In this document: positions 1-63,871 of the stretch, in pieces
Position numbering within the stretch: position 1 is the first letter of the stretch
How the letters are laid out: every line of letters begins with the position of its first letter
Assembly (NCBI GenBank): GCA_977016875.1
Contig: CDRNST010000599.1
Location: forward strand, 1 to 63,871
Length of the DNA stretch: 63,871 nucleotides
DNA from: Pavona decussata
Lineage: Eukaryota
Reading direction: 5' to 3'
Made by a program: the position numbers and the translations under genes
Notes under the pieces: model-generated
The model's database searches: none
Told to the model about the DNA's origin: nothing
What the model saw: the letters and a program-made list of their open reading frames with translations, nothing else

Positions 1-367
1 AATTGTCCTAATACTTACTCTATATGTGATACAGATAATACAGATACTCTGCTACTGATGCGCTTACATATGCATGGGGCGAACAGTATGGGGACACACC
101 CACAATGACACGCATTGGTATGTGCAAAAGTCACGTGGAATATTAATGAGTTCGCACCTCAATTTTAGATCGAGAACTTTTTTGTCCTATCTAGGTTTCT
201 CGCCGTCCGCTCTTTTCCTTGTCTTCAACTAAAGAGTAAGTAGAGATGAAATGCATCTACGCATTTAATTAAGAGTTAACCACTATAACAAGCGATGTGG
301 CCACAACTTAAATTGGCTCATTATGATTGGAACTAGGTCCGTGCTATTCTATACATACTATAGGAAT

Positions 368-2170
368 ATGGATCCTGGACATTCTTCTAAATTGCAATCT
401 CATGATGCTGAGGTAAGAGACAAAAGAATCGAGAAAAGGGGTCTGGGTAAAAGGGTTGCAGGTCACTCTCTCCTCTCTTTCTAAAAAAAGGGCCCTCCAA
501 GAAAGAAACAGACGACTTTGGAGAAACTTGGTCTAGATGCGGAAAGATTTTATTGTGGACCACTCTCTTCTCTGGGAACCTTTCGAATCCTTTCTAAGAA
601 CGAAATTAGAACCACTCTGGAAGAAGTTAAATGTATTTCTCTTTTTCCGATCACTCTTCACCCAACAGGGAAACATACCACTTTATCCTCTGCACTCAAC
701 AGATCATTTAGTTCAATTCGTAAGGAAGTATAGGGGGTGTATAGCCTAAGTAGTAAAGTTAATAATTTTAAAGGGAAGTGTATTAATAAAAATTAATCAT
801 ACAGCTACAAATTTGGAAGTAAAAGTGCATCATGATCAACGTAACTTTGTTGTTGAACATGTTACAAACGAAATGATGAGGGATGCTGCTACTATCCAGA
901 AGATTGAGAGTTTGATACATCATATTGCTGACATTTGTGCGAAAGCTCAAGTTGACTCGACACAGTCAGGCCATGGTCAGAAGGTTTGTATGTGTGTGTG
1001 TTTCTGTCTGTCTCCACGCTAGCTGCTACATATACATGTACCTTGTTCATAAGTGTCGAGTGAGGAGTTATAACGTTCCTTTTTGGCGTTGAAGACATAC
1101 ATATTGTGTGAGTTTCACTAAATGCATTAGACAGAAGACTCACCAACAGTTCTGGACAAGACTGGAAACGATTATGTCAAGTGCATGCTTTAATACAGCT
1201 CCGAGGGTCTCATACTTTAGTGTTCATTATTATCTTAATCTGTGTTTTTTGTTTAAGGAGGACTTTGACGAACTTCTATGGTCAAGTATTTCTTCAGCAG
1301 TGTTAGGAAGTAATTCTGTCGTGTTTACGCAATGTGAAATTGCTGGTGAAACTCTGCCTCATGGTGATGTAGACGTAATTGCTAGTCTGATTGGTGAGGA
1401 GAGCAGCATTGACTTCCCTACTGCTATTGGTATTGTTCTTAGTGAGAGCAACGCAACTGTTCCAGTTGATGATGCCATTGGTATATCAGCAAAGACACGC
1501 AATTCATTGCGCACAAAGCCACCTAGTAAGTTTAAATAAGGAAGTAAGTTAAGTCCCTTTGTTTATCTACTACAAATTTATTTTCTACAGATCCCCAAGG
1601 TGTAGTAGAATGCCTTTCATTGTCTGAGATACAGCAGGTCAGAGACAAACCTGTTCTCTTTATTTCAGGTATGTACACAAAATTTAATGAAAATCAGATG
1701 GTTTACCATCTGAAGTCTCCAAGATTTTTATTCAGGTTGATTGTTTGAGGACATAATGTTATGCAGGCTCCCGGGAGGCATTCAGACCATTCTTGAGAGT
1801 ACTGGAACTGGATTTAGTTCTCACTACTGCAGAGGCCATTAAATTTTGGAACACCAAAGAAAACAAACCACACTTGACGGGTCTTGTTCTACTTATTGTT
1901 CTAATGTTGGGAGTGTCTTCATCTTCAGGAGTGCCATTACAATTAGCAAATACACTAATACTTGCGGAGCACAAAATTTTGCAGTGGCCAAAGACAATGT
2001 GGAACTCATATTATGAAAGTAGTGTAGAAAAGTACAGTAAAAAAATTACGGCAAAGAGAAAGGGAAAACAACCCTCTGAAGTCCCTGAACGTATCACACA
2101 TTCAGTGTCAGTACCTGTAGCCATTGTTGATGAGAAAACAGTGTATTTAAAACGTTTTGTACCAAAATAA
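368..2170 (+). CDS. Cassette gene copy 1 (variant A): 6 exons, ~400 aa, putative PD-(D/E)xK/REase-fold protein
   Basis: Exons 368-412, 491-719, 805-983, 1258-1525, 1591-1668 and 1767-2170 join through GT-AG introns with consistent phases (0,1,0,1,1) into 1203 nt = 400 aa + stop. Motifs GDVDVIA...GISAK...PQGVVECL align with AKFDLVV...IETK in the paralog at 23.8-25.6 kb. The fold call is inference. Confidence 0.75.
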
Positions 2171-2445
2171 TCTTGGAAGCTGTATCATATTCCGCTATAC
2201 ACAAATTATTTCTTATACCACTTCCATTGTATAATTAAGATTCACTTTGCTATAGAAGTTAAGGTTGACTACAATGGATACGTATCACAAGTATACATTA
2301 TGCTTGACGCCTATTAGTCTAGTTTACTTCTAGTACTTCTTATAAACTTCTAGTGCCTCTAACAAAATATAGACTACTATAAGAAGCACTGGAAGTTTAT
2401 TATAAGTACTAGAAGTTGGCATCCTAGACAATAATAAATAATAAT

Positions 2446-2492
2446 AAATAATGGACGAAAAGCTCACTGTATCATACAGTGAACTTACTGGT
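2446..2492 (+). ncRNA. 3' half of hammerhead ribozyme downstream of cassette gene copy 1
   Basis: GGAC-GAAA-stem III (agctcactgta/tca/tacagtgaact)-UA-CUGGU, matching the 3' part of the intact HHR at 17492-17570. No adjacent CUGAUGA. Confidence 0.75.
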
Positions 2493-2884
2493 TGCACCAC
2501 ATAAATCGTGTGATACTGAGTGAGTATAATGGCAATGATGTTCATGCTCTGTCATGATACTCACTCTATGTGATAAAGAAATCATACTGTGTGTGTCTCA
2601 TGTGTCTCATAGTATTGCCTTTACGTCATTTGTTGATAAAGGAGCATGATACCAATGACACAGCAATATAATTATTAACAAATTAGATGATTTCAGACAA
2701 GATGACAGAGTCAGAAAGTAAGGCACGGGAAGATATTCTGTAGTGTGTAATGACTAGCTCTGTGCCTTCAGTCTGTGGCTGTCGTGGACCGACAAGCCAC
2801 TTTTACACATGCACTGTATTGATACCGTGTATCTTCCTGGTTGCTCATATATTGTCATCCATTTATGTTTCATGTTAACAAAAA

Positions 2885-5500
2885 AAGTATCTGTGAAAGT
2901 ATCTGTGAAAGTGGCTTACCGGTCCACGACAACCACAGACTGAAGGAACAGAGTTACCTCCAAGCTACTTATTTTGGTGGAAGTATCTCTGTAAGTGGCT
3001 TGTCGGTCCATAGAGTTACAGACTGTAGCCACAGAGCAATCACCATGTAATTTATTGTGGTGGAAGTGCTAGTGAAATTGGTTTGTTAGTCCACGACAGT
3101 CACAGACTGAAGGTACAGAGCTATCTCCATGATACTTATCCTGGTGGAAGTATCTGTGAATGTAGCTTGTCGGTTCACGACAGCCACAGACTGAAGGAAC
3201 AGAGTTACCTCCAAGCTACTTATTTTGGTGGAAGTATCTGTGTAAGTGGCTTGTCGGTATATACAGTTACAGACTGCAGCCACAGAGCTATCTCCATGCT
3301 ACTTATCCTGGTGGAAGTATCTGTGAATGTGGCTTCACGATCCACAACAGCCACAGACTGCAGCTACAGAGTCATCACCATGCAACTTATTGTGGTGGAA
3401 GTATCTGTAAAAGTGGCTTGTCAATCCATGACAGCCACAGATTGAAGGCACAGAGCTACCTCCATGCTACTTATCTCAGTGGAAGTATCTGTAAAAGTGG
3501 CTTGTCAGTCCATGACAACCACAGACTGAAGGTACAGAGCTATCTTCATGCTACTTATCTCGGTGAAAGTATGTGTAAAAGTGGCTTGTTGGTCCATGAC
3601 AGCCACAGACTGAAGGCACAGAGCTATCTTCATGCAACTTACTGTGGTGGAAGTACTTGTGAAAGTGGCTTGTCAGTCCACAACAGTCACAGACTAAAGG
3701 CACAGAGCTATTTCCATGCTACTTATCTCAGTGGAAGTATCTGTAAAAGTGGCTTGTCTGTCCATGACAACCACAGACTGAAGGTACAGAGCTATCTCCA
3801 TGCTACTTATCCAGGTGGAAGTATCTGTGAATGTGGTTTGTCGGTTCACTCAGTCACAGACTGCAGCCATAGAGCCATCACCATGCAACTTACTGTGGTG
3901 GAAGTACTTGTGAAAGTGGCTTGTCAGTCCACAACAGTCACAGACTAAAGGCACAGAGCTATTTCCATGCTACTTATCTCAGTGGAAGTATCTGTAAAAG
4001 TGGCTTGTCTGTCCATGACAACCACAGACTGAAGGTACAGAGCTATCTCCATGCTACTTATCCTGGTGGAAGTATCTGTGAATGTGGTTTGTCGGTTCAC
4101 TCAGTCACAGACTGCAGCCATAGAGCCATCACCATGCAACTTACTGTGGTGGAAGTACTTGTGAAAGTGGCTTGTCAGTCCACAACAGTCACAGACTAAA
4201 GGCACAGAGCTATTTCCATGCTACTTATCTCAGTGGAAGTATCTGTAAAAGTGGCTTGTCTGTCCATGACAACCACAGACTGAAGGTACAGAGCTATCTC
4301 CATGCTACTTATCCTGGTGGAAGTATCTGTGAATGTGGTTTGTCGGTTCACTCAGTCACAGACTGCAGCCATAGAGCCATCACCATGCAACTTACTGTGG
4401 TGGAAGTACTTGTGAAAGTGGCTTGTCAGTCCACAACAGTCACAGACTAAAGGCACAGAGCTATCTCCATGCTACTTATTCTGGTGGAAGTATCTGTGAA
4501 AGTGGCTTGCCAGTCCACAACAACCACAGACTGAAGGAACAGAGTTACCTCCAAGCTACTTATTCTGGTGGAAATGTCTGTAAAAGTGGCTTGTCAGTCC
4601 ACGACAGCCACAGACTGAAGGAACAGGGCTATCTCCATGCTACTTATCCAGGTGGCAGTATCTGTGAATGTGGCTTGTCGGCCATGACAGCCACAGAGTG
4701 AAGGCACAGAGCTAGCTTCATGCTTCTTATCTCAGTGGAAGTATCTGTAAAAGTGGCTTGTCAGTCCACAACAGCCACAGAGCCATCACCATGCAACTTA
4801 TTGTGGTGGAAGTATTTGTAAAAGTGGCTTGTCAATCCACGACAGCCACAGACTGAAGGCACAGAGCTACCTCCATGCTACTTATCTCAGTGGAAGTATC
4901 TGTAAAAGTGGCTTGTCAGTCCATGACAACCACAGACTGAAGGTACAGAGCTATCTCCATGCTACTTATCCTGGTGGAAGTATCTGTAAATGTGGCTTGT
5001 CGGTCTACGATAGCCACAGACTGAAGGCACAGAGCTATCTATCTCCATGCTACTTATTCTGGTGGAAGTATCTGTGAAAGTTATATTTGTGTGTGTTTGT
5101 CTCACAGTGGAAGTATCTGTAAAAGTGGCTTGTCAGTTCACGACAGCCACAGCATAGAGTTACCTCCATGCTACTTATTTTGGTGGAAGTATCTGTAAAA
5201 GTGGCTTGTCGGTCCATACAGTTACAGACTGCAACCACAGAGCCATCACCATGTAACTTATTGTGGTGGAAGTGCTTGTGAAAGTGGCTTGTCAGTCCAC
5301 GACAGTCACAGACTGAAGGTACAGAGCTATCTCCATGCTACTTATCCTGGTGGAAGTATCTGAATGTAGCTTGTCTGTGCTACTTATTTTATTATCCTAC
5401 TGGAGGTATCAGAGAATGTTACTCATACTTTGATGAGAGTTTCGGCATGCATCCAAAGGTCTCCATGCCACTAATCCTGGTGGAAGTATCTGTGAAAGTT
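2885..5500 (+). repeat. 84-bp satellite array, forward (AGCCACAGACTGAAGG strand), with a 251-bp higher-order repeat
   Basis: Unit ~agccacagactgaaggcacagagctatctccatgctacttatcctggtggaagtatctgtgaatgtggcttgtcggtccacgac. ORF starts at 3921, 4172 and 4423 show the 251-bp (84+84+83) period. Preceded by a short reverse unit at 2756-2810. Confidence 0.95.
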
Positions 5501-5540
5501 ACTTATAGGTTCACACAAGTCTGGATATAAGGATACAGAA

Positions 5541-7125
5541 TCATATGTCCTGATATGTACAAGAACAAGCGGACCATGCCGTAAAACTGTTAGCTTGTAC
5601 TGTATAGTTTGTATAGTTAGGGTGTGTTTCCATTCCTTTCTCTACCTTATCAATCATAATTTTTACTTCATCATCTAATAGTGGATTTCCATGAACACAC
5701 GGTGTCCTTTCGACTACTTCGCCACATCCCACATATGCATCTCCATTGAAAAAGTCAACTGAAAAAAAGAACAATACAGTTTAGGAACAGAAACTAGAAC
5801 ATTACGAGTAGTTACCTTTATCTCCAACCCTAAAATAGGTCTCTTCTTTCTTGTCTGCCATCTCTTCACCGTTGTCTTCACCATTGTCTTCACCATTGTC
5901 TGGCATCTGTAAAGTAAATAATACAATTGCAAGGTTCAAGTTAACATATTCACTCCTTGACAATAGCAATCATGTACTTACCACATAATCAGGATGTGCT
6001 CGTTTCCTTTTCTTTAACAATTCACTACTACTTGCAGGACTGGATCACGACACAATAATATCATGATAACAAGATACCTTAGCATAACTTACAGAACTTC
6101 CAGGTACTCCAACGGAGTATATATGCAGTAGTGAAAATCAGATAATTTTGTGCACTTTCGATACACATGGTTCTGAAATCCAGTGGGTGAATCATAGGTG
6201 GCCAAGCACATGAAACACGTAAATTTCATCGGCTTTTTGAAAGTATTAGTCAATCGATAGCAATAGCCACTTGGAGTAATCTGTAATGAAGTGTAAATAA
6301 TAATAACCAGAACACTATTAGAGAATGAAACTACACACTGGGTTCATATCTTCATACGCTTTTAACTTCCTGAAGTCTCTCTTAATCCGATCTTCTGTTC
6401 GTTGATCGTCCCCAGGTTTTTTGGATTCGAAGACTTTAGTAGATCCAGGCTATTGAATAAAATTGACCTTGGACCTCACACTGCTATTATATCAATCACA
6501 ATATCAATTTACTTTTCTATCCAATAACTGTGCAAGAAGATCTTGCGTCACTTTGTGGGCACGCTATGGAAAAAGATAATTAGTGCATGATGTAATAAGT
6601 TGTACAAGTAACTTACAAGATACACATCATTCTCTTCGGTGGCTTGTGCTGTGGGGTTGCTTTGTGTTGTCTGTGGGGTGGCTTGTGCTGTGGGGTTGCT
6701 TTGTGTTGTCTGTGTTTCAGTGATAATTATGAATATTACCAGCACATACACATATACCCATGAAGAATATGTGGAATATCCCAGCTGTTCTGGCGGCATG
6801 GGCCAGACATTGACATTCCATCCTGTTTCATTACCTTTTCATCATCAAGCTGTGAATCAAGCTGTGTGTGTGTGTGTGTGTGTGTGTGTGAGAGTGACAA
6901 GCAGCTAGAGTAACACACACTCACGTAAATTATCTAGCTACTAACCTCCAACACTCTCTCTTGAAGAAGAACCCTTTCCAGCCTCTTCATTAAACACAGC
7001 TTTTTCCCCCCTGTCTCCAAACCTCTCACTTCCAATAGTGCTTTTAGATGTGCTACTTTCATTTTACTTAACTGAATACCACCGACTTCAATGGCTATAC
7101 ATGTAGTTTCTTTCTCCTTCTCCAT
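5541..7125 (-). CDS. Multi-exon gene: N-terminal SAP domain, C2HC finger, C-terminal En/Spm Tnp1-like domain
   Basis: Exon 7125-6946 encodes LSKMKVAHLKALLEVRGLETGGKKLCLMKRL (SAP pattern). Exon 6280-6093 encodes PSGYCYR...TCFMCLATYDSPTGFQNHVYRKC. The last exon to 5541 encodes GCGEVV..VHGNPLLDDEVKIMIDKV..HPNY..SFTAW. Internal exon borders are only partly resolved. Confidence 0.65.
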
Positions 7126-7228
7126 TGCAGACAGTGGTCTTACTCTCCTTGGTAAGAAGTAAATAGTTATCTGTAATTCCAGCACGATAAGTAACACGTA
7201 AGTAACCGCGTGCTGGCCCTTGGATACA

Positions 7229-7286
7229 TGACGTCACGCGTCACAAAATTAATTTGAGAGCACAGGTAGTCATGGTGCGCATGCGC
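7229..7286. promoter_or_regulatory. Putative promoter of the SAP gene (CRE and NRF1-like palindromes)
   Basis: TGACGTCA at 7229-7236 and TGCGCATGCGC at 7276-7286, ~100-160 bp upstream of the ATG at 7125 and just inside the satellite junction. Confidence 0.4.
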
Positions 7287-7302
7287 CGCGTACAACATTG
7301 AA

Positions 7303-8486
7303 AGTGGCACAGACTGCAGCACAGAGCTACTTATTATGGTGGAAGTATCTGTGAATGTGGTTTGTCGGTTCACTCAGTCACAGACTGCAGCCATAGAGCC
7401 ATCACCATGCAACTTACTGTGGTGGAAGTACTTGTGAAAGTGGCTTGTCAGTCCACAACAGTCACAGACTAAAGGCACAGAGCTATCTCCATGCTACTTA
7501 TCCAGGTGGCAGTATCTGTGAATGTGGCTTGTCGGCCATGACAGCCACAGAGTGAAGGCACAGAGCTAGCTTCATGCTTCTTATCTTATCACAGATGCTA
7601 CTATCACCATGCTACTTATTCTAGTGGAAGTATCTGTGAAAGTGGCTTATTGGTCCATGACAGCCACAGACTGCAGCCACACAGATGCCTCCATATTACT
7701 TATTCTGGTGGACAGACAGTCACAGACTGAAGGTACAGAGCTATCTCCATGATACTTATCCTGGTGGAAGTATCTGTGAATGTAGCTTGTCGATTCACGA
7801 CAGCCACAGACTGAAGGAACAGAGTTACCTCCAAGCTACTTATTTTGGTGGAAGTATCTGTGTAAGTGGCTTGTCGGTACATACAGTTACAGACTGCAGC
7901 CACAGAGCCATCACCATGCAACTTATTTTGGTGGAAGTGCTTGTGAAAGTGGCTTGTCAGTCCACGACAGTCACAGACTGAAGGTACAGAGCTATCTCCA
8001 TGCTACTTATCCTGGTGGAAGTATCTGTGAATGTGGCTTCACGATCCACAACAGCCACAGAGTCATCACCATGCAACTTATTGTGGTGAAAGTATCTGTA
8101 AAAGTGGCTTGTCAATCCATGACAGCCACAGACTGAAGGCACAGAGCTACCTCCATGCTACTTATCTCAGTGGAAGTATCTGTAAAAGTGGCTTGTCAGT
8201 CCATGACAACCACAGACTGAAGGTACAGAGCTATCTTCATGCTACTTATCCTGGTGGAAGTATCTGTAAATGTGGCTTGTCTGTCTACGATAGCCACAGA
8301 CTGAAGGCACAGAGCTATCTCCATGCTACTTATCTCAGTGAAAGTATGTGTAAAAGTGGCTTGTTGGTCCATGACAGCCACAGACTGAAGGCACAGAGCT
8401 ATCTTCATGCTACTTGTCCTGGTGGAAGTATCTGTGAATGTGGCTTGTCGGTCCACGACAGCCACAGACTGAAGGCACAGAGCTAG
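7303..8486 (+). repeat. 84-bp satellite array, forward
   Basis: Same unit as 2885-5500; abuts the 3' flank of inverted cassette copy 2. Confidence 0.93.
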
Positions 8487-8738
8487 TCATTACACACTAC
8501 AGAATATCTTCCCGTGCCTTACTTTCTGACTCTGTCATCTTGTCTGAAATCATCTAATTTGTTAATAATTATATTGCTGTGTCATTGGTATCATGCTCCT
8601 TTATCAACAAATGACGTAAAGGCAATACTATGAGACACACACAGTATGATTTCTTTATCACATAGAGTGAGTATCATGACAGAGCATGAACATCATTGCC
8701 ATTATACTCACTCAGTATCACACGATTTATGTGGTGCA

Positions 8739-8785
8739 ACCAGTAAGTTCACTGTATGATACAGTGAGCTTTTCGTCCATTATTT
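8739..8785 (-). ncRNA. 3' half hammerhead of cassette copy 2
   Basis: Reverse complement of 2446-2492. Confidence 0.72.
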
Positions 8786-9060
8786 ATTATTATTTATTAT
8801 TGTCTAGGATGCCAACTTCTAGTACTTATAATAAACTTCCAGTGCTTCTTATAGTAGTCTATATTTTGTTAGAGGCACTAGAAGTTTATAAGAAGTACTA
8901 GAAGTAAACTAGACTAATAGGCGTCAAGCATAATGTATACTTGTGATACGTATCCATTGTAGTCAACCTTAACTTCTATAGCAAAGTGAATCTTAATTAT
9001 ACAATGGAAGTGGTATAAGAAATAATTTGTGTATAGCGGAATATGATACAGCTTCCCAGG

Positions 9061-10863
9061 TTATTCTGGTACAAAACGTTTTAAATACACTTTTTTCTCC
9101 TTAACAATGGCTAAAGGTACTGTCACTGAATGTGTGATACGTTCAGGGACTTCAGAGGGTTGTTTTCCCTTTCTCTTTGCCGTAATTTTTTTACTGTACT
9201 TTTCTACACTACTTTCATAATATGAGTTCCACATTGTCTTTGGCCACTGCAAAACTTTGTGCTCCGCAAGTATTAGTGTATTTGTTAATTGTAATGGCAC
9301 TCCTGAAGATGAAGACACTCCCAACATTAGAACAATAAGTAGAACAAGACCCGTCAAGTGTGGTTTGTTTTCTTTGGTGTTCCAAAATTTAATGGCCTCT
9401 GCAGTAGTGAGAACTAAATCCAGTTCCAGTACTCTCAAGAATGGTCTGAATGCCTCCCGGGAGCCTGCATAACATTATGTCCTCAAACAATCAACCTGAA
9501 TAAAAATCTTGGAGACTTCAGATGGTAAACCATCTGATTTTCATTAAATTTTGTGTACATACCTGAAATAAAGAGAACAGGTTTGTCTCTGATCTGCTGT
9601 ATCTCAGACAATGAAAGGCATTCTACTACAGCTTGGGGATCTGTAGAAAATAAATTTGTAGTAGATAAACAAAGGGACTTAACTTACTTCCTTATTTAAA
9701 CTTACTAGGTGGCTTTGTGCGCAATGAATTGCGTGTCTTTGCTGATATACCAATGGCATCATCAACTGGAACAGTTTCGTTGCTCTCACTAAGAACAATA
9801 CCAATAGCAGTAGGGAAGTCAATGCTGCTCTCCTCACCAATCCGACTAGCAATTACGTCTACATCACCATGAGGCAGAGTTTCACCAGCAATTTCACATT
9901 GCGTAAACACGACAGAATTACTTCCTAACACTGCTGAAGAAATACTTGACCATAGAAGTTCGTCAAAGTCCTCCTTAAACAAAAAACACAGATTAAGATA
10001 ATAATGAACACTAAAGTATGAGACCCTCGGAGCTGTATTAAAGCATGCACTTGACATAATCGTTTCCAGTCTTGTCCAGAACTGTTGGTGAGTCTTCTGT
10101 CTAATGCATTTAGTGAAACTCACACAATATGTATGTCTTCAACGCCAAAAAGGAACGTTATAACTCCTCACTCGACACTTATGAACAAGGTACATGTATA
10201 TGTAGCAGCTAGCGTGGAGACAGACAGAAACACACACACATACAAACCTTCTGACCATGGCCTGACTGTGTCGAGTCAACTTGAGCTTTCGCACAAATGT
10301 CAGCAATATGATGTATCAAACCCTCAATCTTCAGGATAGTAGCAGCATCCATCGTCATTTCGTTTGTAACATATTCAACAACAAAGTTACGTTGATCATG
10401 ATGCACTTTTACTTCCAAATTTGTAGCTGTATGATTAATTTTTATTAATACACTTCCCTTTAAAATTATTAACTTTACTACTTAGGCTATACACCCCCTA
10501 TACTTCCTTACGAATTGAACTAAATGATCTGTTGAGTGCAGAGGATAAAGTGGTATGTTTCCCTGTTGGGTGAAGAGTGATCGGAAAAAGAGAAGTACAT
10601 ATAACTTCTTCCAGAGTGGTTCTAATTTCGTTCTTAGAAAGGATTCGAAAGGTTCCCAGAGAAGAGAGTGGTCCACAATAAAATCTTTCCGCATCTAGAC
10701 CAAGTTTCTCCAAAGTCGTCTGTTTCTTTCTTGGAGGGCCCTTTTTTTAGAAAGAGAGGAGAGAGTGACCTGCAACCCTTTTACCCAGACCCCTTTTCTC
10801 GATTCTTTTGTCTCTTACCTCAGCATCATGAGATTGCAATTTAGAAGAATGTCCAGGATCCAT
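9061..10863 (-). CDS. Cassette gene copy 2 (variant B2), inverted
   Basis: Position p of copy 1 maps to 11231-p with the same splice sites. Exon 3 reads YVTNEMTMDAATILKIEGL. Confidence 0.75.
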
Positions 10864-11251
10864 ATTCCTATAGTATGTATAGAATAGCACGGACCTAGTT
10901 CCAATCATAATGAGCCAATTTAAGTTGTGGCCACATCGCTTGTTATAGTGGTTAACTCTTAATTAAATGCGTAGATGCATTTCATCTCTACTTACTCTTT
11001 AGTTGAAGACAAGGAAAAGAGCGGACGGCGAGAAACCTAGATAGGACAAAAAAGTTCTCGATCTAAAATTGAGGTGCGAACTCATTAATATTCCACGTGA
11101 CTTTTGCACATACCAATGCGTGTCATTGTGGGTGTGTCCCCATACTGTTCGCCCCATGCATATGTAAGCGCATCAGTAGCAGAGTATCTGTATTATCTGT
11201 ATCACATATAGAGTAAGTATTAGGACAATTGAGCCACAATATCTGTGGTAG

Positions 11252-14200
11252 TAGGATAAGTAGCATGGAGATAGCTCTGTGCCTTCAGTCTGTGGCTGTC
11301 ATGGACCAACAAGCCCCTTTTACTAGCACTATAATTTACACTGTCGTGGACTGACAAGCAACTTTCACAAGCACTTCCACCACAATAAATTGCATGATGT
11401 TAGCTCTGTGCCTTCAGTCTGTGACTGTCGTGGACTGACAAGCCACTTTCACAAGCACTTCCACCACAATAAGTTGCATGGTGATGGCTCTGTGGCTGCA
11501 GTCTGTAACTGTATGGACCGACAAGCCACTTACACAGACACTTCCACCAAAATAAGTAGCTTGGAGGTAACTCTGTTCCTTCAGTCTGTGGTTGTTGTGG
11601 ACTGGCAAGCCACTTTCACAGATACTTCCACCAGAATAAGTAGCATGGAGATAGCTCTGTGCCTTCAGTCTGTGGCTGTCGTGGACAGACAAGCCACTTT
11701 TACAGATACTTCCACTGAGATAAATGGAAATAGCTCTGTGCCTTTAGTCTGTGACTGTTGTGGACTGACAAGCCACTTTCACAAGTACTTCCACCACAGT
11801 AAGTTGCATGGTGATGGCTCTATGGCTGCAGTCTGTGACTGAGTGAACCGACAAACCACATTCACAGATACTTCCACCAGAATAAGTAGCTCTGTGCTGC
11901 AGTCTGTGGACCAACAAGCCACTTTCACAAATACTTCCACCAGAATAAGTATCTTCCTGGACCGACGAGCCACTTACACAGATACTTCCACCAGAATAAG
12001 TAGCATGGTGATGGCTCTATGGCTGCAGTCTGTGACTGAGTGAACAGACAAACCACATTCACAGATACTTCCACCAGGATAAGTAGCATGGAGATAGCTC
12101 TGTACCTTCAGTCTGTGGTTGTCATGGACAGACAAGCCACTTTTACAGATACTTCCACTGAGATAAGTAGCATGGAAATAGCTCTGTGCCTTTAGTCTGT
12201 GACTGTTGTGGACTGACAAGCCACTTTCACAAGCACTTCCACCACAATAAGTTGCATGGTGATACTTCCACCAGGATAAGTAGCATGGAGATAGCTCTGT
12301 ACCTTCAGTCTGTGGTTGTCATGGACAGACAAGCCACTTTTACAGATACTTCCACTGAGATAAGTAGCATGGAAATAGCTCTGTGCCTTTAGTCTGTGAC
12401 TGTTGTGGACTGACAAGCCACTTTCACAAGCACTTCCACCACAATAAGTTGCATGGTGATGGCTCTGTGGCTGCAGTCTGTAACTGTATGGACCGACAAG
12501 CCACTTACACAGACACTTCCACCAAAATAAGTAGCATGGAAATAGCTCTGTTCCTTCAGTGTGGCTATCGTGGACCGACAAGCCACTTTTACGGACACTT
12601 CCACCAGAATAAGTAGCATGGAGGTAGCTCTGTGCCTTCAGTCTGTGGCTGTCGTGGACCGACAAGCCACATTCACAGATACTTCCACCAGGACAAGTAG
12701 CATGAAGATAGCTCTGTGCCTTCAGTCTGTGGCTGTCATGGACCAACAAGCCACTTTTACACATACTTTCACTGAGATAAGTAGCATGGAGATAGCTCTG
12801 TGCCTTCAGTTTGTGGCTATCGTAGACCGACAAGCCACATTTACAGATACTTCCACCAGGATAAGTAGCATGGAGATAGCTCTGTACCTTCAGTCTGTGG
12901 TTGTCATGGACAAACAAGCCCCTTTTACTAGCACTATAATTTACACTGTCGTGGACTGACAAGCCACTTTCACAAGCACTTCCACCACAATAAGTTGCAT
13001 GGTGATGGCTCTGTGGCTGCAGTCTGTAACTGTATGGACCGACAAGCCACTTACACAGACACTTCCACCAAAATAAGTAGCTTGGAGGTAACTCTGTTCC
13101 TTCAGTCTGTGGTTGTTGTGGACTGGCAAGCCACTTTCACAGATACTTCCACCAGAATAAGTAGCATGGAGATAGCTCTGTGCCTTCAGTCTGTGGCTGT
13201 CGTGGACAGACAAGCCACTTTTACAGATACTTCCACTGAGATAAATGGAAATAGCTCTGTGCCTTTAGTCTGTGACTGTTGTGGACTGACAAGCCACTTT
13301 CACAAGTACTTCCACCACAGTAAGTTGCATGGTGATGGCTCTATGGCTGCAGTCTGTGACTGAGTGAACCGACAAACCACATTCACAGATACTTCCACCA
13401 GAATAAGTAGCTCTGTGCTGCAGTCTGTGGACCAACAAGCCACTTTCACAAATACTTCCACCAGAATAAGTATCTTCCTGGACCGACGAGCCACTTACAC
13501 AGATACTTCCACCAGAATAAGTAGCATGGAGATAGCTCTGTTCCTTCAGTCTGTGGCTATCGTGGACCGACAAGCCACTTTTACGGACACTCTGTTGTGG
13601 ACTGACAAGCCACTTTCACAAGTACTTCCACCACAGTAAGTTGCATGGTGATGGCTCTATGGCTGCAGTCTGTGACTGAGTGAACCGACAAACCACATTC
13701 ACAGATACTTCCACCAGAATAAGTAGCTCTGTGCTGCAGTCTGTGGACCAACAAGCCACTTTCACAAATACTTCCACCAGAATAAGTATCTTCCTGGACC
13801 GACGAGCCACTTACACAGATACTTCCACCAGAATAAGTTGCATGGAGATAGCTCTGTTCCTTCAGTCTGTGGCTATCGTGGACCGACAAGCCACTTTTAC
13901 GGACACTTCCACCAGAATAAGTAGCATGGAGGTAGTTCAGTCTGTGGCTGTCGTGGACCGACAAGCCACATTCACAGATACTTCCACCAGGACAAGTAGC
14001 ATGAAGATAGCTCTGTGCCTTCAGTCTGTGGCTGTCATGGACCAACAAGCCACTTTTACACATACTTCCACCAAAATAAGTAGCTTGGAGGTAACTCTGT
14101 TCCTTCAGTCTGTGGTTGTTGTGGACTGGCAAGCCACTTTCACAGATACTTCCACCAGAATAAGTAGCATGGAGATAGCTCTGTGCCTTCAGTCTGTGGC

Positions 14201-15935
14201 TGTCGTGGACAGACAAGCCACTTTTACAGATACTTCCACTGAGATAAATGGAAATAGCTCTGTGCCTTTAGTCTGTGACTGTTGTGGACTGACAAGCCAC
14301 TTTCACAAGTACTTCCACCACAGTAAGTTGCATGGTGATGGCTCTATGGCTGCAGTCTGTGACTGAGTGAACCGACAAACCACATTCACAGATACTTCCA
14401 CCAGAATAAGTAGCTCTGTGCTGCAGTCTGTGGACCAACAAGCCACTTTCACAAATACTTCCACCAGAATAAGTATCTTCCTGGACCGACGAGCCACTTA
14501 CACAGATACTTCCACCAGAATAAGTAGCATGGAGATAGCTCTGTTCCTTCAGTCTGTGGCTATCGTGGACCGACAAGCCACTTTTACGGACACTTCCACC
14601 AGAATAAGTAGCATGGAGGTAGCTCTGTGCCTTCAGTCTGCGGCTGTCGTGGACCGACAAGCCACATTCACAGATACTTCCACCAGGACAAGTACCATGA
14701 AGATAGCTCTGTGCCTTCAGTCTGTGGCTGTCATGGACCAACAAGCCACTTTTACACATACTTTCACTGAGATAAGTAGCATGGAGATAGCTCTGTGCCT
14801 TCAGTCTGTGGCTATCGTAGACCGACAAGCCACATTTACAGATACTTCCACCAGGATAAGTAGCATGGAGATAGCTCTGTACCTTCAGTCTGTGGTTGTC
14901 ATGGACAGACAAGCCACTTTTACAGATACTTCCACTGAGATAAGTAGCATGGAAATAGCTCTGTGCCTTTAGTCTGTGACTGTTGTGGACTGACAAGCCA
15001 CTTTCACAAGTACTTCCACCACAGTAAGTTGCATGGTGATGGCTCTATGGCTGCAGTCTGTGACTGAGTGAACCGACAAACCACATTCACAGATACTTCC
15101 ACCAGGATAAGTAGCATGGAGATAGCTCTGTACCTTCAGTCTGTGGTTGTCATGGACAGACAAGCCACTTTTACAGATACTTCCACTGAGATAAGTAGCA
15201 TGGAAATAGCTCTGTGTCTTTAGTCTGTGACTGTTGTGGACTGACAAGCCACTTTCACAAGTACTTCCACCACAGTAAGTTGCATGGTGATGGCTCTATG
15301 GCTGCAGTCTGTGACTGAGTGAACCGATAATGGAAATAGCTCTGTGCCTTTAGTCTGTGACTGTTGTGGACTGACAAGCCACTTTCACAAGTACTTCCAC
15401 CACAGTAAGTTGCATGGTGATGGCTCTATGGCTGCAGTCTGTGACTGAGTGAACCGACAAACCACATTCACAGATACTTCCACCAGAATAAGTAGCTCTG
15501 TGCTGCAGTCTGTGGACCAACAAGCCACTTTCACAAATACTTCCACCAGAATAAGTATCTTCCTGGATTGACGAGCCACTTACACAGATACTTCCACCAG
15601 AATAGGTTGCATGGAGATAGCTCTGTTCCTTCAGTCTGTGGCTATCGTGGACCGACAAGCCACTTTTACGGACACTTCCACCAGAATAAGTAGCATGGAG
15701 GTAGTTCAGTCTGTGGCTGTCGTGGACCGACAAGCCACATTCACAGATACTTCCACCAGGACAAGTAGCATGAAAATAGCTCTGTGCCTTCAGTCTGTGG
15801 CTGTCATGGACCAACAAGCCACTTTTACACATACTTCCACCAAAATAAGTAGCTTGGAGGTAACTCTGTTCCTTCAGTCTGTGGTTGTTGTGGACTGGCA
15901 AGCCACTTTCACAGATACTTCCACCGGAATAAGTA
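11252..15935 (-). repeat. 84-bp satellite array, reverse
   Basis: Reverse-complement units (cttcagtctgtggctgtc...) with recurring variant and deleted units. Confidence 0.95.
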
Positions 15936-16212
15936 ATGTCGCCTCATGTTGCCAATGAGAACGTTGGGGTTACGGCTAGAAATCGAGAAACGGTAGGGTT
16001 AGTTCAGGTTTGGGTTACAGAAGTGAGGGTCGTGTGCATTGGAACAGGGTCGAGTCACTCTACGCACACATAACGTGCAAGACCACAGTTAGTATGGACT
16101 GTGTCCCCATCGACATGAGCTTGGGGTTTGTCATAAATGGACACCATACGCTGCGCCCGTGCTAACCCTAGAAACCCCAAGGTGGGGACACATGGGGACA
16201 ATTTTATCAAAA
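15936..16212 (-). repeat. Inverted copy of the left end of the tyrosine-recombinase block
   Basis: Reverse complement of 27581-27857; ORF 16055-16276 matches ORF 27544-27738. Confidence 0.9.
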
Positions 16213-17172
16213 TATCTGTGAATGTAGCTTGTCGGTTCACGACAGCCACAGACTGAAGGCACAGAGCTATCTCCATGCTACTTATTCCGATGGAAGTATC
16301 TGTGAAAGTGGCTTGTCAGTCCACGACAACCACAGACTGAAGGAACAGAGTTAACTCCAAGCTACTTATTTTGGTGGAAGTATCTGTGTAAGTGGCTTGT
16401 CGGTCCATACAGTTACAGACTGCAGCCACAGAGCCATCACCATGCAACTTATTGTGGTGGAAGTGCTTGTGAAAGTGGCTTGTCAGTCCACGACAGTCAC
16501 AGACTGAAGGTACAGAGCTATCTCCATGCTACTTATCCTGGTGGAAGTATCTGTGAATGTAGCTTGTCAGTTCACGACAGCCACAGACTGAAGGCACAGA
16601 GCTATCTCCATGCAACTTATTCTGGTGGAAGTGTCTGTAAAAGTTGCTTGTCAGTCCACGACAGCCACAGACTGAAGGAACAGGGCTATCCCCATGCTAC
16701 TTATCCAAGTGGCAGTATCTGTGAATGTGGCTTGTCGGCCATGACAGCCACAGAGTGAAATGCTTCTTATCTCAGTGGAAGTATCTGTAAAAGTGGCTTG
16801 TCGGTCCACGACAGCCACAGACTGAAGGCACAGAGCTATCTCCATGCTACTTGTCCTGGTGGAAGTATCTGTAAAAGTGGCTTGTCGGTCCATACAGATA
16901 CAGACTGCAGCCACAGAGCCATCACCACGTAACTTATTGTGGTGGAAGTGCTTGTGAAAGTGGCTTGTCAGTCCACGACAGTCACAGACTGAAGGTACAG
17001 AGCTATCTCCATGCTACTTATCCTTGTGGAAGTATCTGTGAATGTAGCTAATGTGTCTGTGACATCCATGCTACTTATTTTATTATCCTACTGGAGGTAT
17101 CAGAGAATGTTACTCATACTTTGATGAGAGTTTCGGCATGCATCCAAAGGTCTCCATGCCACTAATCCTGGT
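16213..17172 (+). repeat. 84-bp satellite array, forward, ending in a conserved degenerate cap
   Basis: Cap ...attatcctactggaggtatcagagaatg...ccactaatcctggtg is shared with ~5378-5480 and ~31802-31906. Confidence 0.93.
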
Positions 17173-17380
17173 GTATCATACAGCATGAGTATGATTTTTT
17201 TTGTTATCCGTATGACATAGAGTGAGCATCATGACAGAGCATGAACATCATGGCAATAATTCCAATCGATATACCTAAATCACACGTAAACCACATACAC
17301 CATCCCTTGAACTCCATGATACGAGGAGCATGATACTCATTATTTCAGATATCAATGGATTTTTGCTATGATCCTCATGC

Positions 17381-17628
17381 TTACTGATTGCACCACATAA
17401 ATCGTGGGACCAACTGATGAGTCCTCCCACTAAAAATAATGGACGAAAAGCTCACTGTATCATACAGTGAACTGCTTGCACCACATAAATCGTGGGACCA
17501 GCTGATGAGTCCTCCCACTCTAAAAGTAATGGACGAAAAGTTCACTGTATCATACAGTGAACTTACTGGTTGCACTACATAAATTGTGGGACCAGCTGAT
17601 GAGTCCTCCCACTCTAAAAATAATGGAC
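17381..17628 (+). ncRNA. Tandem hammerhead ribozyme array; middle unit 17492-17570 intact
   Basis: accag-CUGAUGA-gucc-loop-ggac-GAAA-aguucacugua/uca/uacagugaacu-UA-cuggu has the full core, stems I, II and III, and predicted cleavage after A17565. gtggga (17492-17497) is complementary to loop II tcccac (17513-17518). Unit 1 has a damaged cleavage site and unit 3 stops after ggac. Confidence 0.88.
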
Positions 17629-18610
17629 ATTGCTATGATACTCATGCTGTATGATACAGATACACACAGCATTATTGTTTGCTATGATCATAGCAATGAA
17701 CCAACCAATTGATGGGTTCAGATCCCAGTTTGCCACTAGCTTTGATTGCTATGATACTGCATGGGATTACAGGACCATGATACAACTCTATGGGCACAAT
17801 AATATCGTAAAAAATCATTATACGGGGCATTGATATCTGTATCACACAGCATGGGTATTCCATATCATGGCAATAAGTCGTTTATATCATGCTCTTGTAT
17901 CATAGCATTAATTTTTATGAGGCCACATCATAAAAGCATGCCAATTTGCATTTATTGTATTAATCCGTTAATTGGTTAATTGGTTAACACTCTACAGCAT
18001 GAGTAATTATAGCAGTAATGAGTGTCAGCTTTCCTGTATCATAATGCATGAGTATCATAGCCGTAATCCCAATAAAAATCTGTATCACACAGCATGAACA
18101 TCATGGCATGAATCATGGCATCATGCTAGGTATCACAGGAACATGCTACTAAATAATGCACACGAAAACAGTCATTGCACACTACAGAAAGTACACACAC
18201 CTTATGACCTAACCCTAACCCCTAACCACAGATATTGTGGCTCAATTGTCCTAATACTTACTCTATATGTGATACAGATAATACAGATACTCTGCTACTG
18301 ATGCGCTTACATATGCATGGGGCGAACAGTATGGGGACACACCCACAATGACACGCATTGGTATGTGCAAAAGTCACGTGGAATATTAATGAGTTCGCAC
18401 CTCAATTTTAGATCGAGAACTTTTTTGTCCTATCTAGGTTTCTCGCCGTCCGCTCTTTTCCTTGTCTTCAACTAAAGAGTAAGTAGAGATGAAATGCATC
18501 TACGCATTTAATTAAGAGTTAACCACTATAACAAGCGATGTGGCCACAACTTAAATTGGCTCATTATGATTGGAACTAGGTCCGTGCTATTCTATACATA
18601 CTATAGGAAT

Positions 18611-20413
18611 ATGGATCCTGGACATTCTTCTAAATTGCAATCTCATGATGCTGAGGTAAGAGACAAAAGAATCGAGAAAAGGGGTCTGGGTAAAAGGGTT
18701 GCAGGTCACTCTCTCCTCTCTTTCTAAAAAAAGGGCCCTCCAAGAAAGAAACAGACGACTTTGGAGAAACTTGGTCTAGATGCGGAAAGATTTTATTGTG
18801 GACCACTCTCTTCTCTGGGAACCTTTCGAATCCTTTCTAAGAACGAAATTAGAACCACTCTGGAAGAAGTTAAATGTATTTCTCTTTTTCCGATCACTCT
18901 TCACCCAACAGGGAAACATACCACTTTATCCTCTGCACTCAACAGATCATTTAGTTCAATTCGTAAGGAAGTATAGGGGGTGTATAGCCTAAGTAGTAAA
19001 GTTAATAATTTTAAAGGGAAGTGTATTAATAAAAATTAATCATACAGCTACAAATTTGGAAGTAAAAGTGCATCATGATCAACGTAACTTTGTTGTTGAA
19101 CATGTTACAAACGAAATGATGAGGGATGCTGCTACTATCCAGAAGATTGAGAGTTTGATACATCATATTGCTGACATTTGTGCGAAAGCTCAAGTTGACT
19201 CGACACAGTCAGGCCATGGTCAGAAGGTTTGTATGTGTGTGTGTTTCTGTCTGTCTCCACGCTAGCTGCTACATATACATGTACCTTGTTCATAAGTGTC
19301 GAGTGAGGAGTTATAACGTTCCTTTTTGGCGTTGAAGACATACATATTGTGTGAGTTTCACTAAATGCATTAGACAGAAGACTCACCAACAGTTCTGGAC
19401 AAGACTGGAAACGATTATGTCAAGTGCATGCTTTAATACAGCTCCGAGGGTCTCATACTTTAGTGTTCATTATTATCTTAATCTGTGTTTTTTGTTTAAG
19501 GAGGACTTTGACGAACTTCTATGGTCAAGTATTTCTTCAGCAGTGTTAGGAAGTAATTCTGTCGTGTTTACGCAATGTGAAATTGCTGGTGAAACTCTGC
19601 CTCATGGTGATGTAGACGTAATTGCTAGTCTGATTGGTGAGGAGAGCAGCATTGACTTCCCTACTGCTATTGGTATTGTTCTTAGTGAGAGCAACGCAAC
19701 TGTTCCAGTTGATGATGCCATTGGTATATCAGCAAAGACACGCAATTCATTGCGCACAAAGCCACCTAGTAAGTTTAAATAAGGAAGTAAGTTAAGTCCC
19801 TTTGTTTATCTACTACAAATTTATTTTCTACAGATCCCCAAGGTGTAGTAGAATGCCTTTCATTGTCTGAGATACAGCAGGTCAGAGACAAACCTGTTCT
19901 CTTTATTTCAGGTATGTACACAAAATTTAATGAAAATCAGATGGTTTACCATCTGAAGTCTCCAAGATTTTTATTCAGGTTGATTGTTTGAGGACATAAT
20001 GTTATGCAGGCTCCCGGGAGGCATTCAGACCATTCTTGAGAGTACTGGAACTGGATTTAGTTCTCACTACTGCAGAGGCCATTAAATTTTGGAACACCAA
20101 AGAAAACAAACCACACTTGACGGGTCTTGTTCTACTTATTGTTCTAATGTTGGGAGTGTCTTCATCTTCAGGAGTGCCATTACAATTAGCAAATACACTA
20201 ATACTTGCGGAGCACAAAATTTTGCAGTGGCCAAAGACAATGTGGAACTCATATTATGAAAGTAGTGTAGAAAAGTACAGTAAAAAAATTACGGCAAAGA
20301 GAAAGGGAAAACAACCCTCTGAAGTCCCTGAACGTATCACACATTCAGTGTCAGTACCTGTAGCCATTGTTGATGAGAAAACAGTGTATTTAAAACGTTT
20401 TGTACCAAAATAA
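18611..20413 (+). CDS. Cassette gene copy 3 (variant A, apparently identical to copy 1)
   Basis: Offset +18243 from copy 1; all ORF-track peptides are identical. Confidence 0.75.
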
Positions 20414-20688
20414 TCTTGGAAGCTGTATCATATTCCGCTATACACAAATTATTTCTTATACCACTTCCATTGTATAATTAAGATTCACTTTGCTATAGAA
20501 GTTAAGGTTGACTACAATGGATACGTATCACAAGTATACATTATGCTTGACGCCTATTAGTCTAGTTTACTTCTAGTACTTCTTATAAACTTCTAGTGCC
20601 TCTAACAAAATATAGACTACTATAAGAAGCACTGGAAGTTTATTATAAGTACTAGAAGTTGGCATCCTAGACAATAATAAATAATAAT

Positions 20689-20735
20689 AAATAATGGACG
20701 AAAAGCTCACTGTATCATACAGTGAACTTACTGGT
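20689..20735 (+). ncRNA. 3' half hammerhead of cassette copy 3
   Basis: aaataatGGAC-GAAA-stem III-UA-CUGGU with predicted cleavage after A20730; complements the 5' half at 17591-17628. Confidence 0.75.
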
Positions 20736-20994
20736 TGCACCACATAAATCGTGTGATACTGAGTGAGTATAATGGCAATGATGTTCATGCTCTGTCATGA
20801 TACTCACTCTATGTGATAAAGAAATCATACTGTGTGTGTCTCATGTGTCTCATAGTATTGCCTTTACGTCATTTGTTGATAAAGGAGCATGATACCAATG
20901 ACACAGCAATATAATTATTAACAAATTAGATGATTTCAGACAAGATGACAGAGTCAGAAAGTAAGGCACGGGAAGATATTCTGTAGTGTGTAAT

Positions 20995-23095
20995 GACTAG
21001 CTCTGTGCCTTCAGTCTGTGGCTGTCGTGGACCGACAAGCCACATTCACAGATACTTCCACCAGGACAAGTAGCATGAAGATAGCTCTGTGCCTTCAGTC
21101 TGTGGCTGTCATGGACCAACAAGCCACTTTTACACATACTTTCACCGAGATAAGTAGCATGGAGATAGCTCTGTGCCTTCAGTCTGTGGCTATCGTAGAC
21201 CGACAAGCCACATTTACAGATACTTCCACCAGGATAAGTAGCATGAAGATAGCTCTGTACCTTCAGTCTGTGGTTGTCATGGACTGACAAGCCACTTTTA
21301 CAGATACTTCCACTGAGATAAGTAGCATGGAGGTAGCTCTGTGCCTTCAATCTGTGGCTGTCATGGATTGACAAGCCACTTTTACAGATACTTCCACCAC
21401 AATAAGTTGCATGGTGATGACTCTGTAGCTGCAGTCTGTGGCTGTTGTGGATCGTGAAGCCACATTCACAGATACTTCCACCAGGATAAGTAGCATGGAG
21501 ATAGCTCTGTGGCTGCAGTCTGTAACTGTATATACCGACAAGCCACTTACACAGATACTTCCACCAAAATAAGTAGCTTGGAGGTAACTCTGTTCCTTCA
21601 GTCTGTGGCTGTCGTGAACCGACAAGCTACATTCACAGATACTTCCACCAGGATAAGTATCATGGAGATAGCTCTGTACCTTCAGTCTGTGACTGTCGTG
21701 GACTAACAAACCAATTTCACTAGCACTTCCACCACAATAAATTACATGGTGATTGCTCTGTGGCTACAGTCTGTAACTCTATGGACCGACAAGCCACTTA
21801 CAGAGATACTTCCACCAAAATAAGTAGCTTGGAGGTAACTCTGTTCCTTCAGTCTGTGGTTGTCGTGGACCGGTAAGCCACTTTCACAGATACTTTCACA
21901 GATACTTTTTTTGTTAACATGAAACATAAATGGATGACAATATATGAGCAACCAGGAAGATACACGGTATCAATACAGTGTGTCTTTTCGTCCATTATTT
22001 TTAGAGTGGGAGGACTCATCAGCTGGTCCCACTTACGCACGCAACAGATGCTGAGACACACGCGCTGAGACACACACACAAATATAACTTTCACAGATAC
22101 TTCCACCAGAATTAGTAGCTCTGTGCTGCAGTCTGTGGACAGACAAGCCACTTTCACAGATACTTCCACTAGAATAAGTAGCATGGAGGTAAATGTGCCG
22201 TTAGTGTGTAGCTGTCGTGGATCGGCAAGCCACTTTCACAGATACTTCCACCAGAATAAGTAGCATGGAGATACCTCTGTACCTTCAGTCTGTGGTTGTC
22301 ATGGACTGACAAGCCACTTTTACGGACACTTCCACTAGAATAAGTAGCATGAAGGTAGCTCTGTGCCTTCAGTCTGTGGCTGTCATGGACCAACAAGCCA
22401 CTTTTACACATACTTTCACTGAGATAAGTAGCATGGAGATAGCTCTGTGCCTTCAGTCTGTGGCTGTCGTGAACCGACAAGCTACATTCATAGATACTTC
22501 CACCAGGATAAGTAGCATGGAGATAGCTCTGTGCCTTCAGTCTGTGGCTGTCGTGAACCGACAAGCTACATTCACAGATACTTCCACCAGGATAAGTAGC
22601 ATGGAGATAGCTCTGTGCCTTCAGTCTGTGGCTGTCATGGACCAACAAGCCCCTTTTACTAGCACTTCCACCACAATAATTTACACTGTCGTGGACTGAC
22701 AAGCCACTTTCACAAGCACTTCCACCACAATAAGTTGCATGATGTTAGCTCTGTGCCTTCAGTCTGTGACTGTCGTGGACTGACAAGCCACTTTCACAAG
22801 CACTTCCACCACAATAAGTTGCATGGTGATGGCTTTGTGGCTGCAGTCTGTAACTGTATGGACCGACAAGCCACTTACACAGACACTTCCACCAAAATAA
22901 GTAGCTTGGAGGTAACTCTGTTCCTTCAGTCTGTGGTTGTTGTGGACTGGCAAGCCACTTTCACGGATACTTCCACCAGAATAAGTAGCATGGAGATAGC
23001 TCTGTGCCTTCAGTCTGTGGCTGTCGTGGACAGACAAGCCACTTTTACAGATACTTCCACTGAGATAAATGGAAATAGCTCTGTGCCTTTAGTCT
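20995..23095 (-). repeat. 84-bp satellite array, reverse, interrupted by a ~180-bp spacer containing an HHR
   Basis: Reverse units with a unique spacer at ~21906-22085. Confidence 0.93.
21951..22032 (-). ncRNA. Hammerhead ribozyme variant B inside the satellite
   Basis: Reverse complement of 62062-62143. Confidence 0.8.
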
Positions 23096-23813
23096 ATAAT
23101 AGAAGTACATTTATTAGAAGTTGACTAGAAGTGGATTAAGAAGAAAGTAGTACTGGAAATTTCAGGTCCGTAGTCACAATTCAAATTTCAAATGTTGCGA
23201 TTGCGCGTGCGCAATGACTGCCAGCGAGTACTTCGAATAACTTAGTGAGCATGCGCTATGCCTTCCGTGCTACCTCTGGACACGTGCACTGTCGGTTGTC
23301 TCTCAACGCTGGTGACGTCGGTGTCTTCGTTGATAGAGCAGGTCCTAACAAGTGTTGGCACCCTGCCTGTTTCATGTGCTCGGATAATATAGAAGTGGAC
23401 TAGAAGAGGATTAGATGTACTTATTAGATACTCATGTTGTGTCAAGCAAAGATCAATAGTATGATTTTTATTACACTCTTCAGAAACAAACCATTGCCTC
23501 CATTTTAGGTGCTGTTTCTCTCTCAAAGCAGGTTACACTCTCTGCCGGCTGTGAAAAATGGAGTCGTTCCCGTACTACAGAGAGAATTATGGAGCATCTG
23601 ATCGTCACTTTGGGGTGTTTAAATCCAATAACCCGTACGTACGTGGAAGCTTGATAGATTTAAAGGTCGTTAAGTCTGCCTTAGAGAAAGTATCAATATA
23701 TGCTTTAGCACCTATGAGGATTTCATCAAGACTAAGTAAGTTAAACTTGTATGTATTTAAATAGGCTTGTTTTTCAATATTCCCCATTTGTCACTGTTTG
23801 TAATTTTAATCAG

Positions 23814-25565
23814 ATGGCAAGTCATTGTCTGAGTGCTTGACTTTACGTGAAGACCAGGCTAGGTCACCACCATCTGTGAGCAGTGAGAAAATGAGACGAA
23901 GAATTGAACTTGAGGTTGTCAGAGAAAAAAAAAAGTTGGTGCAACTTGGACATATATTTTCACCCTCACTGGATGAATTAGTCCAAAATGAAACGTTTCT
24001 TAATCTTTTGCAATGTCAAATCCTCTCGCTGTGTTCAGTGGCAACAATTCAATCAGAAAAGATCAAGAATGCTGACACAGTTCGTGAAACAGTAAGTTTC
24101 TTGCTGCCTTCTGGCTAGCTAGACCTTCAAAACTAACTACTGCAGATAGCTTCCAAGGGCTTATGTTAAGATATCATTTGATCTTCAAAGTGTAAGACCA
24201 TACTAAATTTGATCAGACCTATGATGCTAATGGTCCGATATCACATTAATTAATAGTCAGATTTCTGCTGACCAGATCTGAAAAGTAATTAAAACTGACC
24301 TTTGCTAGACCTTCCTTTTTTTTGCGCACATGTAATAAAAATGAGTGTCTAGCTTGCCAGACTAAGTCCACTGTAGCTTAGGGGGCTATCTTATAATGTA
24401 TATAATTTCTGGATTCCATGCAGGAGCTCGTGTTTGAGCAGGAGCTGTTTTGTAATATTCTACAAACTGTTCTTGTTGCTCCGTATGTACTTCATTCCCA
24501 ATGCCAAACGGAATGCCAAACACTTCCAACAGCTAAATTCGACTTAGTTGTAACCAGAGAAACAGTTGCTCCGTATGTACTTCATTCCCAATGCCAAACG
24601 GAATGCCAAACACTTCCAACAGCTAAATTCGACTTAGTTGTAACCAGAGAAACAGCATGCGCCATGGAAAATTCCGTGACGGTCACAATTGAAACTAAGA
24701 GTGTTGGGTCTGTAAGTGAAGAGACTCTGGACACAGGGATGACAAACAAGACCGACACTACAATGAATTTGGAGAAACCTAGTATGTTACATAACTAGTA
24801 TGTTACATAATTATAGAACCTTTCATTCCAACAAATTCCAAATTTTCATAGCAGAATTGTCACAGAATGCACTTTGTTGCCACCACTATGATTTTTGATA
24901 TTCGTTGCCATAGTGAGTTGAAAGTATGAATGAGTTTGGCTTCTTTTCCTCCATTTGTTTTATACAGATGTTTCAGTTGTACTGGAGGCACTGATTTTTT
25001 CTGAGTTAAACTGCAACAATGTAGTGAGACTTGTATCAGGTAAGTATCACTACACTAAAAAAACCCGATCATACTGCATGTGGAGGACATGTCCACACAG
25101 AATATACAGTACGTATAATTATTGTATTTTATAATTGCAGGAAGCAGAAGTTTTGTTAGGCCGTTCATCAGAGTTCGTAAACACGACACTCTACTTACAT
25201 TGCCAGCAGTAAAGAAATGGTGGTTGGCGGAAGAATTTCAAATTGAAGGATGTGTAATTCTTTTACTTTTTCTGCAAGCTGGTACAGGCATCTACCCTGG
25301 ATTTGATGAGATTTTTTTAAACGAAGCATGTAGAGCAATAGATTGTTGTTGTGGATGGGGCAAGGCGTACGAACCCATTGAGGTGAAATACCCCAAAACG
25401 TTGAAGCAGACAAAGCCAACAACCAATTCCTCTGCTTTGAGAGGATTAACACTTGATGAAAGTTTAACAGTACGCCATATGTCTAAAGATGAAGCAATGT
25501 CACTGTACTATAGCGAAAGACGTGATGCACCACCTGCTTCCAAAAAGACAAAACCCAGCAAATGA
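23814..25565 (+). CDS. Diverged paralog of the cassette gene, PD-(D/E)xK-like (last four exons; 5' exons at ~23250-23700 unresolved)
   Basis: Exons 23814-24091, 24424-24781, 24968-25039 and 25141-25565 have the same phases as cassette exons 3-6. FEQELFCNI..SQCQ..LPTAKFDLVV..IETK, VVLEALIFSEL..LVSG and SRSFVRPFIRV..DTLLT align with the cassette protein. In-frame 90-bp duplication at 24475-24654. Confidence 0.7.
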
Positions 25566-25828
25566 ATAATTAAAACTTCTGAGATGATGTTATTGCATTT
25601 TACTCTTTGAATTGTCACACTGTATATCAATATTAGACTTCTGTGTATATCAATATTAGAAGTACTACATGTAGATATTTAATTTTTCAATTATTTCTGA
25701 ACCCTAACGATCTGAATGAACATGAGAGAGCTGATGACGATCAGAACACACCAGAGCAGGTACAGAGGGTGTTAATTGTTCACGTGATGTCACGTGACAC
25801 AATTAAGTACGTCAATATGTCATCTGTC

Positions 25829-26120
25829 TTCTAATCAACTTCTAGCACTTCTAATTTACTTGTACTCCATTCGTAGCACTTTCAAACCACCTCTAGTCCA
25901 CTCGTAGTACTTCTATTCTACTTCTAGTAGTTGTAATACTTCTAATCCACTTCTAGCACTTCTAATGTACTTCTAGTCCACTCGTAATACTTTTAATTCA
26001 CTCCAGTCATAGCACTTCTAATGTACTTCTAGTCCACTCGTAATACTTTTAATTCACTCCAGTCATAGCACTTCTAATGTACTTCTAGTCCACTCGTAAT
26101 ACCGATCCAGTCATAGCACT
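25829..26120 (-). repeat. ACTTCTA/TAGAAGT-rich short-period repeat
   Basis: Dense cttctaat/cttctagt motifs, opposite in orientation to the tagaagt tract at ~23098-23160; inverted copy within 36339-37053. Confidence 0.8.
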
Positions 26121-26195
26121 AATAAGTCTGGCAAGGAGGGAGTAAGAATCAAACCCGGTATGGCCGGTAAGTCACGTGCAATCGTTATACATATA

Positions 26196-27580
26196 TAAGT
26201 GGCTCGTCGGTCCAGGAAGATACTTATTCTGGTGGAAGCATTTGTGAAAGTGGCTTGTTGGTCCACAGACTGCAGCACAGAGCTACTTATTCTGGTGGAA
26301 GTATCTGTGAATGTGGTTTGTCGGTTCACTCAGTCACAGACTGCAGCCATAGAGCCATCACCATGCAACTTACTGTGGTGGAAGTACTTGTGAAAGTGGC
26401 TTGTCAGTCCACAACAGTCACAGACTAAAGACACAGAGCTATTTCCATGCTACTTATCTCAGTGGAAGTATCTGTAAAAGTGGCTTGTCTGTCCATGACA
26501 ACCACAGACTGAAGGTACAGAGCTATCTCCATGCTACTTATCCTGGTGGAAGTATCTGTGAATGTGGTTTGTCGGTTCACTCAGTCACAGACTGCAGCCA
26601 TAGAGCCATCACCATGCAACTTACTGTGGTGGAAGTACTTGTGAAAGTGGCTTGTCAGTCCACAACAGTCACAGACTAAAGGCACAGAGCTATTTCCATG
26701 CTACTTATCTCAGTGGAAGTATCTGTAAAAGTGGCTTGTCTGTCCATGACAACCACAGACTGAAGGTACAGAGCTATCTCCATGCTACTTATCCTGGTGG
26801 AAGTATCTGTAAATGTGGCTTGTCGGTCTACGATAGCCACAGACTGAAGGCACAGAGCTATCTCCATGCTACTTATCTCAGTGAAAGTATGTGTAAAAGT
26901 GGCTTGTTGGTCCATGACAGCCACAGACTGAAGGCACAGAGCTATCTTCATGCTACTTGTCCTGGTGGAAGTATCTGTGAATGTGGCTTGTCGGTCCACG
27001 ACAGCCACAGACTGAAGGCACAGAGCTACCTCCATGCTACTTATTCTGGTGGAAGTGTCCGTAAAAGTGGCTTGTCGGTCCACGATAGCCACAGACTGAA
27101 GGAACAGAGCTATCTCCATGCTACTTATTCTGGTGGAAGTATCTGTGTAAGTGGCTCGTCGGTCCAGGAAGATACTTATTCTGGTGGAAGTATTTGTGAA
27201 AGTGGCTTGTTGGTCCACAGACTGCAGCACAGAGCTACTTATTCTGGTGGAAGTATCTGTGAATGTGGTTTGTCAGTTCACGACAGCCACAGACTGAAGG
27301 AGATAGCTCTGTACCTTCAGTCTGTGACTGTCGTGGACTGACAAGCCACTTTCACAAGCACTTCCACCACAATAAGTTGCATGGTGATGGCTCTGTGGCT
27401 GCAGTCTGTAACTGTATGGACCGACAAGCCACTTACACAGATACTTCCACCAAAATAAGTAGCTTGGAGTTAACTCTGTTCCTTCAGTCTGTGGTTGTCG
27501 TGGACTGACAAGCCACTTTCACAGATGTCTGTGCCTTCAGTCTGTGGCTGTCGTGAACCGACAAGCTACATTCACAGATA
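26196..27580. repeat. 84-bp satellite, forward 26196-27299 switching to reverse 27300-27580
   Basis: Switch at ...cagactgaagg|agatagctctg... Confidence 0.92.
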
Positions 27581-28722
27581 TTTTGATAAAATTGTCCCCA
27601 TGTGTCCCCACCTTGGGGTTTCTAGGGTTAGCACGGGCGCAGCGTATGGTGTCCATTTATGACAAACCCCAAGCTCATGTCGATGGGGACACAGTCCATA
27701 CTAACTGTGGTCTTGCACGTTATGTGTGCGTAGAGTGACTCGACCCTGATCCAATGCACACGACCCTCACTTCTGTAACCCAAACCTGAACTAACCCTAC
27801 CGTTTCTCGATTTCTAGCCGTAACCCCAACGTTCTCATTGGCAACATGAGGCGACATACATTGTATGCTATCCAACCCCATACATTTCAAATCCTGAATC
27901 GAATGTTTTTTGTGTCCCTTTTTGGGGACATTTGTCCCCAAAATTATTTTTTAGTGTTATGAACTTTGGTGTGGTTATCGTGGTACCATCCTACCCTAAT
28001 TTTTTTTTTAAATTGTGGTCGAAAAGTGCTCAAATGTGGTTTAAAACGATCTGTTTTGGTAATCCTAACCCTTACCTCGACAATGATTGCAGCATTGTTT
28101 CAACTTGTTGATAGGTTTGTTGATACGTGCATCGTGTCGTCGATTGTTTTGGAAAACAATTAGAACCTTAAGCCTCACTACAGCCATGATAGGGTTAGTT
28201 ACTTTATTACTGAGGTTTTATGCTAACAATCTTCTCAAACTCTAACTCCTTACTCTACTTCTAACTATTTTTGAGCTCTCTTGTACATATTGACATCATC
28301 CTACCTTTATTTATGCTTGGATATTACTCTTTCATCTCAAAATCGATTTATTCCTATTAAATGTGCACAGGAAGTAACGTGGGGGCTTCAATTAATATTC
28401 TGATGTACGTGTTTCCATTTAACGCACACCGGAGTAAGGATTAGGGTTCTATAATTTCGATTCTACATATATTTCTATTTAACGCACACCTGAAGTAACC
28501 CTAACCCTAATGATCCCATTTCTAATTAATGCCTATTCACTGTAACCCTAACTCAATAACGGACTTGTAATGTGAAAAAATGTATACATATATTAAAATC
28601 CTAACTTGTATAACATCACAATGTTCAGTTAAATGTTCTAATTCCTAACCCTAACCCTAATTCAAATTTACTAAAACATTCGATTTGCTAGCCCAGCTTT
28701 TTCCTGGGATCACCTCCTAGAC

Positions 28723-29599
28723 GTGGCAAAACAACAAGACTACCTAAAGAAATGCACTGATGCACAAATAGGGCAGGACGGAATGGTCACAAAATGTGTC
28801 CGATTGATCACGGCACTCACGTTTTACCGAATGGAGAAAGTCAACCCGCGTGACTCCTCCACACGCTCAGAAGTTCAACATGTCATCGAGCGTGTGGATG
28901 GGTGGCGAAAATCGTACTGCAAACAAAAGCGGGTGAGAAATATTGCTACAGCTAGGACACTGGAAGCAGAGTCAGAGGATGATGATTGAATGGAGGACGA
29001 AGTAAGGAATGTACTTACAAAAGAGTTTATTTGGAGTGATTTCCAAAATCTCATCGAAGCTGTCCAAGATGGCGACACTATCGAAAACTCAGATATGACG
29101 CTCAGTTGAAGACAGACACCCTGCTAGCACTGCCCGGAGGGAGGCCTGTGGAGGCCCTCAACGCAATTCTCAAGAGGCTGGGTGACCACTACGTATCTAC
29201 GTGCCTTGTGGCACCCAGCTTCGAGAGCACACTGCCCGTGCCTGTGCACTGAAAGGGTCCGACAGAGACAGGCTTTTGCTCTCAAAGCAAATGTCCCACA
29301 CGGTTGAAACACACTCACGGTACTACGAGAAAGTAGGCATATCTAAAGATGCCGCTGAGGCGTACGAGATTTCAAAGAAAGTATGACGAAAGGATGACCA
29401 GTTGGTCTCCAAGCTGTCACGAAGGGGCTACAGCTATAGAGAGGTAGAATCGATTCAGAACTTTTTTATTGACGACATCACTTACAAGAGCCCCAATTTG
29501 AAGACATGTAGGCTCTTCCTAAAACTACACCCAAATATCACAGGGCGTTCCCCAAAGAATATACAAGATAAGGTACGAAACCTACAGATTACTAATTGA
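28723..29599 (+). pseudogene. Decayed tyrosine recombinase with a Myb/SANT-like C-terminal tail
   Basis: TQLREHTA...LSKQMSHTVETHSRYY matches the tyrosine-recombinase R...H...Y box II. It is followed by RRGYSYREVESIQNFF...RSPKNIQDKVRNL. In-frame TGA at 28987, a frameshift near 29190, further stops, and box I not seen. Confidence 0.65.
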
Positions 29600-30337
29600 A
29601 TGGAAACACTTTCTTATTTGGCTTGATTTATGAACTTAAACGATTACTGCTAATTTGAAATAATTACACTTCATTTCTGTATTGATCTCTTCATTTAACA
29701 CCACCCATGTCTTTTCACTAGCTTCATTACTCAACTTTAATAAAAACATAATTTCTGTTAATGTTTAATACTTATAACAATAGTGCATTGACAGTTCTTG
29801 CATTGATACCTCTTTGGGGACCCTCACCCCAGTATGATTAAAACCATGCTGTTCATGTATAATACTTATGACCTACACATAAATCCATAACATAAAAATT
29901 AATATAACTGTTCAGAAATAGCTATACTTAAAAAAATATGAACTCAAACTTGACTGCAGTGAGGGCTACACTAGGCAATATTTAATCTTGATTATAGTCC
30001 ACTGTTCTGGAATTGACAACTTGAATAACTTTGTTCGGAATGTGACTCTGAAATCCAATCTGCAGTGAGGGCAAAATTTGCAATTGTGAAAACTCTATTT
30101 ATATACAATACCAAGTCCTATTTCAGATGGTCATCGGTAACTTTATTATCACGATGATGACCTACAGTCTCAGTCGTACCAACTTCTCTAAGAGTGAGCA
30201 CAAAAATGCCCGTCAATAAACTGCTGTATATCTTTGTTACGCATCACTATACCTCGACACAAAACTACCCTACCGTGGACTGGAAGCCCGGCAAAACTTT
30301 GAAGGCTCGGAACCAAGACAACACCGACCTCGGGGAC

Positions 30338-31906
30338 TGGAGGTAGCTCTGTGCCTTCAGTCTGTGGCTGTCGTGGATTGACAAGCCACTTTTACAGATA
30401 CTTCCACCACAATAAGTTGCATGGTGATGGCTCTGTGGCTGCAGTCTGTAAAAGTGGCTAGTCTGTCCACGACAGCCACAGACTGAAGGCACAGAGCTAT
30501 CTCCATGCTACTTATCCTGGTGGAAGTATCTGTGAAAGTGGCTTGCCAGTCCACAACAACCACAGACTGAAGGAACAGAGTTACCTTCAAGCTACTTATT
30601 TTGGTGGAAGTATCTGTGTAAGTGGCTTGTCTGTCCATACAGTTACAGACTGAAGGTACAGAGCTATCTCCATGCTACTTATCCTGGTGGAAGTTTCTAT
30701 GAATGTAGCTTGTGGGTTCACGACAGCCACAGACTGAAGGCACAGAGCTATATCTCTATGCTACTTATTCTGGTGGAAGTATCTGTGTAAGTGGTTTGTC
30801 GGTCCATACAGTTACAGACTGCAGCCACAGAGCCATCACCATGTAAATTATTGTGGTGGAAGTGCTAGTGAAAGTGGCTTGTCAGTCCACGACAGTCACA
30901 GACTGAAGGTACAGAGCTATCTCCATACTACTTATCCTGGTGGAAATATCTGTGAATGTAGCTTGTCGGTTCACGACAGCCACAGACTGAAGGCACAGAG
31001 CTATCTCCATGCTACTTATTCCGATGGAAGTATCTGTGAAAGTGGCTTGTCAGTCCACGACAACCACAGACTGAAGGAACAGAGTTAACTCCAAGCTACT
31101 TATTTTGGTGGAAGTATCTGTGTAAGTGGCTTGTCGGTCCATACAGTTACAGACTGCAGCCACAGAGCCATCACCATGCAACTTATTGTGGTGGAAGTGC
31201 TTGTGAAAGTGGCTTGTCAGTCCACGACAGTCACAGACTGAAGGTACAGAGCTATCTCCATGCTACTTATCCTGGTGGAAGTATCTGTGAATGTAGCTTG
31301 TCAGTTCACGACAGCCACAGACTGAAGGCACAGAGCTATCTCCATGCAACATATTCTGGTGGAAGTGTCTGTAAAAGTTGCTTGTCAGTCCACGACAGCC
31401 ACAGACTGAAGGAACAGGGCTATCTCCATGCTACTTATCCAAGTGGCAGTATCTGTGAATGTGGCTTGTCGGCCATGACAGCCACAGAGTGAAATGCTTC
31501 TTATCTCAGTGGAAGTATCTGTAAAAGTGGCTTGTCGGTCCACGACAGCCACAGACTGAAGGCACAGAGCTATCTCCATGCTACTTGTCCTGGTGGAAGT
31601 ATCTGTAAAAGTGGCTTGTCGGTCCATACAGTTACAGACTGCAGCCACAGAGCCATCACCACGTAACTTATTGTGGTGGAAGTGCTTGTGAAAGTGGCTT
31701 GTCAGTCCACGACAGTCACAGACTGAAGGTACAGAGCTATCTCCATGCTACTTATCCTTGTGGAAGTATCTGTGAATGTAGCTAATGTGTCTGTGACATC
31801 CATGCTACTTATTTTATTATCCTACTGGAGGTATCAGAGAATGTTACTCATACTTTGATGAGAGTTTCGGCATGCATCCAAAGGTCTCCATGCCACTAAT
31901 CCTGGT
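30338..31906. repeat. 84-bp satellite, short reverse segment then forward array with cap
   Basis: Orientation switch at ~30443-30449; from ~30947 it duplicates 16213 onward (offset 14734). Confidence 0.92.
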
Positions 31907-32114
31907 GTATCATACAGCATGAGTATGATTTTTTTTGTTATCCGTATGACATAGAGTGAGCATCATGACAGAGCATGAACATCATGGCAATAATTCCAAT
32001 CGATATACCTAAATCACACGTAAACCACATACACCATCCCTTGAACTCCATGATACGAGGAGCATGATACTCATTATTTCAGATATCAATGGATTTTTGC
32101 TATGATCCTCATGC

Positions 32115-32362
32115 TTACTGATTGCACCACATAAATCGTGGGACCAACTGATGAGTCCTCCCACTAAAAATAATGGACGAAAAGCTCACTGTATCATACA
32201 GTGAACTGCTTGCACCACATAAATCGTGGGACCAGCTGATGAGTCCTCCCACTCTAAAAGTAATGGACGAAAAGTTCACTGTATCATACAGTGAACTTAC
32301 TGGTTGCACTACATAAATTGTGGGACCAGCTGATGAGTCCTCCCACTCTAAAAATAATGGAC
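32115..32362 (+). ncRNA. Tandem hammerhead array, second copy; intact unit 32226-32304
   Basis: Same as 17381-17628 at offset +14734; predicted cleavage after A32299. Confidence 0.88.
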
Positions 32363-33344
32363 ATTGCTATGATACTCATGCTGTATGATACAGATACACA
32401 CAGCATTATTGTTTGCTATGATCATAGCAATGAACCAACCAATTGATGGGTTCAGATCCCAGTTTGCCACTAGCTTTGATTGCTATGATACTGCATGGGA
32501 TTACAGGACCATGATACAACTCTATGGGCACAATAATATCGTAAAAAATCATTATACGGGGCATTGATATCTGTATCACACAGCATGGGTATTCCATATC
32601 ATGGCAATAAGTCGTTTATATCATGCTCTTGTATCATAGCATTAATTTTTATGAGGCCACATCATAAAAGCATGCCAATTTGCATTTATTGTATTAATCG
32701 GTTAATTGGTTAATTGGTTAACACTCTACAGCATGAGTAATTATAGCAGTAATGAGTGTCAGCTTTCCTGTATCATAATGCATGAGTATCATAGCCGTAA
32801 TCCCAATAAAAATCTGTATCACACAGCATGAACATCATGGCATGAATCATGGCATCATGCTAGGTATCACAGGAACATGCTACTAAATAATGCACACGAA
32901 AACAGTCATTGCACACTACAGAAAGTACACACACCTTATGACCTAACCCTAACCCCTAACCACAGATATTGTGGCTCAATTGTCCTAATACTTACTCTAT
33001 ATGTGATACAGATAATACAGATACTCTGCTACTGATGCGCTTACATATGCATGGGGCGAACAGTATGGGGACACACCCACAATGACACGCATTGGTATGT
33101 GCAAAAGTCACGTGGAATATTAATGAGTTCGCACCTCAATTTTAGATCGAGAACTTTTTTGTCCTATCTAGGTTTCTCGCCGTCCGCTCTTTTCCTTGTC
33201 TTCAACTAAAGAGTAAGTAGAGATGAAATGCATCTACGCATTTAATTAAGAGTTAACCACTATAACAAGCGATGTGGCCACAACTTAAATTGGCTCATTA
33301 TGATTGGAACTAGGTCCGTGCTATTCTATACATACTATAGGAAT

Positions 33345-35147
33345 ATGGATCCTGGACATTCTTCTAAATTGCAATCTCATGATGCTGAGGTAAGAGACAA
33401 AAGAATCGAGAAAAGGGGTCTGGGTAAAAGGGTTGCAGGTCACTCTCTCCTCTCTTTCTAAAAAAAGGGCCCTCCAAGAAAGAAACAGACGACTTTGGAG
33501 AAACTTGGTCTAGATGCGGAAAGATTTTATTGTGGACCACTCTCTTCTCTGGGAACCTTTCGAATCCTTTCTAAGAACGAAATTAGAACCACTCTGGAAG
33601 AAGTTATATGTACTTCTCTTTTTCCGATCACTCTTCACCCAACAGGGAAACATACCACTTTATCCTCTGCACTCAACAGATCATTTAGTTCAATTCGTAA
33701 GGAAGTATAGGGGGTGTATAGCCTAAGTAGTAAAGTTAATAATTTTAAAGGGAAGTGTATTAATAAAAATTAATCATACAGCTACAAATTTGGAAGTAAA
33801 AGTGCATCATGATCAACGTAACTTTGTTGTTGAACATGTTACAAACGAAATGATGGAGGATGCTGCTACTATCCTGAAGATTGAGGATTTGATACATCAT
33901 ATTGCTGACATTTGTGCGAAAGCTCAAGTTGACTCGACACAGTCAGGCCATGGTCAGAAGGTTTGTATGTGTGTGTGTTTCTGTCTGTCTCCACGCTAGC
34001 TGCTACATATACATGTACCTTGTTCATAAGTGTCGAGTGAGGAGTTATAACGTTCCTTTTTGGCGTTGAAGACATACATATTGTGTGAGTTTCACTAAAT
34101 GCATTAGACAGAAGACTCACCAACAGTTCTGGACAAGACTGGAAACGATTATGTCAAGTGCATGCTTTAATACAGCTCCGAGGGTCTCATACTTTAGTGT
34201 TCATTATTATCTTAATCTGTGTTTTTTGTTTAAGGAGGACTTTGACGAACTTCTATGGTCAAGTATTTCTTCAGCAGTGTTAGGAAGTAATTCTGTCGTG
34301 TTTACGCAATGTGAAATTGCTGGTGAAACTCTGCCTCATGGTGATGTAGACGTAATTGCTAGTCGGATTGGTGAGGAGAGCAGCATTGACTTCCCTACTG
34401 CTATTGGTATTGTTCTTAGTGAGAGCAACGAAACTGTTCCAGTTGATGATGCCATTGGTATATCAGCAAAGACACGCAATTCATTGCGCACAAAGCCACC
34501 TAGTAAGTTTAAATAAGGAAGTAAGTTAAGTCCCTTTGTTTATCTACTACAAATTTATTTTCTACAGATCCCCAAGCTGTAGTAGAATGCCTTTCATTGT
34601 CTGAGATACAGCAGATCAGAGACAAACCTGTTCTCTTTATTTCAGGTATGTACACAAAATTTAATGAAAATCAGATGGTTTACCATCTGAAGTCTCCAAG
34701 ATTTTTATTCAGGTTGATTGTTTGAGGACATAATGTTATGCAGGCTCCCGGGAGGCATTCAGACCATTCTTGAGAGTACTGGAACTGGATTTAGTTCTCA
34801 CTACTGCAGAGGCCATTAAATTTTGGAACACCAAAGAAAACAAACCACACTTGACGGGTCTTGTTCTACTTATTGTTCTAATGTTGGGAGTGTCTTCATC
34901 TTCAGGAGTGCCATTACAATTAACAAATACACTAATACTTGCGGAGCACAAAGTTTTGCAGTGGCCAAAGACAATGTGGAACTCATATTATGAAAGTAGT
35001 GTAGAAAAGTACAGTAAAAAAATTACGGCAAAGAGAAAGGGAAAACAACCCTCTGAAGTCCCTGAACGTATCACACATTCAGTGACAGTACCTTTAGCCA
35101 TTGTTAAGGAGAAAAAAGTGTATTTAAAACGTTTTGTACCAGAATAA
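33345..35147 (+). CDS. Cassette gene copy 4 (variant B1)
   Basis: Offset +32977 from copy 1 with the same splice sites. Exon 3 reads HVTNEMMEDAATILKIEDL. Confidence 0.75.
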
Positions 35148-35422
35148 CCTGGGAAGCTGTATCATATTCCGCTATACACAAATTATTTCTTATACCACTT
35201 CCATTGTATAATTAAGATTCACTTTGCTATAGAAGTTAAGGTTGACTACAATGGATACGTATCACAAGTATACATTATGCTTGACGCCTATTAGTCTAGT
35301 TTACTTCTAGTACTTCTTATAAACTTCTAGTGCCTCTAACAAAATATAGACTACTATAAGAAGCACTGGAAGTTTATTATAAGTACTAGAAGTTGGCATC
35401 CTAGACAATAATAAATAATAAT

Positions 35423-35469
35423 AAATAATGGACGAAAAGCTCACTGTATCATACAGTGAACTTACTGGT
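35423..35469 (+). ncRNA. 3' half hammerhead of cassette copy 4
   Basis: Same as 2446-2492; predicted cleavage after A35464. Confidence 0.75.
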
Positions 35470-35719
35470 TGCACCACATAAATCGTGTGATACTGAGTGA
35501 GTATAATGGCAATGATGTTCATGCTCTGTCATGATACTCACTCTATGTGATAAAGAAATCATACTGTGTGTGTCTCATAGTATTGCCTTTACGTCATTTG
35601 TTGATAAAGGAGCATGATACCAATGACACAGCAATATAATTATTAACAAATTAGATGATTTCAGACAAGATGACAGAGTCAGAAAGTAAGGCACGGGAAG
35701 ATATTCTGTAGTGTGTAAT

Positions 35720-36338
35720 GACTAGCTCTGTGCCTTCAGTCTGTGGCTGTCGTGGACCGACAAGCCACATTCACAGATACTTCCACCAGGACAAGTAGCA
35801 TGAAGATAGCTCTGTGCCTTCAGTCTGTGGCTGTCATGGACCAACAAGCCACTTTTACACATACTTTCACTGAGATAAGTAGCATGGAGATAGCTCTGTG
35901 CCTTCAGTCTGTGGCTATCGTAGACAGACAAGCCACATTTACAGATACTTCCACCAGGATAAGTAGCATGAAGATAGCTCTGTACCTTCAGTCTGTGGTT
36001 GTCATGGACTGACAAGCCACTTTTACAGATACTTCCACTGAGATAAGTAGCATGGAGGTAGCTCTGTGCCTTCAGTCTGTGGCTGTCATGGATTGACAAG
36101 CCACTTTTACAGATACTTTCACCACAATAAGTTGCATGGTGATGACTCTGTGGCTGTTGTGGATCGTGAAGCCACATTCACAGATACTTCCACCAGGATA
36201 AGTAGCATGGAGATAGCTCTGTACCTTCAGTCTGTGACTGTCGTGGACTGACAAGCCACTTTCACAAGCACTTCCACCAAAATAAGTTGCATGGTGATGG
36301 CTCTGTGGCTGCAGTCTGTAACTGTATGTACCGACAAG
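35720..36338 (-). repeat. 84-bp satellite array, reverse
   Basis: Reverse complement of ~7870-8486. Confidence 0.93.
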
Positions 36339-37194
36339 TGCTAGAAGTCGATTAGAAGTAAATTAGAAGTGCTAGAAGTTGATTAGAAGACCGATGACAT
36401 ATTGACGTACTTAATTGTGTCACGTGACATCACGTGAACAATTAACACCCTCTGTACCTGCTCTGGTGTGTTCTGATCGTCATCAGCTCCCTCGTGTTCA
36501 TTCAGATCGACGTCAGGGATTATGGATTAGTATTACCCACTCAAATCACTTCTAATCTACTCACGTGACTTAATGAATTGGGGTACGGGTTAGAGTATCA
36601 GTGAAAGTGGCTGCTTGTCGGTCCATGACAGCAACAGACTGCACTTCTAATCCACTTGTAAAGTTTTAAAAAAAATTCTAAGAGGCAAGATGCTAATGAA
36701 TCTGTTTAACCATACTGCTACTACGTCAAGTGGGATCATCACACGTAAAAGGAGTGCATACGTATATATATGTATAACGATTGCACGTGACTTACCAGCC
36801 ATACCGGGTTTGATTCTTACTCCCTCCATGCCAGACCTATTAGTGCTATGACTGGATTGGTATTACGAGTGGACTAGAAGTACATTAGAAGTGCTATGAC
36901 TGGAGTGAATTAAAAGTATTACGAGTGGACTACAAGTACATTAGAAGTGCTAGAAGTGGATTAGAAGTATTACAACAACTAGAAGTAGAATAGAAGTACT
37001 ACGAGTGGACTAGAGGTGGTTTAAAAGTGCTACGACTGGAGTACAAGTAAATTAAACTTCACTGAAAACTTTAATGCCAAGCAATATCATAGCAATTAAT
37101 GTATCATACAGCATGAATATCACATCAATAAAGGCATCATTATCTGTAAAGAAAGAAATGGTGAGGTTCTACTCTCACTTATACTTTTGTGTTT

Positions 37195-37790
37195 AAGTGC
37201 AGGCAGAGAGCTACCTCCATGCTACTTTTTCTGGTGGAAGTATCTGTGCTGCAGCTGTCGTGGACCGACAAGCCACTTTCACAGATACTTCCACCAGATT
37301 AAGTAGCATGGAGGTAGCAATGTAGCTGCAGTCCCTGGCTGCCATGGACCGACAAGCCACCTTCACAGATACTTCCACCACAATAAGTAGCATGGAGGTA
37401 GCTCTGTGGCTGCAGTTTGTTGCTATCGTTGACCGACGAGCCACTTTCACAGATACTTCCACCAGAATATGTAGCATGGAGGTAGCTCTGTGGCTGCAGT
37501 TAGTGAAAAAAGTCTGTTGCTGTCGTGGAACAACCAACAACTCTCACAGACAAACAACTTTCACAGATACTTCCACCAGAATAAGTAGCATAGAAATAGT
37601 ACTTTTGCTGCAGTTTGTGGCTGTCATGGACCGACGAGCCACTTTCACGGATACTTCTACCAGAATAAGTAGCATGGAGGTAGCTCTTTGGCTGCAGTCT
37701 GTTGCTGTCGTTGACTGACAAGCCACTTTCACAAATACTTCCACCAGAATAAGTAGCATGGCGGTAGCTCTGTGGCTGCAGTTGTTGCAT
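37195..37790. repeat. Diverged subfamily of the satellite, mostly reverse
   Basis: Keeps ccactttcacagatacttccaccagaataagtagcatggaggtagctctgtggctgcag but lacks the cttcagtc core. Confidence 0.85.
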
Positions 37791-38084
37791 GACATTTTTT
37801 ACATTAGATAAAAAAAGGAAAAAAATCAGTAAGCAGAATAAAATTTAATAGGAAAATAGTTGAATTTCATTGTATTTTGCAGAGAAAATATTAACCTTTT
37901 TAATACTACTTCTTCTTCTTCTACTTCCTCTTCATCTTTTAGACATAAACTTTAAATACGTAATGCAAATAGTACTACTTTACATATATAAACAACTATT
38001 AACCCATATTTATAATACCCTTATGTCTTAAACAAATCTACCACCATTCACACGTTTTCTGGGCTTAGTCTACTAAGTAGATCC

Positions 38085-38785
38085 ACGAGTGGACTAGAAG
38101 TGGATTAGAAAGGACTAGAAGTGGAGTAAAAGTAATTTAAAAGTGCTAGAAGTATTAGAGCTACTTTGACTGGAATAAAAGTGAATTAGAAGTGCTAAGT
38201 GTGGACTAGAAGTGGATTAAAAGTGCCACGAGTGGACTAGAAGTGGATTAGATATACTATGAGAAATAGAAGTAATAATATGTGCTAGAAGAGGATAAGT
38301 TGACTAGAAGTTGATTAGAGGTACTAGAAGTAGACTAGGACTCAAGTGGACTAGAAGTTGATAAGAGGTACTAGAAGTTGAATAAATATATTGGATAAGT
38401 GGACTATAGCCCACTATTTTCTCATAGTATATCTAATCCACTTTTAGCTAACTTCTAGTTCCACTAATCCACTTGTAGCACTTCTAATCTACTTCTAATA
38501 ATATTATTATTATTACTTCTATTTCTCATAGTATATCTAATCCACTTTTAGCTACTAGTTCCACTAATCCACTTGTAGTCCACTTCTAGTCTACTTCTAG
38601 TACTTCTAATCCACTTCTAGTTCACTTCTAATCCCTCTAATCCTATTCTAGTCAACTACTAGTCCACTTCTAGTACCCTCTTATCCTCTTCTAGTCTATT
38701 CAACCTCTAATCCACTTCTAGTCCACTTCTAGTCTACTACATTTCTAATCAACTTCTAGTCCACTTCTGGTACCTCTACTAAACT
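38085..38785. repeat. Fold-back of TAGAAGT/ACTTCTA short repeats
   Basis: tagaagt units to ~38407, then acttcta units; gtggattagatatactatgagaaa (~38242) is reverse-complemented at ~38418. Confidence 0.8.
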
Positions 38786-39071
38786 TAGTGAGGATAGACA
38801 CAGTATGCAGGCATGGGGCTATCATCATACTACTTATTTTTGTGAAAGTTTCTGGAAAAGTGGGTTTTTGGTCTATGACAGACATAGTATGCAGGCATGG
38901 GGCTATCATAATGCTACTTATTATGGTGGAAGTACCTGTACAAGTGGGTTGTTGGTCCACAACAGACACAGCCTGTAGACACGGGGCTATCATCAAGTAT
39001 CTGTAGACACGGGGCTATCATCAAGTAACTTATTCTGATGGAAGTTTCTGTAAAAGTGGGTTTATGGTCCA

Positions 39072-39131
39072 TTTGGGCGCGGGCATGCTCACATTTTGCC
39101 CGCCAAAAAGCATTTTGGCGGTAAAACGCGC
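39072..39131. promoter_or_regulatory. E2F-like sites upstream of PCLAF
   Basis: cccgccaaaa (reverse ttttggcggg), ttttggcggt and tttgggcgcggg ~120-180 bp upstream of the ATG. PCLAF is a known E2F target. Confidence 0.55.
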
Positions 39132-39247
39132 CTTGGCATACTGTACTAAGCGAGGAAAGGTCACCTACACCTACACTGTCCAGGTACACGTTTAGCAGGA
39201 ACTCTTAGGAGAAAAAGTCCTTTCTAATCATTTCAGAAACTTCTAGA

Positions 39248-39735
39248 ATGGTTCGTACCTTAGCAGGCAGTGCTGTCAGAAAAGGTAAGTGTCACGGAGA
39301 GTACCCCGAATCTCGCGCTCGCGGGAAACCTATGCTAGTACACCTAATTTAACTGGCCACTTTCGTTGTTTCACAGCTGTTGCTGCTAAAGCTCCAAGGA
39401 AGAATTTGCCCGCTGCTTGGTCTCCTGGTAGAAATAATAAGAAGAAGGCTAAAGCTGGAAGAGGAAATCCATTTAAAACGTGGCCAACTCCAAAATGGCA
39501 ACAGAACCTTCACACGTTTCTGGGTGTCGAACAGCCTGAGAGTAGCAGCAGTTCGAGCTCTGCTGGTGCTAGTACATCGTCCTACATGACAACAGAAGCT
39601 GAGCTTGCTCCTGGAAGCAGTGGTAGTAGCTGTCAAGACGAATGCCAAGGTTCCTCTTCTAACATGGCTACTGGAATAGAACTATTGAGCGGGGACATCA
39701 CTCAGTTGAACAGTGACAGTGAAGATGATGACTAA
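39248..39735 (+). CDS. PCLAF: PCNA-associated factor (PAF15/KIAA0101), two exons, 131 aa
   Basis: Exons 39248-39284 and 39377-39735 give MVRTLAGSAVRKAVAAKAPRK...GNPFKTWPTPKWQQNLHTFL, matching the MVRT..RK.VAA.APRK, GNP...PTPKWQ and PIP-box signatures. Confidence 0.9.
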
Positions 39736-40854
39736 AACAAACCCTTTCATAGAGTTAAACAGTTATATACGTACAAATGTCTACATCACCATGACCCTAA
39801 AGTATGTGTACATTCACCACTGGAATGTACGTGTTTGCTGTTAGATATTTACCCATAGATAATACATACCCCTGGTTGAATTGTACACAACATTGTCCAA
39901 CATTTTTATATAGCCATGTCCAGCAGACATTTTTTCAATTTCCTATGGGTTGACAATTGAAGGGATTAGGGGTTGTGACGGGTAGAGGGGTGTCAATCAT
40001 CAAGTAACTTATTCTGATGGAAGTTTCTGTAAAAGTGGGTTTATGGTCCACGACAGACACAGCTTGCAGGCACAGGGCTATTGTTATGCCACATATTGTG
40101 GTGGAAGTACATGTAAAAGTCGGTTTTTGGTCCACGACAAACATAGTATGCTACTTATGATGCTGGAAGTATCAGTGAAAGTGGTAGCTACTTATTATCA
40201 TTGACATTCCATGCTGTAAAGCGTGATAATCAATAGAATAAGCTGTAGCTGTAGTGAAAGTCGAGTCAATTTAAGAACTCTTTGCCTAGCAAGCCGCGAG
40301 CCAGGACAATAAAGTTTCAACAAGCCACTCGCCCACCACATGCTGCGCATGCGCGCGCGGGGTAATCATTATCTTAGGGTGTAATGCTACTGCACGTGAT
40401 GCACAATGAATGACGTCATTTGAACGGCGTCAGCTCCCTCTCTTCCTTGTCGTCCTCGGTAAGTGAGTAAAGAATAATGGGTGACCACCAAATACTCTAA
40501 GCTAGAGGAGTGCTTCGATTAAATAGGCACAGGGGTTAGGGTTAGGCACATTACGATAAGCGCTTTTAGTGGTTAACTAATGGGCCAAGACAGTTAAAGA
40601 GGATAAAGAAGTCGCGTGACCGTATGAAGGGTGGTCGAAAGGTGAAAATTGAGCATGAGTGGGCCAGAGGTCAGCAGATTTCAGAACACTCCCGTACACA
40701 ATGGGTGAAAGGCATGCAACATTGAAAGCTGGGAGTGGTCTGGCGAGCGAGGCTATTACTGACCCTACACCTCACTTGTATAAACAAGAATGTCGTTTAT
40801 AGGTGTGACTATTTAAGATACAAGAAGACTTTATAGACACACTCTGGACAAAGT

Positions 40855-40878
40855 CTAACCCTAACCCTAACCCTAACC
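40855..40878 (-). repeat. Interstitial (TTAGGG)n-type tract
   Basis: ctaaccctaaccctaaccctaacc; shorter tracts at ~18209, 28496, 28645, 32943 and 40533. Confidence 0.8.
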
Positions 40879-41642
40879 ACCAACCAAGAAGAGGAGAGTA
40901 ATGGCATCGGGAGGATCATCCACAGCAGCTACGTCAGGAGGTCCATCCACATCAGTTACCAACATTACTGGTACAATATACATGTACTCTAATCCCATGA
41001 AATACGAGTGTGCCCATGAATTAGTGTGTGTAGTTCGTGGGCTATAAACCTATTGGTACCTGTAGGCGTTAGTCACATCTTGTAACTGAACTGTAGCTAA
41101 CAAGTTGCACTCAAATTCATGTGATTACCTATACAAATCTAGATATACCAAAGAAACGCAAAGTCTATGCCCTTAATGAGACACAGTGTGAAGGTAATTC
41201 ATTGTGTATGGCAGAGTAATGTAATGCTGATCAACTTTTAATTGTATACTACAGTTTCTCTGCCAAAGACAAAACCAATGTGAGTGGATTTACATTTCAT
41301 CATTATTTGTCCATGATACTCACTCTATGTGATACAGATAACTCGTGCTGTGTGCTTTATTGCTATGATACTCGTGCTGTATGCTATAGATATCATTGGG
41401 ATTGCTATGATACTCACGCTGATACACATGGCATTATTTTTTTCCATGATACCGATACCTATTACTATGATACTCATACTGTTATGAATGAGTATCATAG
41501 CAATGAACCAACCCACTGATGAGTTTGAATCCCAGCTTGCCACTTTTTTCCAAAAGTATCAACATACTATATATAATGTATAGCCATTCATGCTCTTGTA
41601 TCATAGTGTCAATCTTTCATTTACAGAGCCTTATTTTATCTT

Positions 41643-42656
41643 GTGAATACCAGGACACCAATTAGACTGCAGATTTATGAGGAGGCTCTACATCCACCAC
41701 TGAGGGATCAGTATGATGTTTGTGATTTGTGTGAGAAACTAGAGCCCCCTATTAACTCAGCAGGATCATATCATATCGTTTTAGGCCGACCCTCAGTGTA
41801 TATGTACACGTTTACAAAGACTAAACCGGCAAGCCAAGCAAAACTGAGTGACTTTTTAGGAAAACATCTCTCTCTTACGAGTGACGAGATTTTGCCGCCA
41901 AGTCAAGCAGTCACACGGATAAGGTTCAACCTCAAGGCATTCCGTCTCTACGACAAAGATTATGTAGTAGGTTTGCTTAAATGTTGGAAACAACTAACTG
42001 ACCTGCTAGAGAAAAAAGAACCCCCACCTCCTCCATTAGTGGCTGAAATGAACCATTATGCTCGTGAATTGGAAATTTTCACTGGAGAAGAACAAGTAAA
42101 CGAACAGCAAGAGGTTGCGATAAGTGCAAAGTTTGCCAACCTTTTGCAGACATCAATATTCCCAAAAAATGAGTTTAAAGTTAACTCCTTTTCTAAAGAG
42201 ACGCCCCTTAAAATATGTAGATACGCTATGTCCCATCAGGATATTACAATATATAACATAAAGAAATATATCCAGAATGGATCTGCTAGAGCTGCTGTTC
42301 TGGTCTCACCTGATGGTGATGAAGAAATGGAAACAGATGAAACTGAGGATGAATTCACTATTACAGGAGGTACATTAGAGTCTAAGCTTGCACTGCCGAC
42401 AGAACACAAGGATTTGGGGCAATTAGTGGCAGAAATGGAGAAATTGGGTGCTGACTTGTGTGTAAAAGGTATAAAGGCTGGGAATGTACTTATACAGAAG
42501 ATTATTATCTTTGGAGTGTTGCTTAACATAGAAGGAGGTGTAGCAAAACCTGCATCCTTAGAAATTTGCTTCAATGAGGGAGCTACACTAAAAGTAGGTC
42601 TTGATTACATTGACATTAGTGAGTGCTTGTATAGAGTACGTAATAAACTCAGTTAG
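41643..42656 (+). CDS. Intronless ORF, putative Crinkler-type PD-(D/E)xK restriction-endonuclease-fold protein
   Basis: 337-codon ORF with E-helix (QQEVAIS), SHQDITIY, LESK, GQLVAEM and IIFGVLL in the order typical of CR-REase domains. True start uncertain (possible splice acceptor at ~41626). Confidence 0.65.
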   Translation: MNTRTPIRLQIYEEALHPPLRDQYDVCDLCEKLEPPINSAGSYHIVLGRPSVYMYTFTKTKPASQAKLSDFLGKHLSLTSDEILPPSQAVTRIRFNLKAFRLYDKDYVVGLLKCWKQLTDLLEKKEPPPPPLVAEMNHYARELEIFTGEEQVNEQQEVAISAKFANLLQTSIFPKNEFKVNSFSKETPLKICRYAMSHQDITIYNIKKYIQNGSARAAVLVSPDGDEEMETDETEDEFTITGGTLESKLALPTEHKDLGQLVAEMEKLGADLCVKGIKAGNVLIQKIIIFGVLLNIEGGVAKPASLEICFNEGATLKVGLDYIDISECLYRVRNKLS

Positions 42657-42720
42657 TGTCATACCCTATGTATCATTACATGCTCTTGTATCATAGCATT
42701 TTATGAGGCCACATCATAAA

Positions 42721-45405
42721 GCTCTGTGCCTTCAGTCTGTGGCTGTCATGGACCAACAAGCCACTTTTACACATACTTTCACTGAGATAAGTAGCATGGA
42801 GATAGCTCTGTGCCTTCAGTCTGTGGCTATCGTAGACCGACAAGCCACATTTACAGATACTTCCACCAGGATAAGTAGCATGGAGATAGCTCTGTACCTT
42901 CAGTCTGTGGTTGTCATGGACAGACAAGCCACTTTTACAGATACTTCCACTGAGATAAGTAGCATGGAAATAGCTCTGTGCCTTTAGTCTGTGACTGTTG
43001 TGGACTGACAAGCCACTTTCACAAGTACTTCCACCACAGTAAGTTGCATGGTGATGGCTCTATGGCTGCAGTCTGTGACTGAGTGAACCGACAAACCACA
43101 TTCACAGATACTTCCACCAGAATAAGTAGCTCTGTGCTGCAGTCTGTGGACCAACAAGCCACTTTCACAAATGCTACCACCAGAATAAGTATCTTCCTGG
43201 ACCGACGAGCCACTTACACAGATACTTCCACCAGAATAAGTAGCATGGAGATAGCTCTGTGCCTTCAGTCTGTGGCTGTCGTGAACCGACAAGCTACATT
43301 CATAGATACTTCCACCAGGATAAGTAGCATGGAGATAGCTCTGTGCCTTCAGTCTGTGGCTGTCGTGAACCGACAAGCTACATTCACAGATACTTCCACC
43401 AGGATAAGTAGCATGGAGATAGCTCTGTGCCTTCAGTCTGTGGCTGTCATGGACCAACAAGCCCCTTTTACTAGCACTTCCACCACAATAATTTACACTG
43501 TCGTGGACTGACAAGCCACTTTCACAAGCACTTCCACCACAATAAGTTGAATGATGTTAGCTCTGTGCCTTCAGTCTGTGACTGTCGTGGACTGACAAGC
43601 CACTTTCACAAGCACTTCCACCACAATAAGTTGCATGGTGATGGCTCTGTGGCTGCAGTCTGTAACTGTATGGACCGACAAGCCACTTACACAGACACTT
43701 CCACCAAAATAAGTAGCTTGGAGGTAACTCTGTTCCTTCAGTCTGTGGTTGTTGTGGACTGGCAAGCCACTTTCACAGATACTTCCCCCAGAATAAGTAG
43801 CATGGAGATAGCTCTGTGCCTTCAGTCTGTGGCTGTCGTGGACAGACAAGCCACTTTTACAGATACTTCCACTGAGATAAATGGAAATAGCTCTGTGCCT
43901 TTAGTCTGTGACTGTTGTGGACTGACAAGCCACTTTCACAAGTACTTCCACCACAGTAAGTTGCATGGTGATGGCTCTATGGCTGCAGTCTGTGACTGAG
44001 TGAACCGACAAACCACATTCACAGATACTTCCACCAGAATAAGTAGCTCTGTGCTGCAGTCTGTGGACCAACAAGCCACTTTCACAAATACTTCCACCAG
44101 AATAAGTATCTTCCTGGACCGACGAGCCACTTACACAGATACTTCCACCTGAATAAGTAGCATGGAGATAGCTCTGTTCCTTCAGTCTGTGGCTATCGTG
44201 GACCGACAAGCCACTTTTACGGACACTTCCACCAGAATAAGTAGCATGGAGGTAGCTCTGTGCCTTCAGTCTGTGGCTGTCGTGGACCGACAAGCCACAT
44301 TCACAGATACTTCCACCAGGACAAGTAGCATGAAGATAGCTCTGTGCCTTCAGTCTGTGGCTGTCATGGACCAACAAGCCACTTTTACACATACTTTCAC
44401 TGAGATAAGTAGCATGGAGATAGCTCTGTGCCTTCAGTCTGTGGCTATCGTAGACCGACAAGCCACATTTACAGATACTTCCACCAGGATAAGTAGCATG
44501 GAGATAGCTCTGTACCTTCAGTCTGTGGTTGTCATGGACAGACAAGCCACTTTTACAGATACTTCCACTGAGATAAGTAGCATGGAAATAGCTCTGTGCC
44601 TTTAGTCTGTGACTGTTGTGGACTGACAAGCCACTTTCACAAGTACTTCCACCACAGTAAGTTGCATGGTGATGGCTCTATGGCTGCAGTCTGTGACTGA
44701 GTGAACCGACAAACCACATTCACAGATACTTCCACCAGAATAAGTAGCTCTGTGCTGCAGTCTGTGGACCAACAAGCCACTTTCACAAATGCTTCCACCA
44801 GAATAAGTATCTTCCTGGACCGACGAGCCACTTACACAGATACTTCCACCAGAATAAGTAGCATGGAGATAGCTCTGTTCCTTCAGTCTGTGGCTATCGT
44901 GGACCGACAAGCCACTTTTACGGACACTTCCACCAGAATAAGTAGCATGGAGATAGCTCTGTGCCTTCAGTCTGTGGCTGTCATGGACCAACAAGCCACT
45001 TTCACTAGCACTTCCACCACAATAATTTACATGGTGATGGCTCTGTGGCTGCAGTGTGTAACTGTATGGACCGACAAACCACTTACACAGATACTTCCAC
45101 CAGAATAAGTAGCATAGAGATATAGCTTTGTGCCTTCAGTCTGTGGCTGTCGTGAACCGACAAGCTACATTCATAGATACTTCCACCAGGATAAGTAGCA
45201 TGGAGATAGCTCTGTGCCTTCAGTCTGTGGCTGTCGTGAACCGACAAGCTACATTCACAGATACTTCCACCAGGATAAGTAGCATGGAGATAGCTCTGTG
45301 CCTTCAGTCTGTGGCTGTCATGGACCAACAAGCCCCTTTTACTAGCACTTCCACCACAATAATTTACACTGTCGTGGACTGACAAGCCACTTTCACAAGC
45401 ACTTC
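42721..45405 (-). repeat. 84-bp satellite array, reverse
   Basis: Reverse units with the same variant order as parts of 11252-15935. Confidence 0.95.
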
Positions 45406-45435
45406 TGTACACACAAAAAACCACAAAAAAGTAGT

Positions 45436-46224
45436 TTATGGTGCAAGTACGTCTCTGAGTTTCCACGATGTAAAACTACCAGCTTCAACTGGATATCTAT
45501 ATAGTGGATGATTGAATGGTTTGACTTTCAATGACGTGACTCTCAATGCAACCTCATCCTCTTGTAGTTTGTTGCCGTGGACAGTGGTCTGGGGTACAAC
45601 CACTCCATTCCCAATCTCCAGTCTTCCTTTCATAATGGTCACTGGAAGAAGTCACATACATAAATGATAATGCAAAGCCATGAATGAACAGTTTATACGT
45701 GACTTACCTGTCATACCAGGTTCGATCGTTACTCCCTCCATGTCAGACCTATTACAGTACACATTCATTAAGTATTGCCACAGATGGTTCATCCAAAACT
45801 TACTCCTCCTCCTTACTGTTACCTCCAACCAATTCAGTTGGTACAATTGTGTACCGGTCTTCTTCTGGCTCACATTTGTCAACATGATTAGCAAATCCTT
45901 GGACACTTGTTAGAGTTTTTCCGCACATGTAACATGTTGCAGTTCCGTACTCTTGGACTGAGCGAAAAGCATACCCGCTGGGTTTCAGTGGTTTTGTTTT
46001 GTTTTGGGCTTTTTCATATTTTTGTAGCCTTTCAAAGAGTGTAGGAGGTACAGAAGGTCGTTCCCTAGCAGGTTTTGCTTTAGACCTCTCACAAGAAGAT
46101 GACACCTTATGAGATGATTTAGACGACTCATGAGAACTCTCCTCTGAACTCTCAGGAGATGACCTCTGGCATAAACAATCAAAAATTTCATCATACAGGC
46201 TACTCAAAATTGATTGAGACAAAC
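45436..46224 (-). CDS. C2HC finger + En/Spm Tnp1-like domain gene, 5'-incomplete; homolog of 5541-7125
   Basis: Exons 46224-45804, 45748-45708 (41 nt) and 45641-45436 splice in frame, giving PSGYAFR..TCYMCGKTLTSVQGFANHVDKC and GNGVVV..VHGNKLQEDEV..HPLY..SFTSW. Confidence 0.65.
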
Positions 46225-46611
46225 CTGTATTATTTTGTTCAACATCTCATGTGTCTTAGCATGAGCTTCCTATGGAAAAGATGTAGCTATGTGCATGTGC
46301 CATTCTATGATACATACAGACTGTAATGGCATTATCACTTACGAGCAATTTACAGTAATTGTCCTGGGAGGGGAGATGAATATGGAGGGAAAAGGGGAAT
46401 TGAAGTAGGGTAAAAGTTGCCATAACACAAATGTAATGTTACGCATGTTGTAACTCACCTCCGTTTGAGAATTCTGCGTTGGAGAAGTCTGAGTGCAACC
46501 ATCTGTTGTCTGGTGGGGGGGGGGGGGGGGAGATTATACATTGATTTTGTAACTCACCTTTCTCATGTAACTCACCTCCATTTGAGAGGTCTGAACATCT
46601 CTTGTCTGGGG

Positions 46612-49600
46612 GACACTTCCACCAGAATAAGTAGCATGGAGGTAGTTCAGTCTGTGGCTGTCGTGGACCGACAAGCCACATTCACAGATACTTCCACCAG
46701 GACAAGTAGCATGAAGATAGCTCTGTGCCTTCAGTCTGTGGCTGTCATGGACCAACAAGCCACTTTTACACATACTTCCACCAAAATAAGTACCTTCAGT
46801 CTGTGGTTGTCATGGACAGACAAGCCACTTTTACAGATACTTCCACTGAGATAAGTAGCATGGAAATAGCTCTGTGTCTTTAGTCTGTGACTGTTGTGGA
46901 CTGACAAGCCACTTTCACAAGTACTTCCACCACAGTAAGTTGCATGGTGATGGCTCTATGGCTGCAGTCTGTGACTGAGTGAACCGATAATGGAAATAGC
47001 TCTGTGCCTTTAGTCTGTGAGTAGCATGGAGGTAGCTCTGTGCCTTCAGTCTGTGGCTGTCGTGGACCGACAAGCCACATTCACAGATACTTCCACCAGG
47101 ACAAGTAGCATGAAGATAGCTCTGTGCCTTCAGTCTGTGGCTGTCATGGACCAACAAGCCACTTTTACACATACTTTCACTGAGATAAGTAGCATGGAGA
47201 TAGCTCTGTGCCTTCAGTCTGTGGCTATCGTAGACCGACAAGCCACATTTACAGATACTTCCACCAGGATAAGTAGCATGGAGATAGCTCTGTACCTTCA
47301 GTCTGTGGTTGTCATGGACAGACAAGCCACTTTTACAGATACTTCCACTGAGATAAGTAGCATGGGAATAGCTCTGTGCCTTTAGTCTGTGACTGTTGTG
47401 GACTGACAAGCCACTTTCACAAGTACTTCCACCACAGTAAGTTGCATGGTGATGGCTCTATGGCTGCAGTCTGTGACTGAGTGAACCGACAAACCACATT
47501 CACAGATACTTCCACCAGGATAAGTAGCATGGAGATAGCTCTGTACCTTCAGTCTGTGGTTGTCATGGACAGACAAGCCACTTTTACAGATACTTCCACT
47601 GAGATAAGTAGCATGGAAATAGCTCTGTGTCTTTAGTCTGTGACTGTTGTGGACTGACAAGCCACTTTCACAAGTACTTCCACCACAGTAAGTTGCATGG
47701 TGATGGCTCTATGGCTGCAGTCTGTGACTGAGTGAACCGACAAACCACATTCACAGATACTTCCACCAGAATAAGTAGCTCTGTGCTGCAGTCTGTGGAC
47801 CAACAAGCCACTTTCACAAATGCTTCCACCAGAATAAGTATCTTCCTGGACCGACGAGCCACTTACACAGATACTTCCACCAGAATAAGTAGCATGGAGA
47901 TAGCTCTGTTCCTTCAGTCTGTGGCTATCGTGGACCGACAAGCCACTTTTACGGACACTTCCACCAGAATAAGTAGCATGGAGATAGCTCTGTGCCTTCA
48001 GTCTGTGGCTGTCGTAAACCGACAAGCTACATTCACAGATACTTCCACCAGGATAAGTCGCATGGAGATAGCTCTGTGCCTTCAGTCTGTGGCTGTCATG
48101 GACCAACAAGCCCCTTTTACTAGCACTATAATTTACACTGTCGTGGACTGACAAGCCACTTTCACAAGCACTTCCACCACAATAAGTTGCATGGTGATGG
48201 CTCTGTGGCTGCAGTCTGTAACTGTATGGACCGACAAGCCACTTACACAGACACTTCCACCAAAATAAGTAGCTTGGAGGTAACTCTGTTCCTTCAGTCT
48301 GTGGTTGTTGTGGACTGGCAAGCCACTTTCACAGATACTTCCACCAGAATAAGTAGCATGGAGATAGCTCTGTGCCTTCAGTCTGTGGCTGTCGTGGACA
48401 GACAAGCCACTTTTACAGATACTTCCACTGAGATAAATGGAAATAGCTCTGTGCCTTTAGTCTGTGACTGTTGTGGACTGACAAGCCACTTTCACAAGTA
48501 CTTCCACCACAGTAAGTTGCATGGTGATGGCTCTATGGCTGCAGTCTGTGACTGAGTGAACCGACAAACCACATTCACAGATACTTCCACCAGAATAAGT
48601 AGCTCTGTGCTGCAGTCTGTGGACCAACAAGCCACTTTCACAAATACTTCCACCAGAATAAGTATCTTCCTGGACCGACGAGCCACTTACACAGATACTT
48701 CCACCAGAATAAGTTGCATGGAGATAGCTCTGTTCCTTCAGTCTGTGGCTATCGTGGACCGACAAGCCACTTTTACGGACACTTCCACCAGAATAAGTAG
48801 CATGGAGGTAGTTCAGTCTGTGGCTGTCGTGGACCGACAAGCCACATTCACAGATACTTCCACCAGGACAAGTAGCATGAAGATAGCTCTGTGCCTTCAG
48901 TCTGTGGCTGTCATGGACCAACAAGCCACTTTTACACATACTTTCACTGAGATAAGTAGCATGGAGATAGCTCTGTGCCTTCAGTCTGTGGCTATCGTAG
49001 ACCGACAAGCCACATTTACAGATACTTCCACCAGGATAAGTAGCATGGAGATAGCTCTGTACCTTCAGTCTGTGGATGTCATGGACAGACAAGCCACTTT
49101 TACAGATACTTCCACTGAGATAAGTAGCACCAGAATAAGTATCTTCCTGGACCGACGAGCCACTTACACAGATACTTCCACCAGAATAAGTAGCATGGAG
49201 ATAGCTCTGTTCCTTCAGTCTGTGGCTATCGTGGACCGACAAGCCACTTTTACGGACACTTCCACCAGAATAAGTAGCATGGAGGTAGCTCTGTGCCTTC
49301 AGTTTGTGGCTGTCGTGAACCGACAAGCTACATTCACAGATACTTCCACCAGGATAAGTAGTATGGAGATAGCTCTGTGCCTTCAGTCTGTGGCTGTCAT
49401 GGACCAACAAGCCACTTTCACTAGCACTTCCACCACAATAATTTACATGGTGATGGCTCTGTGGCTGCAGTCTGTAACTGTATGGACCGACAAACCACTT
49501 ACACAGATACTTCCACCAGAATAAGTAGCATAGAGATATAGCTCTGTGCCTTCAGTCTGTGGTTGTCGTGAACCGACAAGCTACATTCATAGATACTTCC

Positions 49601-49940
49601 ACCAGGATAAGTAGCATGGAGATAGCTCTGTGCCTTCAGTCTGTGGCTGTCATGGACCAACAAGCCCCTTTTACTAGCACTTCCACCACAATAATTTACA
49701 CTGTCGTGGACTGACAAGCCACTTTCACAAGCACTTCCACCACAATAAGTTGCATGATGTTAGCTCTGTGCCTTCAGTCTGTGACTGTCGTGGACTGACA
49801 AGCCACTTTCACAAGCACTTCCACCACAATAAGTTGCATGGTGATGGCTCTGTGGCTGCAGTCTGTAACTGTATGGACCGACAAACCACTTACATAGATA
49901 CTTCCACCAGAATAAGTAGCATAGAGATATAGCTCTGTGC
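46612..49940 (-). repeat. 84-bp satellite array, reverse
   Basis: Reverse units. Confidence 0.95.
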
Positions 49941-50223
49941 ATGTGTATCAGCGTGAGTATCATAGCAATCCCAATGATATCTATAGCATACAGCACGAGT
50001 ATCATAGCAATAAAGCACACAGCACGAGTTATCTGTATCACATAGAGTGAGTATCATGGACAAATAATGATGAAATGTAAATCCACTCACATTGGTTTTG
50101 TCTTTGGCAGAGAAACTGTAGTATACAATTAAAAGTTGATCAGCATTACATTACTCTGCCATACACAATGAATTACCTTCACACTGTGTCTCATTAAGGG
50201 CATAGACTTTGCGTTTCTTTGGT
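49940..50223 (-). repeat. Inverted copy of 41147-41430 (GTATCATAGCA-motif region)
   Basis: ORFs 41280(+) and 50090(-) share their first ~50 aa; coordinates sum to 91370. Confidence 0.9.
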
Positions 50224-50502
50224 AGTACGTATTGTCTGTGCTTGTTTCAATTTACAGCCACTCGGATGCATGCCATGGACTAGCTTGACACATGACATAA
50301 TATTATGTAGATGGAAGCAGGCATAACTTATAAACACACATGCACACACACACTATTCTCATGATGGCTACGATTCAGTCACCTTGCCGTTCCAGTGTTG
50401 AGCAATGGACTCGGTAGTGGCGGGAACGTTGGGGAGGGAAGAGCCTCCGTGCCAATAGTGTAGCCATAGATACAAGAGCGGTATCTATGGTGTAGCAAGG
50501 AA

Positions 50503-50643
50503 CTAGTCTCGTCCCCAGCCCCTCCTTCTGGGTGGATCGAAAGGGAACCCACCAGAAGGATAGTCTGGGGTACCAGCCCCTTCTCGCGTGTGAAGGGGCT
50601 GGTACCCCAGACTACCAGAAGGAGGGGCTGGGGACGAGACTAG
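50503..50643. mobile_element. MITE with ~28-bp TIRs
   Basis: ctagtctcgtccccagcccctccttctgg ... ccagaaggaggggctggggacgagactag. Confidence 0.75.
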
Positions 50644-52127
50644 CATGCAAGGCACGGCAGTCGGAATTGCTTGCCCGGGTGTCGGGCAGTAATACTCGAC
50701 CCCGACTGCCGTGCCTTGCTACACTATTGGTGCTGCTGACAGCATTAGATCTATTCATCCTGAGAGTCTTGTCTCTGAAAGCACGAAGGGATGCATATTG
50801 CCATAATACACGCATGCGCATCGTGTACATCTGCCATGCAGCCAGAGGTGCTGCTACACTACTACAGTAACATGTACGTAAGTAGTCACTACGAATCAAT
50901 GACTATCTCCGAAGCTCATCTGCCTACCACATCATCCGTTCCTATATTATACAGGTGCCACAATCATTTTAGGCTGGACTGTCTCAAACTGATCCAGACA
51001 TCAAGACAAAGTAAGCACATGCATGAAATAAGCACGCACAGCTGAAATGAGCTGCAGGTTAGTCAACATATCTGTTCAGTATTTCCATGAACATGGAAGT
51101 GTATTATATGCCTTGTGTACTATGCTTTGCGTCCCTTTATGCCTCATTTCAGGGTATATACCATGCCCCCAAATTAAATGTCGTGGGTAGGGCTTGACAA
51201 GTTCTACTAGCATAATTTTTGATAGATTTTAGTCAAAGCAAGAATATGAGACCAAACTGGAGGCATAATTTGGTAGCTTATGCACTGCAAGCCTAGGGCC
51301 CAAAACAACCATCAGAATGATCGAACCATTGCGTCTCTTAATTACACTTCGCACCTGCCGTGAGGTATGCCTATAGGTCAAAGGTCATGTGCGAAGGAGA
51401 ACAATTTGCACATTCAATTTTTCCAGTTTTTACTTTCGTATAAGGGATGAGCATACGAAGTATACGAAAATTAGCACCAAGAAATTTTCCTCTATACAGT
51501 ATATGTCACTAAAATTAATTATTAATTTTCATAGTTCCCTATAATTATATGCGACAATAATAATACCCCATCCAAAATTGTATAACATTGTAATGTGTAG
51601 ATACATCTATATATCTATTCTTGCAAATTAGTTCATTTTACTGTTTTACGAATGGGTCCGTTGAATGGGAATAATTGGCTGAGTTGCTGAGAATAGTCAA
51701 AAGAATAATTATTGGCAAGAAAAGGAATATAATAATAGTTATTACTCCTAACCCTTATCTACTCCTGATTAGTGGATCTTTGGAACAGAGAGACTGCCCA
51801 TGTTTGCAACAGAGGTTTAGAGAGACTGTCCACAGAGGTTTGACATGGACGGTCTCTCTAAACCTCTGTTACAAGGACTGACTACATTAGCTAATTATAA
51901 GTTGTGACATTTAACCAGCTTAGGAAAACAGTCCTAATTGTAAGATGAATTGCTCCTGGACACATTCTTAGCTCTTAACTGCAACCTCAAATTGAAGGTC
52001 TCCAAGTTAATGAGGTTTCCTTAGACCAAATCTGCATAGGATTAGGTGTTTTTTTTACTCTTATTGAATGACACATAAGTTGCTAAATTGTCAGCGTCAA
52101 TTCCAAACTCCTATATTATATATATTT

Positions 52128-52720
52128 CGCTCGCTCACTCCTTGATTGGGCCCCTTGATTGTAGCTGTGTAGGCCAATGAATATACGATACACACTAGAT
52201 TCATACAAACCCAGATAAAACTGCCCGAGTATTCTGCACTGGACTAAAGGTTGCAATGCACAACAATAGCATGGTACTCTACAATGAATTTTCTAATTGT
52301 GCATGCATAGTGCACATCCGGGCTCCTCCCCTCACTCGTTTCAATTAGCTGGCCAAGTAAGCTCGCTAGCCGTCTTGTAGCTTTGTTCACAAAGATCGAC
52401 GCTGCAAGACTACCAAAAGTAAACGCTTAGGATAGAATCGCTTACACTCGTACAGCATCCATGGACAACCTCGACTTCCAAAGTTTTCCCTTTTGCCGTC
52501 ACTGTGCCTCTCGAATCCCGGCAGTGTAAGCCTTACATGTCGATCTAATTTTGGCCTACCGCCCTTTCACAGCGACTTACTCTGATGCTAGCCTAGTGCT
52601 GTTGCTAGCTCTTTCGATCGACTGCTTCTGTAACGTCAAAACTCAGAGATGCAAAGAAAGCTAGTATTTTGACAGGAGTCAAATTGCTTCCGGTGATACT
52701 TTCCGGACGGATGGACACAC
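52128..52720 (-). mobile_element. Non-autonomous interspersed repeat, inverted partner of 55222-55912
   Basis: ccggtgatactttccggacgga and ctgcccgagtattctgcactggact occur reverse-complemented in 55222-55790; the two copies are diverged. Confidence 0.7.
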
Positions 52721-52843
52721 ACACACACACACGCACAACTGTAAGCTTAGTACAATGATACAGCCAAGAGTATTGTAACCACTAGCAGCAGGGTAACTGA
52801 CCAACCTGTGTATATATACAAGATGTATGTATTAACCACTAAT

Positions 52844-53091
52844 AAACCCAGTAGAGTGCTTCCAGACTATTAGACCAGGATTCAATGGCATCACATCTAC
52901 TATCTGTGGTATATTATAATAATGAAGGTGTATGTACAGACCAATTATGGTCTGTACATACACCTTCATTATTATATGTACAGACCAATTATGGTCTGTA
53001 CATACACCTTCATTATTATAATATACCACAGATAGTAGATGTGATGCCATTGAATCCTGGTCTAATAGTCTGGAAGCACTCTACTGGGTTT
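52844..53091. mobile_element. Long palindromic MITE-like element (~100-bp arms)
   Basis: aaacccagtagagtgcttccagactattagaccagg... mirrored by ...cctggtctaatagtctggaagcactctactgggttt, with an internally duplicated centre. Confidence 0.8.
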
Positions 53092-53379
53092 GAAAGGTTA
53101 CCGTTAGTTACCCTGTGTGTATGCGCATGGGGTCTAGTAATCAGTTTTGTCTGTCTGTCGTTGGCTGTCTTGTCGTTAGCACGAGATCACCACTTAGAAG
53201 ATTCAGGCATCAGAGAGATTCCATGACATTCCTTTTCTTTGAAATGCTTGGTAGTGTCCATGAATTGTGCAAGTCGTGAATTTCAACCGGCCACTCCTAT
53301 CAACCACACCCAGTGACAATGCCATGACATTGTGCCTTTGTTCATATGTGCATGCTCAAACTATTGACCTCCTTTTCAT

Positions 53380-53970
53380 TAACGCTCGTCGCATGCGCGA
53401 GGGTTACTGTAATCACTAGTGTGTCCGTCTGTCTGTGTGTGTGTCTGTCTGTCTGTTACTAATCTAGCGCCATCATACGACGTTTGCGCGACAAATTGAA
53501 CTTACCAGACAGGTCTTTACTGAACTCGGAAGGTTTTCAACTTGCAGATTTCGCTAAAACGCTTTCTATCCCGCTTTATCGCTTGTTCTTCGCTCTCGCA
53601 CGGCGAAGGCGGCCATTTTGAAACATTGAAGTTTCAACGCGTGGACTTCATTTGATGACCACTACCACAACGAGCGGTAAGAGTAGGTAAAGGGTTGTGA
53701 GCATTAAGGCGCTTACCATACTTGCTTATGCGCGCGCGTTAAGAGTAGGAATCGGTGGTCAACATAAAAGGCGCTTAACACGCCGAGCGTTTTGCACCTT
53801 GGTGCTTTTATTTCATCTGAAGCTAACATAGGCATACCATACCTAGCCTCAGATAGGCGCGAGCATACATGCAAGCACTCAGTAGAAAACAGAAAATATA
53901 AAGGCAGCAGCACTGACACGTGTGCATGCGGCGTGCGAAGGGGTATGTGCTCTCAAGAGTTGTAGCTATT
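53380..53970 (+). mobile_element. DINE-1/HINE-like non-autonomous element (putative)
   Basis: ttaacgctcg..gcatgcgcgagggttac start followed by a gtccgtctgtctg microsatellite; related starts at ~53108, 54303 and 54892. Family call and right end are inferred. Confidence 0.45.
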
Positions 53971-55221
53971 TTTAGCTACATCAGTTGGTAATGTGCACTT
54001 GATTTAGCTTCTTCAAATTTGGTGTGACAGCCAATGGTTTTACATGTAGTTATTGCAAAGTCCTTGTCAGGTGTGCTATATTTTGGATACTCGTCTTAAT
54101 TTCTAATGGCTGTGATACATGTGACATAATTAATATCCCTTTATCGTATATTTGGAAATTTTTTCGCACTTATTTTTAACGTGTTAAATTTTCATTTGTC
54201 TATATTTCGCCACTTGCCTGTCTGAGTGACGAGAGTAACTTGTACTGTGTGTAATTTTCGTGCATTAACATTTCGCCAGTGAGCATCTCAGTTTACTTCA
54301 ACTATTACCCTACACGTATGCACAAGAGGCAAAGTAATCGATTTATCCATCATCGGTCGTTAGCACGAAAAACACCACTTTGGAAGTTGCAAGCATCTGA
54401 GAGACTCTTAAGCAATCCGATATGTCCAAATTCGTAAGAAATTTGTCCTTAGTTTTCTTTCGAAACGTTTGCTAATATCCATGAATCGTACAAATCGTGC
54501 ATTTCAACCACACCAACATTCAAATGCCATGCCTCGTTGTCAAATGGGCATGCTCAGAACTAGCAGGCAGTTCACTTTGGTTGTGCATTCCATCATGCAT
54601 TTCTCTATTAGCCTTCTCAAAAAGAGTTCATCCTGGATGTTGCACAGAAGTGCATGCAACAGGTCACTCCTAAGAGCAGTAGCTCTTCACCATGGCCCAA
54701 CCGGCAGTCGTGGCACTGCTGCTGGGTGGTGACCTAAATACAATAAAAGTGCAAATTTAACTAATTCACAACTTAGATCAAGAGTATATATACTCTTGCT
54801 TAGATGTACATCAGATGATGTCATTATAGAGCATCCATAGGGCCAGGGAGAGATTTTCTAGAATACAGTAGAGCAACTGTATTCGATGATCAATGCTCAG
54901 TGCGCATGCACACGAGGGTTACGGTAGACTGCATGTTTACCTGTTTGTGTGTGTGTTTGTCCGTTACTGCTCTAGTGCCAAGGTATGGCATGCATGAATG
55001 CAAGCCGCTTTTACAGATACTTCTCTATAAAATAATATACCAGAATAAGTAGCAATAGGAGCATTCACAAGCAAACTCTTACCATACTACCACTAGAATA
55101 ATTAAGTGGCACGCAGGTAGCTCCCGTAGCTAACATATGTCACTGCAATATGTGGCACACTCACACATGTACACTTTAACCCCTGCAATCATTTGTGATA
55201 TCATTATACTATGCTTACTGT

Positions 55222-55912
55222 TGTGCGTCCGTGCGTCTGTCCGTCCGGAAAGTATCACCGGAAGCCATTTGACCCCTGTCCAAAAACCTGCTTTCTTTGC
55301 ATATCTGAGCTTTGACGTTACAGAAGCAGTTGATCGAAAGAGCTAGCAACGGCACTAGGCTAGCATTAAAGTAAGCCGCTATGAAAGGGTGGTAGGCTAA
55401 AGTTAGATCGACATGTAAGGCTTACACTGCCGTGATTCGAGAGGCACGGTGACGGCGAAAGGGAAGGAGTTGGAAGTCGAGGTTGTCCATGGATGCTGTA
55501 TGGGTGTATTAAGCGATTCTATCCCAAGCGCGTATTCGTGATAGTCTTACAGCGGCTTTGGGAGCCAAGCTGCAAGACGACTAACGAGCTTACTTGGCTA
55601 GCTGATTGAAACGAGTGAGGGGCGGGGCTGTAATACGCATGCGTACTCGGACAACTGCTAAGACTATAGTGCTACATTTTTTATTGCAGACTACACTAGT
55701 GTCATGCACTATACAAGGGCAACCTCGATACATGGTACAATGTCAGAGTCCAGTGCAGCATACTCGGGCAGTTTAATCTGGATTATAGTGTGTATCATTA
55801 ATTTCATGCATAGCTAAGCGACACTGTACACTGTAGCTACTGAATTCATCAAAATATTTTTTTATAGTCCATGTAGTATGTAACCATGCTACTATCAAGG
55901 AGGCGAGCTCAC
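55222..55912 (+). mobile_element. Interspersed repeat, inverted partner of 52128-52720
   Basis: See 52128-52720. Confidence 0.7.
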
Positions 55913-55959
55913 TCCTTGTATTATCATAATATAATAATTATATATAATTATATATATAG

Positions 55960-58900
55960 GTGTGATTAGAGGTGTAGCCATCTACTTTGTTATGTTTAAA
56001 AAGAGGCTTCATGCCAAGGTCTGGCATCCACAAAACCCTGTCTCTGAGAACAATGATGCCTCGACTTCTAAGAGTTCTAAGAGGCGTGCGGTCATTGGAA
56101 CAGCAACCTCCAGTCTCCAGTATGTGCATACAACTTTCTAATGTATAGCCATTCGTTCAGATTTCACACTAGACATCATGTACATAGTCTTTCATTACGG
56201 CAGACCTTGCCGGCAAGAATTAGTATGTTAAGGGTGCTGCACCACCGCCCACGCCTAGCAACCACTACAACACAAAGGAATGTGCTGTCTTGTAAAGTTC
56301 TACAGTACTACAAGACTACAACCCACAACAACACCACAAACCACGAATATTAATGATATTCATTGCCTTCTAGCGTAATGCACATGCGCATATGTGGTAG
56401 AATGTGCAATTATGAGCCTTGTGGCTACAAGTTACTTCCTAGCTGCATTCTTTATGCATATTTCGATAAAACTCGATCCACGATCTTCAGAATGGAACCA
56501 AATTTAGAATGTAGCTTCCTGGTTGCATGCTCTAGACCGTAACGGAGAGTTTTTTCCAATTACATAGGCCCTTCATGCAGAACTAATGATGTCATACCTG
56601 AAAATTTGAACTTCCAGGAATTCCCTTTGCAGCACTAGCAAAAGCTCTCCGTTAATGCATTGTCCTTGTTGATATGTGCATGCAGCCAAAGTTTGAGCTT
56701 CTAAAAACAAAGCCAAGGTGAGTTTTATCGCTTTGAAGGTTGTAGCTTGCAGCATCTATAGTACTAGCTTCTTTATTCTTGAAGCAGTAGGGGTTGGTTT
56801 ATAAACTAAACTCCCCAAGGCCTTCAGACTGGTGCTTGTTTCATTGACATAGCTTCTGTAGTTTCAGAGATATGGTCCTTAGCAACCCCTCCAAAAATGT
56901 GCGTGGGCGGTGGTGCAGCACCCAGCCATGTCCCCTGACTTGACCTCCTGCACGCACTATATATGCTGGCATGAATTTGAGTAAATGACAACTTTGCATG
57001 AGCAGAGTGAAATAAATGTATACTGATATATGTAATAGCATCAGTGGCACAATGTCGTGGGGCGACTTGATACTTTGTGCCGCCTGACTCTGTTGTGGAT
57101 ATTGCAGTTGTGTTGTAGCAATTCCGAGTATACTTTGATCATGCATGTAAGTGTATTCAGAAACTATGTATTCAATCTCTCCCTTTCTTTCTCCCTCCCT
57201 TCCCCTTTCTCACACATGCCTCCTACTCATAGATGTGATGGTTCTAAAGAGTTTATGAATAAGGGAGCCAAAAAGGCAAAGATGAACAACAGTGACCCGC
57301 AGATCGAATATGTTCCGGTCGATGGCCGCTACGAACTGATCCATGATTCCCGCCAATGGAACCCCGCCCACCACGAAGCCTTTAGAAATCCCAGACAAGT
57401 GCTCAGCCTTCTTCGAGGCTACAAGCATCAGCACGGTGAGAACCTTGATGTAAATGCCGCTGGTCCAGGAGGATTCACGCCGCTCATGCTGGTTGTGATG
57501 AAGCGTCACGGTAGCCACGATAGCATTCCCTACAACTCGCGCACTAGCTCGGTGTCCAGCGAACACCAAGTGTTTGCCGCCCCCTACTGTAATCCCTACC
57601 ACGACAGGATGGCCCTGATGAATGGTGCAGCTACGGGAGGACGACCTATCTCCAACGGGTCGATGCTTAGTCACGATGGCTGCTTCTACACTCCCCACGG
57701 TTTCATCCCACCGATTGAGAGCTCTGTGACGGCCCTGCTCAAGGCCAACGTTGATCCCAACGCCACCAACGACTTCGGTCAAACTGCTCTCCACCTTGCA
57801 GCTGTTTGCTCACGAGCTGACTACGTTGAACAGCTACTTGAAGCCGGGGCAAATCCGAACATTGGAGATAACTGGGGTCAGAGTCCACTTGAGGTTGCCA
57901 TTGGAGCTGGTGCTGAAGGTCCATTTATGGTAAGACATGCTTGACTATGCATCCACAAATTAATACATGCATAATGCATGCTATGCACATGAGTGTATGT
58001 GTGGTAAATACAGGAGCGTAGTCGTAGCTAGTATACCTGAGAGGGGAGGTCTATTGGGATCTAATGTAATGATTACAGCAGTTGTTTCGAGTTGCCAGGT
58101 CACAGTGGTGCTTCGTAAGTCTAGTAGTGAAATCACTTGGCCATCAAATTTGTTGGCATCATCGGGCATAACATATAATGTTATCTTTACATGTCCACAT
58201 TTCCTTTCCGTTCAGATTCTTATCAACCACCCCAAGACAGATCTGAACCTCAAGTCGGATGGTGGCATTACTCCCCTGATGGCTGCTGTCAAGGTTGCCA
58301 ACCAGTACATGCTCAAGCTCCTCATCAAGAAGAATGCTGATATAGCGGCTTCTGACAACGATGGCCGTACTGCCCTCCACTGGGCAGCTATGTTGGGCAA
58401 TCTGCAGGCTCTAAAATTGATTATCAGATGCGGACCCGAAATGATCAAAGATGCTCGAGATCACAAGGTCTGTTTTGTTTCAATCTCTCTTTCACTCCTC
58501 TCTTTCGATTTCCTCGGCCCTCCCTTCCTCTCTCTCCCACCACATTTTCTTCTTTCGGTCTTTTCTTCCTTCCTCTCTCAGCTCCTCCCTCTTATTCTGC
58601 ATGCATAGCTACCTCATACAACACTCATCCACAACCTAACCCACCAATTGACTATAATGATTATGTTTGTGTACACACACATGCACCTCACAGGACCAGA
58701 CTGCGCTTTTCCTTGCTTGCCGTGAGGGTTACTTCGGTTGTGTGAAGCACCTCATAGACTGTTTTGCCAATGCTACCCTACTGGACAACCTGGACCAATC
58801 TCCAATACTAATAGCCACGCAGAAACAACATCACGATATTGCTGCCCTCCTTCAGACGCAGGGTCCCATCTCCTACCCTCCACTGGTCAATATTCCATAT

Positions 58901-59986
58901 TATAGACTTCCGGGGGGTCAACTCGAGCAGGAGCCAGTGTACTCGTACCCAGTTTTGAGCAGACCTCTGATAAAGCCATTAAAGTCAAAGTCCCCTCAGG
59001 AGCATCGTAACATCACTGACCATCCCGCTGGCCACTCCCATCTCTCATTTGCACAAAAGCCAAACTTTGGTGGTGCTGAGACGGCATCCCTGGTTGACAG
59101 TATGGCCTCTTCCCACCTGACGTTTGGGGATATGGCACATCTTCCAATCTCCACGGATCCATCCTCCATTCCTATGACAACCCATGGTCAGTCCAGCTAT
59201 GCTAACGCTTACTCAAGTGGAACTGCAGCTGCTGTCACTTATGTTTCCCCTGAGACATCGACTGTCCCTCTTCAGCAGCCTGTGGATGGTGGGAGCCCTC
59301 CTATCTGCATGGAAACCAATAGTTTTGTGAACACGCACCCGATGATGGCCGATTATTTGATGTCCAACTCGAAGGAGAGTACCACATCTCCATCGGCAGC
59401 CTGTGTGGTAGTGTCTCAGGCACCGCAGAACTACAATCACCTTGCTAGCTCATCTGCAGTAGTAGCTAGCCCCCCTCAGCAGCAGTTGCCCTCCTATGAA
59501 AGCGAATTCAGTGGTTACAACGTCATGGACCAGCACACCAGTGCTCCTCCCGCGAGTGTCTACAGTAGCAGCACTGGGAGCACAAGAGCTCTACAGCACC
59601 TGCCATACGTTGCCGAAAATTCCATGTCCAACCCAACAACCACAAGAGGAGGAGAACCCCCACTTTTAGTGAGCAGTTATGATGGCTATCACTCCCATAC
59701 CTCTCCACCTCACACGGGGAGTGTGAGCTCGGGGAGTCCACCTTCGGCCTATCCATCCCCTTCGCAGCCAAACAATGAGCTCCATACAAACTACATTCAA
59801 AGCGATGAATACATCTACAGTGTGTCATCACGCACCAGCCCCCCAAGCTTGACTTTCCCATTTGAATCGTGCGAAGACCAGTTGGTCACTGCTCATGGAA
59901 CTTCTCATGTTGACCACACACAAGACTTTTCCTCATACCTCACCGACATTCCAACAGATGGATATGGTAGCATGACCATGATTTGA
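55960..59986 (+). CDS. Notch: Notch receptor, 3' portion (TM end, RAM, ankyrin repeats, PEST-like tail)
   Basis: Exons 55960-56119 (VAIYFVMFKKRLHAKVWHP, RAM WxP motif), 57233-57929 (DVNAAGPGGFTPLM; GQTALHLAAVCSRAD), 58216-58467 (GRTALHWAAM) and 58694-59986 (DQTALFLACREG; S/P-rich tail with YPSPS) splice in phase. No EGF or LNR exons found upstream in the window. Confidence 0.85.
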
Positions 59987-60701
59987 TGACAATGATAATG
60001 ATATAAAGCAAATAGTGACATACAGAGACAACCAACCACAATATTTTTACCATTAATTTCTGTCGATTATTTATTTTAGATTTCCCTGATTATCGATGAC
60101 ATGGTACAAGCGTGTATGTAATTATCCATCACCACAAGTGTGCAGTATCATCATAATACATGCAATTATACATTTATACTGTCCCAAATATGAGCAGAGT
60201 GAAGCAAAATGTTCTCTTCAAAAGCAAAGCAAGACTACACTACTCATTTAGAAGAATATTTGAAGCAATTTAATTTGCACGGCATTGTCAAACAATGCTA
60301 GCTAGGCACTGCAATGCTGCCTGACACATACAGCTTGAGAGCTCTGTGGCAATACAATAGGTGCAAAGATTAGAACTAGTCAAACATGTTCCCACCCAGC
60401 CAGTTAGTCAAAACGAACAGCTCATCATCACGTCCGAGGTGACATCATCAATGGAGACTTGTCGTGTTTGGAGTCAAGAGTTGGATCTTTTGGAAGGGTG
60501 TCTCTTTTTAATGTAGGGACAGACATTGTGCAGGGGGTGAGTGAAAGATCCACATGCTCTGCACTGTTTTGTCGTCCCCAGGCCACTCCCACGGTGTCAC
60601 TGTACCTCTGTAATGTGCAATCACAACATAAATTATTGTAATTTCTTTAGTTTACATCTGTTGTGCATGTCAATTATGTATAGCAAGGAGAAAGTGATGA
60701 A

Positions 60702-60910
60702 TACCGTATAGCTTTAAATTTTCGAGGAGTAAAATTTTCGCAGATGGCCTATCATAAAGAATTTCGAGGGTAAAATTCTCGACCATTAGCACGAACGATT
60801 GCCATACCCACAATGCCTATTTAAATTTTCGAGGGTAACTTACGTGGTTTGTTGAAGATCCTCGAAAACAGCAAAAATTTTACTCCTCGAAAATTTCTAG
60901 CTATACGGTA
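60702..60910. mobile_element. MITE flanked by TA
   Basis: taccgtatagct..aaattttcgaggagtaaaattt ... aaattttactcctcgaaaattt..agctatacggta. Confidence 0.8.
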
Positions 60911-61062
60911 TCTGTACTCTGCTATACGTAACACTATCGAATGCAATATGTATGTGTACACGTGATGCTTTGTAGCTGTTGATGAGAATAGGAATACTTC
61001 TCCTAAATTTGTCTAGATTCACTTGTCTCACTACATGCATGTGCATTTATACGTATTCAAAG

Positions 61063-61316
61063 GGACAGACTGGGAACCATACTCATGTGTAACTAACACC
61101 CCATTTTGTGCACAGCTGCATGAGAACTGCATCCAAGCCGGCAGCCCAGTGTTCATGGTGAGGATGTTGATGTTTGTGCTGATTGGTGCCCTCACCAGCA
61201 TCTGGATTTGCACAAAAAAGATGCTCAATTTGTGGAAGAAAGTTTCATCTTGCATTGCCATGATTGTGTTCTCACGGTGGTCGCACTGCACAGGCCTGGC
61301 CAACAAGTATCCCTGA
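61063..61316 (+). pseudogene. Frizzled-family fragment (TM7 and KTxxxW-like motif)
   Basis: PVFMVRMLMFVLIGALTSIWICTKKMLNLWKK resembles Frizzled VFMIKYLM.LIVGITSGFWIWSGKTL.SW; no other Frizzled exons seen. Confidence 0.5.
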
Positions 61317-61448
61317 CCCAGTTGGCGACTCTAAATGTGTGCACTTAGAGGAAGAGTGTTCCGTAACGTACTTCTATCAGCTGGAGTCGACACATTACAT
61401 GATCAATAGTGCAAGCGGCTCCGGCCTTCAAGTTTGCCTTGTCCCCTT

Positions 61449-63097
61449 GAGTGAACCGACAAACCACATTCACAGATACTTCCACCAGGATAAGTAGCAT
61501 GGAGATAGCTCTGTACCTTCAGTCTGTGGTTGTCATGGACAGACAAGCCACTTTTACAGATACTTCCATGCTACTTATTCTGGTGGAAGTGTCCGTAAAA
61601 GTGGCTTGTCGGTCCACGATAGCCACAGACTGAAGGAACAGAGCTATCTCCATGCTACTTATCTCAGTGAAAGTATGTGTAAAAGTGTAAAAGTGGCTTG
61701 TTGGTCCATGACAGCCACAGACTGAAGGCACAGAGCTACCTTCATGCTACTTATTCTAGTGGAAGTGTCCGTAAAAGTGGCTTGTCAGTCCATGACAACC
61801 ACAGACTGAAGGTACAGAGCTATCTCCATGCTACTTATTCTGGTGGAAGTATCTGTGAAAGTGGCTTGCCGATCCACGACAGCTACACACTAAAGGCACA
61901 TTTACCTCCATGCTACTTATTCTAGTGGAAGTATCTGTGAAAGTGGCTTGTCTGTCCACAGACTGCAGCACAGAGCTACTAATTCTGGTGGAAGTATCTG
62001 TGAAAGTTATATTTGTGTGTGTGTCTCAGCGCGTGTGTCTCAGCATCTGTTGCGTGCGTAAGTGGGACCAGCTGATGAGTCCTCCCACTCTAAAAATAAT
62101 GGACGAAAAGACACACTGTATTGATACCGTGTATCTTCCTGGTTGCTCATATATTGTCATCCATTTATGTTTCATGTTAACAAAAAAAGTATCTGTGAAA
62201 GTATCTGTGAAAGTGGCTTACCGGTCCACGACAACCACAGACTGAAGGAACAGAGTTACCTCCAAGCTACTTATTTTGGTGGAAGTATCTCTGTAAGTGG
62301 CTTGTCGGTCCATAGAGTTACAGACTGTAGCCACAGAGCCATCACCATGTAATTTATTGTGGTGGAAGTGCTAGTGAAATTGGTTTGTTAGTCCACGACA
62401 GTCACAGACTGAAGGTACAGAGCTATCTCCATGATACTTATCCTGGTGGAAGTATCTGTGAATGTAGCTTGTCGGTTCACGACAGCCACAGACTGAAGGA
62501 ACAGAGTTACCTCCAAGCTACTTATTTTGGTGGAAGTATCTGTGTAAGTGGCTTGTCGGTATATACAGTTACAGACTGCAGCCACAGAGCTATCTCCATG
62601 CTACTTATCCTGGTGGAAGTATCTGTGAATGTGGCTTCACGATCCACAACAGCCACAGACTGCAGCTACAGAGTCATCACCATGCAACTTATTGTGGTGG
62701 AAGTATCTGTAAAAGTGGCTTGTCAATCCATGACAGCCACAGATTGAAGGCACAGAGCTACCTCCATGCTACTTATCTCAGTGGAAGTATCTGTAAAAGT
62801 GGCTTGTCTGTCCATGACAACCACAGACTGAAGGTACAGAGCTATCTTCATGCTACTTATCCTGGTGGAAGTATCTGTAAATGTGGCTTGTCGGTCTACG
62901 ATAGCCACAGACTGAAGGCACAGAGCTATCTCCATGCTACTTATCTCGGTGAAAGTATGTGTAAAAGTGGCTTGTTGGTCCATGACAGCCACAGACTGAA
63001 GGCACAGAGCTATCTTCATGCTACTTGTCCTGGTGGAAGTATCTGTGAATGTGGCTTGTCGGTCCACGACAGCCACAGACTGAAGGCACAGAGCTAG
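61449..63097. repeat. 84-bp satellite, short reverse segment then forward array with an HHR spacer
   Basis: Switch at ~61563-61567; ~61686-63431 is the reverse complement of ~20663-22408. Confidence 0.93.
62062..62143 (+). ncRNA. Hammerhead ribozyme variant B (type I topology)
   Basis: gtgggaccag-CUGAUGA-gucc-ucccac..-ggac-GAAA-agacacacugua/uuga/uaccguguaucu (10 of 12 pairs)-UC-cuggu; predicted cleavage after C62138. Confidence 0.8.
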
Positions 63098-63358
63098 TCA
63101 TTACACACTACAGAATATCTTCCCGTGCCTTACTTTCTGACTCTGTCATCTTGTCTGAAATCATCTAATTTGTTAATAATTATATTGCTGTGTCATTGGT
63201 ATCATGCTCCTTTATCAACAAATGACGTAAAGGCAATACTATGAGACACATGAGACACACACAGTATGATTTCTTTATCACATAGAGTGAGTATCATGAC
63301 AGAGCATGAACATCATTGCCATTATACTCACTCAGTATCACACGATTTATGTGGTGCA

Positions 63359-63405
63359 ACCAGTAAGTTCACTGTATGATACAGTGAGCTTTTCGTCCAT
63401 TATTT
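63359..63405 (-). ncRNA. 3' half hammerhead of cassette copy 5
   Basis: Reverse complement of 2446-2492. Confidence 0.72.
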
Positions 63406-63636
63406 ATTATTATTTATTATTGTCTAGGATGTCAAATAGTTTACGAGTTTATATTTGAAATTTGTGAGTTTGTTTGAGAAATCTAGAAGTATCATAACAT
63501 TATGGATTTATAAAGTCCTCTTGACAATTAGATCGCAGCGTTAATTATGTTACAACTATGATCTAAGAGTAACATACATGTAATTATAGCAAAAATCACT
63601 GTACCTACTTAGCGGAATATGATACAGCTTCCCAGG

Positions 63637-63871
63637 TTATTCTGGTACTAAACGTTTTAAATACGCTGTTTTCTCCTTAACAATGGCTATAGGTACTGTC
63701 ACTGAATGTGTGATACGTTCAGGGACTTCAGAGGGTTGTTTTCCCTTTCTCTTTGCCGTAATTTTTTTACTGTACTTTTCTACACTACTTTCATAATATG
63801 AGTTCCACATTGTCTTTGGCCACTGCAAAACTTTGTGCTCCGCAAGTATTAGTCTATTTGTTAATTGTAAT
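63637..63871 (-). CDS. Cassette gene copy 5 (variant C), end of last exon, cut by the window edge
   Basis: ...LTNRLILAEHKVLQWPK...VPIAIVKEKTAYLKRLVPE*. Confidence 0.75.
   Translation of the reverse strand, partial: LQLTNRLILAEHKVLQWPKTMWNSYYESSVEKYSKKITAKRKGKQPSEVPERITHSVTVPIAIVKEKTAYLKRLVPE

What the first reader, a model, noticed from the sequence alone, without database searches (positions are those of the whole stretch)
368..35147. Cassette-gene copies differ almost only by amino-acid-changing substitutions
By eye, copy 1 versus copy 4 shows 16 changed codons, all non-synonymous (K>I, I>T, R>E, Q>L, S>D, L>R, A>E, G>A, V>I, A>T, I>V, S>T, V>L, D>K, T>K, K>E). I saw no synonymous change and no difference in the introns I compared. 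Two exon-3 codons take three states (R/E/M and S/D/G), and a C-terminal codon takes V/L/I once copy 5 is included. This implies strong diversifying selection or targeted diversification, as in conflict, immunity, allorecognition or drive genes. It also supports the exon model and argues the variants are real.
Basis: partly seen in the sequence, partly recalled or inferred. Interest (0 to 1): 0.85.

Follow-up and report, generated by a model that had tools for sequence, protein, structure and literature searches.

The report
Orphan gene copies under extreme diversifying selection
A spliced, expressed 400-codon gene of unknown function sits in several near-identical copies inside satellite DNA of a marine invertebrate, and the copies differ almost only by amino-acid changes, which marks unusually strong positive selection.

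Summary
The window is a whole 63.9-kb contig. It holds four full copies and one cut copy of a ~2.8-kb cassette carrying a six-coding-exon, 400-codon gene.

- **Within the window:** the four full copies differ at 21 coding bases in 18 codons, all amino-acid-changing. No difference lies in 600 intron bases or the 367-base 5' flank.
- **In other samples:** Tara and other metagenome contigs show three further lineages with the same pattern. Exons differ by 4-7%, introns 3-5 by 0-1 base in 437, and dS is at most 0.015.
- **Tests:** pairwise omega is 2.6-10.7. My own codon models give M0 omega 7.8 (p 8e-9 against 1). M2a against M1a gives p 2e-19, with about 22% of codons at omega ~29. Fifteen codons take three or more residues.
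- **Expression:** poly-A RNA contigs confirm three introns exactly and fit the other two.
- **Mechanism:** the mutation spectrum has no signature, so selection, not targeted mutagenesis, explains the pattern.
- **Function:** unknown. Pfam, PDB, Atlas and fold searches, run exon by exon, found nothing.

The scan has not noted this family on other DNA.

The parts
368..2170 (+). Copy 1 (type A) of the gene, start codon to stop. Coding exons 368-412, 491-719, 805-983, 1258-1525, 1591-1668, 1767-2170. A non-coding 5' exon ends at 235.
   Evidence: All introns GT-AG, phases close, 400 codons. RNA joints 983|1258, 1525|1591 and 1668|1767, and a 5'UTR joint at 236.
9061..10863 (-). Copy 2 (type B). 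Exons 10819-10863, 10512-10740, 10248-10426, 9706-9973, 9563-9640, 9061-9464.
   Evidence: 99% identical to copy 1. Intact ORF and splice sites, with its own H110Y, M116T, R117M and S127G.
18611..20413 (+). Copy 3 (type A), gene identical to copy 1.
   Evidence: 100% identity over 1803 bases.
33345..35147 (+). Copy 4 (type B). Differs from copy 2 only at five bases of exon 3 (C1 positions 858, 877, 879, 880, 910).
   Evidence: Copies 2 and 4 are 99.85% identical over 3.4 kb.
63637..63871 (-). Copy 5, only the last 78 codons, cut by the contig end. Its own changes are T329R, I at codon 384, V392A and F397L, all non-synonymous.
540..927 (+). Hypervariable module 1 (copy 1 coordinates): second half of exon 2, intron 2 and first two thirds of exon 3. 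Includes codons 32, 62, 76, 117 and 127, each with 3-4 residue states.
1258..1897 (+). Conserved core (exon 4, exon 5, start of exon 6). Few changes among close copies. Exon 4 and the start of exon 6 are well conserved in the wider family; exon 3 is the least conserved.
1898..2174 (+). Hypervariable module 2: the C-terminal ~90 codons plus the first 4 bases after the stop. It differs from copy 1 at 20-25 of 245 bases (1898-2142) in each outside lineage.

Best explanation
The cassette gene is a real, spliced, polyadenylated protein-coding gene of a lineage-restricted family with no recognisable domain.

Its copies arose very recently by segmental duplication, direct and inverted, inside an 84-bp satellite. 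Silent divergence between copies is about 0.2% within this genome and at most about 1% to copies in other samples.

Since those duplications, positive diversifying selection has driven amino-acid replacements into two surface-like modules: codons ~20-135 and ~295-400. These flank a conserved core (exons 4-5 and the start of exon 6).

The same codons have been hit repeatedly, and recombination or gene conversion among copies has shuffled the variants.

Shown: copy structure, exon model, expression, omega well above 1, recurrent multi-state codons, conserved introns and flanks.

Inferred: the variable modules are recognition surfaces of a protein engaged in a genetic conflict or self/non-self discrimination, and the core carries the constant activity.
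For: All 21 coding differences among the four copies are non-synonymous, with 0 of 600 intron bases changed.

Flank divergence is 0.17% against 1.6% in the coding sequence.

Independent lineages L017, L030/L031 and L022-L028 show exons at 4-7% divergence, introns 3-5 at 0-1 of 437, Nd:Sd of about 20:1, and omega 2.6-10.7.

Codon models: pairwise ML gives omega 8.1, p 7e-5. M0 omega is 7.8, p 8e-9. M2a versus M1a gives p 2e-19, and 25 sites have posterior above 0.95.

Of 400 codons, 75 vary, 74 with residue change, and 15 have three or more residues.

Most coding indels are in frame (-21, +6, +3), and every complete copy has an intact ORF except L022 (22-bp deletion) and L031 (+1 base).

Spliced poly-A RNA contigs support the exon model.

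The wider family (about 60% identity) keeps the exon structure with whole-gene omega 0.7-1.8.

Four-gamete incompatibilities occur in 143 of 1081 site pairs.
Against: Function is unknown. Pfam, PDB sequence search, Atlas and fold searches on single exons found nothing, so the 'recognition surface' reading is inference.

Many changes are adjacent (for example 879/880, 2024/2025, 2117-2123). These may be multi-nucleotide events or short conversion tracts, which inflate site-model tests.

Recombination violates the single-tree assumption of my codon models, which are home-made, not codeml.

The source-sample run X1 showed only type A in its contigs. Type B in this genome therefore rests on the assembly, on a second assembly of apparently the same sample, and on the same alleles in other samples.

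Two relatives carry frame-breaking indels: L022 has a 22-bp deletion and L031 has +1 A.
Confidence: 0.8

Rival explanations
1. Mosaic gene conversion from more divergent family members, possibly through cDNA, pastes short divergent patches into otherwise identical copies. Under this reading the exon-limited differences reflect a mutational mechanism rather than point-by-point selection.
For: Differences are strongly clustered, for example 14 in 67 bases at 2108-2174, running 4 bases past the stop. Intron 2, inside a patch, also differs. Four-gamete incompatibilities are present. A distant paralogue lies in the window at about 24433-25565.
Against: Donors at family-level divergence (dS 0.07-0.28, omega about 1) would bring many synonymous changes. 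The observed ratio is about 51:2.5. No donor copy exists in this genome. Introns were not lost, as cDNA conversion would tend to cause. Conversion may shuffle variants but cannot create the N:S excess.
Confidence: 0.1
2. An enzymatic, exon-targeted hypermutation system (DGR-like retrohoming, deaminase-driven or error-prone repair) diversifies the gene.
For: Changes are confined to parts of the transcribed exons and recur at the same codons.
Against: The spectrum includes all classes of base change with no base or motif bias. Third codon positions within the patches are spared: 1 of the 21 changed bases within the window is at a third position. No known mutator does this. There is no template repeat or second copy elsewhere in the genome.
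Confidence: 0.04
3. The gene is decaying or under relaxed constraint, and the introns and flanks look conserved because they carry a non-coding function.
For: Two relatives have frame-breaking indels. The C-terminal tail is poorly conserved in the wider family and modelled with low confidence.
Against: Relaxed constraint gives omega near 1, not 5-10. Synonymous sites are as conserved as introns and as 2 kb of upstream flank. All window copies keep ORF and splice sites. Spliced poly-A RNA exists.
Confidence: 0.03
4. Assembly or sequencing artefact: variants are errors, or collapsed haplotypes were stitched into one contig.
For: The contig is a small, repeat-rich, unplaced piece. Another assembly of apparently the same sample orders the segments differently. 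X1 contigs show only type A.
Against: Errors would not avoid introns and third positions. Type-B alleles (636C, 879G, 898T, 909G, 1388G, 1454A, 1638A and others) recur in independent DNA and RNA samples. If A and B were alleles rather than paralogues, the selection signal would be unchanged.
Confidence: 0.02

Closest known systems
Accelerated evolution of duplicated venom genes (crotaline snake PLA2 isozymes, Conus toxins). Habu genome paper PMC6062510 and its references 20, 22 and 23; details of those older papers are from my own knowledge.
   Same: Young duplicated genes with KA/KS above 1. Protein-coding parts diverge faster than introns and untranslated regions. Gene clusters.
   Different: This protein has a hydrophilic N-terminus with no evident signal peptide, is 400 residues long, has no toxin-like domain, and sits in satellite DNA. 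Omega over the whole protein (~8) is at the extreme end. No link to venom is shown.
Sea-urchin Sp185/333 (SpTransformer) immune gene family (own knowledge, not tested here).
   Same: Clustered, very similar genes flanked by short tandem repeats that may promote duplication and recombination. Diversity concentrated in coding sequence.
   Different: No sequence similarity was sought or shown. Sp185/333 diversity is a mosaic of presence/absence elements, whereas here it is point replacements at recurrent codons. Immune expression is not known here.
Rapidly evolving selfish or conflict gene families in repeats (fission-yeast wtf drivers, Drosophila Stellate/Dox-type ampliconic genes) (own knowledge).
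   Same: Multi-copy genes embedded in repeats, fast protein evolution, gene conversion among copies.
   Different: No evidence here of drive, of germline expression or of a poison/antidote pair.
MHC-type balancing selection with intron homogenisation (own knowledge).
   Same: High dN at recognition codons, multi-state codons, recombination. Linked intron diversity is raised only next to the selected exons (intron 2 here).
   Different: No Ig or MHC fold. It is unknown whether the variants are alleles, paralogues or both.

Membership tests
Positively selected ('accelerated evolution') duplicated gene family | dN significantly above dS between copies | tested here: met
   Nei-Gojobori omega 2.6-10.7, infinite within the window. 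ML M0 omega 7.8, p 8e-9. M2a versus M1a p 2e-19.
Positively selected ('accelerated evolution') duplicated gene family | Introns and flanks more conserved than coding exons | tested here: met
   Introns 0/600 within the window. Introns 3-5 differ at 0-1 of 437 bases against 4-7% in exons in other lineages. Intron 2 is an exception at 3 of 75-85.
Positively selected ('accelerated evolution') duplicated gene family | Functional gene: intact ORF, splicing, expression | tested here: met
   Two relatives (L022, L031) carry frame-breaking indels.
Secreted venom or toxin gene | N-terminal signal peptide and a known toxin domain | tested here: not met
   Exon 1 and the start of exon 2 are hydrophilic and basic, read directly from the translation. 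No Pfam domain on any exon.
   No Pfam or PDB profile match. In the exon-4 alignment an invariant D (residue 39) is present, but the candidate (D/E)xK position is not conserved. The exon-4 model has pLDDT 34 and is unusable.
hAT transposase C-terminal dimerisation domain (PF05699) | Profile-profile similarity to the domain | tested here: not met
   One family member hit weakly at E 0.022. hhalign of the exon-6 family profile against nine hAT domains of this genome gave probability 1.2%.
Diversity-generating retroelement or other templated hypermutation | Template repeat plus a base-specific mutation pattern | tested here: not met
   No other copy in the genome. The changes include all classes of base change.

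The most novel reading that the evidence does not exclude
The family is the specificity component of a so far undescribed recognition or selfish system of a marine invertebrate, such as allorecognition, a toxin-antidote or drive element, or an intracellular restriction factor. It would be built as a constant core flanked by two hypervariable specificity modules. Satellite-mediated duplication would amplify it, and recombination among copies would keep it diverse.
Probability: 0.15. Interest if true: 0.85.

Novelty: new member of a known kind. Interest (0 to 1): 0.66.

Why it matters
Whole-protein omega near 8, with a fifth of codons near 30, between copies whose introns are almost identical, is among the strongest signals of adaptive protein evolution.

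The signal lies in a gene family that no database annotates. It recurs in several independent reef and marine samples. This points to an active, unknown molecular arms race or self/non-self system in a marine invertebrate.

It also gives a compact, testable target: 25 candidate sites, two variable modules and one conserved core. The locus further shows how satellite DNA can serve as a nursery for duplicating and diversifying a gene.

Tried and rejected
- **Zinc fingers.** The 84-bp periodicity first suggested C2H2 zinc-finger arrays, but no frame shows a zinc-finger pattern. It is a satellite.
- **Domain searches, exon by exon.** Pfam on five exons and on two family alignments found nothing consistent. 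PDB sequence profiles found nothing. ESM Atlas by features found no usable hit.
- **Exon-6 structure.** The model has pLDDT 71. Foldseek against PDB had no hit at E up to 0.001, Atlas TM-scores were at most 0.33, and VIA-wide gave a best Z of 2.8.
- **Exon-4 structure.** pLDDT 34, unusable.
- **hAT dimerisation domain.** Rejected by hhalign at 1.2% probability.
- **Full-length homologue.** A full HMMER scan of 1.8 billion cluster representatives with exon 6 returned 21 hits, none an evident full-length family member; the family hits are short single-exon ORF fragments.
- **Hammerheads.** Rfam found no hammerhead in the window at gathering score, or at E up to 1 in 17000-21200.
- **Circular RNA.** An apparent 'goes back' joint in the X1 contig looked like a 3165-nt circle. 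It is explained by the upstream copy of a 68-nt repeat being laid on its downstream copy, so it is no evidence for a circle.
- **G2 intron divergence.** The apparent 5.8% was a misalignment around a 316-bp insertion in intron 1. Without intron 1 it is 4 of 512.
- **Joined protein.** Exons were joined only inside scripts to count codons.
Full report
**What is there**

The window is an entire 63,871-base contig (C599) of a 602-Mb eukaryotic assembly. Much of it is arrays of an 84-bp satellite.

A ~2.8-kb cassette is embedded in the satellite four times in full and once cut by the contig end:
- C1 1-2810 (+)
- C2 8430-11230 (-)
- C3 18244-21053 (+)
- C4 32978-35778 (+)
- C5 63041-63871 (-)

No other copy exists in the assembly by DNA search or by protein search with exon 4 or exon 6.

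**Exon model**

In C1 coordinates the coding exons are 368-412, 491-719, 805-983, 1258-1525, 1591-1668 and 1767-2170. All five introns are GT-AG and the phases close. The product is 400 codons, intact in all four full copies.

Logan contigs of a poly-A RNA-seq run (X18) and of a probable RNA run (X15) carry joints that equal introns 3, 4 and 5. Their loose ends fit introns 1 and 2. A further joint shows a non-coding 5' exon ending at 235. These RNAs come from a related allele (lineage G2 below), so the family is transcribed, spliced and polyadenylated.

**The observation**

C1 and C3 are identical in the gene (type A). C2 and C4 are type B.
- Among the four copies, 21 coding bases in 18 codons differ, and every change alters the residue.
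- Codon 117 is R/M/E and codon 127 is S/G/D. Codon 384 is V/L/I with C5.
- C2 and C4 differ at only five bases in 3.4 kb, all within 53 bases of exon 3 and all non-synonymous.
- No difference lies in 600 intron bases or in the 367-base 5' part.
- Outside the coding sequence there are two changes just after the stop and one 9-bp indel.

Nei-Gojobori counts are Nd 19 and Sd 0. Fisher tests give p 0.006 for N versus S and 5e-7 for N versus S plus non-coding sites. In the 5.4-kb duplicated segment around C3 and C4, flanks and introns differ at about 0.17% against 1.6% in the coding sequence.

**Independent copies**

Searches with exon 6 and exon 4, followed by cluster look-ups, led to contigs from other samples:
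- a Tara scaffold, L017;
- three loci on contigs of 0.1-2.2 Mb in assembly ERZ21788760: L022, L030 and L031;
- further Tara scaffolds L023-L025, L027, L029 and Logan contigs L026, L028.

They form three lineages: T17 (L017), G3 (L030/L031) and G2 (L022-L028). Against C1:

| Region | Differences |
|---|---|
| Introns 3-5 | 0-1 of 437 |
| Intron 2 | 3 of 75-85 |
| Exon 2 | 10-15 of 229 |
| Exon 3 | 6-13 of 179 |
| Exon 6, 1898-2142 | 20-25 of 245 |

- Between lineages, omega is 2.6-10.7 with dS at most 0.015; the closest pairs have no synonymous change, so omega is undefined there.
- Coding indels are in frame (-21 in exon 1, +6 in exon 2, +3 at the start of exon 3). The exceptions are a 22-bp deletion in L022 and a +1 A in L031, which an independent DNA run also shows.
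- Differences listed for three further runs (X8, X15, X18) give 27:1, 23:1 and 15:2 non-synonymous to synonymous codons.
- Type-B alleles recur in all these data, so they are real. Type A is mostly the derived state.
- A contig from ERZ25073805 is 100% identical to 11 kb of the window. It is treated as the same sample, not as independent support.

**Formal tests**

These use my own implementation of Goldman-Yang-type codon models, not codeml.
- Pairwise: C1-T17 omega 8.1 (likelihood-ratio p 7e-5), C4-T17 omega 4.5 (p 0.002), C1-C4 omega unbounded (p 0.0013).
- On a seven-sequence tree: M0 omega 7.8, p 8e-9 against omega=1. M2a versus M1a gives 2dlnL 85.8, p 2e-19, with 22% of codons at omega ~29. 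Twenty-five sites have posterior above 0.95.
- Over eight sequences, 75 of 400 codons vary, 74 with residue change, and 15 have three or more residues.

Caveats: many changes are adjacent and may be multi-nucleotide events. Recombination is evident, with four gametes in 143 of 1081 site pairs. Both inflate site tests. The simple N:S counts do not depend on a tree.

**Qualifier on 'exons versus introns'**

Variation is patchy. The variable stretches are 540-927 (which includes intron 2), a few sites in exon 4, and 1898-2174. Exon parts outside the patches are as conserved as introns. The robust signal is the N:S excess. The raised divergence of intron 2 alone is what linkage to selected sites, with recombination elsewhere, would give.

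**Mechanism**

The spectrum includes all classes of base change. Third codon positions are spared: 1 of the 21 changed bases within the window is at a third position. There is no template copy. A mutator alone cannot give this pattern. Conversion from distant paralogues would import synonymous changes, because family-level dS is 0.07-0.28.

The best reading is therefore recent satellite-associated duplication followed by strong diversifying selection on two modules that flank a conserved core, with shuffling by recombination. In the wider family (about 60% identity, same exon structure), whole-gene omega is 0.7-1.8. Conserved motifs sit in exon 4 and the start of exon 6. Fast protein evolution is thus a long-standing property of the family.

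**Function**

Function is unknown. Each exon was searched by reference.
- Pfam, PDB profiles, Atlas features and fold searches gave nothing.
- A weak hAT-domain hint was rejected.
- The nuclease label from a neighbouring note is neither supported nor excluded.
- The N-terminus is hydrophilic and basic, so a classical secreted toxin is unlikely.

**Organism**

The organism is a marine invertebrate. Metazoan genes (a PAF-domain gene and ankyrin repeats) lie on the same contig. Runs holding the gene are labelled coral and marine metagenomes. I cannot name the species.

**Comparison and verdict**

The phenomenon matches the known 'accelerated evolution' of young duplicated genes such as venom PLA2 and conotoxins (PMC6062510 and its references). 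It also resembles repeat-flanked diversifying immune or selfish families. The gene family itself is new and unannotated, and the strength of the signal is extreme. I rate it a new member of a known kind, with interest 0.66.

Noticed in passing
window 18205-18224 and 32939-32958; also 28499-28510, 28643-28660, 40536-40547, 40859-40876: Short telomere-type repeats (CCCTAA/TTAGGG). Two of them abut the 5' boundary of cassette copies 3 and 4 directly. There are 8 matches against 0.15 expected by chance. This may mark a subtelomeric origin or junctions of telomere-seeking retroelements.
   Followed up: partly
window 17000-21200 and whole window: Rfam finds no hammerhead ribozyme at gathering score in the window, or at E up to 1 around copy 3. 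Neighbouring first-reader notes describe hammerheads there. A 68-nt element downstream of the gene (C1 2446-2513) is repeated twice upstream of copies 3 and 4 (17434-17497 and 17524-17591 for copy 3). A CTGATGAG box appears in a read-derived contig.
   Followed up: partly
window 2326-2416 (and the same place in each copy, e.g. 20569-20659): A ~90-nt imperfect palindrome or hairpin in the cassette's 3' part. It gives only sub-threshold hits to miRNA-precursor models.
   Followed up: no
window ~24433-25565: A distant paralogue of the cassette gene. tblastn gives exon-6-like 31% identity (E 2e-5) and exon-4-like (E 2e-4). It confirms a neighbouring note.
   Followed up: partly
window 39289-39735; 57057-59986; 41643-42656: A PAF (PCNA-associated factor) domain ORF and ankyrin-repeat ORFs lie on the same contig. 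The 337-aa ORF that a neighbouring note calls Crinkler-type REase has no Pfam match.
   Followed up: partly
L031:~5070 (C1 position 2038) and L022 (C1 682-703): Some relatives are broken. L031 has a +1 A in an A-run, also seen in an independent DNA run (X8). L022 has a 22-bp deletion in exon 2.
   Followed up: partly
L015/L016 (ERZ25073805 contig of 27.7 kb) versus window 2755-21137: A second assembly, apparently of the same sample, joins the segment after copy 3 to the satellite that follows copy 1. The order of segments in this contig may therefore be ambiguous, or the locus may be a higher-order repeat.
   Followed up: no
codon 347 (window 2006-2008 in copy 1): This is the only codon with purely synonymous variation, and it shows three synonymous states (TCA, TCC, TCT) across lineages.
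   Followed up: no
window 2880-5400, 11270-16100, 42700-49900 and elsewhere: The 84-bp satellite stays open in several frames on both strands for up to ~320 codons. It has no zinc-finger or other recognisable pattern. The close relatives of the cassette in other assemblies also lie beside this satellite, while the distant ones (L020, L021) do not.
   Followed up: partly

Follow-up and report, generated by a model that had tools for sequence, protein, structure and literature searches.

Does the short tandem array of this Pavona decussata contig encode hammerhead ribozymes, and if so, by what route did they enter the DNA and how much of their activity is left? The window, the whole stretch of DNA analyzed here, is the entire 63,871-bp contig (C599) of a 602-Mb assembly. 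On fold, pattern and homology the array is a real, mostly decayed three-unit tandem hammerhead, with predicted self-cleavage at one site; its history, its possible tertiary contact and its relation to a partial unit and a gene downstream are weighed in turn.

Genomic setting

Contig C599 is built mostly from an 84-bp satellite, found in both orientations, together with large segmental duplications, some direct and some inverted. One of these, 5.4 kb in length, pairs 16210-21626 with 30944-36338 at 98.6% identity and includes the array; the second array (32115-32363, + strand) is base-for-base identical to the first (17382-17629) and, since it lies within the duplicated segment, counts neither as an independent insertion nor as independent evidence.

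2893-5081, 11340-15935 and 42720-49940, both orientations: examples of the 84-bp satellite

The satellite, the hammerhead family and the flank of the array were found on no other contig of the 602-Mb assembly; C599 may thus stem from a region that is poorly represented, or possibly be foreign DNA in this assembly. Three adjacent ankyrin-repeat ORFs, probably exons or one broken gene (57057-59986), and an ORF with a PCNA-associated-factor domain (39289-39735) indicate an animal origin of the contig. A telomere-type repeat of about three CCCTAA units (18205-18228, + strand) forms an exact junction between duplicated modules; a copy of the region downstream of the array (7718-11249, - strand) stops at this junction and gives way to satellite, and a metagenome contig carries a 21-nt insertion at the position that matches 18227 of the window.

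Layout of the array and state of its units

The array and the elements of its three units, all on the + strand, are as follows; R1 and R2 are covariance models introduced in the next section.

17382-17629, + strand: tandem array, 2.7 x 94 nt, from Tandem Repeats Finder and sequence reading
17404-17479, + strand: unit 1 hammerhead, core kept and substrate side decayed; 54.6 bits with model R1
17492-17575, + strand: middle unit, a complete type I hammerhead by fold, R1, R2 and descriptor
17492-17501 (3' strand) with 17566-17575 (5' strand), + strand: stem I of the middle unit
17502-17508, + strand: CUGAUGA of the middle unit
17509-17512 with 17531-17534, + strand: stem II of the middle unit, GUCC/GGAC, 4 bp
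17513-17530, + strand: loop II of the middle unit, 18 nt, A-rich
17535-17538, + strand: GAAA of the middle unit
17538-17549 with 17553-17564, + strand: stem III of the middle unit, 12 bp including A15.1-U16.1, with a UCA loop
17565/17566, + strand: predicted scissile bond UUA/C (core numbering: A15.1 = 17538, U16.1 = 17564, H17 = A17565)
17586-17628, + strand: unit 3, 5' half only, with the stem I 3' strand, CUGAUGA and the stem II hairpin; a partial match of 49.7 bits with R1

Tandem Repeats Finder places a 94-nt unit 2.7 times, with 89% matches, at 17380-17628 and again at 32114-32362, and the CUGAUGA boxes at 17414, 17502 and 17596 are spaced 88 and 94 nt apart. Each unit amounts to about one hammerhead with three closed stems, of which stem I is closed by a 10-nt loop; the array has a GC content of 0.42, and its units differ by 11% plus indels. 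Of the invariant core of the hammerhead clan (Rfam CL00010), CUGANGA and GAA, the first is present as CUGAUGA in all three units and the second, within the GAAA that follows stem II, in units 1 and 2. The three-helix arrangement (G10.1-C11.1, A15.1-U16.1 and a base other than G at position 17) is found in the middle unit and fails in units 1 and 3. Unit 1 reads CCAA for CCAG, has an A15.1.G16.1 mismatch, and bears a 4-nt deletion that takes out the cleavage site (UA) and the CUGG of stem I; the hammerhead descriptor missed it in the window scan. Unit 3 ends directly after stem II, without GAAA. The bond 17565/17566 is thus the sole intact predicted cleavage site of the array, reachable by the upstream box (type I, 17486-17580) or by the downstream box (type II, 17531-17606), and because only the middle unit retains an intact site, the locus cannot release 94-nt monomers.

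What the original prediction had read from the letters survives this inspection. Its three units about 90 bp apart agree with the repeat period and the box spacing, and its perfect core is legible in every element at 17492-17575; its 11-bp stem III is the same helix that reaches 12 bp once A15.1-U16.1 is counted, its duplicate array at 32115-32362 is the identical copy within the 5.4-kb duplication, and the type II hammerhead that it saw in 17531-17606 folds as claimed.

Evidence for hammerhead identity

The minimum-energy fold of the middle unit (17486-17580) is the hammerhead three-way junction itself, at -33 kcal/mol and z = -5.08, and the type II permutation (17531-17606) reaches -31.2 kcal/mol and z = -5.83. 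A descriptor composed of the core, a 4-bp stem II, GAAA, a stem III of at least 4 bp starting with A-U, a non-G base, and a 4-bp stem I matched the window only at 17502, 32236 and 62072 (+) and at 22022 (-), and matched none of 100 Markov simulations of the window. Covariance model R1 gives the middle unit 80.8 bits; model R2, which was built from the foreign copies alone, gives it 67 bits (E = 4.5e-19). Together with the compensatory changes in stems I and III that are described below, the fold, the descriptor control and the match to R2 bear out the hammerhead identity.

The search with Infernal and the Rfam hammerhead models that the original prediction had suggested as a check missed its threshold: at gathering score (34 bits for Hammerhead_1) the entire window gave no hits. 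Ranked by E-value, Hammerhead_1 fell on the array at 15.7 and 13.1 bits in the wrong register, on a sister copy elsewhere in the window at 15.9 bits in the right register, and on the foreign copies at 23 bits, also in the right register. The long loop II (17-18 nt) and the long stem III (up to 28 nt) account for these sub-threshold scores.

Sister element and foreign relatives

A second member of the family lies within the satellite of the same contig.

62008-62187, + strand: sister element, a 180-nt insert in the 84-bp satellite with one complete hammerhead of the same family
62062-62146 (aligned form 62056-62152), + strand: sister hammerhead, predicted site UUC/C after 62138; 70.5 bits with R1 and 65 bits with R2
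21907-22086, - strand: inverted duplicate of the 180-nt sister element, with its hammerhead at 21942-22038

The sister hammerhead shares stem I, core, stem II and loop II with the array; its stem III has a wholly different sequence in which pairing is kept. The element ends in AAC and an A-run, with an exact 15-nt duplication on either side (61993-62007 and 62188-62202), and the A-tail and the exact duplication together are a signature of target-primed reverse transcription.

In a metagenome collection, 104 loci matched a pattern of the core plus a long loop II. About 60 copies are clearly related, and every one of them lies on contigs WLWD01/WLWI01; about 45 of the loci were set aside as bacterial or phage type III hammerheads that share only GUCC...GGAC-GAAAAG with the family; several of these (L030-L032, L041-L043 and others) have loops of 12-22 nt and lie just upstream of terminator-like hairpins. 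The WLWD01/WLWI01 copies read GUGGGGCCAG, with the same core and stem II, a near-identical loop II, a 6-bp stem III and the site UUC/CUGGCU. They are often dimers about 444 nt apart, accompanied by a (CA)n tract and a 23-nt minisatellite, the layout of a retrozyme-like tandem unit. In BLAST comparisons the window and these contigs have the ribozyme alone in common, from 17492 to 17544.

Across the family stem III takes three unrelated sequences, all of them paired. The double-sided pair changes, one in stem I (G-C to A-U) and two in stem III, were matched by 0 of 500 shuffles, in a sample that is shallow at two or three lineages; the alignment (A2) was made without the sister copy, which was aligned by covariance model instead (A3). 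Searches of the 602-Mb assembly at the DNA level, with the exact core pattern and with the covariance model, found no further copies off contig C599, and a collection of viral contigs gave 0 matches. A family confined to one 64-kb contig is not proliferating in this genome, and for lack of copies elsewhere in the assembly there is no within-genome covariation set.

A candidate pseudoknot

The middle unit also contains the two strands of a candidate pseudoknot.

17492-17497, + strand: candidate pseudoknot 5' strand GUGGGA, the last one or two bases in common with stem I
17513-17518, + strand: candidate pseudoknot 3' strand UCCCAC, the first six bases of loop II

The strands are complementary at 6 of 6 positions, with a duplex energy of -8.7 kcal/mol, where complementarity of at least 4 bp is the criterion for contacts of this type; the helix would join the strand 5' of stem I to the bases right after the 5' strand of stem II. 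The same topology is common, in about 40% of hammerheads, and disruption of the pseudoknot lowers the rate 20- to >100-fold at 0.5 mM Mg2+ (Perreault et al., 2011; PMC3088659). Homology begins exactly at the G of GUGGG whatever lies upstream, in at least six mutually unrelated contexts (the array units, the sister copy, two foreign subfamilies and two further contigs from sequencing runs); on the opposite side, in sister and foreign copies, conservation ends with the 6-bp stem I. This sharp boundary implies that four bases that stem I can spare in the sister and foreign copies have been kept, and they are complementary to CCAC. UCCCAC is conserved both within the window and among about 60 foreign copies, and a variant, CCCUAC, still pairs via G.U.

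The original prediction of a probable contact between stem I and loop II stands in so far as the 6-bp complementarity, the published topology and the conservation are concerned; on the other side, the aligned set holds no double-sided covariation in the pseudoknot (one change from G-C to G.U, with 95.9% of cells paired), and a competing use of the same GUG exists in the array units, where it can lengthen stem I by three pairs at about -6.8 kcal/mol. Loop II, moreover, is conserved as a whole and not in CCCAC alone. Judging from this pattern of conservation and complementarity, GUGGG(A)/(U)CCCAC is probably a genuine pseudoknot.

Flanks and possible mode of insertion

A direct repeat borders the array on both sides.

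17363-17381, + strand: left 19-nt direct repeat, a candidate target-site duplication, matching the right copy at 18 of 19 positions
17630-17648, + strand: right 19-nt direct repeat

In a control for such repeats, 21 of 3000 window pairs (0.7%) reached 17/18. The 19 nt are the start of a motif of about 30 nt that is cut short to the left of the array and complete to its right, the pattern expected of a target duplication. The motif recurs nearby in both orientations, and this local repetitiveness weakens the reading as a 19-nt duplication; measured against the duplications of more than 4 bp that mark retrozymes, the array offers a 19-nt repeat with 18/19 matches within a locally repeated motif. 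The stretch 17630-18110 is filled by short inverted copies of a motif of about 30 nt. As a weak indication from elsewhere, a diverged metagenome contig joins 17307 to 17629, with the array absent.

An alternative history, marked by an equally striking repeat, is legible at the right end of the array, which finishes on ...AAATAATGGAC; the same 11 nt recur exactly 3060 nt downstream and are there followed by GAAA. This looks like the trace of a 3060-nt segment that may have been inserted into a longer array with an 11-bp duplication, and the two duplication readings, of 19 nt and of 11 bp, are mutually exclusive. The 19-nt flanking repeat, taken with the A-tail and 15-bp duplication of the sister element, would point to retroposition. 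Two further arrangements were considered and rejected: a Penelope-style pLTR comprising array, gene and half-unit, because the ribozyme-bearing ends stop at different points, and a single 3.4-kb insertion, because the outer flanks have no common duplication.

The half-unit and the gene downstream

The second copy of the 11 nt opens a partial unit that is found, as a block, at several places in the contig.

20689-20753, + strand: 3' half-unit, with the end of loop II, GGAC, GAAA, stem III, an intact site after A20730, the stem I 5' strand and loop I
2446-2510 (+), 35423-35487 (+), 8721-8785 (-) and 63341-63405 (-): the same half-unit block elsewhere

Folded together as two pieces, unit 3 of the array and the half-unit at 20689 form a canonical hammerhead junction at -29 kcal/mol, in which the distal GGAC is preferred. 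Between array and half-unit lies an intron-containing gene (about 18612-20413, + strand), two ORFs of which, scanned separately, matched no Pfam family. A diverged paralog lies at 63450-63871 (- strand), with about 95% identity to the 3' end of the gene (20100-20420); after it come an unrelated spacer of about 205 nt and then the same block, starting CATCCTAGAC, with the 3' half hammerhead. Two inverted-repeat arms of 59 nt, 85% complementary (17202-17260 and 20769-20827), enclose everything from the array through the 3-kb gene segment to the 3' half hammerhead.

Probable origin of the array and alternative explanations

We read the array as a short, ageing copy of a hammerhead repeat that is small and non-coding, of the retrozyme or SINE-like kind found in animals, with a probability of roughly 0.6. 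Most likely, a multimeric or circular hammerhead RNA would have been reverse-transcribed at a staggered chromosomal nick; alternatively, one unit may have been inserted and then duplicated locally. The 5.4-kb segmental duplication would have copied the array later. If the + strand is transcribed, the middle unit is expected to fold as a type I hammerhead and to make a single cut, after A17565, with a 2',3'-cyclic phosphate and a 5'-OH as the resulting ends; equally, the middle unit and the next CUGAUGA could fold as type II and cut the same bond. The fold would probably be held by the pseudoknot of 5-6 bp in which GUGGG(A), immediately ahead of stem I on its 5' side, pairs with (U)CCCAC at the start of loop II. 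Units 1 and 3 have lost the ability to cut, which leaves the locus incapable of releasing 94-nt monomers.

No run on record as RNA contains the array stretch, and transcripts were found neither in two runs of presumed RNA from this organism nor in one metagenome run and one run from another organism; small RNAs are easily missed in such data. A 244-nt contig from one run (X24, guessed RNA, same organism) shares only 31 nt with the window (17492-17522); beyond the start of loop II it is unrelated and rich in CTAGAA-like words, and it may represent a broken copy or an unassembled junction.

The dominance of tandem and segmental duplications in this contig, the restriction of the family to contig C599, the 11% divergence of the units plus their indels, and array ends that do not fall at cleavage sites would also suit an origin purely at the DNA level, in which a single hammerhead was expanded by slippage or unequal crossing-over, was never mobile as RNA, and has activity only by accident. 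This account is unlikely in view of the 19-nt flanking duplication, the marks of retroposition on the sister copy (A-tail and exact 15-bp target-site duplication), and the relatives that occur elsewhere in retrozyme-like tandem units. The array might instead have no cleavage activity at all, being a dead relic or a look-alike, and the GUGGGA/UCCCAC helix might be an inactive fold that sequesters the core; this reading is very improbable. It draws on the sub-threshold Rfam scores, on the nested minimum-energy folds of the sister and foreign copies, which use the GUGGG/CCCAC helix at the cost of stems I and II, and on the cleavage triplet, UUA being less usual in hammerheads than GUC. Yet all invariant core positions, G10.1-C11.1, A15.1-U16.1 and a non-G base at 17 are present, the junction is the minimum-energy structure (z = -5), and the pseudoknot topology has been shown experimentally to activate hammerheads.

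A more elaborate proposal would make the array part of an RNA-processing cassette. An intact hammerhead would cut at 17565/17566 and a split hammerhead at 20730/20731, releasing a gene-carrying RNA of 3165 nt that might then be circularized; the split ribozyme would consist of the 5' half of unit 3 and of 20689-20753, with stem II closing a loop of about 3.1 kb. The half-unit begins exactly where the array ends, with an exact overlap of 11 nt and the unit phase kept, the two pieces cofold into the canonical junction at -29 kcal/mol with preference for the distal GGAC, all parts and the gene ORFs lie on the + strand, and a 3' half also stands downstream of the diverged gene paralog. However, an insertion with an 11-bp duplication into the A-rich loop would leave the same pattern, the local GGAC (17625-17628) forms first during transcription and competes, the copy at 7718-11249 (- strand) has the gene and the 3' half without the array, and about 1 kb separates the array from the likely start codon downstream, with the telomere-repeat junction at 18205-18228 in between; the runs examined held no RNA evidence for it. 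We regard such a cassette as quite improbable, and it appears very improbable that array and half-unit are a ribozyme pair that excises a 3165-nt RNA with an animal nuclear protein-coding gene, possibly in circular form. Such a pair, if true, would be a gene-carrying retrozyme-like unit. A lesser variant of this improbable reading takes the 94-nt unit for the genomic trace of an "all-ribozyme" circular RNA, near the minimum size for a self-cleaving replicon.

With the retrozyme or SINE-like reading, the array is a partly decayed example of repeat-borne animal hammerheads and retrozymes and not a new kind; it stands out by its very small unit and by a probable tertiary contact of an unusual kind that has been published before. 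In the biology of this genome it probably survives as a relic. The family itself is an addition from marine animals: a type I hammerhead, with a long loop II and a probable pseudoknot, that current Rfam models miss; since the family is missed at gathering score, censuses that use this score undercount repeat-borne hammerheads. Its three natural contexts (the 94-nt closed unit, the 180-nt A-tailed retroposon, and the units of about 444 nt in tandem in another organism) provide a ready set for asking whether fast cleavage depends on the pseudoknot and what the lower size limit of a retrozyme unit is.

Comparison with known systems

The known non-LTR retrozymes of animals consist of tandem type I hammerhead repeats of low GC content with duplications of more than 4 bp (PMC7229834), and their RNAs measure about 170-400 nt (Cervera and de la Pena, 2020; PMC7229834); retrozymes have also been tied to Penelope-like elements, with consensus lengths of 51-972 bp (Li et al., 2026; 10.64898/2026.07.22.740005). 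The array resembles them in its low GC content (0.42), its flanking duplication of more than 4 bp and its setting in a marine invertebrate genome, and its foreign relatives form tandem units of about 444 nt. Its head-to-tail repeats are built on a type I hammerhead motif that is complete in one of the 2.7 units. It differs in a unit of 94 nt that is nearly all ribozyme, compared with RNAs of about 170-400 nt (PMC7229834), in a length of only 2.7 units with one intact ribozyme and site, and in the restriction of the family to contig C599 within a 602-Mb assembly, where retrozymes have many dispersed copies. Retrozymes are expressed as linear and circular monomers, whereas no RNA of the array was detected in the runs covered here, in which small RNAs are easily missed. 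Given consensus lengths from 51 bp upward, the 94-nt unit is small but not unheard of.

With the hammerheads of Perreault et al. (2011; PMC3088659) the array family shares a candidate Watson-Crick contact of 5-6 bp between a loop or extension of stem I and the bases that follow stem II, as well as a stem I of 5-6 bp and a stem II of 4 bp. Whereas those examples are mostly bacterial type II hammerheads with few others, the array belongs to a eukaryotic repeat, takes a type I or closed form and has an A-rich loop II of 18 nt, and the contact in its family is a candidate recognized by its conservation. With Rfam Hammerhead_1 (RF00163), the sister and foreign copies have the register of CCAG/CUGG, CUGAUGA, GUCC/GGAC and GAAA in common; they part from it in score, 13-23 bits across the family in place of 34, and in a loop II of 17-18 nt and a stem III of up to 28 nt that are far longer than those of the model.

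Canonical minimal type I hammerheads of the Penelope type are abundant in the same genome. The hammerheads of Penelope-like elements are, like the array family, of type I and repeat-borne, but they read CUGACGAG, with a 6-nt loop II and a stem III of 1-2 bp, whereas the array family reads CUGAUGAG, with an 18-nt loop II that includes the candidate pseudoknot strand and a stem III of 6-12 bp. Penelope-type hammerheads above the Rfam cut-off lie on contigs C206, C287, C274 and others (L020-L029), several of them in inverted pairs 280-500 nt apart. Finally, Sm-alpha of Schistosoma is a SINE-like hammerhead retroposon, and the 180-nt sister copy, with its central hammerhead, A-rich tail and 15-bp target duplication, is of a similar build; unlike Sm-alpha, the sister element is present in one copy and its duplicate.

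Follow-up and report, generated by a model that had tools for sequence, protein, structure and literature searches.

The gene lying within positions 23814-25565 (hereafter the target) and the gene carried by the repeated cassettes of the same contig are best treated as equivalent in state, and the most notable feature of their family is a nearly all-nonsynonymous divergence in a lineage-restricted, locally amplified group with a nuclease-like motif layout. The account that we favour, with modest confidence, is that these are real paralogous genes of a nuclease-like family, found in the same motif state and evolving under diversifying selection.

The window, meaning the whole stretch of DNA that was analysed, is an entire contig of 63,871 bases containing no N, taken from a 602-Mb assembly, and its genes are intron-bearing and eukaryotic. 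Most of the contig is made up of an 84-bp satellite and of cassettes of 2.8-3.6 kb, four of which are complete copies and one partial. The target gene sits in a unique 2.5-kb island with satellite arrays on both sides. The short motif ACTTCTAGTCCACT is found 36 times in the window, against 0.9 matches expected by chance. One copy on the reverse strand lies 5′ of the target gene and an array on the forward strand lies 3′ of it (Table 1); the target gene unit of about 2.5 kb is therefore flanked by this motif in inverted orientation. An array related to the downstream one is located 3′ of the cassette gene. The neighbouring open reading frame of 337 aa at 41643-42656, earlier called a Crinkler-type REase, was considered as a family relative and rejected because it has no similarity to the target/cassette family; it has no Pfam match either.

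Table 1. Positions of the target gene, the compared cassette gene and associated features, numbered from the first base of the window.
Feature	Position	Strand	Details
ACTTCTAGTCCACT motif copy, 5′ of target gene	23394..23407	-	motif scan of window
Possible upstream coding exon (hypothetical)	23558..23735	+	ATG 23558; GTAAGT donor 23736; phase 1
Target exon 1	23891..24091	+	coding from first in-frame ATG; phase 0 end; GTAAGT donor
Target exon 2	24424..24781	+	358 nt (268 nt without the duplication); phase 1 end; donor GTATGT
Perfect 90-bp in-frame tandem duplication, target exon 2	24475..24654	+	24475-24564 and 24565-24654; TRF: period 90, 2.0 copies, 100% matches
AKFD, target exon 2 (twice)	24532-24543 and 24622-24633	+	
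IETK, target exon 2	24688-24699	+	
MTNK, target exon 2	24739-24750	+	K = 24748-24750
Target exon 3	24968..25039	+	72 nt; phase 1 to phase 1
Target exon 4	25141..25565	+	stop codon 25563-25565; basic tail at end
ATTAAA, possible polyadenylation signal	25569..25574	+	four bases past stop; read from sequence
ACTTCTAGTCCACT motif array, 3′ of target gene	25889..26094	+	repeat and motif scan
Cassette gene copy C (comparison paralog)	19116..20413	+	286 aa; exons 19116-19226, 19501-19768, 19834-19911, 20010-20413
DVDV, cassette copy C	19609-19620		
ISAK, cassette copy C	19726-19737		K = 19735-19737
Helix VECLSL, cassette copy C	19848-19865		
Array related to the 25889..26094 array, 3′ of cassette gene	20561-20661		
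Exon-4 match of another cassette copy	1769-2167	+	
Exon-4 match of another cassette copy	9064-9462	-	
Exon-4 match of another cassette copy	34746-35144	+	
Partial cassette copy E, exon-4 match	63640-63870	-	contig end

The target gene is modelled as four exons on the forward strand, with GT-AG boundaries at all introns, intron phases of 0, 1 and 1, and an intact frame of 351 codons; it is present as a single copy in the genome. Exon 1 may start at 23814, directly behind an AG acceptor, and its first in-frame ATG is at 23891. The hypothetical upstream exon would join this acceptor in frame with exon 1, and its similarity to the region upstream of the cassette gene is not significant (E 0.09). 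Exon 1 contains an ATIQ motif that is recognised by eye in the cassette gene and in the relative P0036. Exon 3 encodes the helix VLEALIFSE, with Glu193 within 24982-24999, together with the next strand, and this helix is kept in the relatives P0027, P0039 and P0005. Exon 4 is the most conserved part of the family and reads RPFIRV..KHD..LLT..W..GCVILLLFLQAG..YP..CGW..Y..VKYPK, followed by the basic tail. This predicted gene structure is derived from sequence and homology only: no listed run recorded as RNA contains the stretch, the 13 runs guessed to be RNA under the same species label contain none of the words of the stretch, and the four runs that contain the target stretch have no intron-skipping joints.

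Several lines of evidence bear out the proposal of the first-pass annotation that the target is a hidden paralog of the cassette gene. Alignment of the spliced models by blastp gives an E value of 3e-13, with 26% identity over 144 aa, and P0036, an independent full-length relative, matches both genes (E 4e-14 and 4e-25) collinearly from the end of exon 1 through exon 4. The spliced models were built by local scripts and were used for pairwise alignment, coordinates and substitution counts only. The common exon phases noticed earlier also hold: the three introns fall at the same sites in both genes, with phases 0, 1 and 1, and the split codons are identical, A|AT (Asn) at the exon 2/3 junction and G|Gx (Gly) at the exon 3/4 junction. 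Exon 2 measures 268 nt in the cassette gene and, once the 90 nt of the duplication are subtracted from 358, 268 nt in the target as well, while exon 3 measures 72 nt in the target vs 78 nt in the cassette gene. At the DNA level, as had been remarked, almost no similarity is left, the only weak match being exon 3 (59% identity, E 0.09). On these grounds, the target gene is an old, diverged, DNA-level duplicate of the amplified cassette gene.

The family to which both genes belong is unnamed and lacks both a Pfam model and a relative of solved structure. Searching 1.84 billion representatives with an exon-4 profile yielded 37 matches at E <= 0.001, two of them spurious repeat proteins, and recovered both the target and the cassette gene. 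Most of these matches are exon-sized open reading frames from ENA or Logan contigs, and the relatives form target-like, cassette-like and P0036-like groups. The only relative found in full-length spliced form is P0036 (428 aa, NCBI). In P0006 and P0015, exon-3-like and exon-4-like parts lie within one open frame, and intron 3 therefore appears not to be universal in the family. A word search with target exon 4, with the whole of P0036 and with its residues 175-428 returned no relative but P0036, the search being limited by its length window and by low-complexity words. Sub-family alignments gave no match in two scans of metagenomes and two scans of viruses. In the genome of this coral, the family is restricted to the present contig. 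Its signature consists of a buried Asp segment (G-x-h-D-h-h), a G-h-x-x-K-T strand and a helix with Q/E-x-x-x-F/L, followed by a C-terminal module (RPF-R-K..D..LLTT..W..G-LLL..GW..Y..KY) and basic tails resembling nuclear-localisation signals.

The same annotation had seen in the two genes a possible pair of active and inactive nucleases, the target keeping a canonical D...ExK motif (AKFD...IETK) and the cassette gene carrying D...SAK. The strings AKFD, IETK and D...ISAK are all present, but IETK and ISAK stand at non-homologous positions. BLAST and three MAFFT modes agree in placing GISAKT of the cassette gene opposite GMTNKT of the target and GIEAKT of P0036. The codons for the Lys of MTNK and the Lys of ISAK both start 11 codons before the end of exon 2. 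In the two window genes, 38 or 39 codons separate the conserved Asp from the beginning of exon 2. Because the alignment pairs ISAK with MTNK and not with IETK, the contrast between an active and an inactive member is a product of misalignment. The IETK string lies 17 residues upstream of the MTNK site, opposite IDGE in P0036 and LSES in the cassette gene. The closest target-like relative to extend into this region is P0027, whose open reading frame starts inside exon 2; there, VNGK lies opposite IETK and M-T-N opposite MTN, as judged by eye. Read in this alignment, IETK, on the strand before, appears to be a coincidence peculiar to its lineage.

Compared position by position, all three lineages (target, cassette and P0036) have conserved the Asp, and the x-x-K-T site reads E-A-K in P0036, T-N-K in the target and S-A-K in the cassette gene; both window genes lack the motif acid, which is seen in one relative only, P0036. 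The following helix carries a Glu in the target (VLEALIF) and in the cassette gene (VVECLSL), and a Gln in P0036 (AVQACVF). At this site, the state of the two window genes is the same, with a non-acidic residue before the Lys and a Glu on the helix, and since the helix Glu is found in both, they do not stand as active versus inactive. An acidic residue elsewhere that could complete the site can in fact be pointed to in the cassette protein, namely the helix Glu, and likewise in the target.

The description of the cassette gene as fast-evolving is borne out by comparing cassette units C (17400-21000) and D (32134-35725), which show 17 changes in 861 coding bases, all nonsynonymous and none synonymous, and five in 2,740 non-coding bases, for a total of 22 substitutions and one 9-nt indel. 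This is an 11-fold coding excess (Fisher p 1.8e-7) with a ratio of nonsynonymous-site to non-coding divergence of about 14, and the chance of finding 0 synonymous among 17 changes is 0.012. Between partial copy E and C, 231 coding bases contain 10 changes, all nonsynonymous and none synonymous; similarity is far higher in the aligned downstream sequence, the 262-nt alignment of coding plus 3′ sequence containing 12 mismatches and 336 nt further downstream a single one. One codon is three-state across copies C, D and E, encoding V, L and I. Among target alleles, recovered from contigs of four runs (one study, two samples), eight codons contain nine coding differences, each of them nonsynonymous and none synonymous, vs one change in 619 intron bases, a signal which taken alone is not significant (p about 0.1). 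Divergence so nearly purely amino-acid-changing points to diversifying selection and, we infer, to a recognition or conflict role.

The target locus is also structurally polymorphic. The 90-bp duplication in exon 2 repeats 30 residues including AKFD, that is, the strand pair with the conserved Asp. A 59-nt contig of run X1 spans the junction between its two copies, and one of run X4 jumps from 24474 to 24565, leaving out exactly 90 nt. In the X4 allele, the exon-2 donor is lost as well, through a deletion of 28 nt at 24763; a 16-nt tandem repeat would supply a second donor, in which case the frame would be kept. Because the very recent duplication repeats the Asp-bearing strand pair, the assembled target allele may be impaired, and an allele without the duplication exists. 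Runs X2 to X4 contain in addition a contig, at about half to two-thirds of the local depth, in which 77 nt (25439-25515) are replaced by CTA. By reading of its sequence, this allele encodes an F and then a stop after ...NSSA, with the loss of the last 42 residues. Such truncation of the tail counts against our overall account and is also compatible with decay.

Whether the family has a PD-(D/E)xK fold has to be judged from scattered indications. Family members have no match in Pfam, NCBIfam, PHROGs, PADLOC or PDB sequences, and the best PDB profile match is SAM synthetase (E 0.6). The three PDB profile matches of this kind (E 0.6-1.9) are mutually homologous, none is significant, and SAM synthetase was set aside as a chance match. 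Profile similarity to any PD-(D/E)xK member family was not detected. The local family alignment, compared by hhalign with 30 Cas4 and 28 AddB-type domains from bacterial genomes, reached 0.2% probability in a test whose Cas4-AddB positive control scored only 10%. The PF20516 model has no match in the genome of this coral, nor in the control genomes, which makes this search uninformative. Among ESM Atlas clusters, the nearest named ones are PDDEXK_12 (0.86, 0.85, 0.85) and HSDR_N (0.83), scores which, being below 0.9, are a lead only; shuffled sequences give matches below 0.9 in a third of cases. Both families presumably belong to the PD-(D/E)xK clan. Structure prediction with AlphaFold2 gave P0036 a mean pLDDT of 40.6, too low for the model to be usable, with values below 50 in the N-terminal half. 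It was based on a clean 10-row alignment (A8), the only clean one for this protein, as MAFFT misplaced exon-2/exon-3 fragments in A2, A5, A6, A7, A9 and A10. Target exon 4 (31 rows), which is only part of a domain, was modelled with a pLDDT of 80.4 and a pTM of 0.46, the chain forming four or five strands and then helices; neither Foldseek nor VIA-align returned a structural neighbour for this partial model.

RecB/Cas4-type nucleases are marked by motif II (GxhDhh), motif III (hhEhKT) and motif IV (QhxxY), and P0036 contains G-T-L-D-L-V, V-G-I-E-A-K-T and Q-A-C-V-F in that order and at roughly their spacing. Because its layout of D...E-A-K-T...Q-x-x-x-F is of the RecB/Cas4 type, a nuclease-derived fold would be the most likely reading for the family, at roughly even odds. 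The agreement is incomplete: at the motif IV position P0036 has Q-x-x-x-F and the window genes E-x-x-x-F/L, and where the superfamily motif calls for an Asp plus (D/E)-x-K, the window genes have T-N-K or S-A-K after the Asp. No C-terminal Cys cluster of the Cas4/AddB kind is seen by eye at the corresponding place in the target, the cassette gene or P0036. A documented variant of the superfamily has a comparable arrangement: in Cfr10I the acid has moved off the third strand and onto the second core helix, which gives a PD-XXK-E site (PMC3424549).

It was conceivable that the target is catalytically intact (D...E-T-K) and the amplified cassette gene inactivated (D...S-A-K) to serve as a decoy, antidote or binder. 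Such a reading draws on the existence of both motif strings, on the two genes being same-strand neighbours at a distance of about 3.5 kb, on the fast evolution of the cassette gene and on the 20 residues that separate D from ExK in the target, a spacing typical of the PD-(D/E)xK superfamily. We regard it as very improbable, for IETK is neither homologous to ISAK nor conserved (IDGE in P0036, LSES in the cassette gene, VNGK by eye in P0027), both genes share the helix Glu, and the target too evolves through amino-acid changes. A toxin-antidote or decoy arrangement, moreover, calls for two linked genes in different functional states; here the motif state is the same, and five cassette copies (one partial) for one target leave no one-to-one pairing. 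Alternatively, both genes could be decaying duplicates in a repeat-rich, recombining contig, their changes, the duplication and the truncating allele being the outcome of relaxed constraint. The runs examined lack RNA evidence, 30 residues are duplicated within a core segment, the 77-to-3-nt replacement brings an early stop, and the family is confined to one unplaced, satellite-filled 64-kb contig, all of which would suit decay. Neutral change, however, should be about a quarter synonymous and equally dense in introns, whereas 0 of 17 changes (plus 10, plus 9) were synonymous and coding sequence showed an 11-fold excess. Open frames and splice sites are kept in all copies, and even the 28-nt deletion of the duplication-free allele would preserve the frame if the second copy of the 16-nt repeat supplies the donor. 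Decay is thus an improbable explanation for these genes.

A more serious alternative, unlikely as we judge it, accepts the family and its rapid evolution and denies the nuclease fold: the D / K-T / E pattern would be coincidental, and the proteins would be lineage-specific nuclear binding or recognition proteins. The empty database searches speak for it, as do the hhalign result, the SAM synthetase best match in PDB profiles and the ease with which shuffled sequences reach ESM scores below 0.9. It must contend with the fact that every named ESM neighbour belongs to a single clan and that P0036 has strings resembling motifs II, III and IV in the right order and with the right spacing. The exon-4 model, in turn, covers only part of a domain, and sequence methods are known to miss PD-(D/E)xK families (PMC3424549).

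Under the account of paralogous, nuclease-like genes in the same motif state, the target is a real, single-copy, intron-bearing gene and an old DNA-level duplicate of the cassette gene, both belonging to a small unnamed family whose fold may well be nuclease-derived. Both proteins have kept the Asp and the Lys-Thr, replaced the acid before the Lys (by Thr in the target and by Ser in the cassette gene) and carry a helix Glu; either both use the relocated acid as Cfr10I does, in a PD-XXK-E site, or both are non-catalytic binders. Their role may be one of recognition or conflict in the nucleus, directed at nucleic acid or at a partner that changes rapidly. A bolder version can be formulated, which taken as a whole is a long shot. 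It supposes an animal-specific, nuclease-derived family residing in satellite DNA, locally amplified and under strong diversifying selection, in which the catalytic acid moved from strand to helix in some lineages (a Cfr10I-like PD-XXK-E site) while a relative kept E-x-K with a helix Gln. The family would then serve recognition or conflict in the nucleus, for instance in self/non-self DNA discrimination, in mobile-element defence or as a selfish toxin-type element. Copies that differ almost only by amino-acid changes are typical of arms-race genes, such as those of immunity, selfish elements and recognition. Should the nuclease-like reading be true, the family would offer a rare animal case of active-site residue migration in the superfamily and a concrete candidate for a conflict system in corals.

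Among known systems, the motif order of the window genes is closest to the PD-XXK-E type of Cfr10I, Bse634I and NgoMIV, in which an Asp is followed by a non-acidic-x-Lys on the next core strand and by a Glu on the following helix (PMC3424549); the target has D...T-N-K...E and the cassette gene D...S-A-K...E. Unlike these enzymes, the window genes are eukaryotic and intron-bearing, have an extra C-terminal module and basic tails, and show a longer Asp-Lys spacing of about 35-40 residues with an inserted hairpin; they have no detectable sequence or profile similarity to the Cfr10I type, and the fold is only putative. P0036 resembles RecB, AddB, Cas4 and YqaJ in the order of motifs II-IV. The family nevertheless departs from these nucleases in its hhalign probability against the Cas4 and AddB-type domains (0.2%, in the low-power test with the 10% control) and in having no Fe-S cysteine cluster, and its window genes depart from them in lacking the motif III acid and in carrying a Glu in place of the motif IV Gln. 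PF20516 (PDDEXK_12), which groups fungal predicted PD-(D/E)xK proteins of similar size (~180-245 aa), provides the nearest named clusters by language-model features, with scores that stay below 0.9 and no match by hmmscan. With fast-evolving animal conflict genes, finally, such as those of toxin-antidote, immune and allorecognition systems, the likeness is one of evolutionary pattern only: the coral genes are, like them, lineage-restricted, locally amplified and diverging almost purely by amino-acid change.

Copies of the amplified cassette gene differ from one another almost entirely by amino-acid changes. Between the variants at 17400-21000 and 32134-35725, 17 nonsynonymous and 0 synonymous substitutions are found, while the non-coding bases of the same stretches carry 5 substitutions in 2,740. 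The third, partial variant at the contig end (63640-63871, minus strand) adds a further 10 nonsynonymous and 0 synonymous changes. One codon is present in three states (V, L and I) across the variants, and the changes are concentrated at both ends of the protein, i.e., in the first 13 and last 20 residues.

The target gene, the single-copy diverged paralog of the cassette gene, varies in its structure among public contigs. One allele lacks a 90-bp duplication (24474-24565) and also carries a 28-nt deletion (24763-24790) that takes out the exon-2 donor; judging from the sequence, a second donor 16 nt downstream could preserve the frame. In another allele, CTA replaces 77 nt (window 25438-25516), and the predicted protein would be 42 residues shorter at its end. 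The gene may also extend further 5′, as a possible additional coding exon lies in frame with the acceptor preceding 23814 (see the table), and each of the three differences between alleles in that stretch would alter an amino acid.

Contigs from three runs diverge at 23515-23544 and at 25708 into sequence that does not resemble the window, so another haplotype or copy carries the gene unit of about 2.2 kb between different flanks. There are 36 occurrences of ACTTCTAGTCCACT, a short motif, in the window, against 0.9 expected, and its arrays flank the target gene unit on both sides in inverted orientation. These arrays may mark the edges of captured gene units, at points of recombination or insertion. 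Between the two minus-strand copies, just upstream of the target gene, sits a short ORF that looks like a stray exon fragment. The single-exon ORF further downstream matches nothing in Pfam and is not similar to the target or cassette proteins.

Features of the window around the target and cassette genes
Feature	Position	Strand	Remarks
Possible counterpart of target's candidate exon	18761-18962		5′ of cassette gene; similar phase, without ATG
Array related to ACTTCTAGTCCACT	20561-20661		3′ of cassette gene
ACTTCTAGTCCACT copies	23119, 23394	-	Upstream of target gene
Short ORF	23245-23400	+	LIM-domain match, E 0.0033, weak, below Pfam's cut-off
Candidate extra 5′ coding exon of target	23558-23735	+	ATG, GTAAGT donor, phase 1
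ACTTCTAGTCCACT array	25889-26094	+	Downstream of target gene
ACTTCTAGTCCACT arrays	36346-37017; 38088-38765		Either side of PCLAF-like gene region
Single-exon ORF	41643-42656	+	337 aa

In P0006 and P0015, family relatives from other assemblies, the exon-3-like and exon-4-like parts share one open frame with no junk in between; therefore, either intron 3 is absent in some relatives or these ORFs are transcript-derived. By eye, the exon-3 helix residue, which is Glu in the target and cassette proteins, appears to be E in P0006 and Q in P0015.

Follow-up and report, generated by a model that had tools for sequence, protein, structure and literature searches.

The window, by which we mean the whole 63,871-bp stretch of contig C599 (a small, unplaced and highly repetitive contig), contains a 924-bp segment on the forward strand (39072-39995) that comprises a promoter core, a whole PAF-like transcription unit and its 3' flank, and that is bounded on both sides by copies of an exact 55-bp direct repeat (39017-39071 and 39996-40050, both on the forward strand). 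The promoter core (39072-39135, forward strand) starts with TTTGGG..GCATGC, followed by TTTGCCCGCCAA and TTTGGCGG, and includes an inverted pair of E2F-type sites within 39095-39126, with TTTGGCGG at 39100-39107 on the reverse strand and at 39114-39121 on the forward strand. The pair lies 134-148 bp upstream of the ATG, and these two sites are the only matches to TTTSGCGS in the 64 kb. Exon 1 (39248-39284, forward strand) consists of MVRTLAGSAVRK (12 codons) and one base more, the first of a codon that continues in exon 2, and is separated by a 92-nt phase-1 intron (39285-39376, forward strand, GTAAGT...CACAG) from exon 2 (39377-39735, forward strand), which contains KAPRK, GNPFKTWPTPKW, a PIP-like QQNLHTFL, a Ser-rich region, an acidic C-terminus LLSGDITQLNSDSEDDD and the stop codon. 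The rest of the segment (39736-39995, forward strand) is 3' UTR and flank that aligns to the orthologous locus in relative L018/L019; the AATAAA of that relative is TAGATATTT in the window, and the canonical signal is thus altered. The gene has an intact open reading frame, intact splice sites and an intact promoter core. This is the anatomy described in the first-pass annotation, which had reported exact 55-bp repeats enclosing E2F-like sites, both exons and the 3' flank. Comparison of the whole window with Rfam at the gathering thresholds gave zero hits, and scans for terminators and promoters returned nothing informative.

The 55-bp string forms part of a degenerate 84-bp tandem repeat. On the left, three monomers that are approximately 77-80% alike start at 38796, 38880 and 38964 and make up the part of the array that we regard as the insertion target (38796-39071, forward strand); on the right, the same array is continued in phase by CGAC and further monomers (40051-40190, forward strand) starting at 40055 and 40139. 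The left 55-bp copy stops 4 nt before the end of its monomer and the right copy supplies those 4 nt (CGAC) followed by the next monomer, so that removal of 39072-40050 restores an uninterrupted, in-phase array. The string is found twice only in the window, with no extension of the identity beyond either edge, and whereas the two copies have no differences, the nearest other among the 268 homologous 55-nt segments of the window that were scanned has 11 mismatches in 55. With monomers that are about 80% identical, the probability of 55 identical base pairs by chance is ~0.8^55, or ~5e-6 by simple arithmetic. Rather than two ordinary monomers, the 55-bp repeat is one specific monomer segment that was duplicated recently. 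The last monomer on the left also contains a perfect 28-bp tandem duplication (38973-39027, forward strand; period 28, 2.0 copies, 100% identity) that covers the first 11 nt of the left 55-bp copy and appears to be a second young local duplication at the junction. The 14 nt preceding the right repeat copy bear a weak resemblance to the monomer (8/14), which could reflect an older, longer homology rather than a clean target duplication.

The repeat had previously been called a satellite unit, and it is indeed the monomer of a tandem repeat. All 112 of the 112 matches to a 31-mer of the repeat (with no more than two mismatches) in the 602-Mb assembly are on contig C599, so that within assembled sequence the 84-bp repeat is a locus-specific tandem family and not a genome-wide satellite. 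On this contig its copies are scattered among other repeated modules, in either orientation, a picture that agrees with the locus being prone to rearrangement.

The same character of the contig raises the question of whether the gene was stitched into the repeat by mis-assembly, all the more so as a second contig from an ENA metagenome-type assembly (L029) diverges from C599 outside 34650-42398, either as the other haplotype or as an alternative resolution of the repeats. An artefact of this kind is nonetheless barely credible, because L029 is base-for-base identical to C599 from 35136 to 42398, across both junctions and including both repeat copies, and short-read unitigs cover both junctions as well. 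In the Logan contigs of another sample from the same study (X2), one unitig spans 39042-40025 with no branching at the ends of the insert, and the 55-mer forms a unitig of its own at approximately double depth, the gene unitig stopping only where the 55-mer turns ambiguous; these two sources may share a project origin and are not fully independent of one another. X2 has no second contig on the gene at 85% identity or above, and hence no other context for it, and a DNA search of the 602-Mb assembly matched the 924-bp segment only to the window itself. The gene segment is thus single-copy in this assembly; copy number was among the checks that had been suggested.

Exon 2 matches the Pfam PAF family (PF15715) at 39.7 bits (E 9.4e-10), above the gathering cut-off of 23.4, and the gene has several of the features of PCLAF/PAF15 (KIAA0101). 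It shares with PCLAF an MVRT.. N-terminus (MVRTL in the window gene), the histone-H3-like KAPRK motif, an E2F-type promoter, and an intron 1 at the same place and in the same phase. The GNPFKTWPTPKWQQNLHTFL block of exon 2 (GNP..PTPKWQ) can be aligned with the peptide of PAF15 in its crystal structure with PCNA (6GWS), and QQNLHTFL aligns to the PIP box of that peptide, although when compared with the PCNA-binding consensus Q-x-x-[ILM]-x-x-[FY]-[FY] the last aromatic residue is replaced by Leu. The histone-H3-like (M)VRTK N-terminus and KAPRK motif of the PCLAF/PAF15 family have a UHRF1-related role; of the two, the window gene has KAPRK, its N-terminus being MVRTL.

The gene had been named PCLAF by the first reading, and while it is a promoter- and intron-bearing member of the PAF family between direct repeats, it is not PCLAF itself. 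Canonical PCLAF is elsewhere in the genome (C239:1416852-1419796), with three coding exons and the PIP box QKGIGDFF, and in a family search of the whole 602-Mb assembly it scores 48.5 bits, above the 39.9 bits of the window gene; besides C239 there is no second PAF-family locus in this assembly. Exon 1 of the canonical gene is MVRTKADGAGRK plus one base, at 1416852, and its intron 1 is in the same place and phase as that of the window gene and is ~1.7 kb long. Its exon 2 ends with ..PSPKWQK immediately before the gt of the second intron, and its exon 3 extends from GIGDFFSKDD.. to the stop codon, such that the canonical PIP box is split by an intron between WQK and GIGDFF, whereas the window gene has no intron in its PIP box. 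The exon 2 products of the two genes are only ~50% identical, the window gene has the PIP-like QQNLHTFL where canonical PCLAF has QKGIGDFF, and it has a long Ser-rich region together with an acidic C-terminus (LLSGDI.QLNSDSEDD) that is conserved in its own family and that canonical PCLAF lacks. Orthology with canonical PCLAF was rejected on the grounds that the window gene has no PIP-box intron and clusters with a separate, old family of paralogs, and we identify it as what appears to be the genome's only copy of an old PCLAF/PAF15 paralog. The other, weak matches in the family search lie in arrays with a period of ~6 kb and are probably histone H3 genes.

With exon 2 as the query (the only part of the gene so used, exon 1 being read and compared), a word-based protein search found 15 relatives in other assemblies with identities from 85% down to 37%, and the paralog is present in at least eight other coral-type assemblies. 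In the eleven relatives that were aligned, exon 2 starts with AV[AV]AKAPRK, has a PIP-like Q..L..FL and a Ser-rich middle, and ends in the acidic C-terminus (LLSG)DI.QLNSDSE(D/E)D. In L018/L019, L020 and L030, exon 1 (MVRTKAG..) is separated from exon 2 by a phase-1 GT..AG intron of 67-95 nt; these are all of the ortholog loci with DNA, so the two-exon structure is ancestral to the family, and the position of the intron in the window gene is that of intron 1 in canonical PCLAF and in all of the orthologs that were read. A distant relative, L049, has an uninterrupted reading frame through exons 1 and 2, and is either a transcript or an intronless gene. Exon 2 has a dN/dS ratio (Nei-Gojobori) of 0.20 relative to L018 (dS 0.29) and of 0.09-0.10 relative to L020 and L030, which indicates that the paralog is under purifying selection. 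None of the 16 database homologs has a functional name, the sole name given being 'hypothetical protein', and in the literature we found no paper describing either a coral PCLAF paralog or the 84-bp repeat. What emerges is a paralog of PCLAF, the partner of the replication clamp, that is conserved in corals and is marked by its variant PCNA box and its distinctive acidic tail.

The upstream region is conserved too. The promoters in L018, L020, L030 and L048 share a core consisting of TT[TC]G[GA]GCATGCGC, then TTTGCCCGC(C)AA, then TTTGGCG[GC], with the TTTGCCCGCCAA / TTTGGCGG module conserved in all four and the TTTGGCG[GC] site 89-116 bp upstream of the gene. Because both the short phase-1 intron and the E2F core are conserved in all of the orthologs with readable DNA, they are ancestral features rather than marks of capture. 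Their retention had earlier been taken to point to capture; it does indicate that DNA and not mRNA was moved, and is otherwise uninformative.

The neighbourhood of the paralog in other genomes is quite different from that in the window. In L018/L019, L020, L030 and L048 a mitochondrial-carrier (Mito_carr) gene is positioned head-to-head with the PAF-like gene, the two ATGs being 191-246 bp apart, and on the P0009 contig the called Mito_carr and PAF open reading frames are back-to-back and ~250 bp apart; the arrangement is present in five other species. Among these, and including the closest relative L018, exon 1 of the carrier is 67-83% identical and exon 2 is 90-93% identical. The best matches to the carrier exons in this genome (G000) are only 55-60% identical, and are multi-copy paralogs on C152, C266 and C281 in which the exon split differs. 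A DNA search with 1.48 kb from upstream of the L018 gene retrieved nothing relevant from the genome, there is no trace of the ancestral neighbours within the 64-kb window, and the UPF0515 neighbour of the gene in L020 has no match in the genome, the last being weak evidence as the L020 species is distant. A 62-bp match on C118 was pursued as a lead to the ancestral neighbours and led nowhere. By parsimony, the head-to-head arrangement with the carrier is ancestral and that in the window is derived. The possibility had been put forward that this is the single syntenic PCLAF locus, later invaded by satellite, but the locus is non-syntenic.

The homology with the orthologous loci coincides with the segment between the repeats. 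On the left, similarity to L018 and L020 starts at the first bases of the insert, TTTGGG(CGCGGG)CATGC in the window aligning with TTTGGGCATGC in L020, and TTTGGG..GCATGC corresponding to TTTGGGCATGCGC in L020. On the right, the 3'-flank homology reaches into the G-rich last 30 nt of the insert (ATTAGGGGTTGTGACGGGTAGAGGGG in the window versus ATTAGTGCCTGTAACCGGGGGGGG in L019), and no homology to the orthologous loci was found outside 39072-39995. The moved piece, whose limits are the inner edges of the 55-bp repeat, would consist of the whole transcription unit together with that part of the bidirectional promoter which lies nearest to the PAF-like gene.

We favor, as the probable explanation, that the 924-bp gene segment was inserted recently as DNA into a monomer of the 84-bp repeat and that the target was duplicated in the process. 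The ancestral gene stood head-to-head with the mitochondrial-carrier gene, sharing with it a bidirectional promoter of ~200-250 bp, and the 924-bp piece, which starts midway through that promoter and ends ~260 bp downstream of the stop codon, would have entered a single 84-bp monomer through a DNA-mediated event that duplicated 55 bp of target. We infer that this happened by break repair or by replication template switching, in which a copying strand would have switched from the array to the gene unit and, once that was copied, rejoined the array 55 bp behind where it had left; a 55-nt staggered break that was filled in is the alternative. The 55-bp target duplication is unusually long. Small extra duplications are typical leftovers of replication-based rearrangements, and the adjacent perfect 28-bp duplication would fit a template-switch or break-repair event. 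The absence of differences between the two repeat copies (0/55), set against the dS of 0.29, would date the event to about the most recent fifth of the period that has passed since the L018 lineage split off, on the assumptions of neutrality and no conversion.

It is also conceivable, though unlikely, that the gene never moved, and that repeats spread in on both sides of it, destroyed the carrier gene, and were subsequently made identical over 55 bp by conversion. The gene is single-copy and no donor locus was found, the contig is a hotspot of repeat turnover, and the weak 8/14 similarity to the left of the right repeat copy could be read in the same way. Remodelling in situ, however, needs two independent invasions by the repeat that ended in the same orientation and in phase, and an overlap that equals the converted tract and is bounded on both sides by the limits of the gene's homology; the lack of any remnant of the ancestral neighbours in the 64 kb also argues against it. 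With insertion, the original copy and its carrier neighbour would presumably have been lost. A parental locus and empty satellite sites had been proposed as things to look for. A DNA search for a parental locus returned the window only, and the absence of a donor from the assembly could be explained by its incompleteness rather than by loss. Empty sites and paralogous flanks were likewise not found: the window yields only monomer matches of 72-80%, and genome-wide just 14 candidate regions were scored, all of them on C599. An empty site was encountered in no individual and in no sister species, and the contigs of the runs would not resolve one, since their assembly word is shorter than the 55-mer; the insertion is accordingly deduced from the structure.

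None of the familiar vehicles for moving genes accounts well for the insert. Its ends, TTTGGG... and ...GGTGTCA, are not joined by terminal inverted repeats, it has no Helitron ends, and no poly(A) or A-run is present at either end, including 39980-39995. Capture by a TIR element or a Helitron was rejected given the lack of terminal inverted repeats, the 55-bp duplication and the single copy. The locus resembles the products of Helitron and Pack-MULE capture in that host gene DNA with its intron and promoter is found in a repeat-rich setting, but it differs from them in having no TIRs, no 5'-TC or CTRR-3' ends, no 3' hairpin, and no short target duplication of fixed length, and in that a whole gene has moved and is single-copy. 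Processed retrocopies similarly place a single gene at a new position between direct repeats, whereas here the intron and the promoter have been kept and there is no poly(A). A LINE-mediated retrocopy was rejected because the intron and promoter core are retained and 39980-39995 contains no A-run.

A more elaborate RNA-mediated route, in which an unspliced transcript that started upstream of the promoter core was copied by reverse transcription and inserted by a LINE with a long target duplication, is very unlikely. LINE insertions do generate target duplications of variable length and a short intron could be retained, but neither end has a poly(A) or A-rich tail, the included promoter core lies upstream of the likely start site, and the 3' end falls in a G-rich flank which the ortholog's genomic DNA has as well. 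More generally, the presence of promoter and intron excludes an mRNA intermediate. The suggestion that the gene was captured thus stands insofar as the segment appears to have arrived as DNA, with promoter and intron, without poly(A), and with homology that ends at the repeat edges; it does not stand as a fresh capture of PCLAF.

The relocation may be likened to templated insertions at a repaired break, produced by template switching of the FoSTeS/MMBIR type. In common with these, a unit of ~1 kb with promoter and intron is flanked by a target duplication, the junction has a second small perfect duplication, and transposon ends are lacking. The locus differs from them in that the donor is undetectable here, the target duplication is long and exact, and the segment is almost exactly a minimal functional gene. 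Relocations of genes at the DNA level are usually inferred only from lost synteny. The locus would offer, at base-pair resolution, a clean natural case in which a whole minimal gene, with its intron, its 3' flank and half of a bidirectional promoter, was relocated as DNA without a transposon and came to be bordered by a long exact duplication of the target.

A further route to the same structure, which we consider improbable, is the re-integration of an extrachromosomal circle, composed of the gene and one 55-bp segment, by recombination into the same monomer. A single crossover of this kind gives a segment-insert-segment product with perfect repeats, repeat modules, rearranged and in either orientation, abound on the contig, and L029 presents an alternative arrangement of the locus. 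The 55-nt variant is unique, though, with all other monomers differing at 11 or more positions, and a circle with homology to that same monomer presupposes that the gene was already at this site; moreover, there is one copy of the gene, with no other context in the genome or in run X2. A circle would allow the cassette to hop from place to place inside the repeat locus, and this is the mechanistic core of the idea that the locus is mobile or selfish. We regard it as most improbable that the 979-bp unit (the gene plus one 55-bp segment) is a recombination-mobile circle cassette whose PCNA-binding factor influences replication or amplification of the repeat locus.

No functional link between gene and repeat was found. 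A benefit to a selfish replicating locus had been envisaged, and is not borne out by a gene that is single-copy, under purifying selection, in an ordinary genic context in five other species, and without a signal of expression; the finding gives no support to a selfish repeat that recruits a replication factor. Expression had been suggested as a check, and gave no signal in a presumed RNA run with the same species label (X9), in which no contig falls on the stretch; the same is true of a run of undetermined kind with that label (X6), and an index search across 13 runs of supposed RNA recovered hardly any of the words of the stretch. Because the promoter core came along intact, the relocated gene is probably still an E2F-driven partner of PCNA.

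Residue 5 is Leu in the window gene, whereas it is Lys in canonical PCLAF, in L018, L020 and L030 (all with an N-terminal MVRTK) and in organism B; in P0015 the N-terminus is MVRTR. In a small run labelled as another organism (X5), pieces of the gene are present at 98-99% identity, and 40288-40535 is present at 100%. Codon 5 is AAA (Lys) in X5 versus TTA (Leu) in the window, organism B reading AA at 39260-39261, and in X5 position 39420 is followed by 12 in-frame bases that the window lacks, just where its protein is four residues short of that of L018. The Leu at residue 5 and the shortfall of 12 in-frame bases are two derived changes in the window's copy of the gene.

The 602-Mb Pavona decussata assembly carries its canonical PCLAF gene on contig C239 (C239:1416852-1419796; L016 7853-7889; L004 1505-1648; L015 1663-1796). 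The coding sequence of this gene is divided among three exons, an intron following WQK interrupts its PIP box (QKGIGDFF), and the E2F-type motif GGCGGGA occurs twice, 116-129 bp 5' of its ATG. Codon 5 of this gene is Lys, as it is in the PAF-like orthologs of other corals (L018, L020, and L030) and in the near-identical copy found in a small run labelled as another organism, where it reads AAA; the relocated PAF-like gene has TTA (Leu) at this position (window 39260-39262). It also lacks, at window 39420, 12 in-frame bases present in that near-identical copy. The Leu codon and the 12-base absence are both derived, and both lie in the N-terminal, H3-like portion of the relocated gene.

Arrays with a period of ~6 kb (C185:1411845-1518431 and other contigs) contain 141-codon ORFs that match the PAF 'histone-like' profile weakly (21.9 bits), and these arrays are probably histone H3 gene clusters. 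The true ortholog of the mitochondrial-carrier gene that lies head-to-head with the PAF-like gene in other corals was not found in the assembly, which has at least seven copies of a carrier paralog on C152, C266, and C281 (for example, C266:486338-486469 and C152:320291-320419), 55-60% identical to the conserved neighbour.

Downstream of the insert, window positions 40330-40460 resemble a housekeeping-type promoter (GCGCATGCGCGC, TGACGTCA), followed by a splice donor (CCTCG|GTAAGT) at 40459. An exon with an ATG comes next, at 40901, and a 337-aa ORF (41643-42656) that has no Pfam match is preceded by an acceptor. These features probably constitute the next gene on that side of the insert. Contig L029 of a second assembly (ENA ERZ25073805) is identical to the window across 7.2 kb and departs from it beyond 34650 and 42398; at 42398 it passes directly into 84-bp repeats, cutting off the 337-aa ORF. 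The two contigs therein represent different structural haplotypes, or else the repeats were resolved differently in the two assemblies.

All matches to the 84-bp tandem-repeat family in a search of the whole assembly (112/112) fall on the window contig. Since 84 is a multiple of three, the arrays leave reading frames open on both strands, reaching ~320 codons (for example, 48457-49410 and 48556-49524). Eight window ORFs were scanned against Pfam, and family matches were obtained only for the PAF-like gene and three consecutive ankyrin-repeat ORFs (57057-59986, + strand; Ank_2/Ank families), the other four having none.

Immediately to the left of the target array, 11-mer arrays of (AGTGGACTAGA)n and its reverse complement (CTAGTCCACTT)n, at 38076-38400 and 38432-38778, are opposed around ~38410 and form a degenerate palindrome. 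On the other side of the insert are short telomere-like runs, (GGTTAG)2 at 40534-40546 and (CCCTAA)3-4 at 40857-40880, in opposite orientation and ~320 bp apart; the insert itself ends in a 30-nt stretch (39966-39995) that is likewise G-rich and TTAGGG-like.

Follow-up and report, generated by a model that had tools for sequence, protein, structure and literature searches.

A retrozyme-like hammerhead unit was probably inserted once into the 84-bp satellite that makes up most of the window, and was passively duplicated thereafter. The window corresponds to an entire contig of 63.9 kb (C599) from an assembly of 602 Mb. The satellite runs in both orientations along the window, and a break in the array at 62008-62194 holds one complete type I hammerhead ribozyme motif (HHR-B). 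Judged by its sequence, this motif is a real and intact type I hammerhead of a conserved family, and the satellite carries it as a passenger rather than as a component of its own.

A type I hammerhead of a conserved family

The initial annotation had placed a complete hammerhead inside a spacer of about 180 bp in the 84-bp array, and this description was borne out by the presence of the core and of three helices (6, 4 and 13 positions) arranged around it, with stem I forming the open end (Table 1). The type I core presents the CUGAUGA and GAA elements together with the A15.1-U16.1 (A62108-U62137) and G10.1-C11.1 (G62079-C62104) pairs, and the cleavage triplet, correctly given as UUC in the annotation, follows the NUH rule (H not G). 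Stem III encompasses 11 Watson-Crick pairs and two mismatches, C62112.A62133 and U62117.C62128. The pattern CTGATGAGTCC-N(10-30)-GGACGAAA has 6 matches in the window, versus 0.00 expected, which excludes a chance origin of the motif.

Table 1. Coordinates of the hammerhead motif, of the spacer that carries it and of related features in the window.
Feature	Position	Strand	Remarks
Left flanking direct repeat	61988-62007	+	candidate target-site duplication; 20 bp, GTGGAAGTATCTGTGAAAGT
Inserted spacer	62008-62194	+	181 bp to A-run end at 62188; 187 bp with extra GTATCT
TG-rich leader	62008-62061	+	part of spacer
Leader motif	62016-62042	+	TG run, then GTCTCA twice; homologous to 20831-20852
Hammerhead variant B (HHR-B)	62062-62146	+	predicted cleavage between C62138 and C62139
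5' tail GUGGG	62062-62066	+	read from sequence
Stem I	62066-62071 with 62139-62144	+	6 bp, including one G-U
Core CUGAUGA	62072-62078	+	read from sequence
Stem II GUCC/GGAC	62079-62082 with 62101-62104	+	4 positions
Loop II	62083-62100	+	18 nt
GAA	62105-62107	+	read from sequence
Stem III	62108-62120 with 62125-62137	+	13 positions; loop UUGA
Cleavage triplet UUC	62136-62138	+	H17 = C62138
Trailer	62147-62181	+	part of spacer
AAC + A7	62182-62188	+	spacer end
Right flanking repeat	62195-62214	+	19/20 identical to left copy; then GGCTT
Second HHR-B copy	21948-22033	-	100% identical including flanks; within inverted segmental duplication
HHR-B 3' remnant	2812-2884	+	3' part of stem III, cleavage site, trailer, A-run
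Spacer start only	5082-5104	+	first 23 nt, same left junction; remainder deleted back into satellite
Variant A array	17403-17682	+	88-94-nt units

An Rfam scan of the whole window at the gathering score returned zero matches. On HHR-B, the Hammerhead_1 model (RF00163) yields a misaligned match of 12.5 bits (gathering score 34, E 8.8), an outcome explained by the fact that the model permits only a short stem III; the sub-threshold score is hence a limit of the model and no argument against the motif. The family at large is missed by this model because stem III is long and loop II is large. A custom covariance model built from three local hammerhead variants assigned HHR-B a score of 97 bits.

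Public metagenome contigs were scanned with a 17-mer of the core and then with a covariance model, identifying more than 60 related hammerheads, nearly all of them in two assemblies; in viral contigs the 17-mer had no match. The relatives share with HHR-B the GUGGG tail, an invariant CUGAUGA, stem II and the 18-nt loop II, and they are 92-94% identical to the window over ~50 nt. This alignment is limited to the first ~50 nt of the hammerhead, with no homology to the metagenome relatives in the spacer leader, the trailer or the satellite, and such identity between unrelated repeat units of different organisms supplies an alignment for a better model. The stem III of the relatives is short and varies in length from 5 to 13 positions with its pairing kept, and an A-U pair of stem I in the window is G-C in the relatives, among which pairs are maintained in both stems I and III.

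The comparative analysis of 31 distinct sequences revealed C at H17 in 27, A in three, U in one and G in none. In the same set 98% of the cells are paired and three pairs are changed on both sides, values as high being obtained in 0-1 of 500 shuffles, and none of the slid registers came near the true one. In addition, RNAalifold recovered the three-way junction unaided from 66 family members. The predicted fold is thus supported at the family level. Loop II starts with UCCCAC in 30 of the 31 distinct sequences and the GUGGG tail is likewise nearly invariant. A GUGGG/CCCAC contact between tail and loop II would probably aid the fold; no compensatory change at this contact was observed in the family, in which tail variants are few and one-sided.

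Many of the relatives recur at a spacing of ~445 nt. On seven contigs (L063, L067, L071, L076, L095, L116 and L120, from WLWD01/WLWI01) the hammerheads are spaced 443-503 nt apart, and CTGGCTAAAACATAC and a (CA)n tract come after each one, often together with a 23-bp minisatellite that reaches up to 30 copies. These repeats suggest a family akin to retrozymes that contains micro- and minisatellites within its units. The possibility that the ends of the relatives are of poly(A) type was considered and rejected, given that the (CA)n tract and the 23-bp minisatellite lie inside the repeat unit.

Insertion into the satellite and duplication of the copies

The spacer is bounded by duplicated satellite sequence. 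Without 62008-62214, the satellite reads as an in-phase 84-bp monomer, with monomer starts at 61988, 62195 and 62279, and the last 14 bp of the left flank are repeated perfectly immediately past the A-run. The flanking repeat may be taken as 14 bp perfect or as 20 bp with one mismatch and, lying inside a tandem array, could have other origins. The left junction is also retained at 5062-5081. The right junction is more complex, requiring an additional 12-bp duplication or a 6-nt filler, and TRF reports a perfect 12-bp repeat of 2.4 copies at 62186-62214. Insertion combined with an arbitrary-phase deletion in a tandem array mimics a duplication of 10-25 bp in about one of five cases. We read the flanking repeat as a putative target-site duplication, for which the tandem-array context weakens this kind of evidence. 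The flanking repeat of 14-20 bp, the restored monomer phase, the A7 end and the junctions common to all copies together underlie the interpretation of the ribozyme as a passenger insertion.

The full copy on the opposite strand lies in a 1.87-kb inverted duplication, in which 61565-63435 matches 22521-20659 and the two arms present 5 differences in ~1730 bp outside the divergent left end. The differences between the arms cluster in 61579-61684, and the orientation of the satellite flips at 61560-61575, a fold-back junction that coincides with the left end of the duplication. The annotation had described the opposite-strand copy as facing the hammerheads of a cassette; the copy is there, and the facing arrangement is a by-product of the inverted duplication, being present twice (62 kb/63.4 kb and 22 kb/20.7 kb) as a consequence of the duplication of the whole block. 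The truncated remnant and the spacer start lacking a hammerhead, both reported in the annotation, were also recovered. The start of the remnant is equivalent to 62114, with the block 62114-63096 matching 2812-3794 at 96.1%. At 2806-2815 an inversion breakpoint falls inside the 5' strand of the HHR-B stem III palindrome, where inverted satellite is fused to CACTGTA.

The junctions shared across the four copies indicate that all of them descend from one event, and the alignments indicate that the copies spread through very recent segmental and inverted duplication. The absence of differences between the two full HHR-B copies was considered as a sign of constraint and rejected: with only 5 differing sites in the surrounding ~1.7 kb, the identity of the two hammerheads is uninformative in this respect.

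The annotation had likened the locus to the hammerhead satellites of newts, schistosomes and cave crickets. Under such an explanation, transcripts of the satellite would be processed by the ribozyme, and selection within the array would maintain its stem III. The motif does lie inside the 84-bp array and is repeated along with it, and letters of both satellite and hammerhead occur in metatranscriptome-library contigs, but none of the several hundred 84-bp monomers of the window matched the custom covariance model, whose matches were restricted to copies of the spacer and to the cassette arrays with their halves. Furthermore, there are only two full copies, identical by virtue of very recent duplication, stem III, with its 13 positions, contrasts with the weak one of such satellites (PMC7229834), and the insertion junctions contradict the explanation, which we consider extremely improbable. 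The likeness hence fails, and the case illustrates that a ribozyme within a satellite need not be a satellite ribozyme, however tempting that reading.

Searches of the assembly with BLAST, exact patterns and the covariance model, the latter scoring 150 of ~13,400 candidates, detected the HHR-B family on this contig alone, and no copy of the leader or the trailer was found elsewhere in the 602 Mb. Many ordinary Rfam-type hammerheads are present on other contigs of the same genome. As far as it was scored, the 84-bp satellite is also confined to this contig, and the repeats of the contig from 52-56 kb match small, high-numbered contigs and none of the large ones. The contig may belong to the main-genome chromosomes or to a co-sampled organism.

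Sequencing runs of six organisms contain words from the spacer, as do marine metagenomes and four RNA libraries of sponge metagenomes. Four runs were compared with 61940-62270, all the data being assembled contigs that report presence only. A contig from one organism (B) is identical over 62048-62253, including the right junction. In another (C), the 91 letters of 62062-62152 are unchanged and both flanks are different, and in a metatranscriptome contig 62065-62175 is unchanged, with divergence starting just before the A-run. The foreign flanks of the organism C and RNA-library contigs are absent from the window, implying that a B-type unit exists outside the spacer and that the A-run is specific to the present insertion. 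Spacer letters are abundant in the sponge-metagenome RNA libraries and the marine metagenomes. The 84-bp satellite likewise reaches a very high depth in the RNA library, where DNA carry-over is possible.

A second group of hammerheads in the window, variant A, forms an array that is duplicated at 32137-32416. Unit 2 (17491-17573) is the sole fully intact unit of the array and reaches the hammerhead fold by minimum free energy (z -5.4). Units 1 and 3 and the split halves are visibly decayed. The array (17380-17629) lies between 17-nt direct repeats with one mismatch (17363-17379 and 17630-17646), consisting of TTGCTATGAT followed by C or A and CTCATG. This suggests that the variant A array is an insertion too; TTGCTATGAT is also found elsewhere in the vicinity, and the repeat may hence be something other than a target duplication. 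A metagenome contig (L111:4088-4241) carries a 77-nt tandem duplication of 2 copies, 97% identical, that spans the upstream linker and most of the hammerhead and resembles the mini-array of 88-94-nt variant A units.

On either side of HHR-B, the sequence is similar to the linker between variant A units, with CUG(G)UUGC past each cleavage site, which indicates that HHR-B spans approximately one 92-nt cleavage-to-cleavage unit (62047-62138) and parts of its neighbours. The leader motif aligns to 20831-20852 with 22/22 matches and one 5-nt gap, scoring 35 against 14.8 +/- 2.3 for shuffled sequences (0/500 reach this value), and the matched segment sits ~95 nt 3' of a variant-A 3' half. All variant-A 3' halves have a TG run with a doubled GTCTCA ~95 nt to their 3' side, the other copies lying near 2602 and 35565 and, on the minus strand, near 8630 and 63250 (estimated positions). 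In addition, if the ~108-nt unit 62043-62150 is removed, leader and trailer align unbroken across 20852/20853. The homology of the trailer to the cassette flank was retained as suggestive only (p about 0.07). As a lead, the spacer may consist of a paralogue of the cassette-flank segment within which a hammerhead mini-unit is nested.

The leader match beside the variant-A halves fits local DNA rearrangement as well as it fits retroposition. According to the former, the spacer would be filler or captured DNA from the cassette flank (20831-20890 and copies) that harbours the nested hammerhead mini-unit and reached the satellite in the course of double-strand-break repair or unequal exchange, and both the flanking repeat and the A-run would be incidental. 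Beyond the leader match and the unbroken alignment on removal of the unit, this agrees with the richness of the contig in inversions and microhomology junctions, such as the breakpoint at 2812, and with the restriction of the family to this contig. Local rearrangement, however, does not predict that the monomer is restored in phase or that a perfect 14-bp repeat directly follows the A-run, the similarity of the trailer is weak, and the occurrence of the B-type unit in other contexts in other organisms indicates that it moves or copies independently. We deem this explanation, the strongest of the rivals, unlikely. Evidence against a retrozyme-like insertion comes from the A-run of only 7 bases, from the lack of any further copy in the searched assembly and from HHR-B not adopting the hammerhead as its minimum-free-energy fold.

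In the retrozyme-like insertion that we favor, HHR-B would represent a single intact unit of a small mobile repeat. The family is characterised by a type I hammerhead in which the 5' GUGGG tail and the 18-nt loop II are conserved and the length of stem III varies. We infer that a fragment, presumably RNA-derived, entered one 84-bp monomer once and duplicated 14-20 bp of its target. The inserted fragment would run from the TG-rich leader through approximately one 92-nt unit and the start of the next unit to the A-run. Subsequent expansion, inversion and partial loss of the satellite array would then have left the two identical full copies and the two truncated ones.

Stem III variation and predicted folding

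The stem III strings quoted for variants A and B in the initial annotation are correct. The compensatory T:A to A:T swaps described there correspond to one swapped pair (U-A in A, A-U in B) and to one base added per strand, giving an extra A-U pair in B. This part of the description stands; it does not extend to several swaps, and B in addition has a different loop and two mismatches, C.A and U.C. The former is the commonest state among the window copies and the latter is new. The predicted stability of the isolated hairpin is halved, from -14.1 kcal/mol in A to -7.0 kcal/mol in B.

The A-B changes are clustered, with 7 in the ~25 stem III columns versus 3 in the 61 columns elsewhere (Fisher p 0.005). 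This clustering fits the free drift of a helix whose sequence is irrelevant and, equally, one templated event in a palindrome. Selection on structure, which the annotation had proposed on the basis of the A-B comparison and for which it had called for a covariation analysis of the genomic copies, was not established. Covariation among the window copies is not significant (30/500 shuffles as high, six distinct rows in the genome), a mismatch has been gained and half the stability lost; given that the searches of the assembly detected no copies beyond this contig, the within-genome analysis lacks power. The polarity of the changes appears to be the reverse of the one implied by the annotation. 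Both the A-U pair and the UUC site of B are the most frequent states among the outside relatives, and it is variant A that probably carries the derived ones (the swap and a UUA site).

Nested minimum-free-energy folding of B did not reach the hammerhead fold, whose share of the predicted ensemble is 0.7% for B alone, 0.03% for the whole spacer and 16-27% for variant A unit 2, figures that ignore a possible pseudoknot. The leader segment GUGUGUCU is a perfect complement of the 5' strand of the HHR-B stem III, and the two are paired in the minimum-energy fold of the whole spacer. The weaker stem III and this competing pairing would make B a poorer folder than variant A unit 2, and the two constitute a natural stem III pair for testing the effect of stability and leader competition on cleavage. 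If the region is transcribed, the RNA would be expected to adopt the three-way junction and to self-cleave 3' of C62138.

The same observations could be taken to suggest that HHR-B is a decaying, inactive relic that looks intact through youth alone. The two mismatches in stem III, with half the stability of variant A, the small share of the hammerhead fold in the predicted ensemble and the visible decay of the neighbouring variant A units 1 and 3 and split halves are in line with this possibility, and the copies in the window are too young to reveal constraint. Nevertheless, all core positions are intact, including G10.1-C11.1 and A15.1-U16.1, the 11 Watson-Crick pairs of stem III are far above the need of natural type I hammerheads, for which one- and two-pair stems are documented (PMC7229834), the 91 letters of 62062-62152 are retained without change in contigs from several organisms and in RNA libraries, and the C.A mismatch, as the prevalent state in the window, is no new lesion. 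A relic is hence a decidedly improbable reading of HHR-B.

A more far-reaching proposal, which we regard as speculative and rather improbable, is that of a mobile hammerhead unit, unusually small at ~90 nt and made up almost entirely of ribozyme, whose stem III is long and whose tail-loop II contact is conserved; the unit would move among marine animals and nest in other repeats. Under this proposal, the stem III of B would have been rebuilt from GUGUGUCU by a templated event, and pairing with the leader would switch cleavage off in the full transcript.

Relationship to known hammerhead systems

Coral type I hammerheads reside in non-LTR retrozymes, and the target-site duplications of these elements, where they occur, exceed the 4 bp of those in plant retrozymes (PMC7229834). 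The published units of metazoan non-LTR retrozymes are 150-450 nt long, contain one type I hammerhead apiece and are arranged head-to-tail (Cervera and de la Pena 2020, PMC7229834), and a Penelope-like origin has been proposed for them (bioRxiv 10.64898/2026.07.22.740005). Hammerheads of Penelope-like elements reside in the terminal repeat (pseudo-LTR) of elements encoding RT and GIY-YIG; the ORFs scanned in the window encode ankyrin-repeat proteins or have no family match. As in retrozymes, the repeat that carries the type I hammerhead HHR-B is short, non-coding and AT-leaning. The insertion may also be bounded by a direct duplication of more than 4 bp (the candidate of 14-20 bp), intact copies are mixed with core-mutated ones, and many other hammerhead repeats exist in the same genome. 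The relatives at ~445-nt spacing in the contigs of another organism likewise have the arrangement known from animal retrozymes (PMC7229834).

The locus differs from retrozymes in consisting of one unit plus fragments of its neighbours, and not of a tandem array, and in having an A-run at its end. The local units, of ~92 nt in B and 88-94 nt in the variant A array, are shorter than the published range. Moreover, unlike the hammerheads of retrozymes, those analysed here are not detected by Rfam Hammerhead_1, and their stem III of 12-13 positions departs from the one or two pairs of published animal motifs.

In newt satellite 2, Schistosoma Sm-alpha and Dolichopoda pDo500, every monomer encodes a ribozyme with a weak stem III (PMC2837043, PMC6155905). 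The present locus shares with them the physical location of a type I hammerhead within tandem repetitive DNA. It differs in that the 84-bp monomer has no ribozyme, which arrived by a single insertion, and in that the stem III of HHR-B (13 positions, 11 Watson-Crick pairs, -7.0 kcal/mol) is far from the one or two pairs of those satellites.

The possible contact of 5-6 bp between the GUGGG located 5' of stem I and the CCCAC of loop II resembles that of pseudoknot-stabilised hammerheads (Perreault et al. 2011, PMC3088659). In contrast to these, the contact in the present family shows no compensatory change, and its pairing is in competition with stems I and II when the RNA is folded as a nested structure. 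Overall, the unusual traits of the HHR-B family are its very short units, its long stem III and its conserved loop II, and the locus is otherwise an ordinary passenger insertion of a known kind of element.
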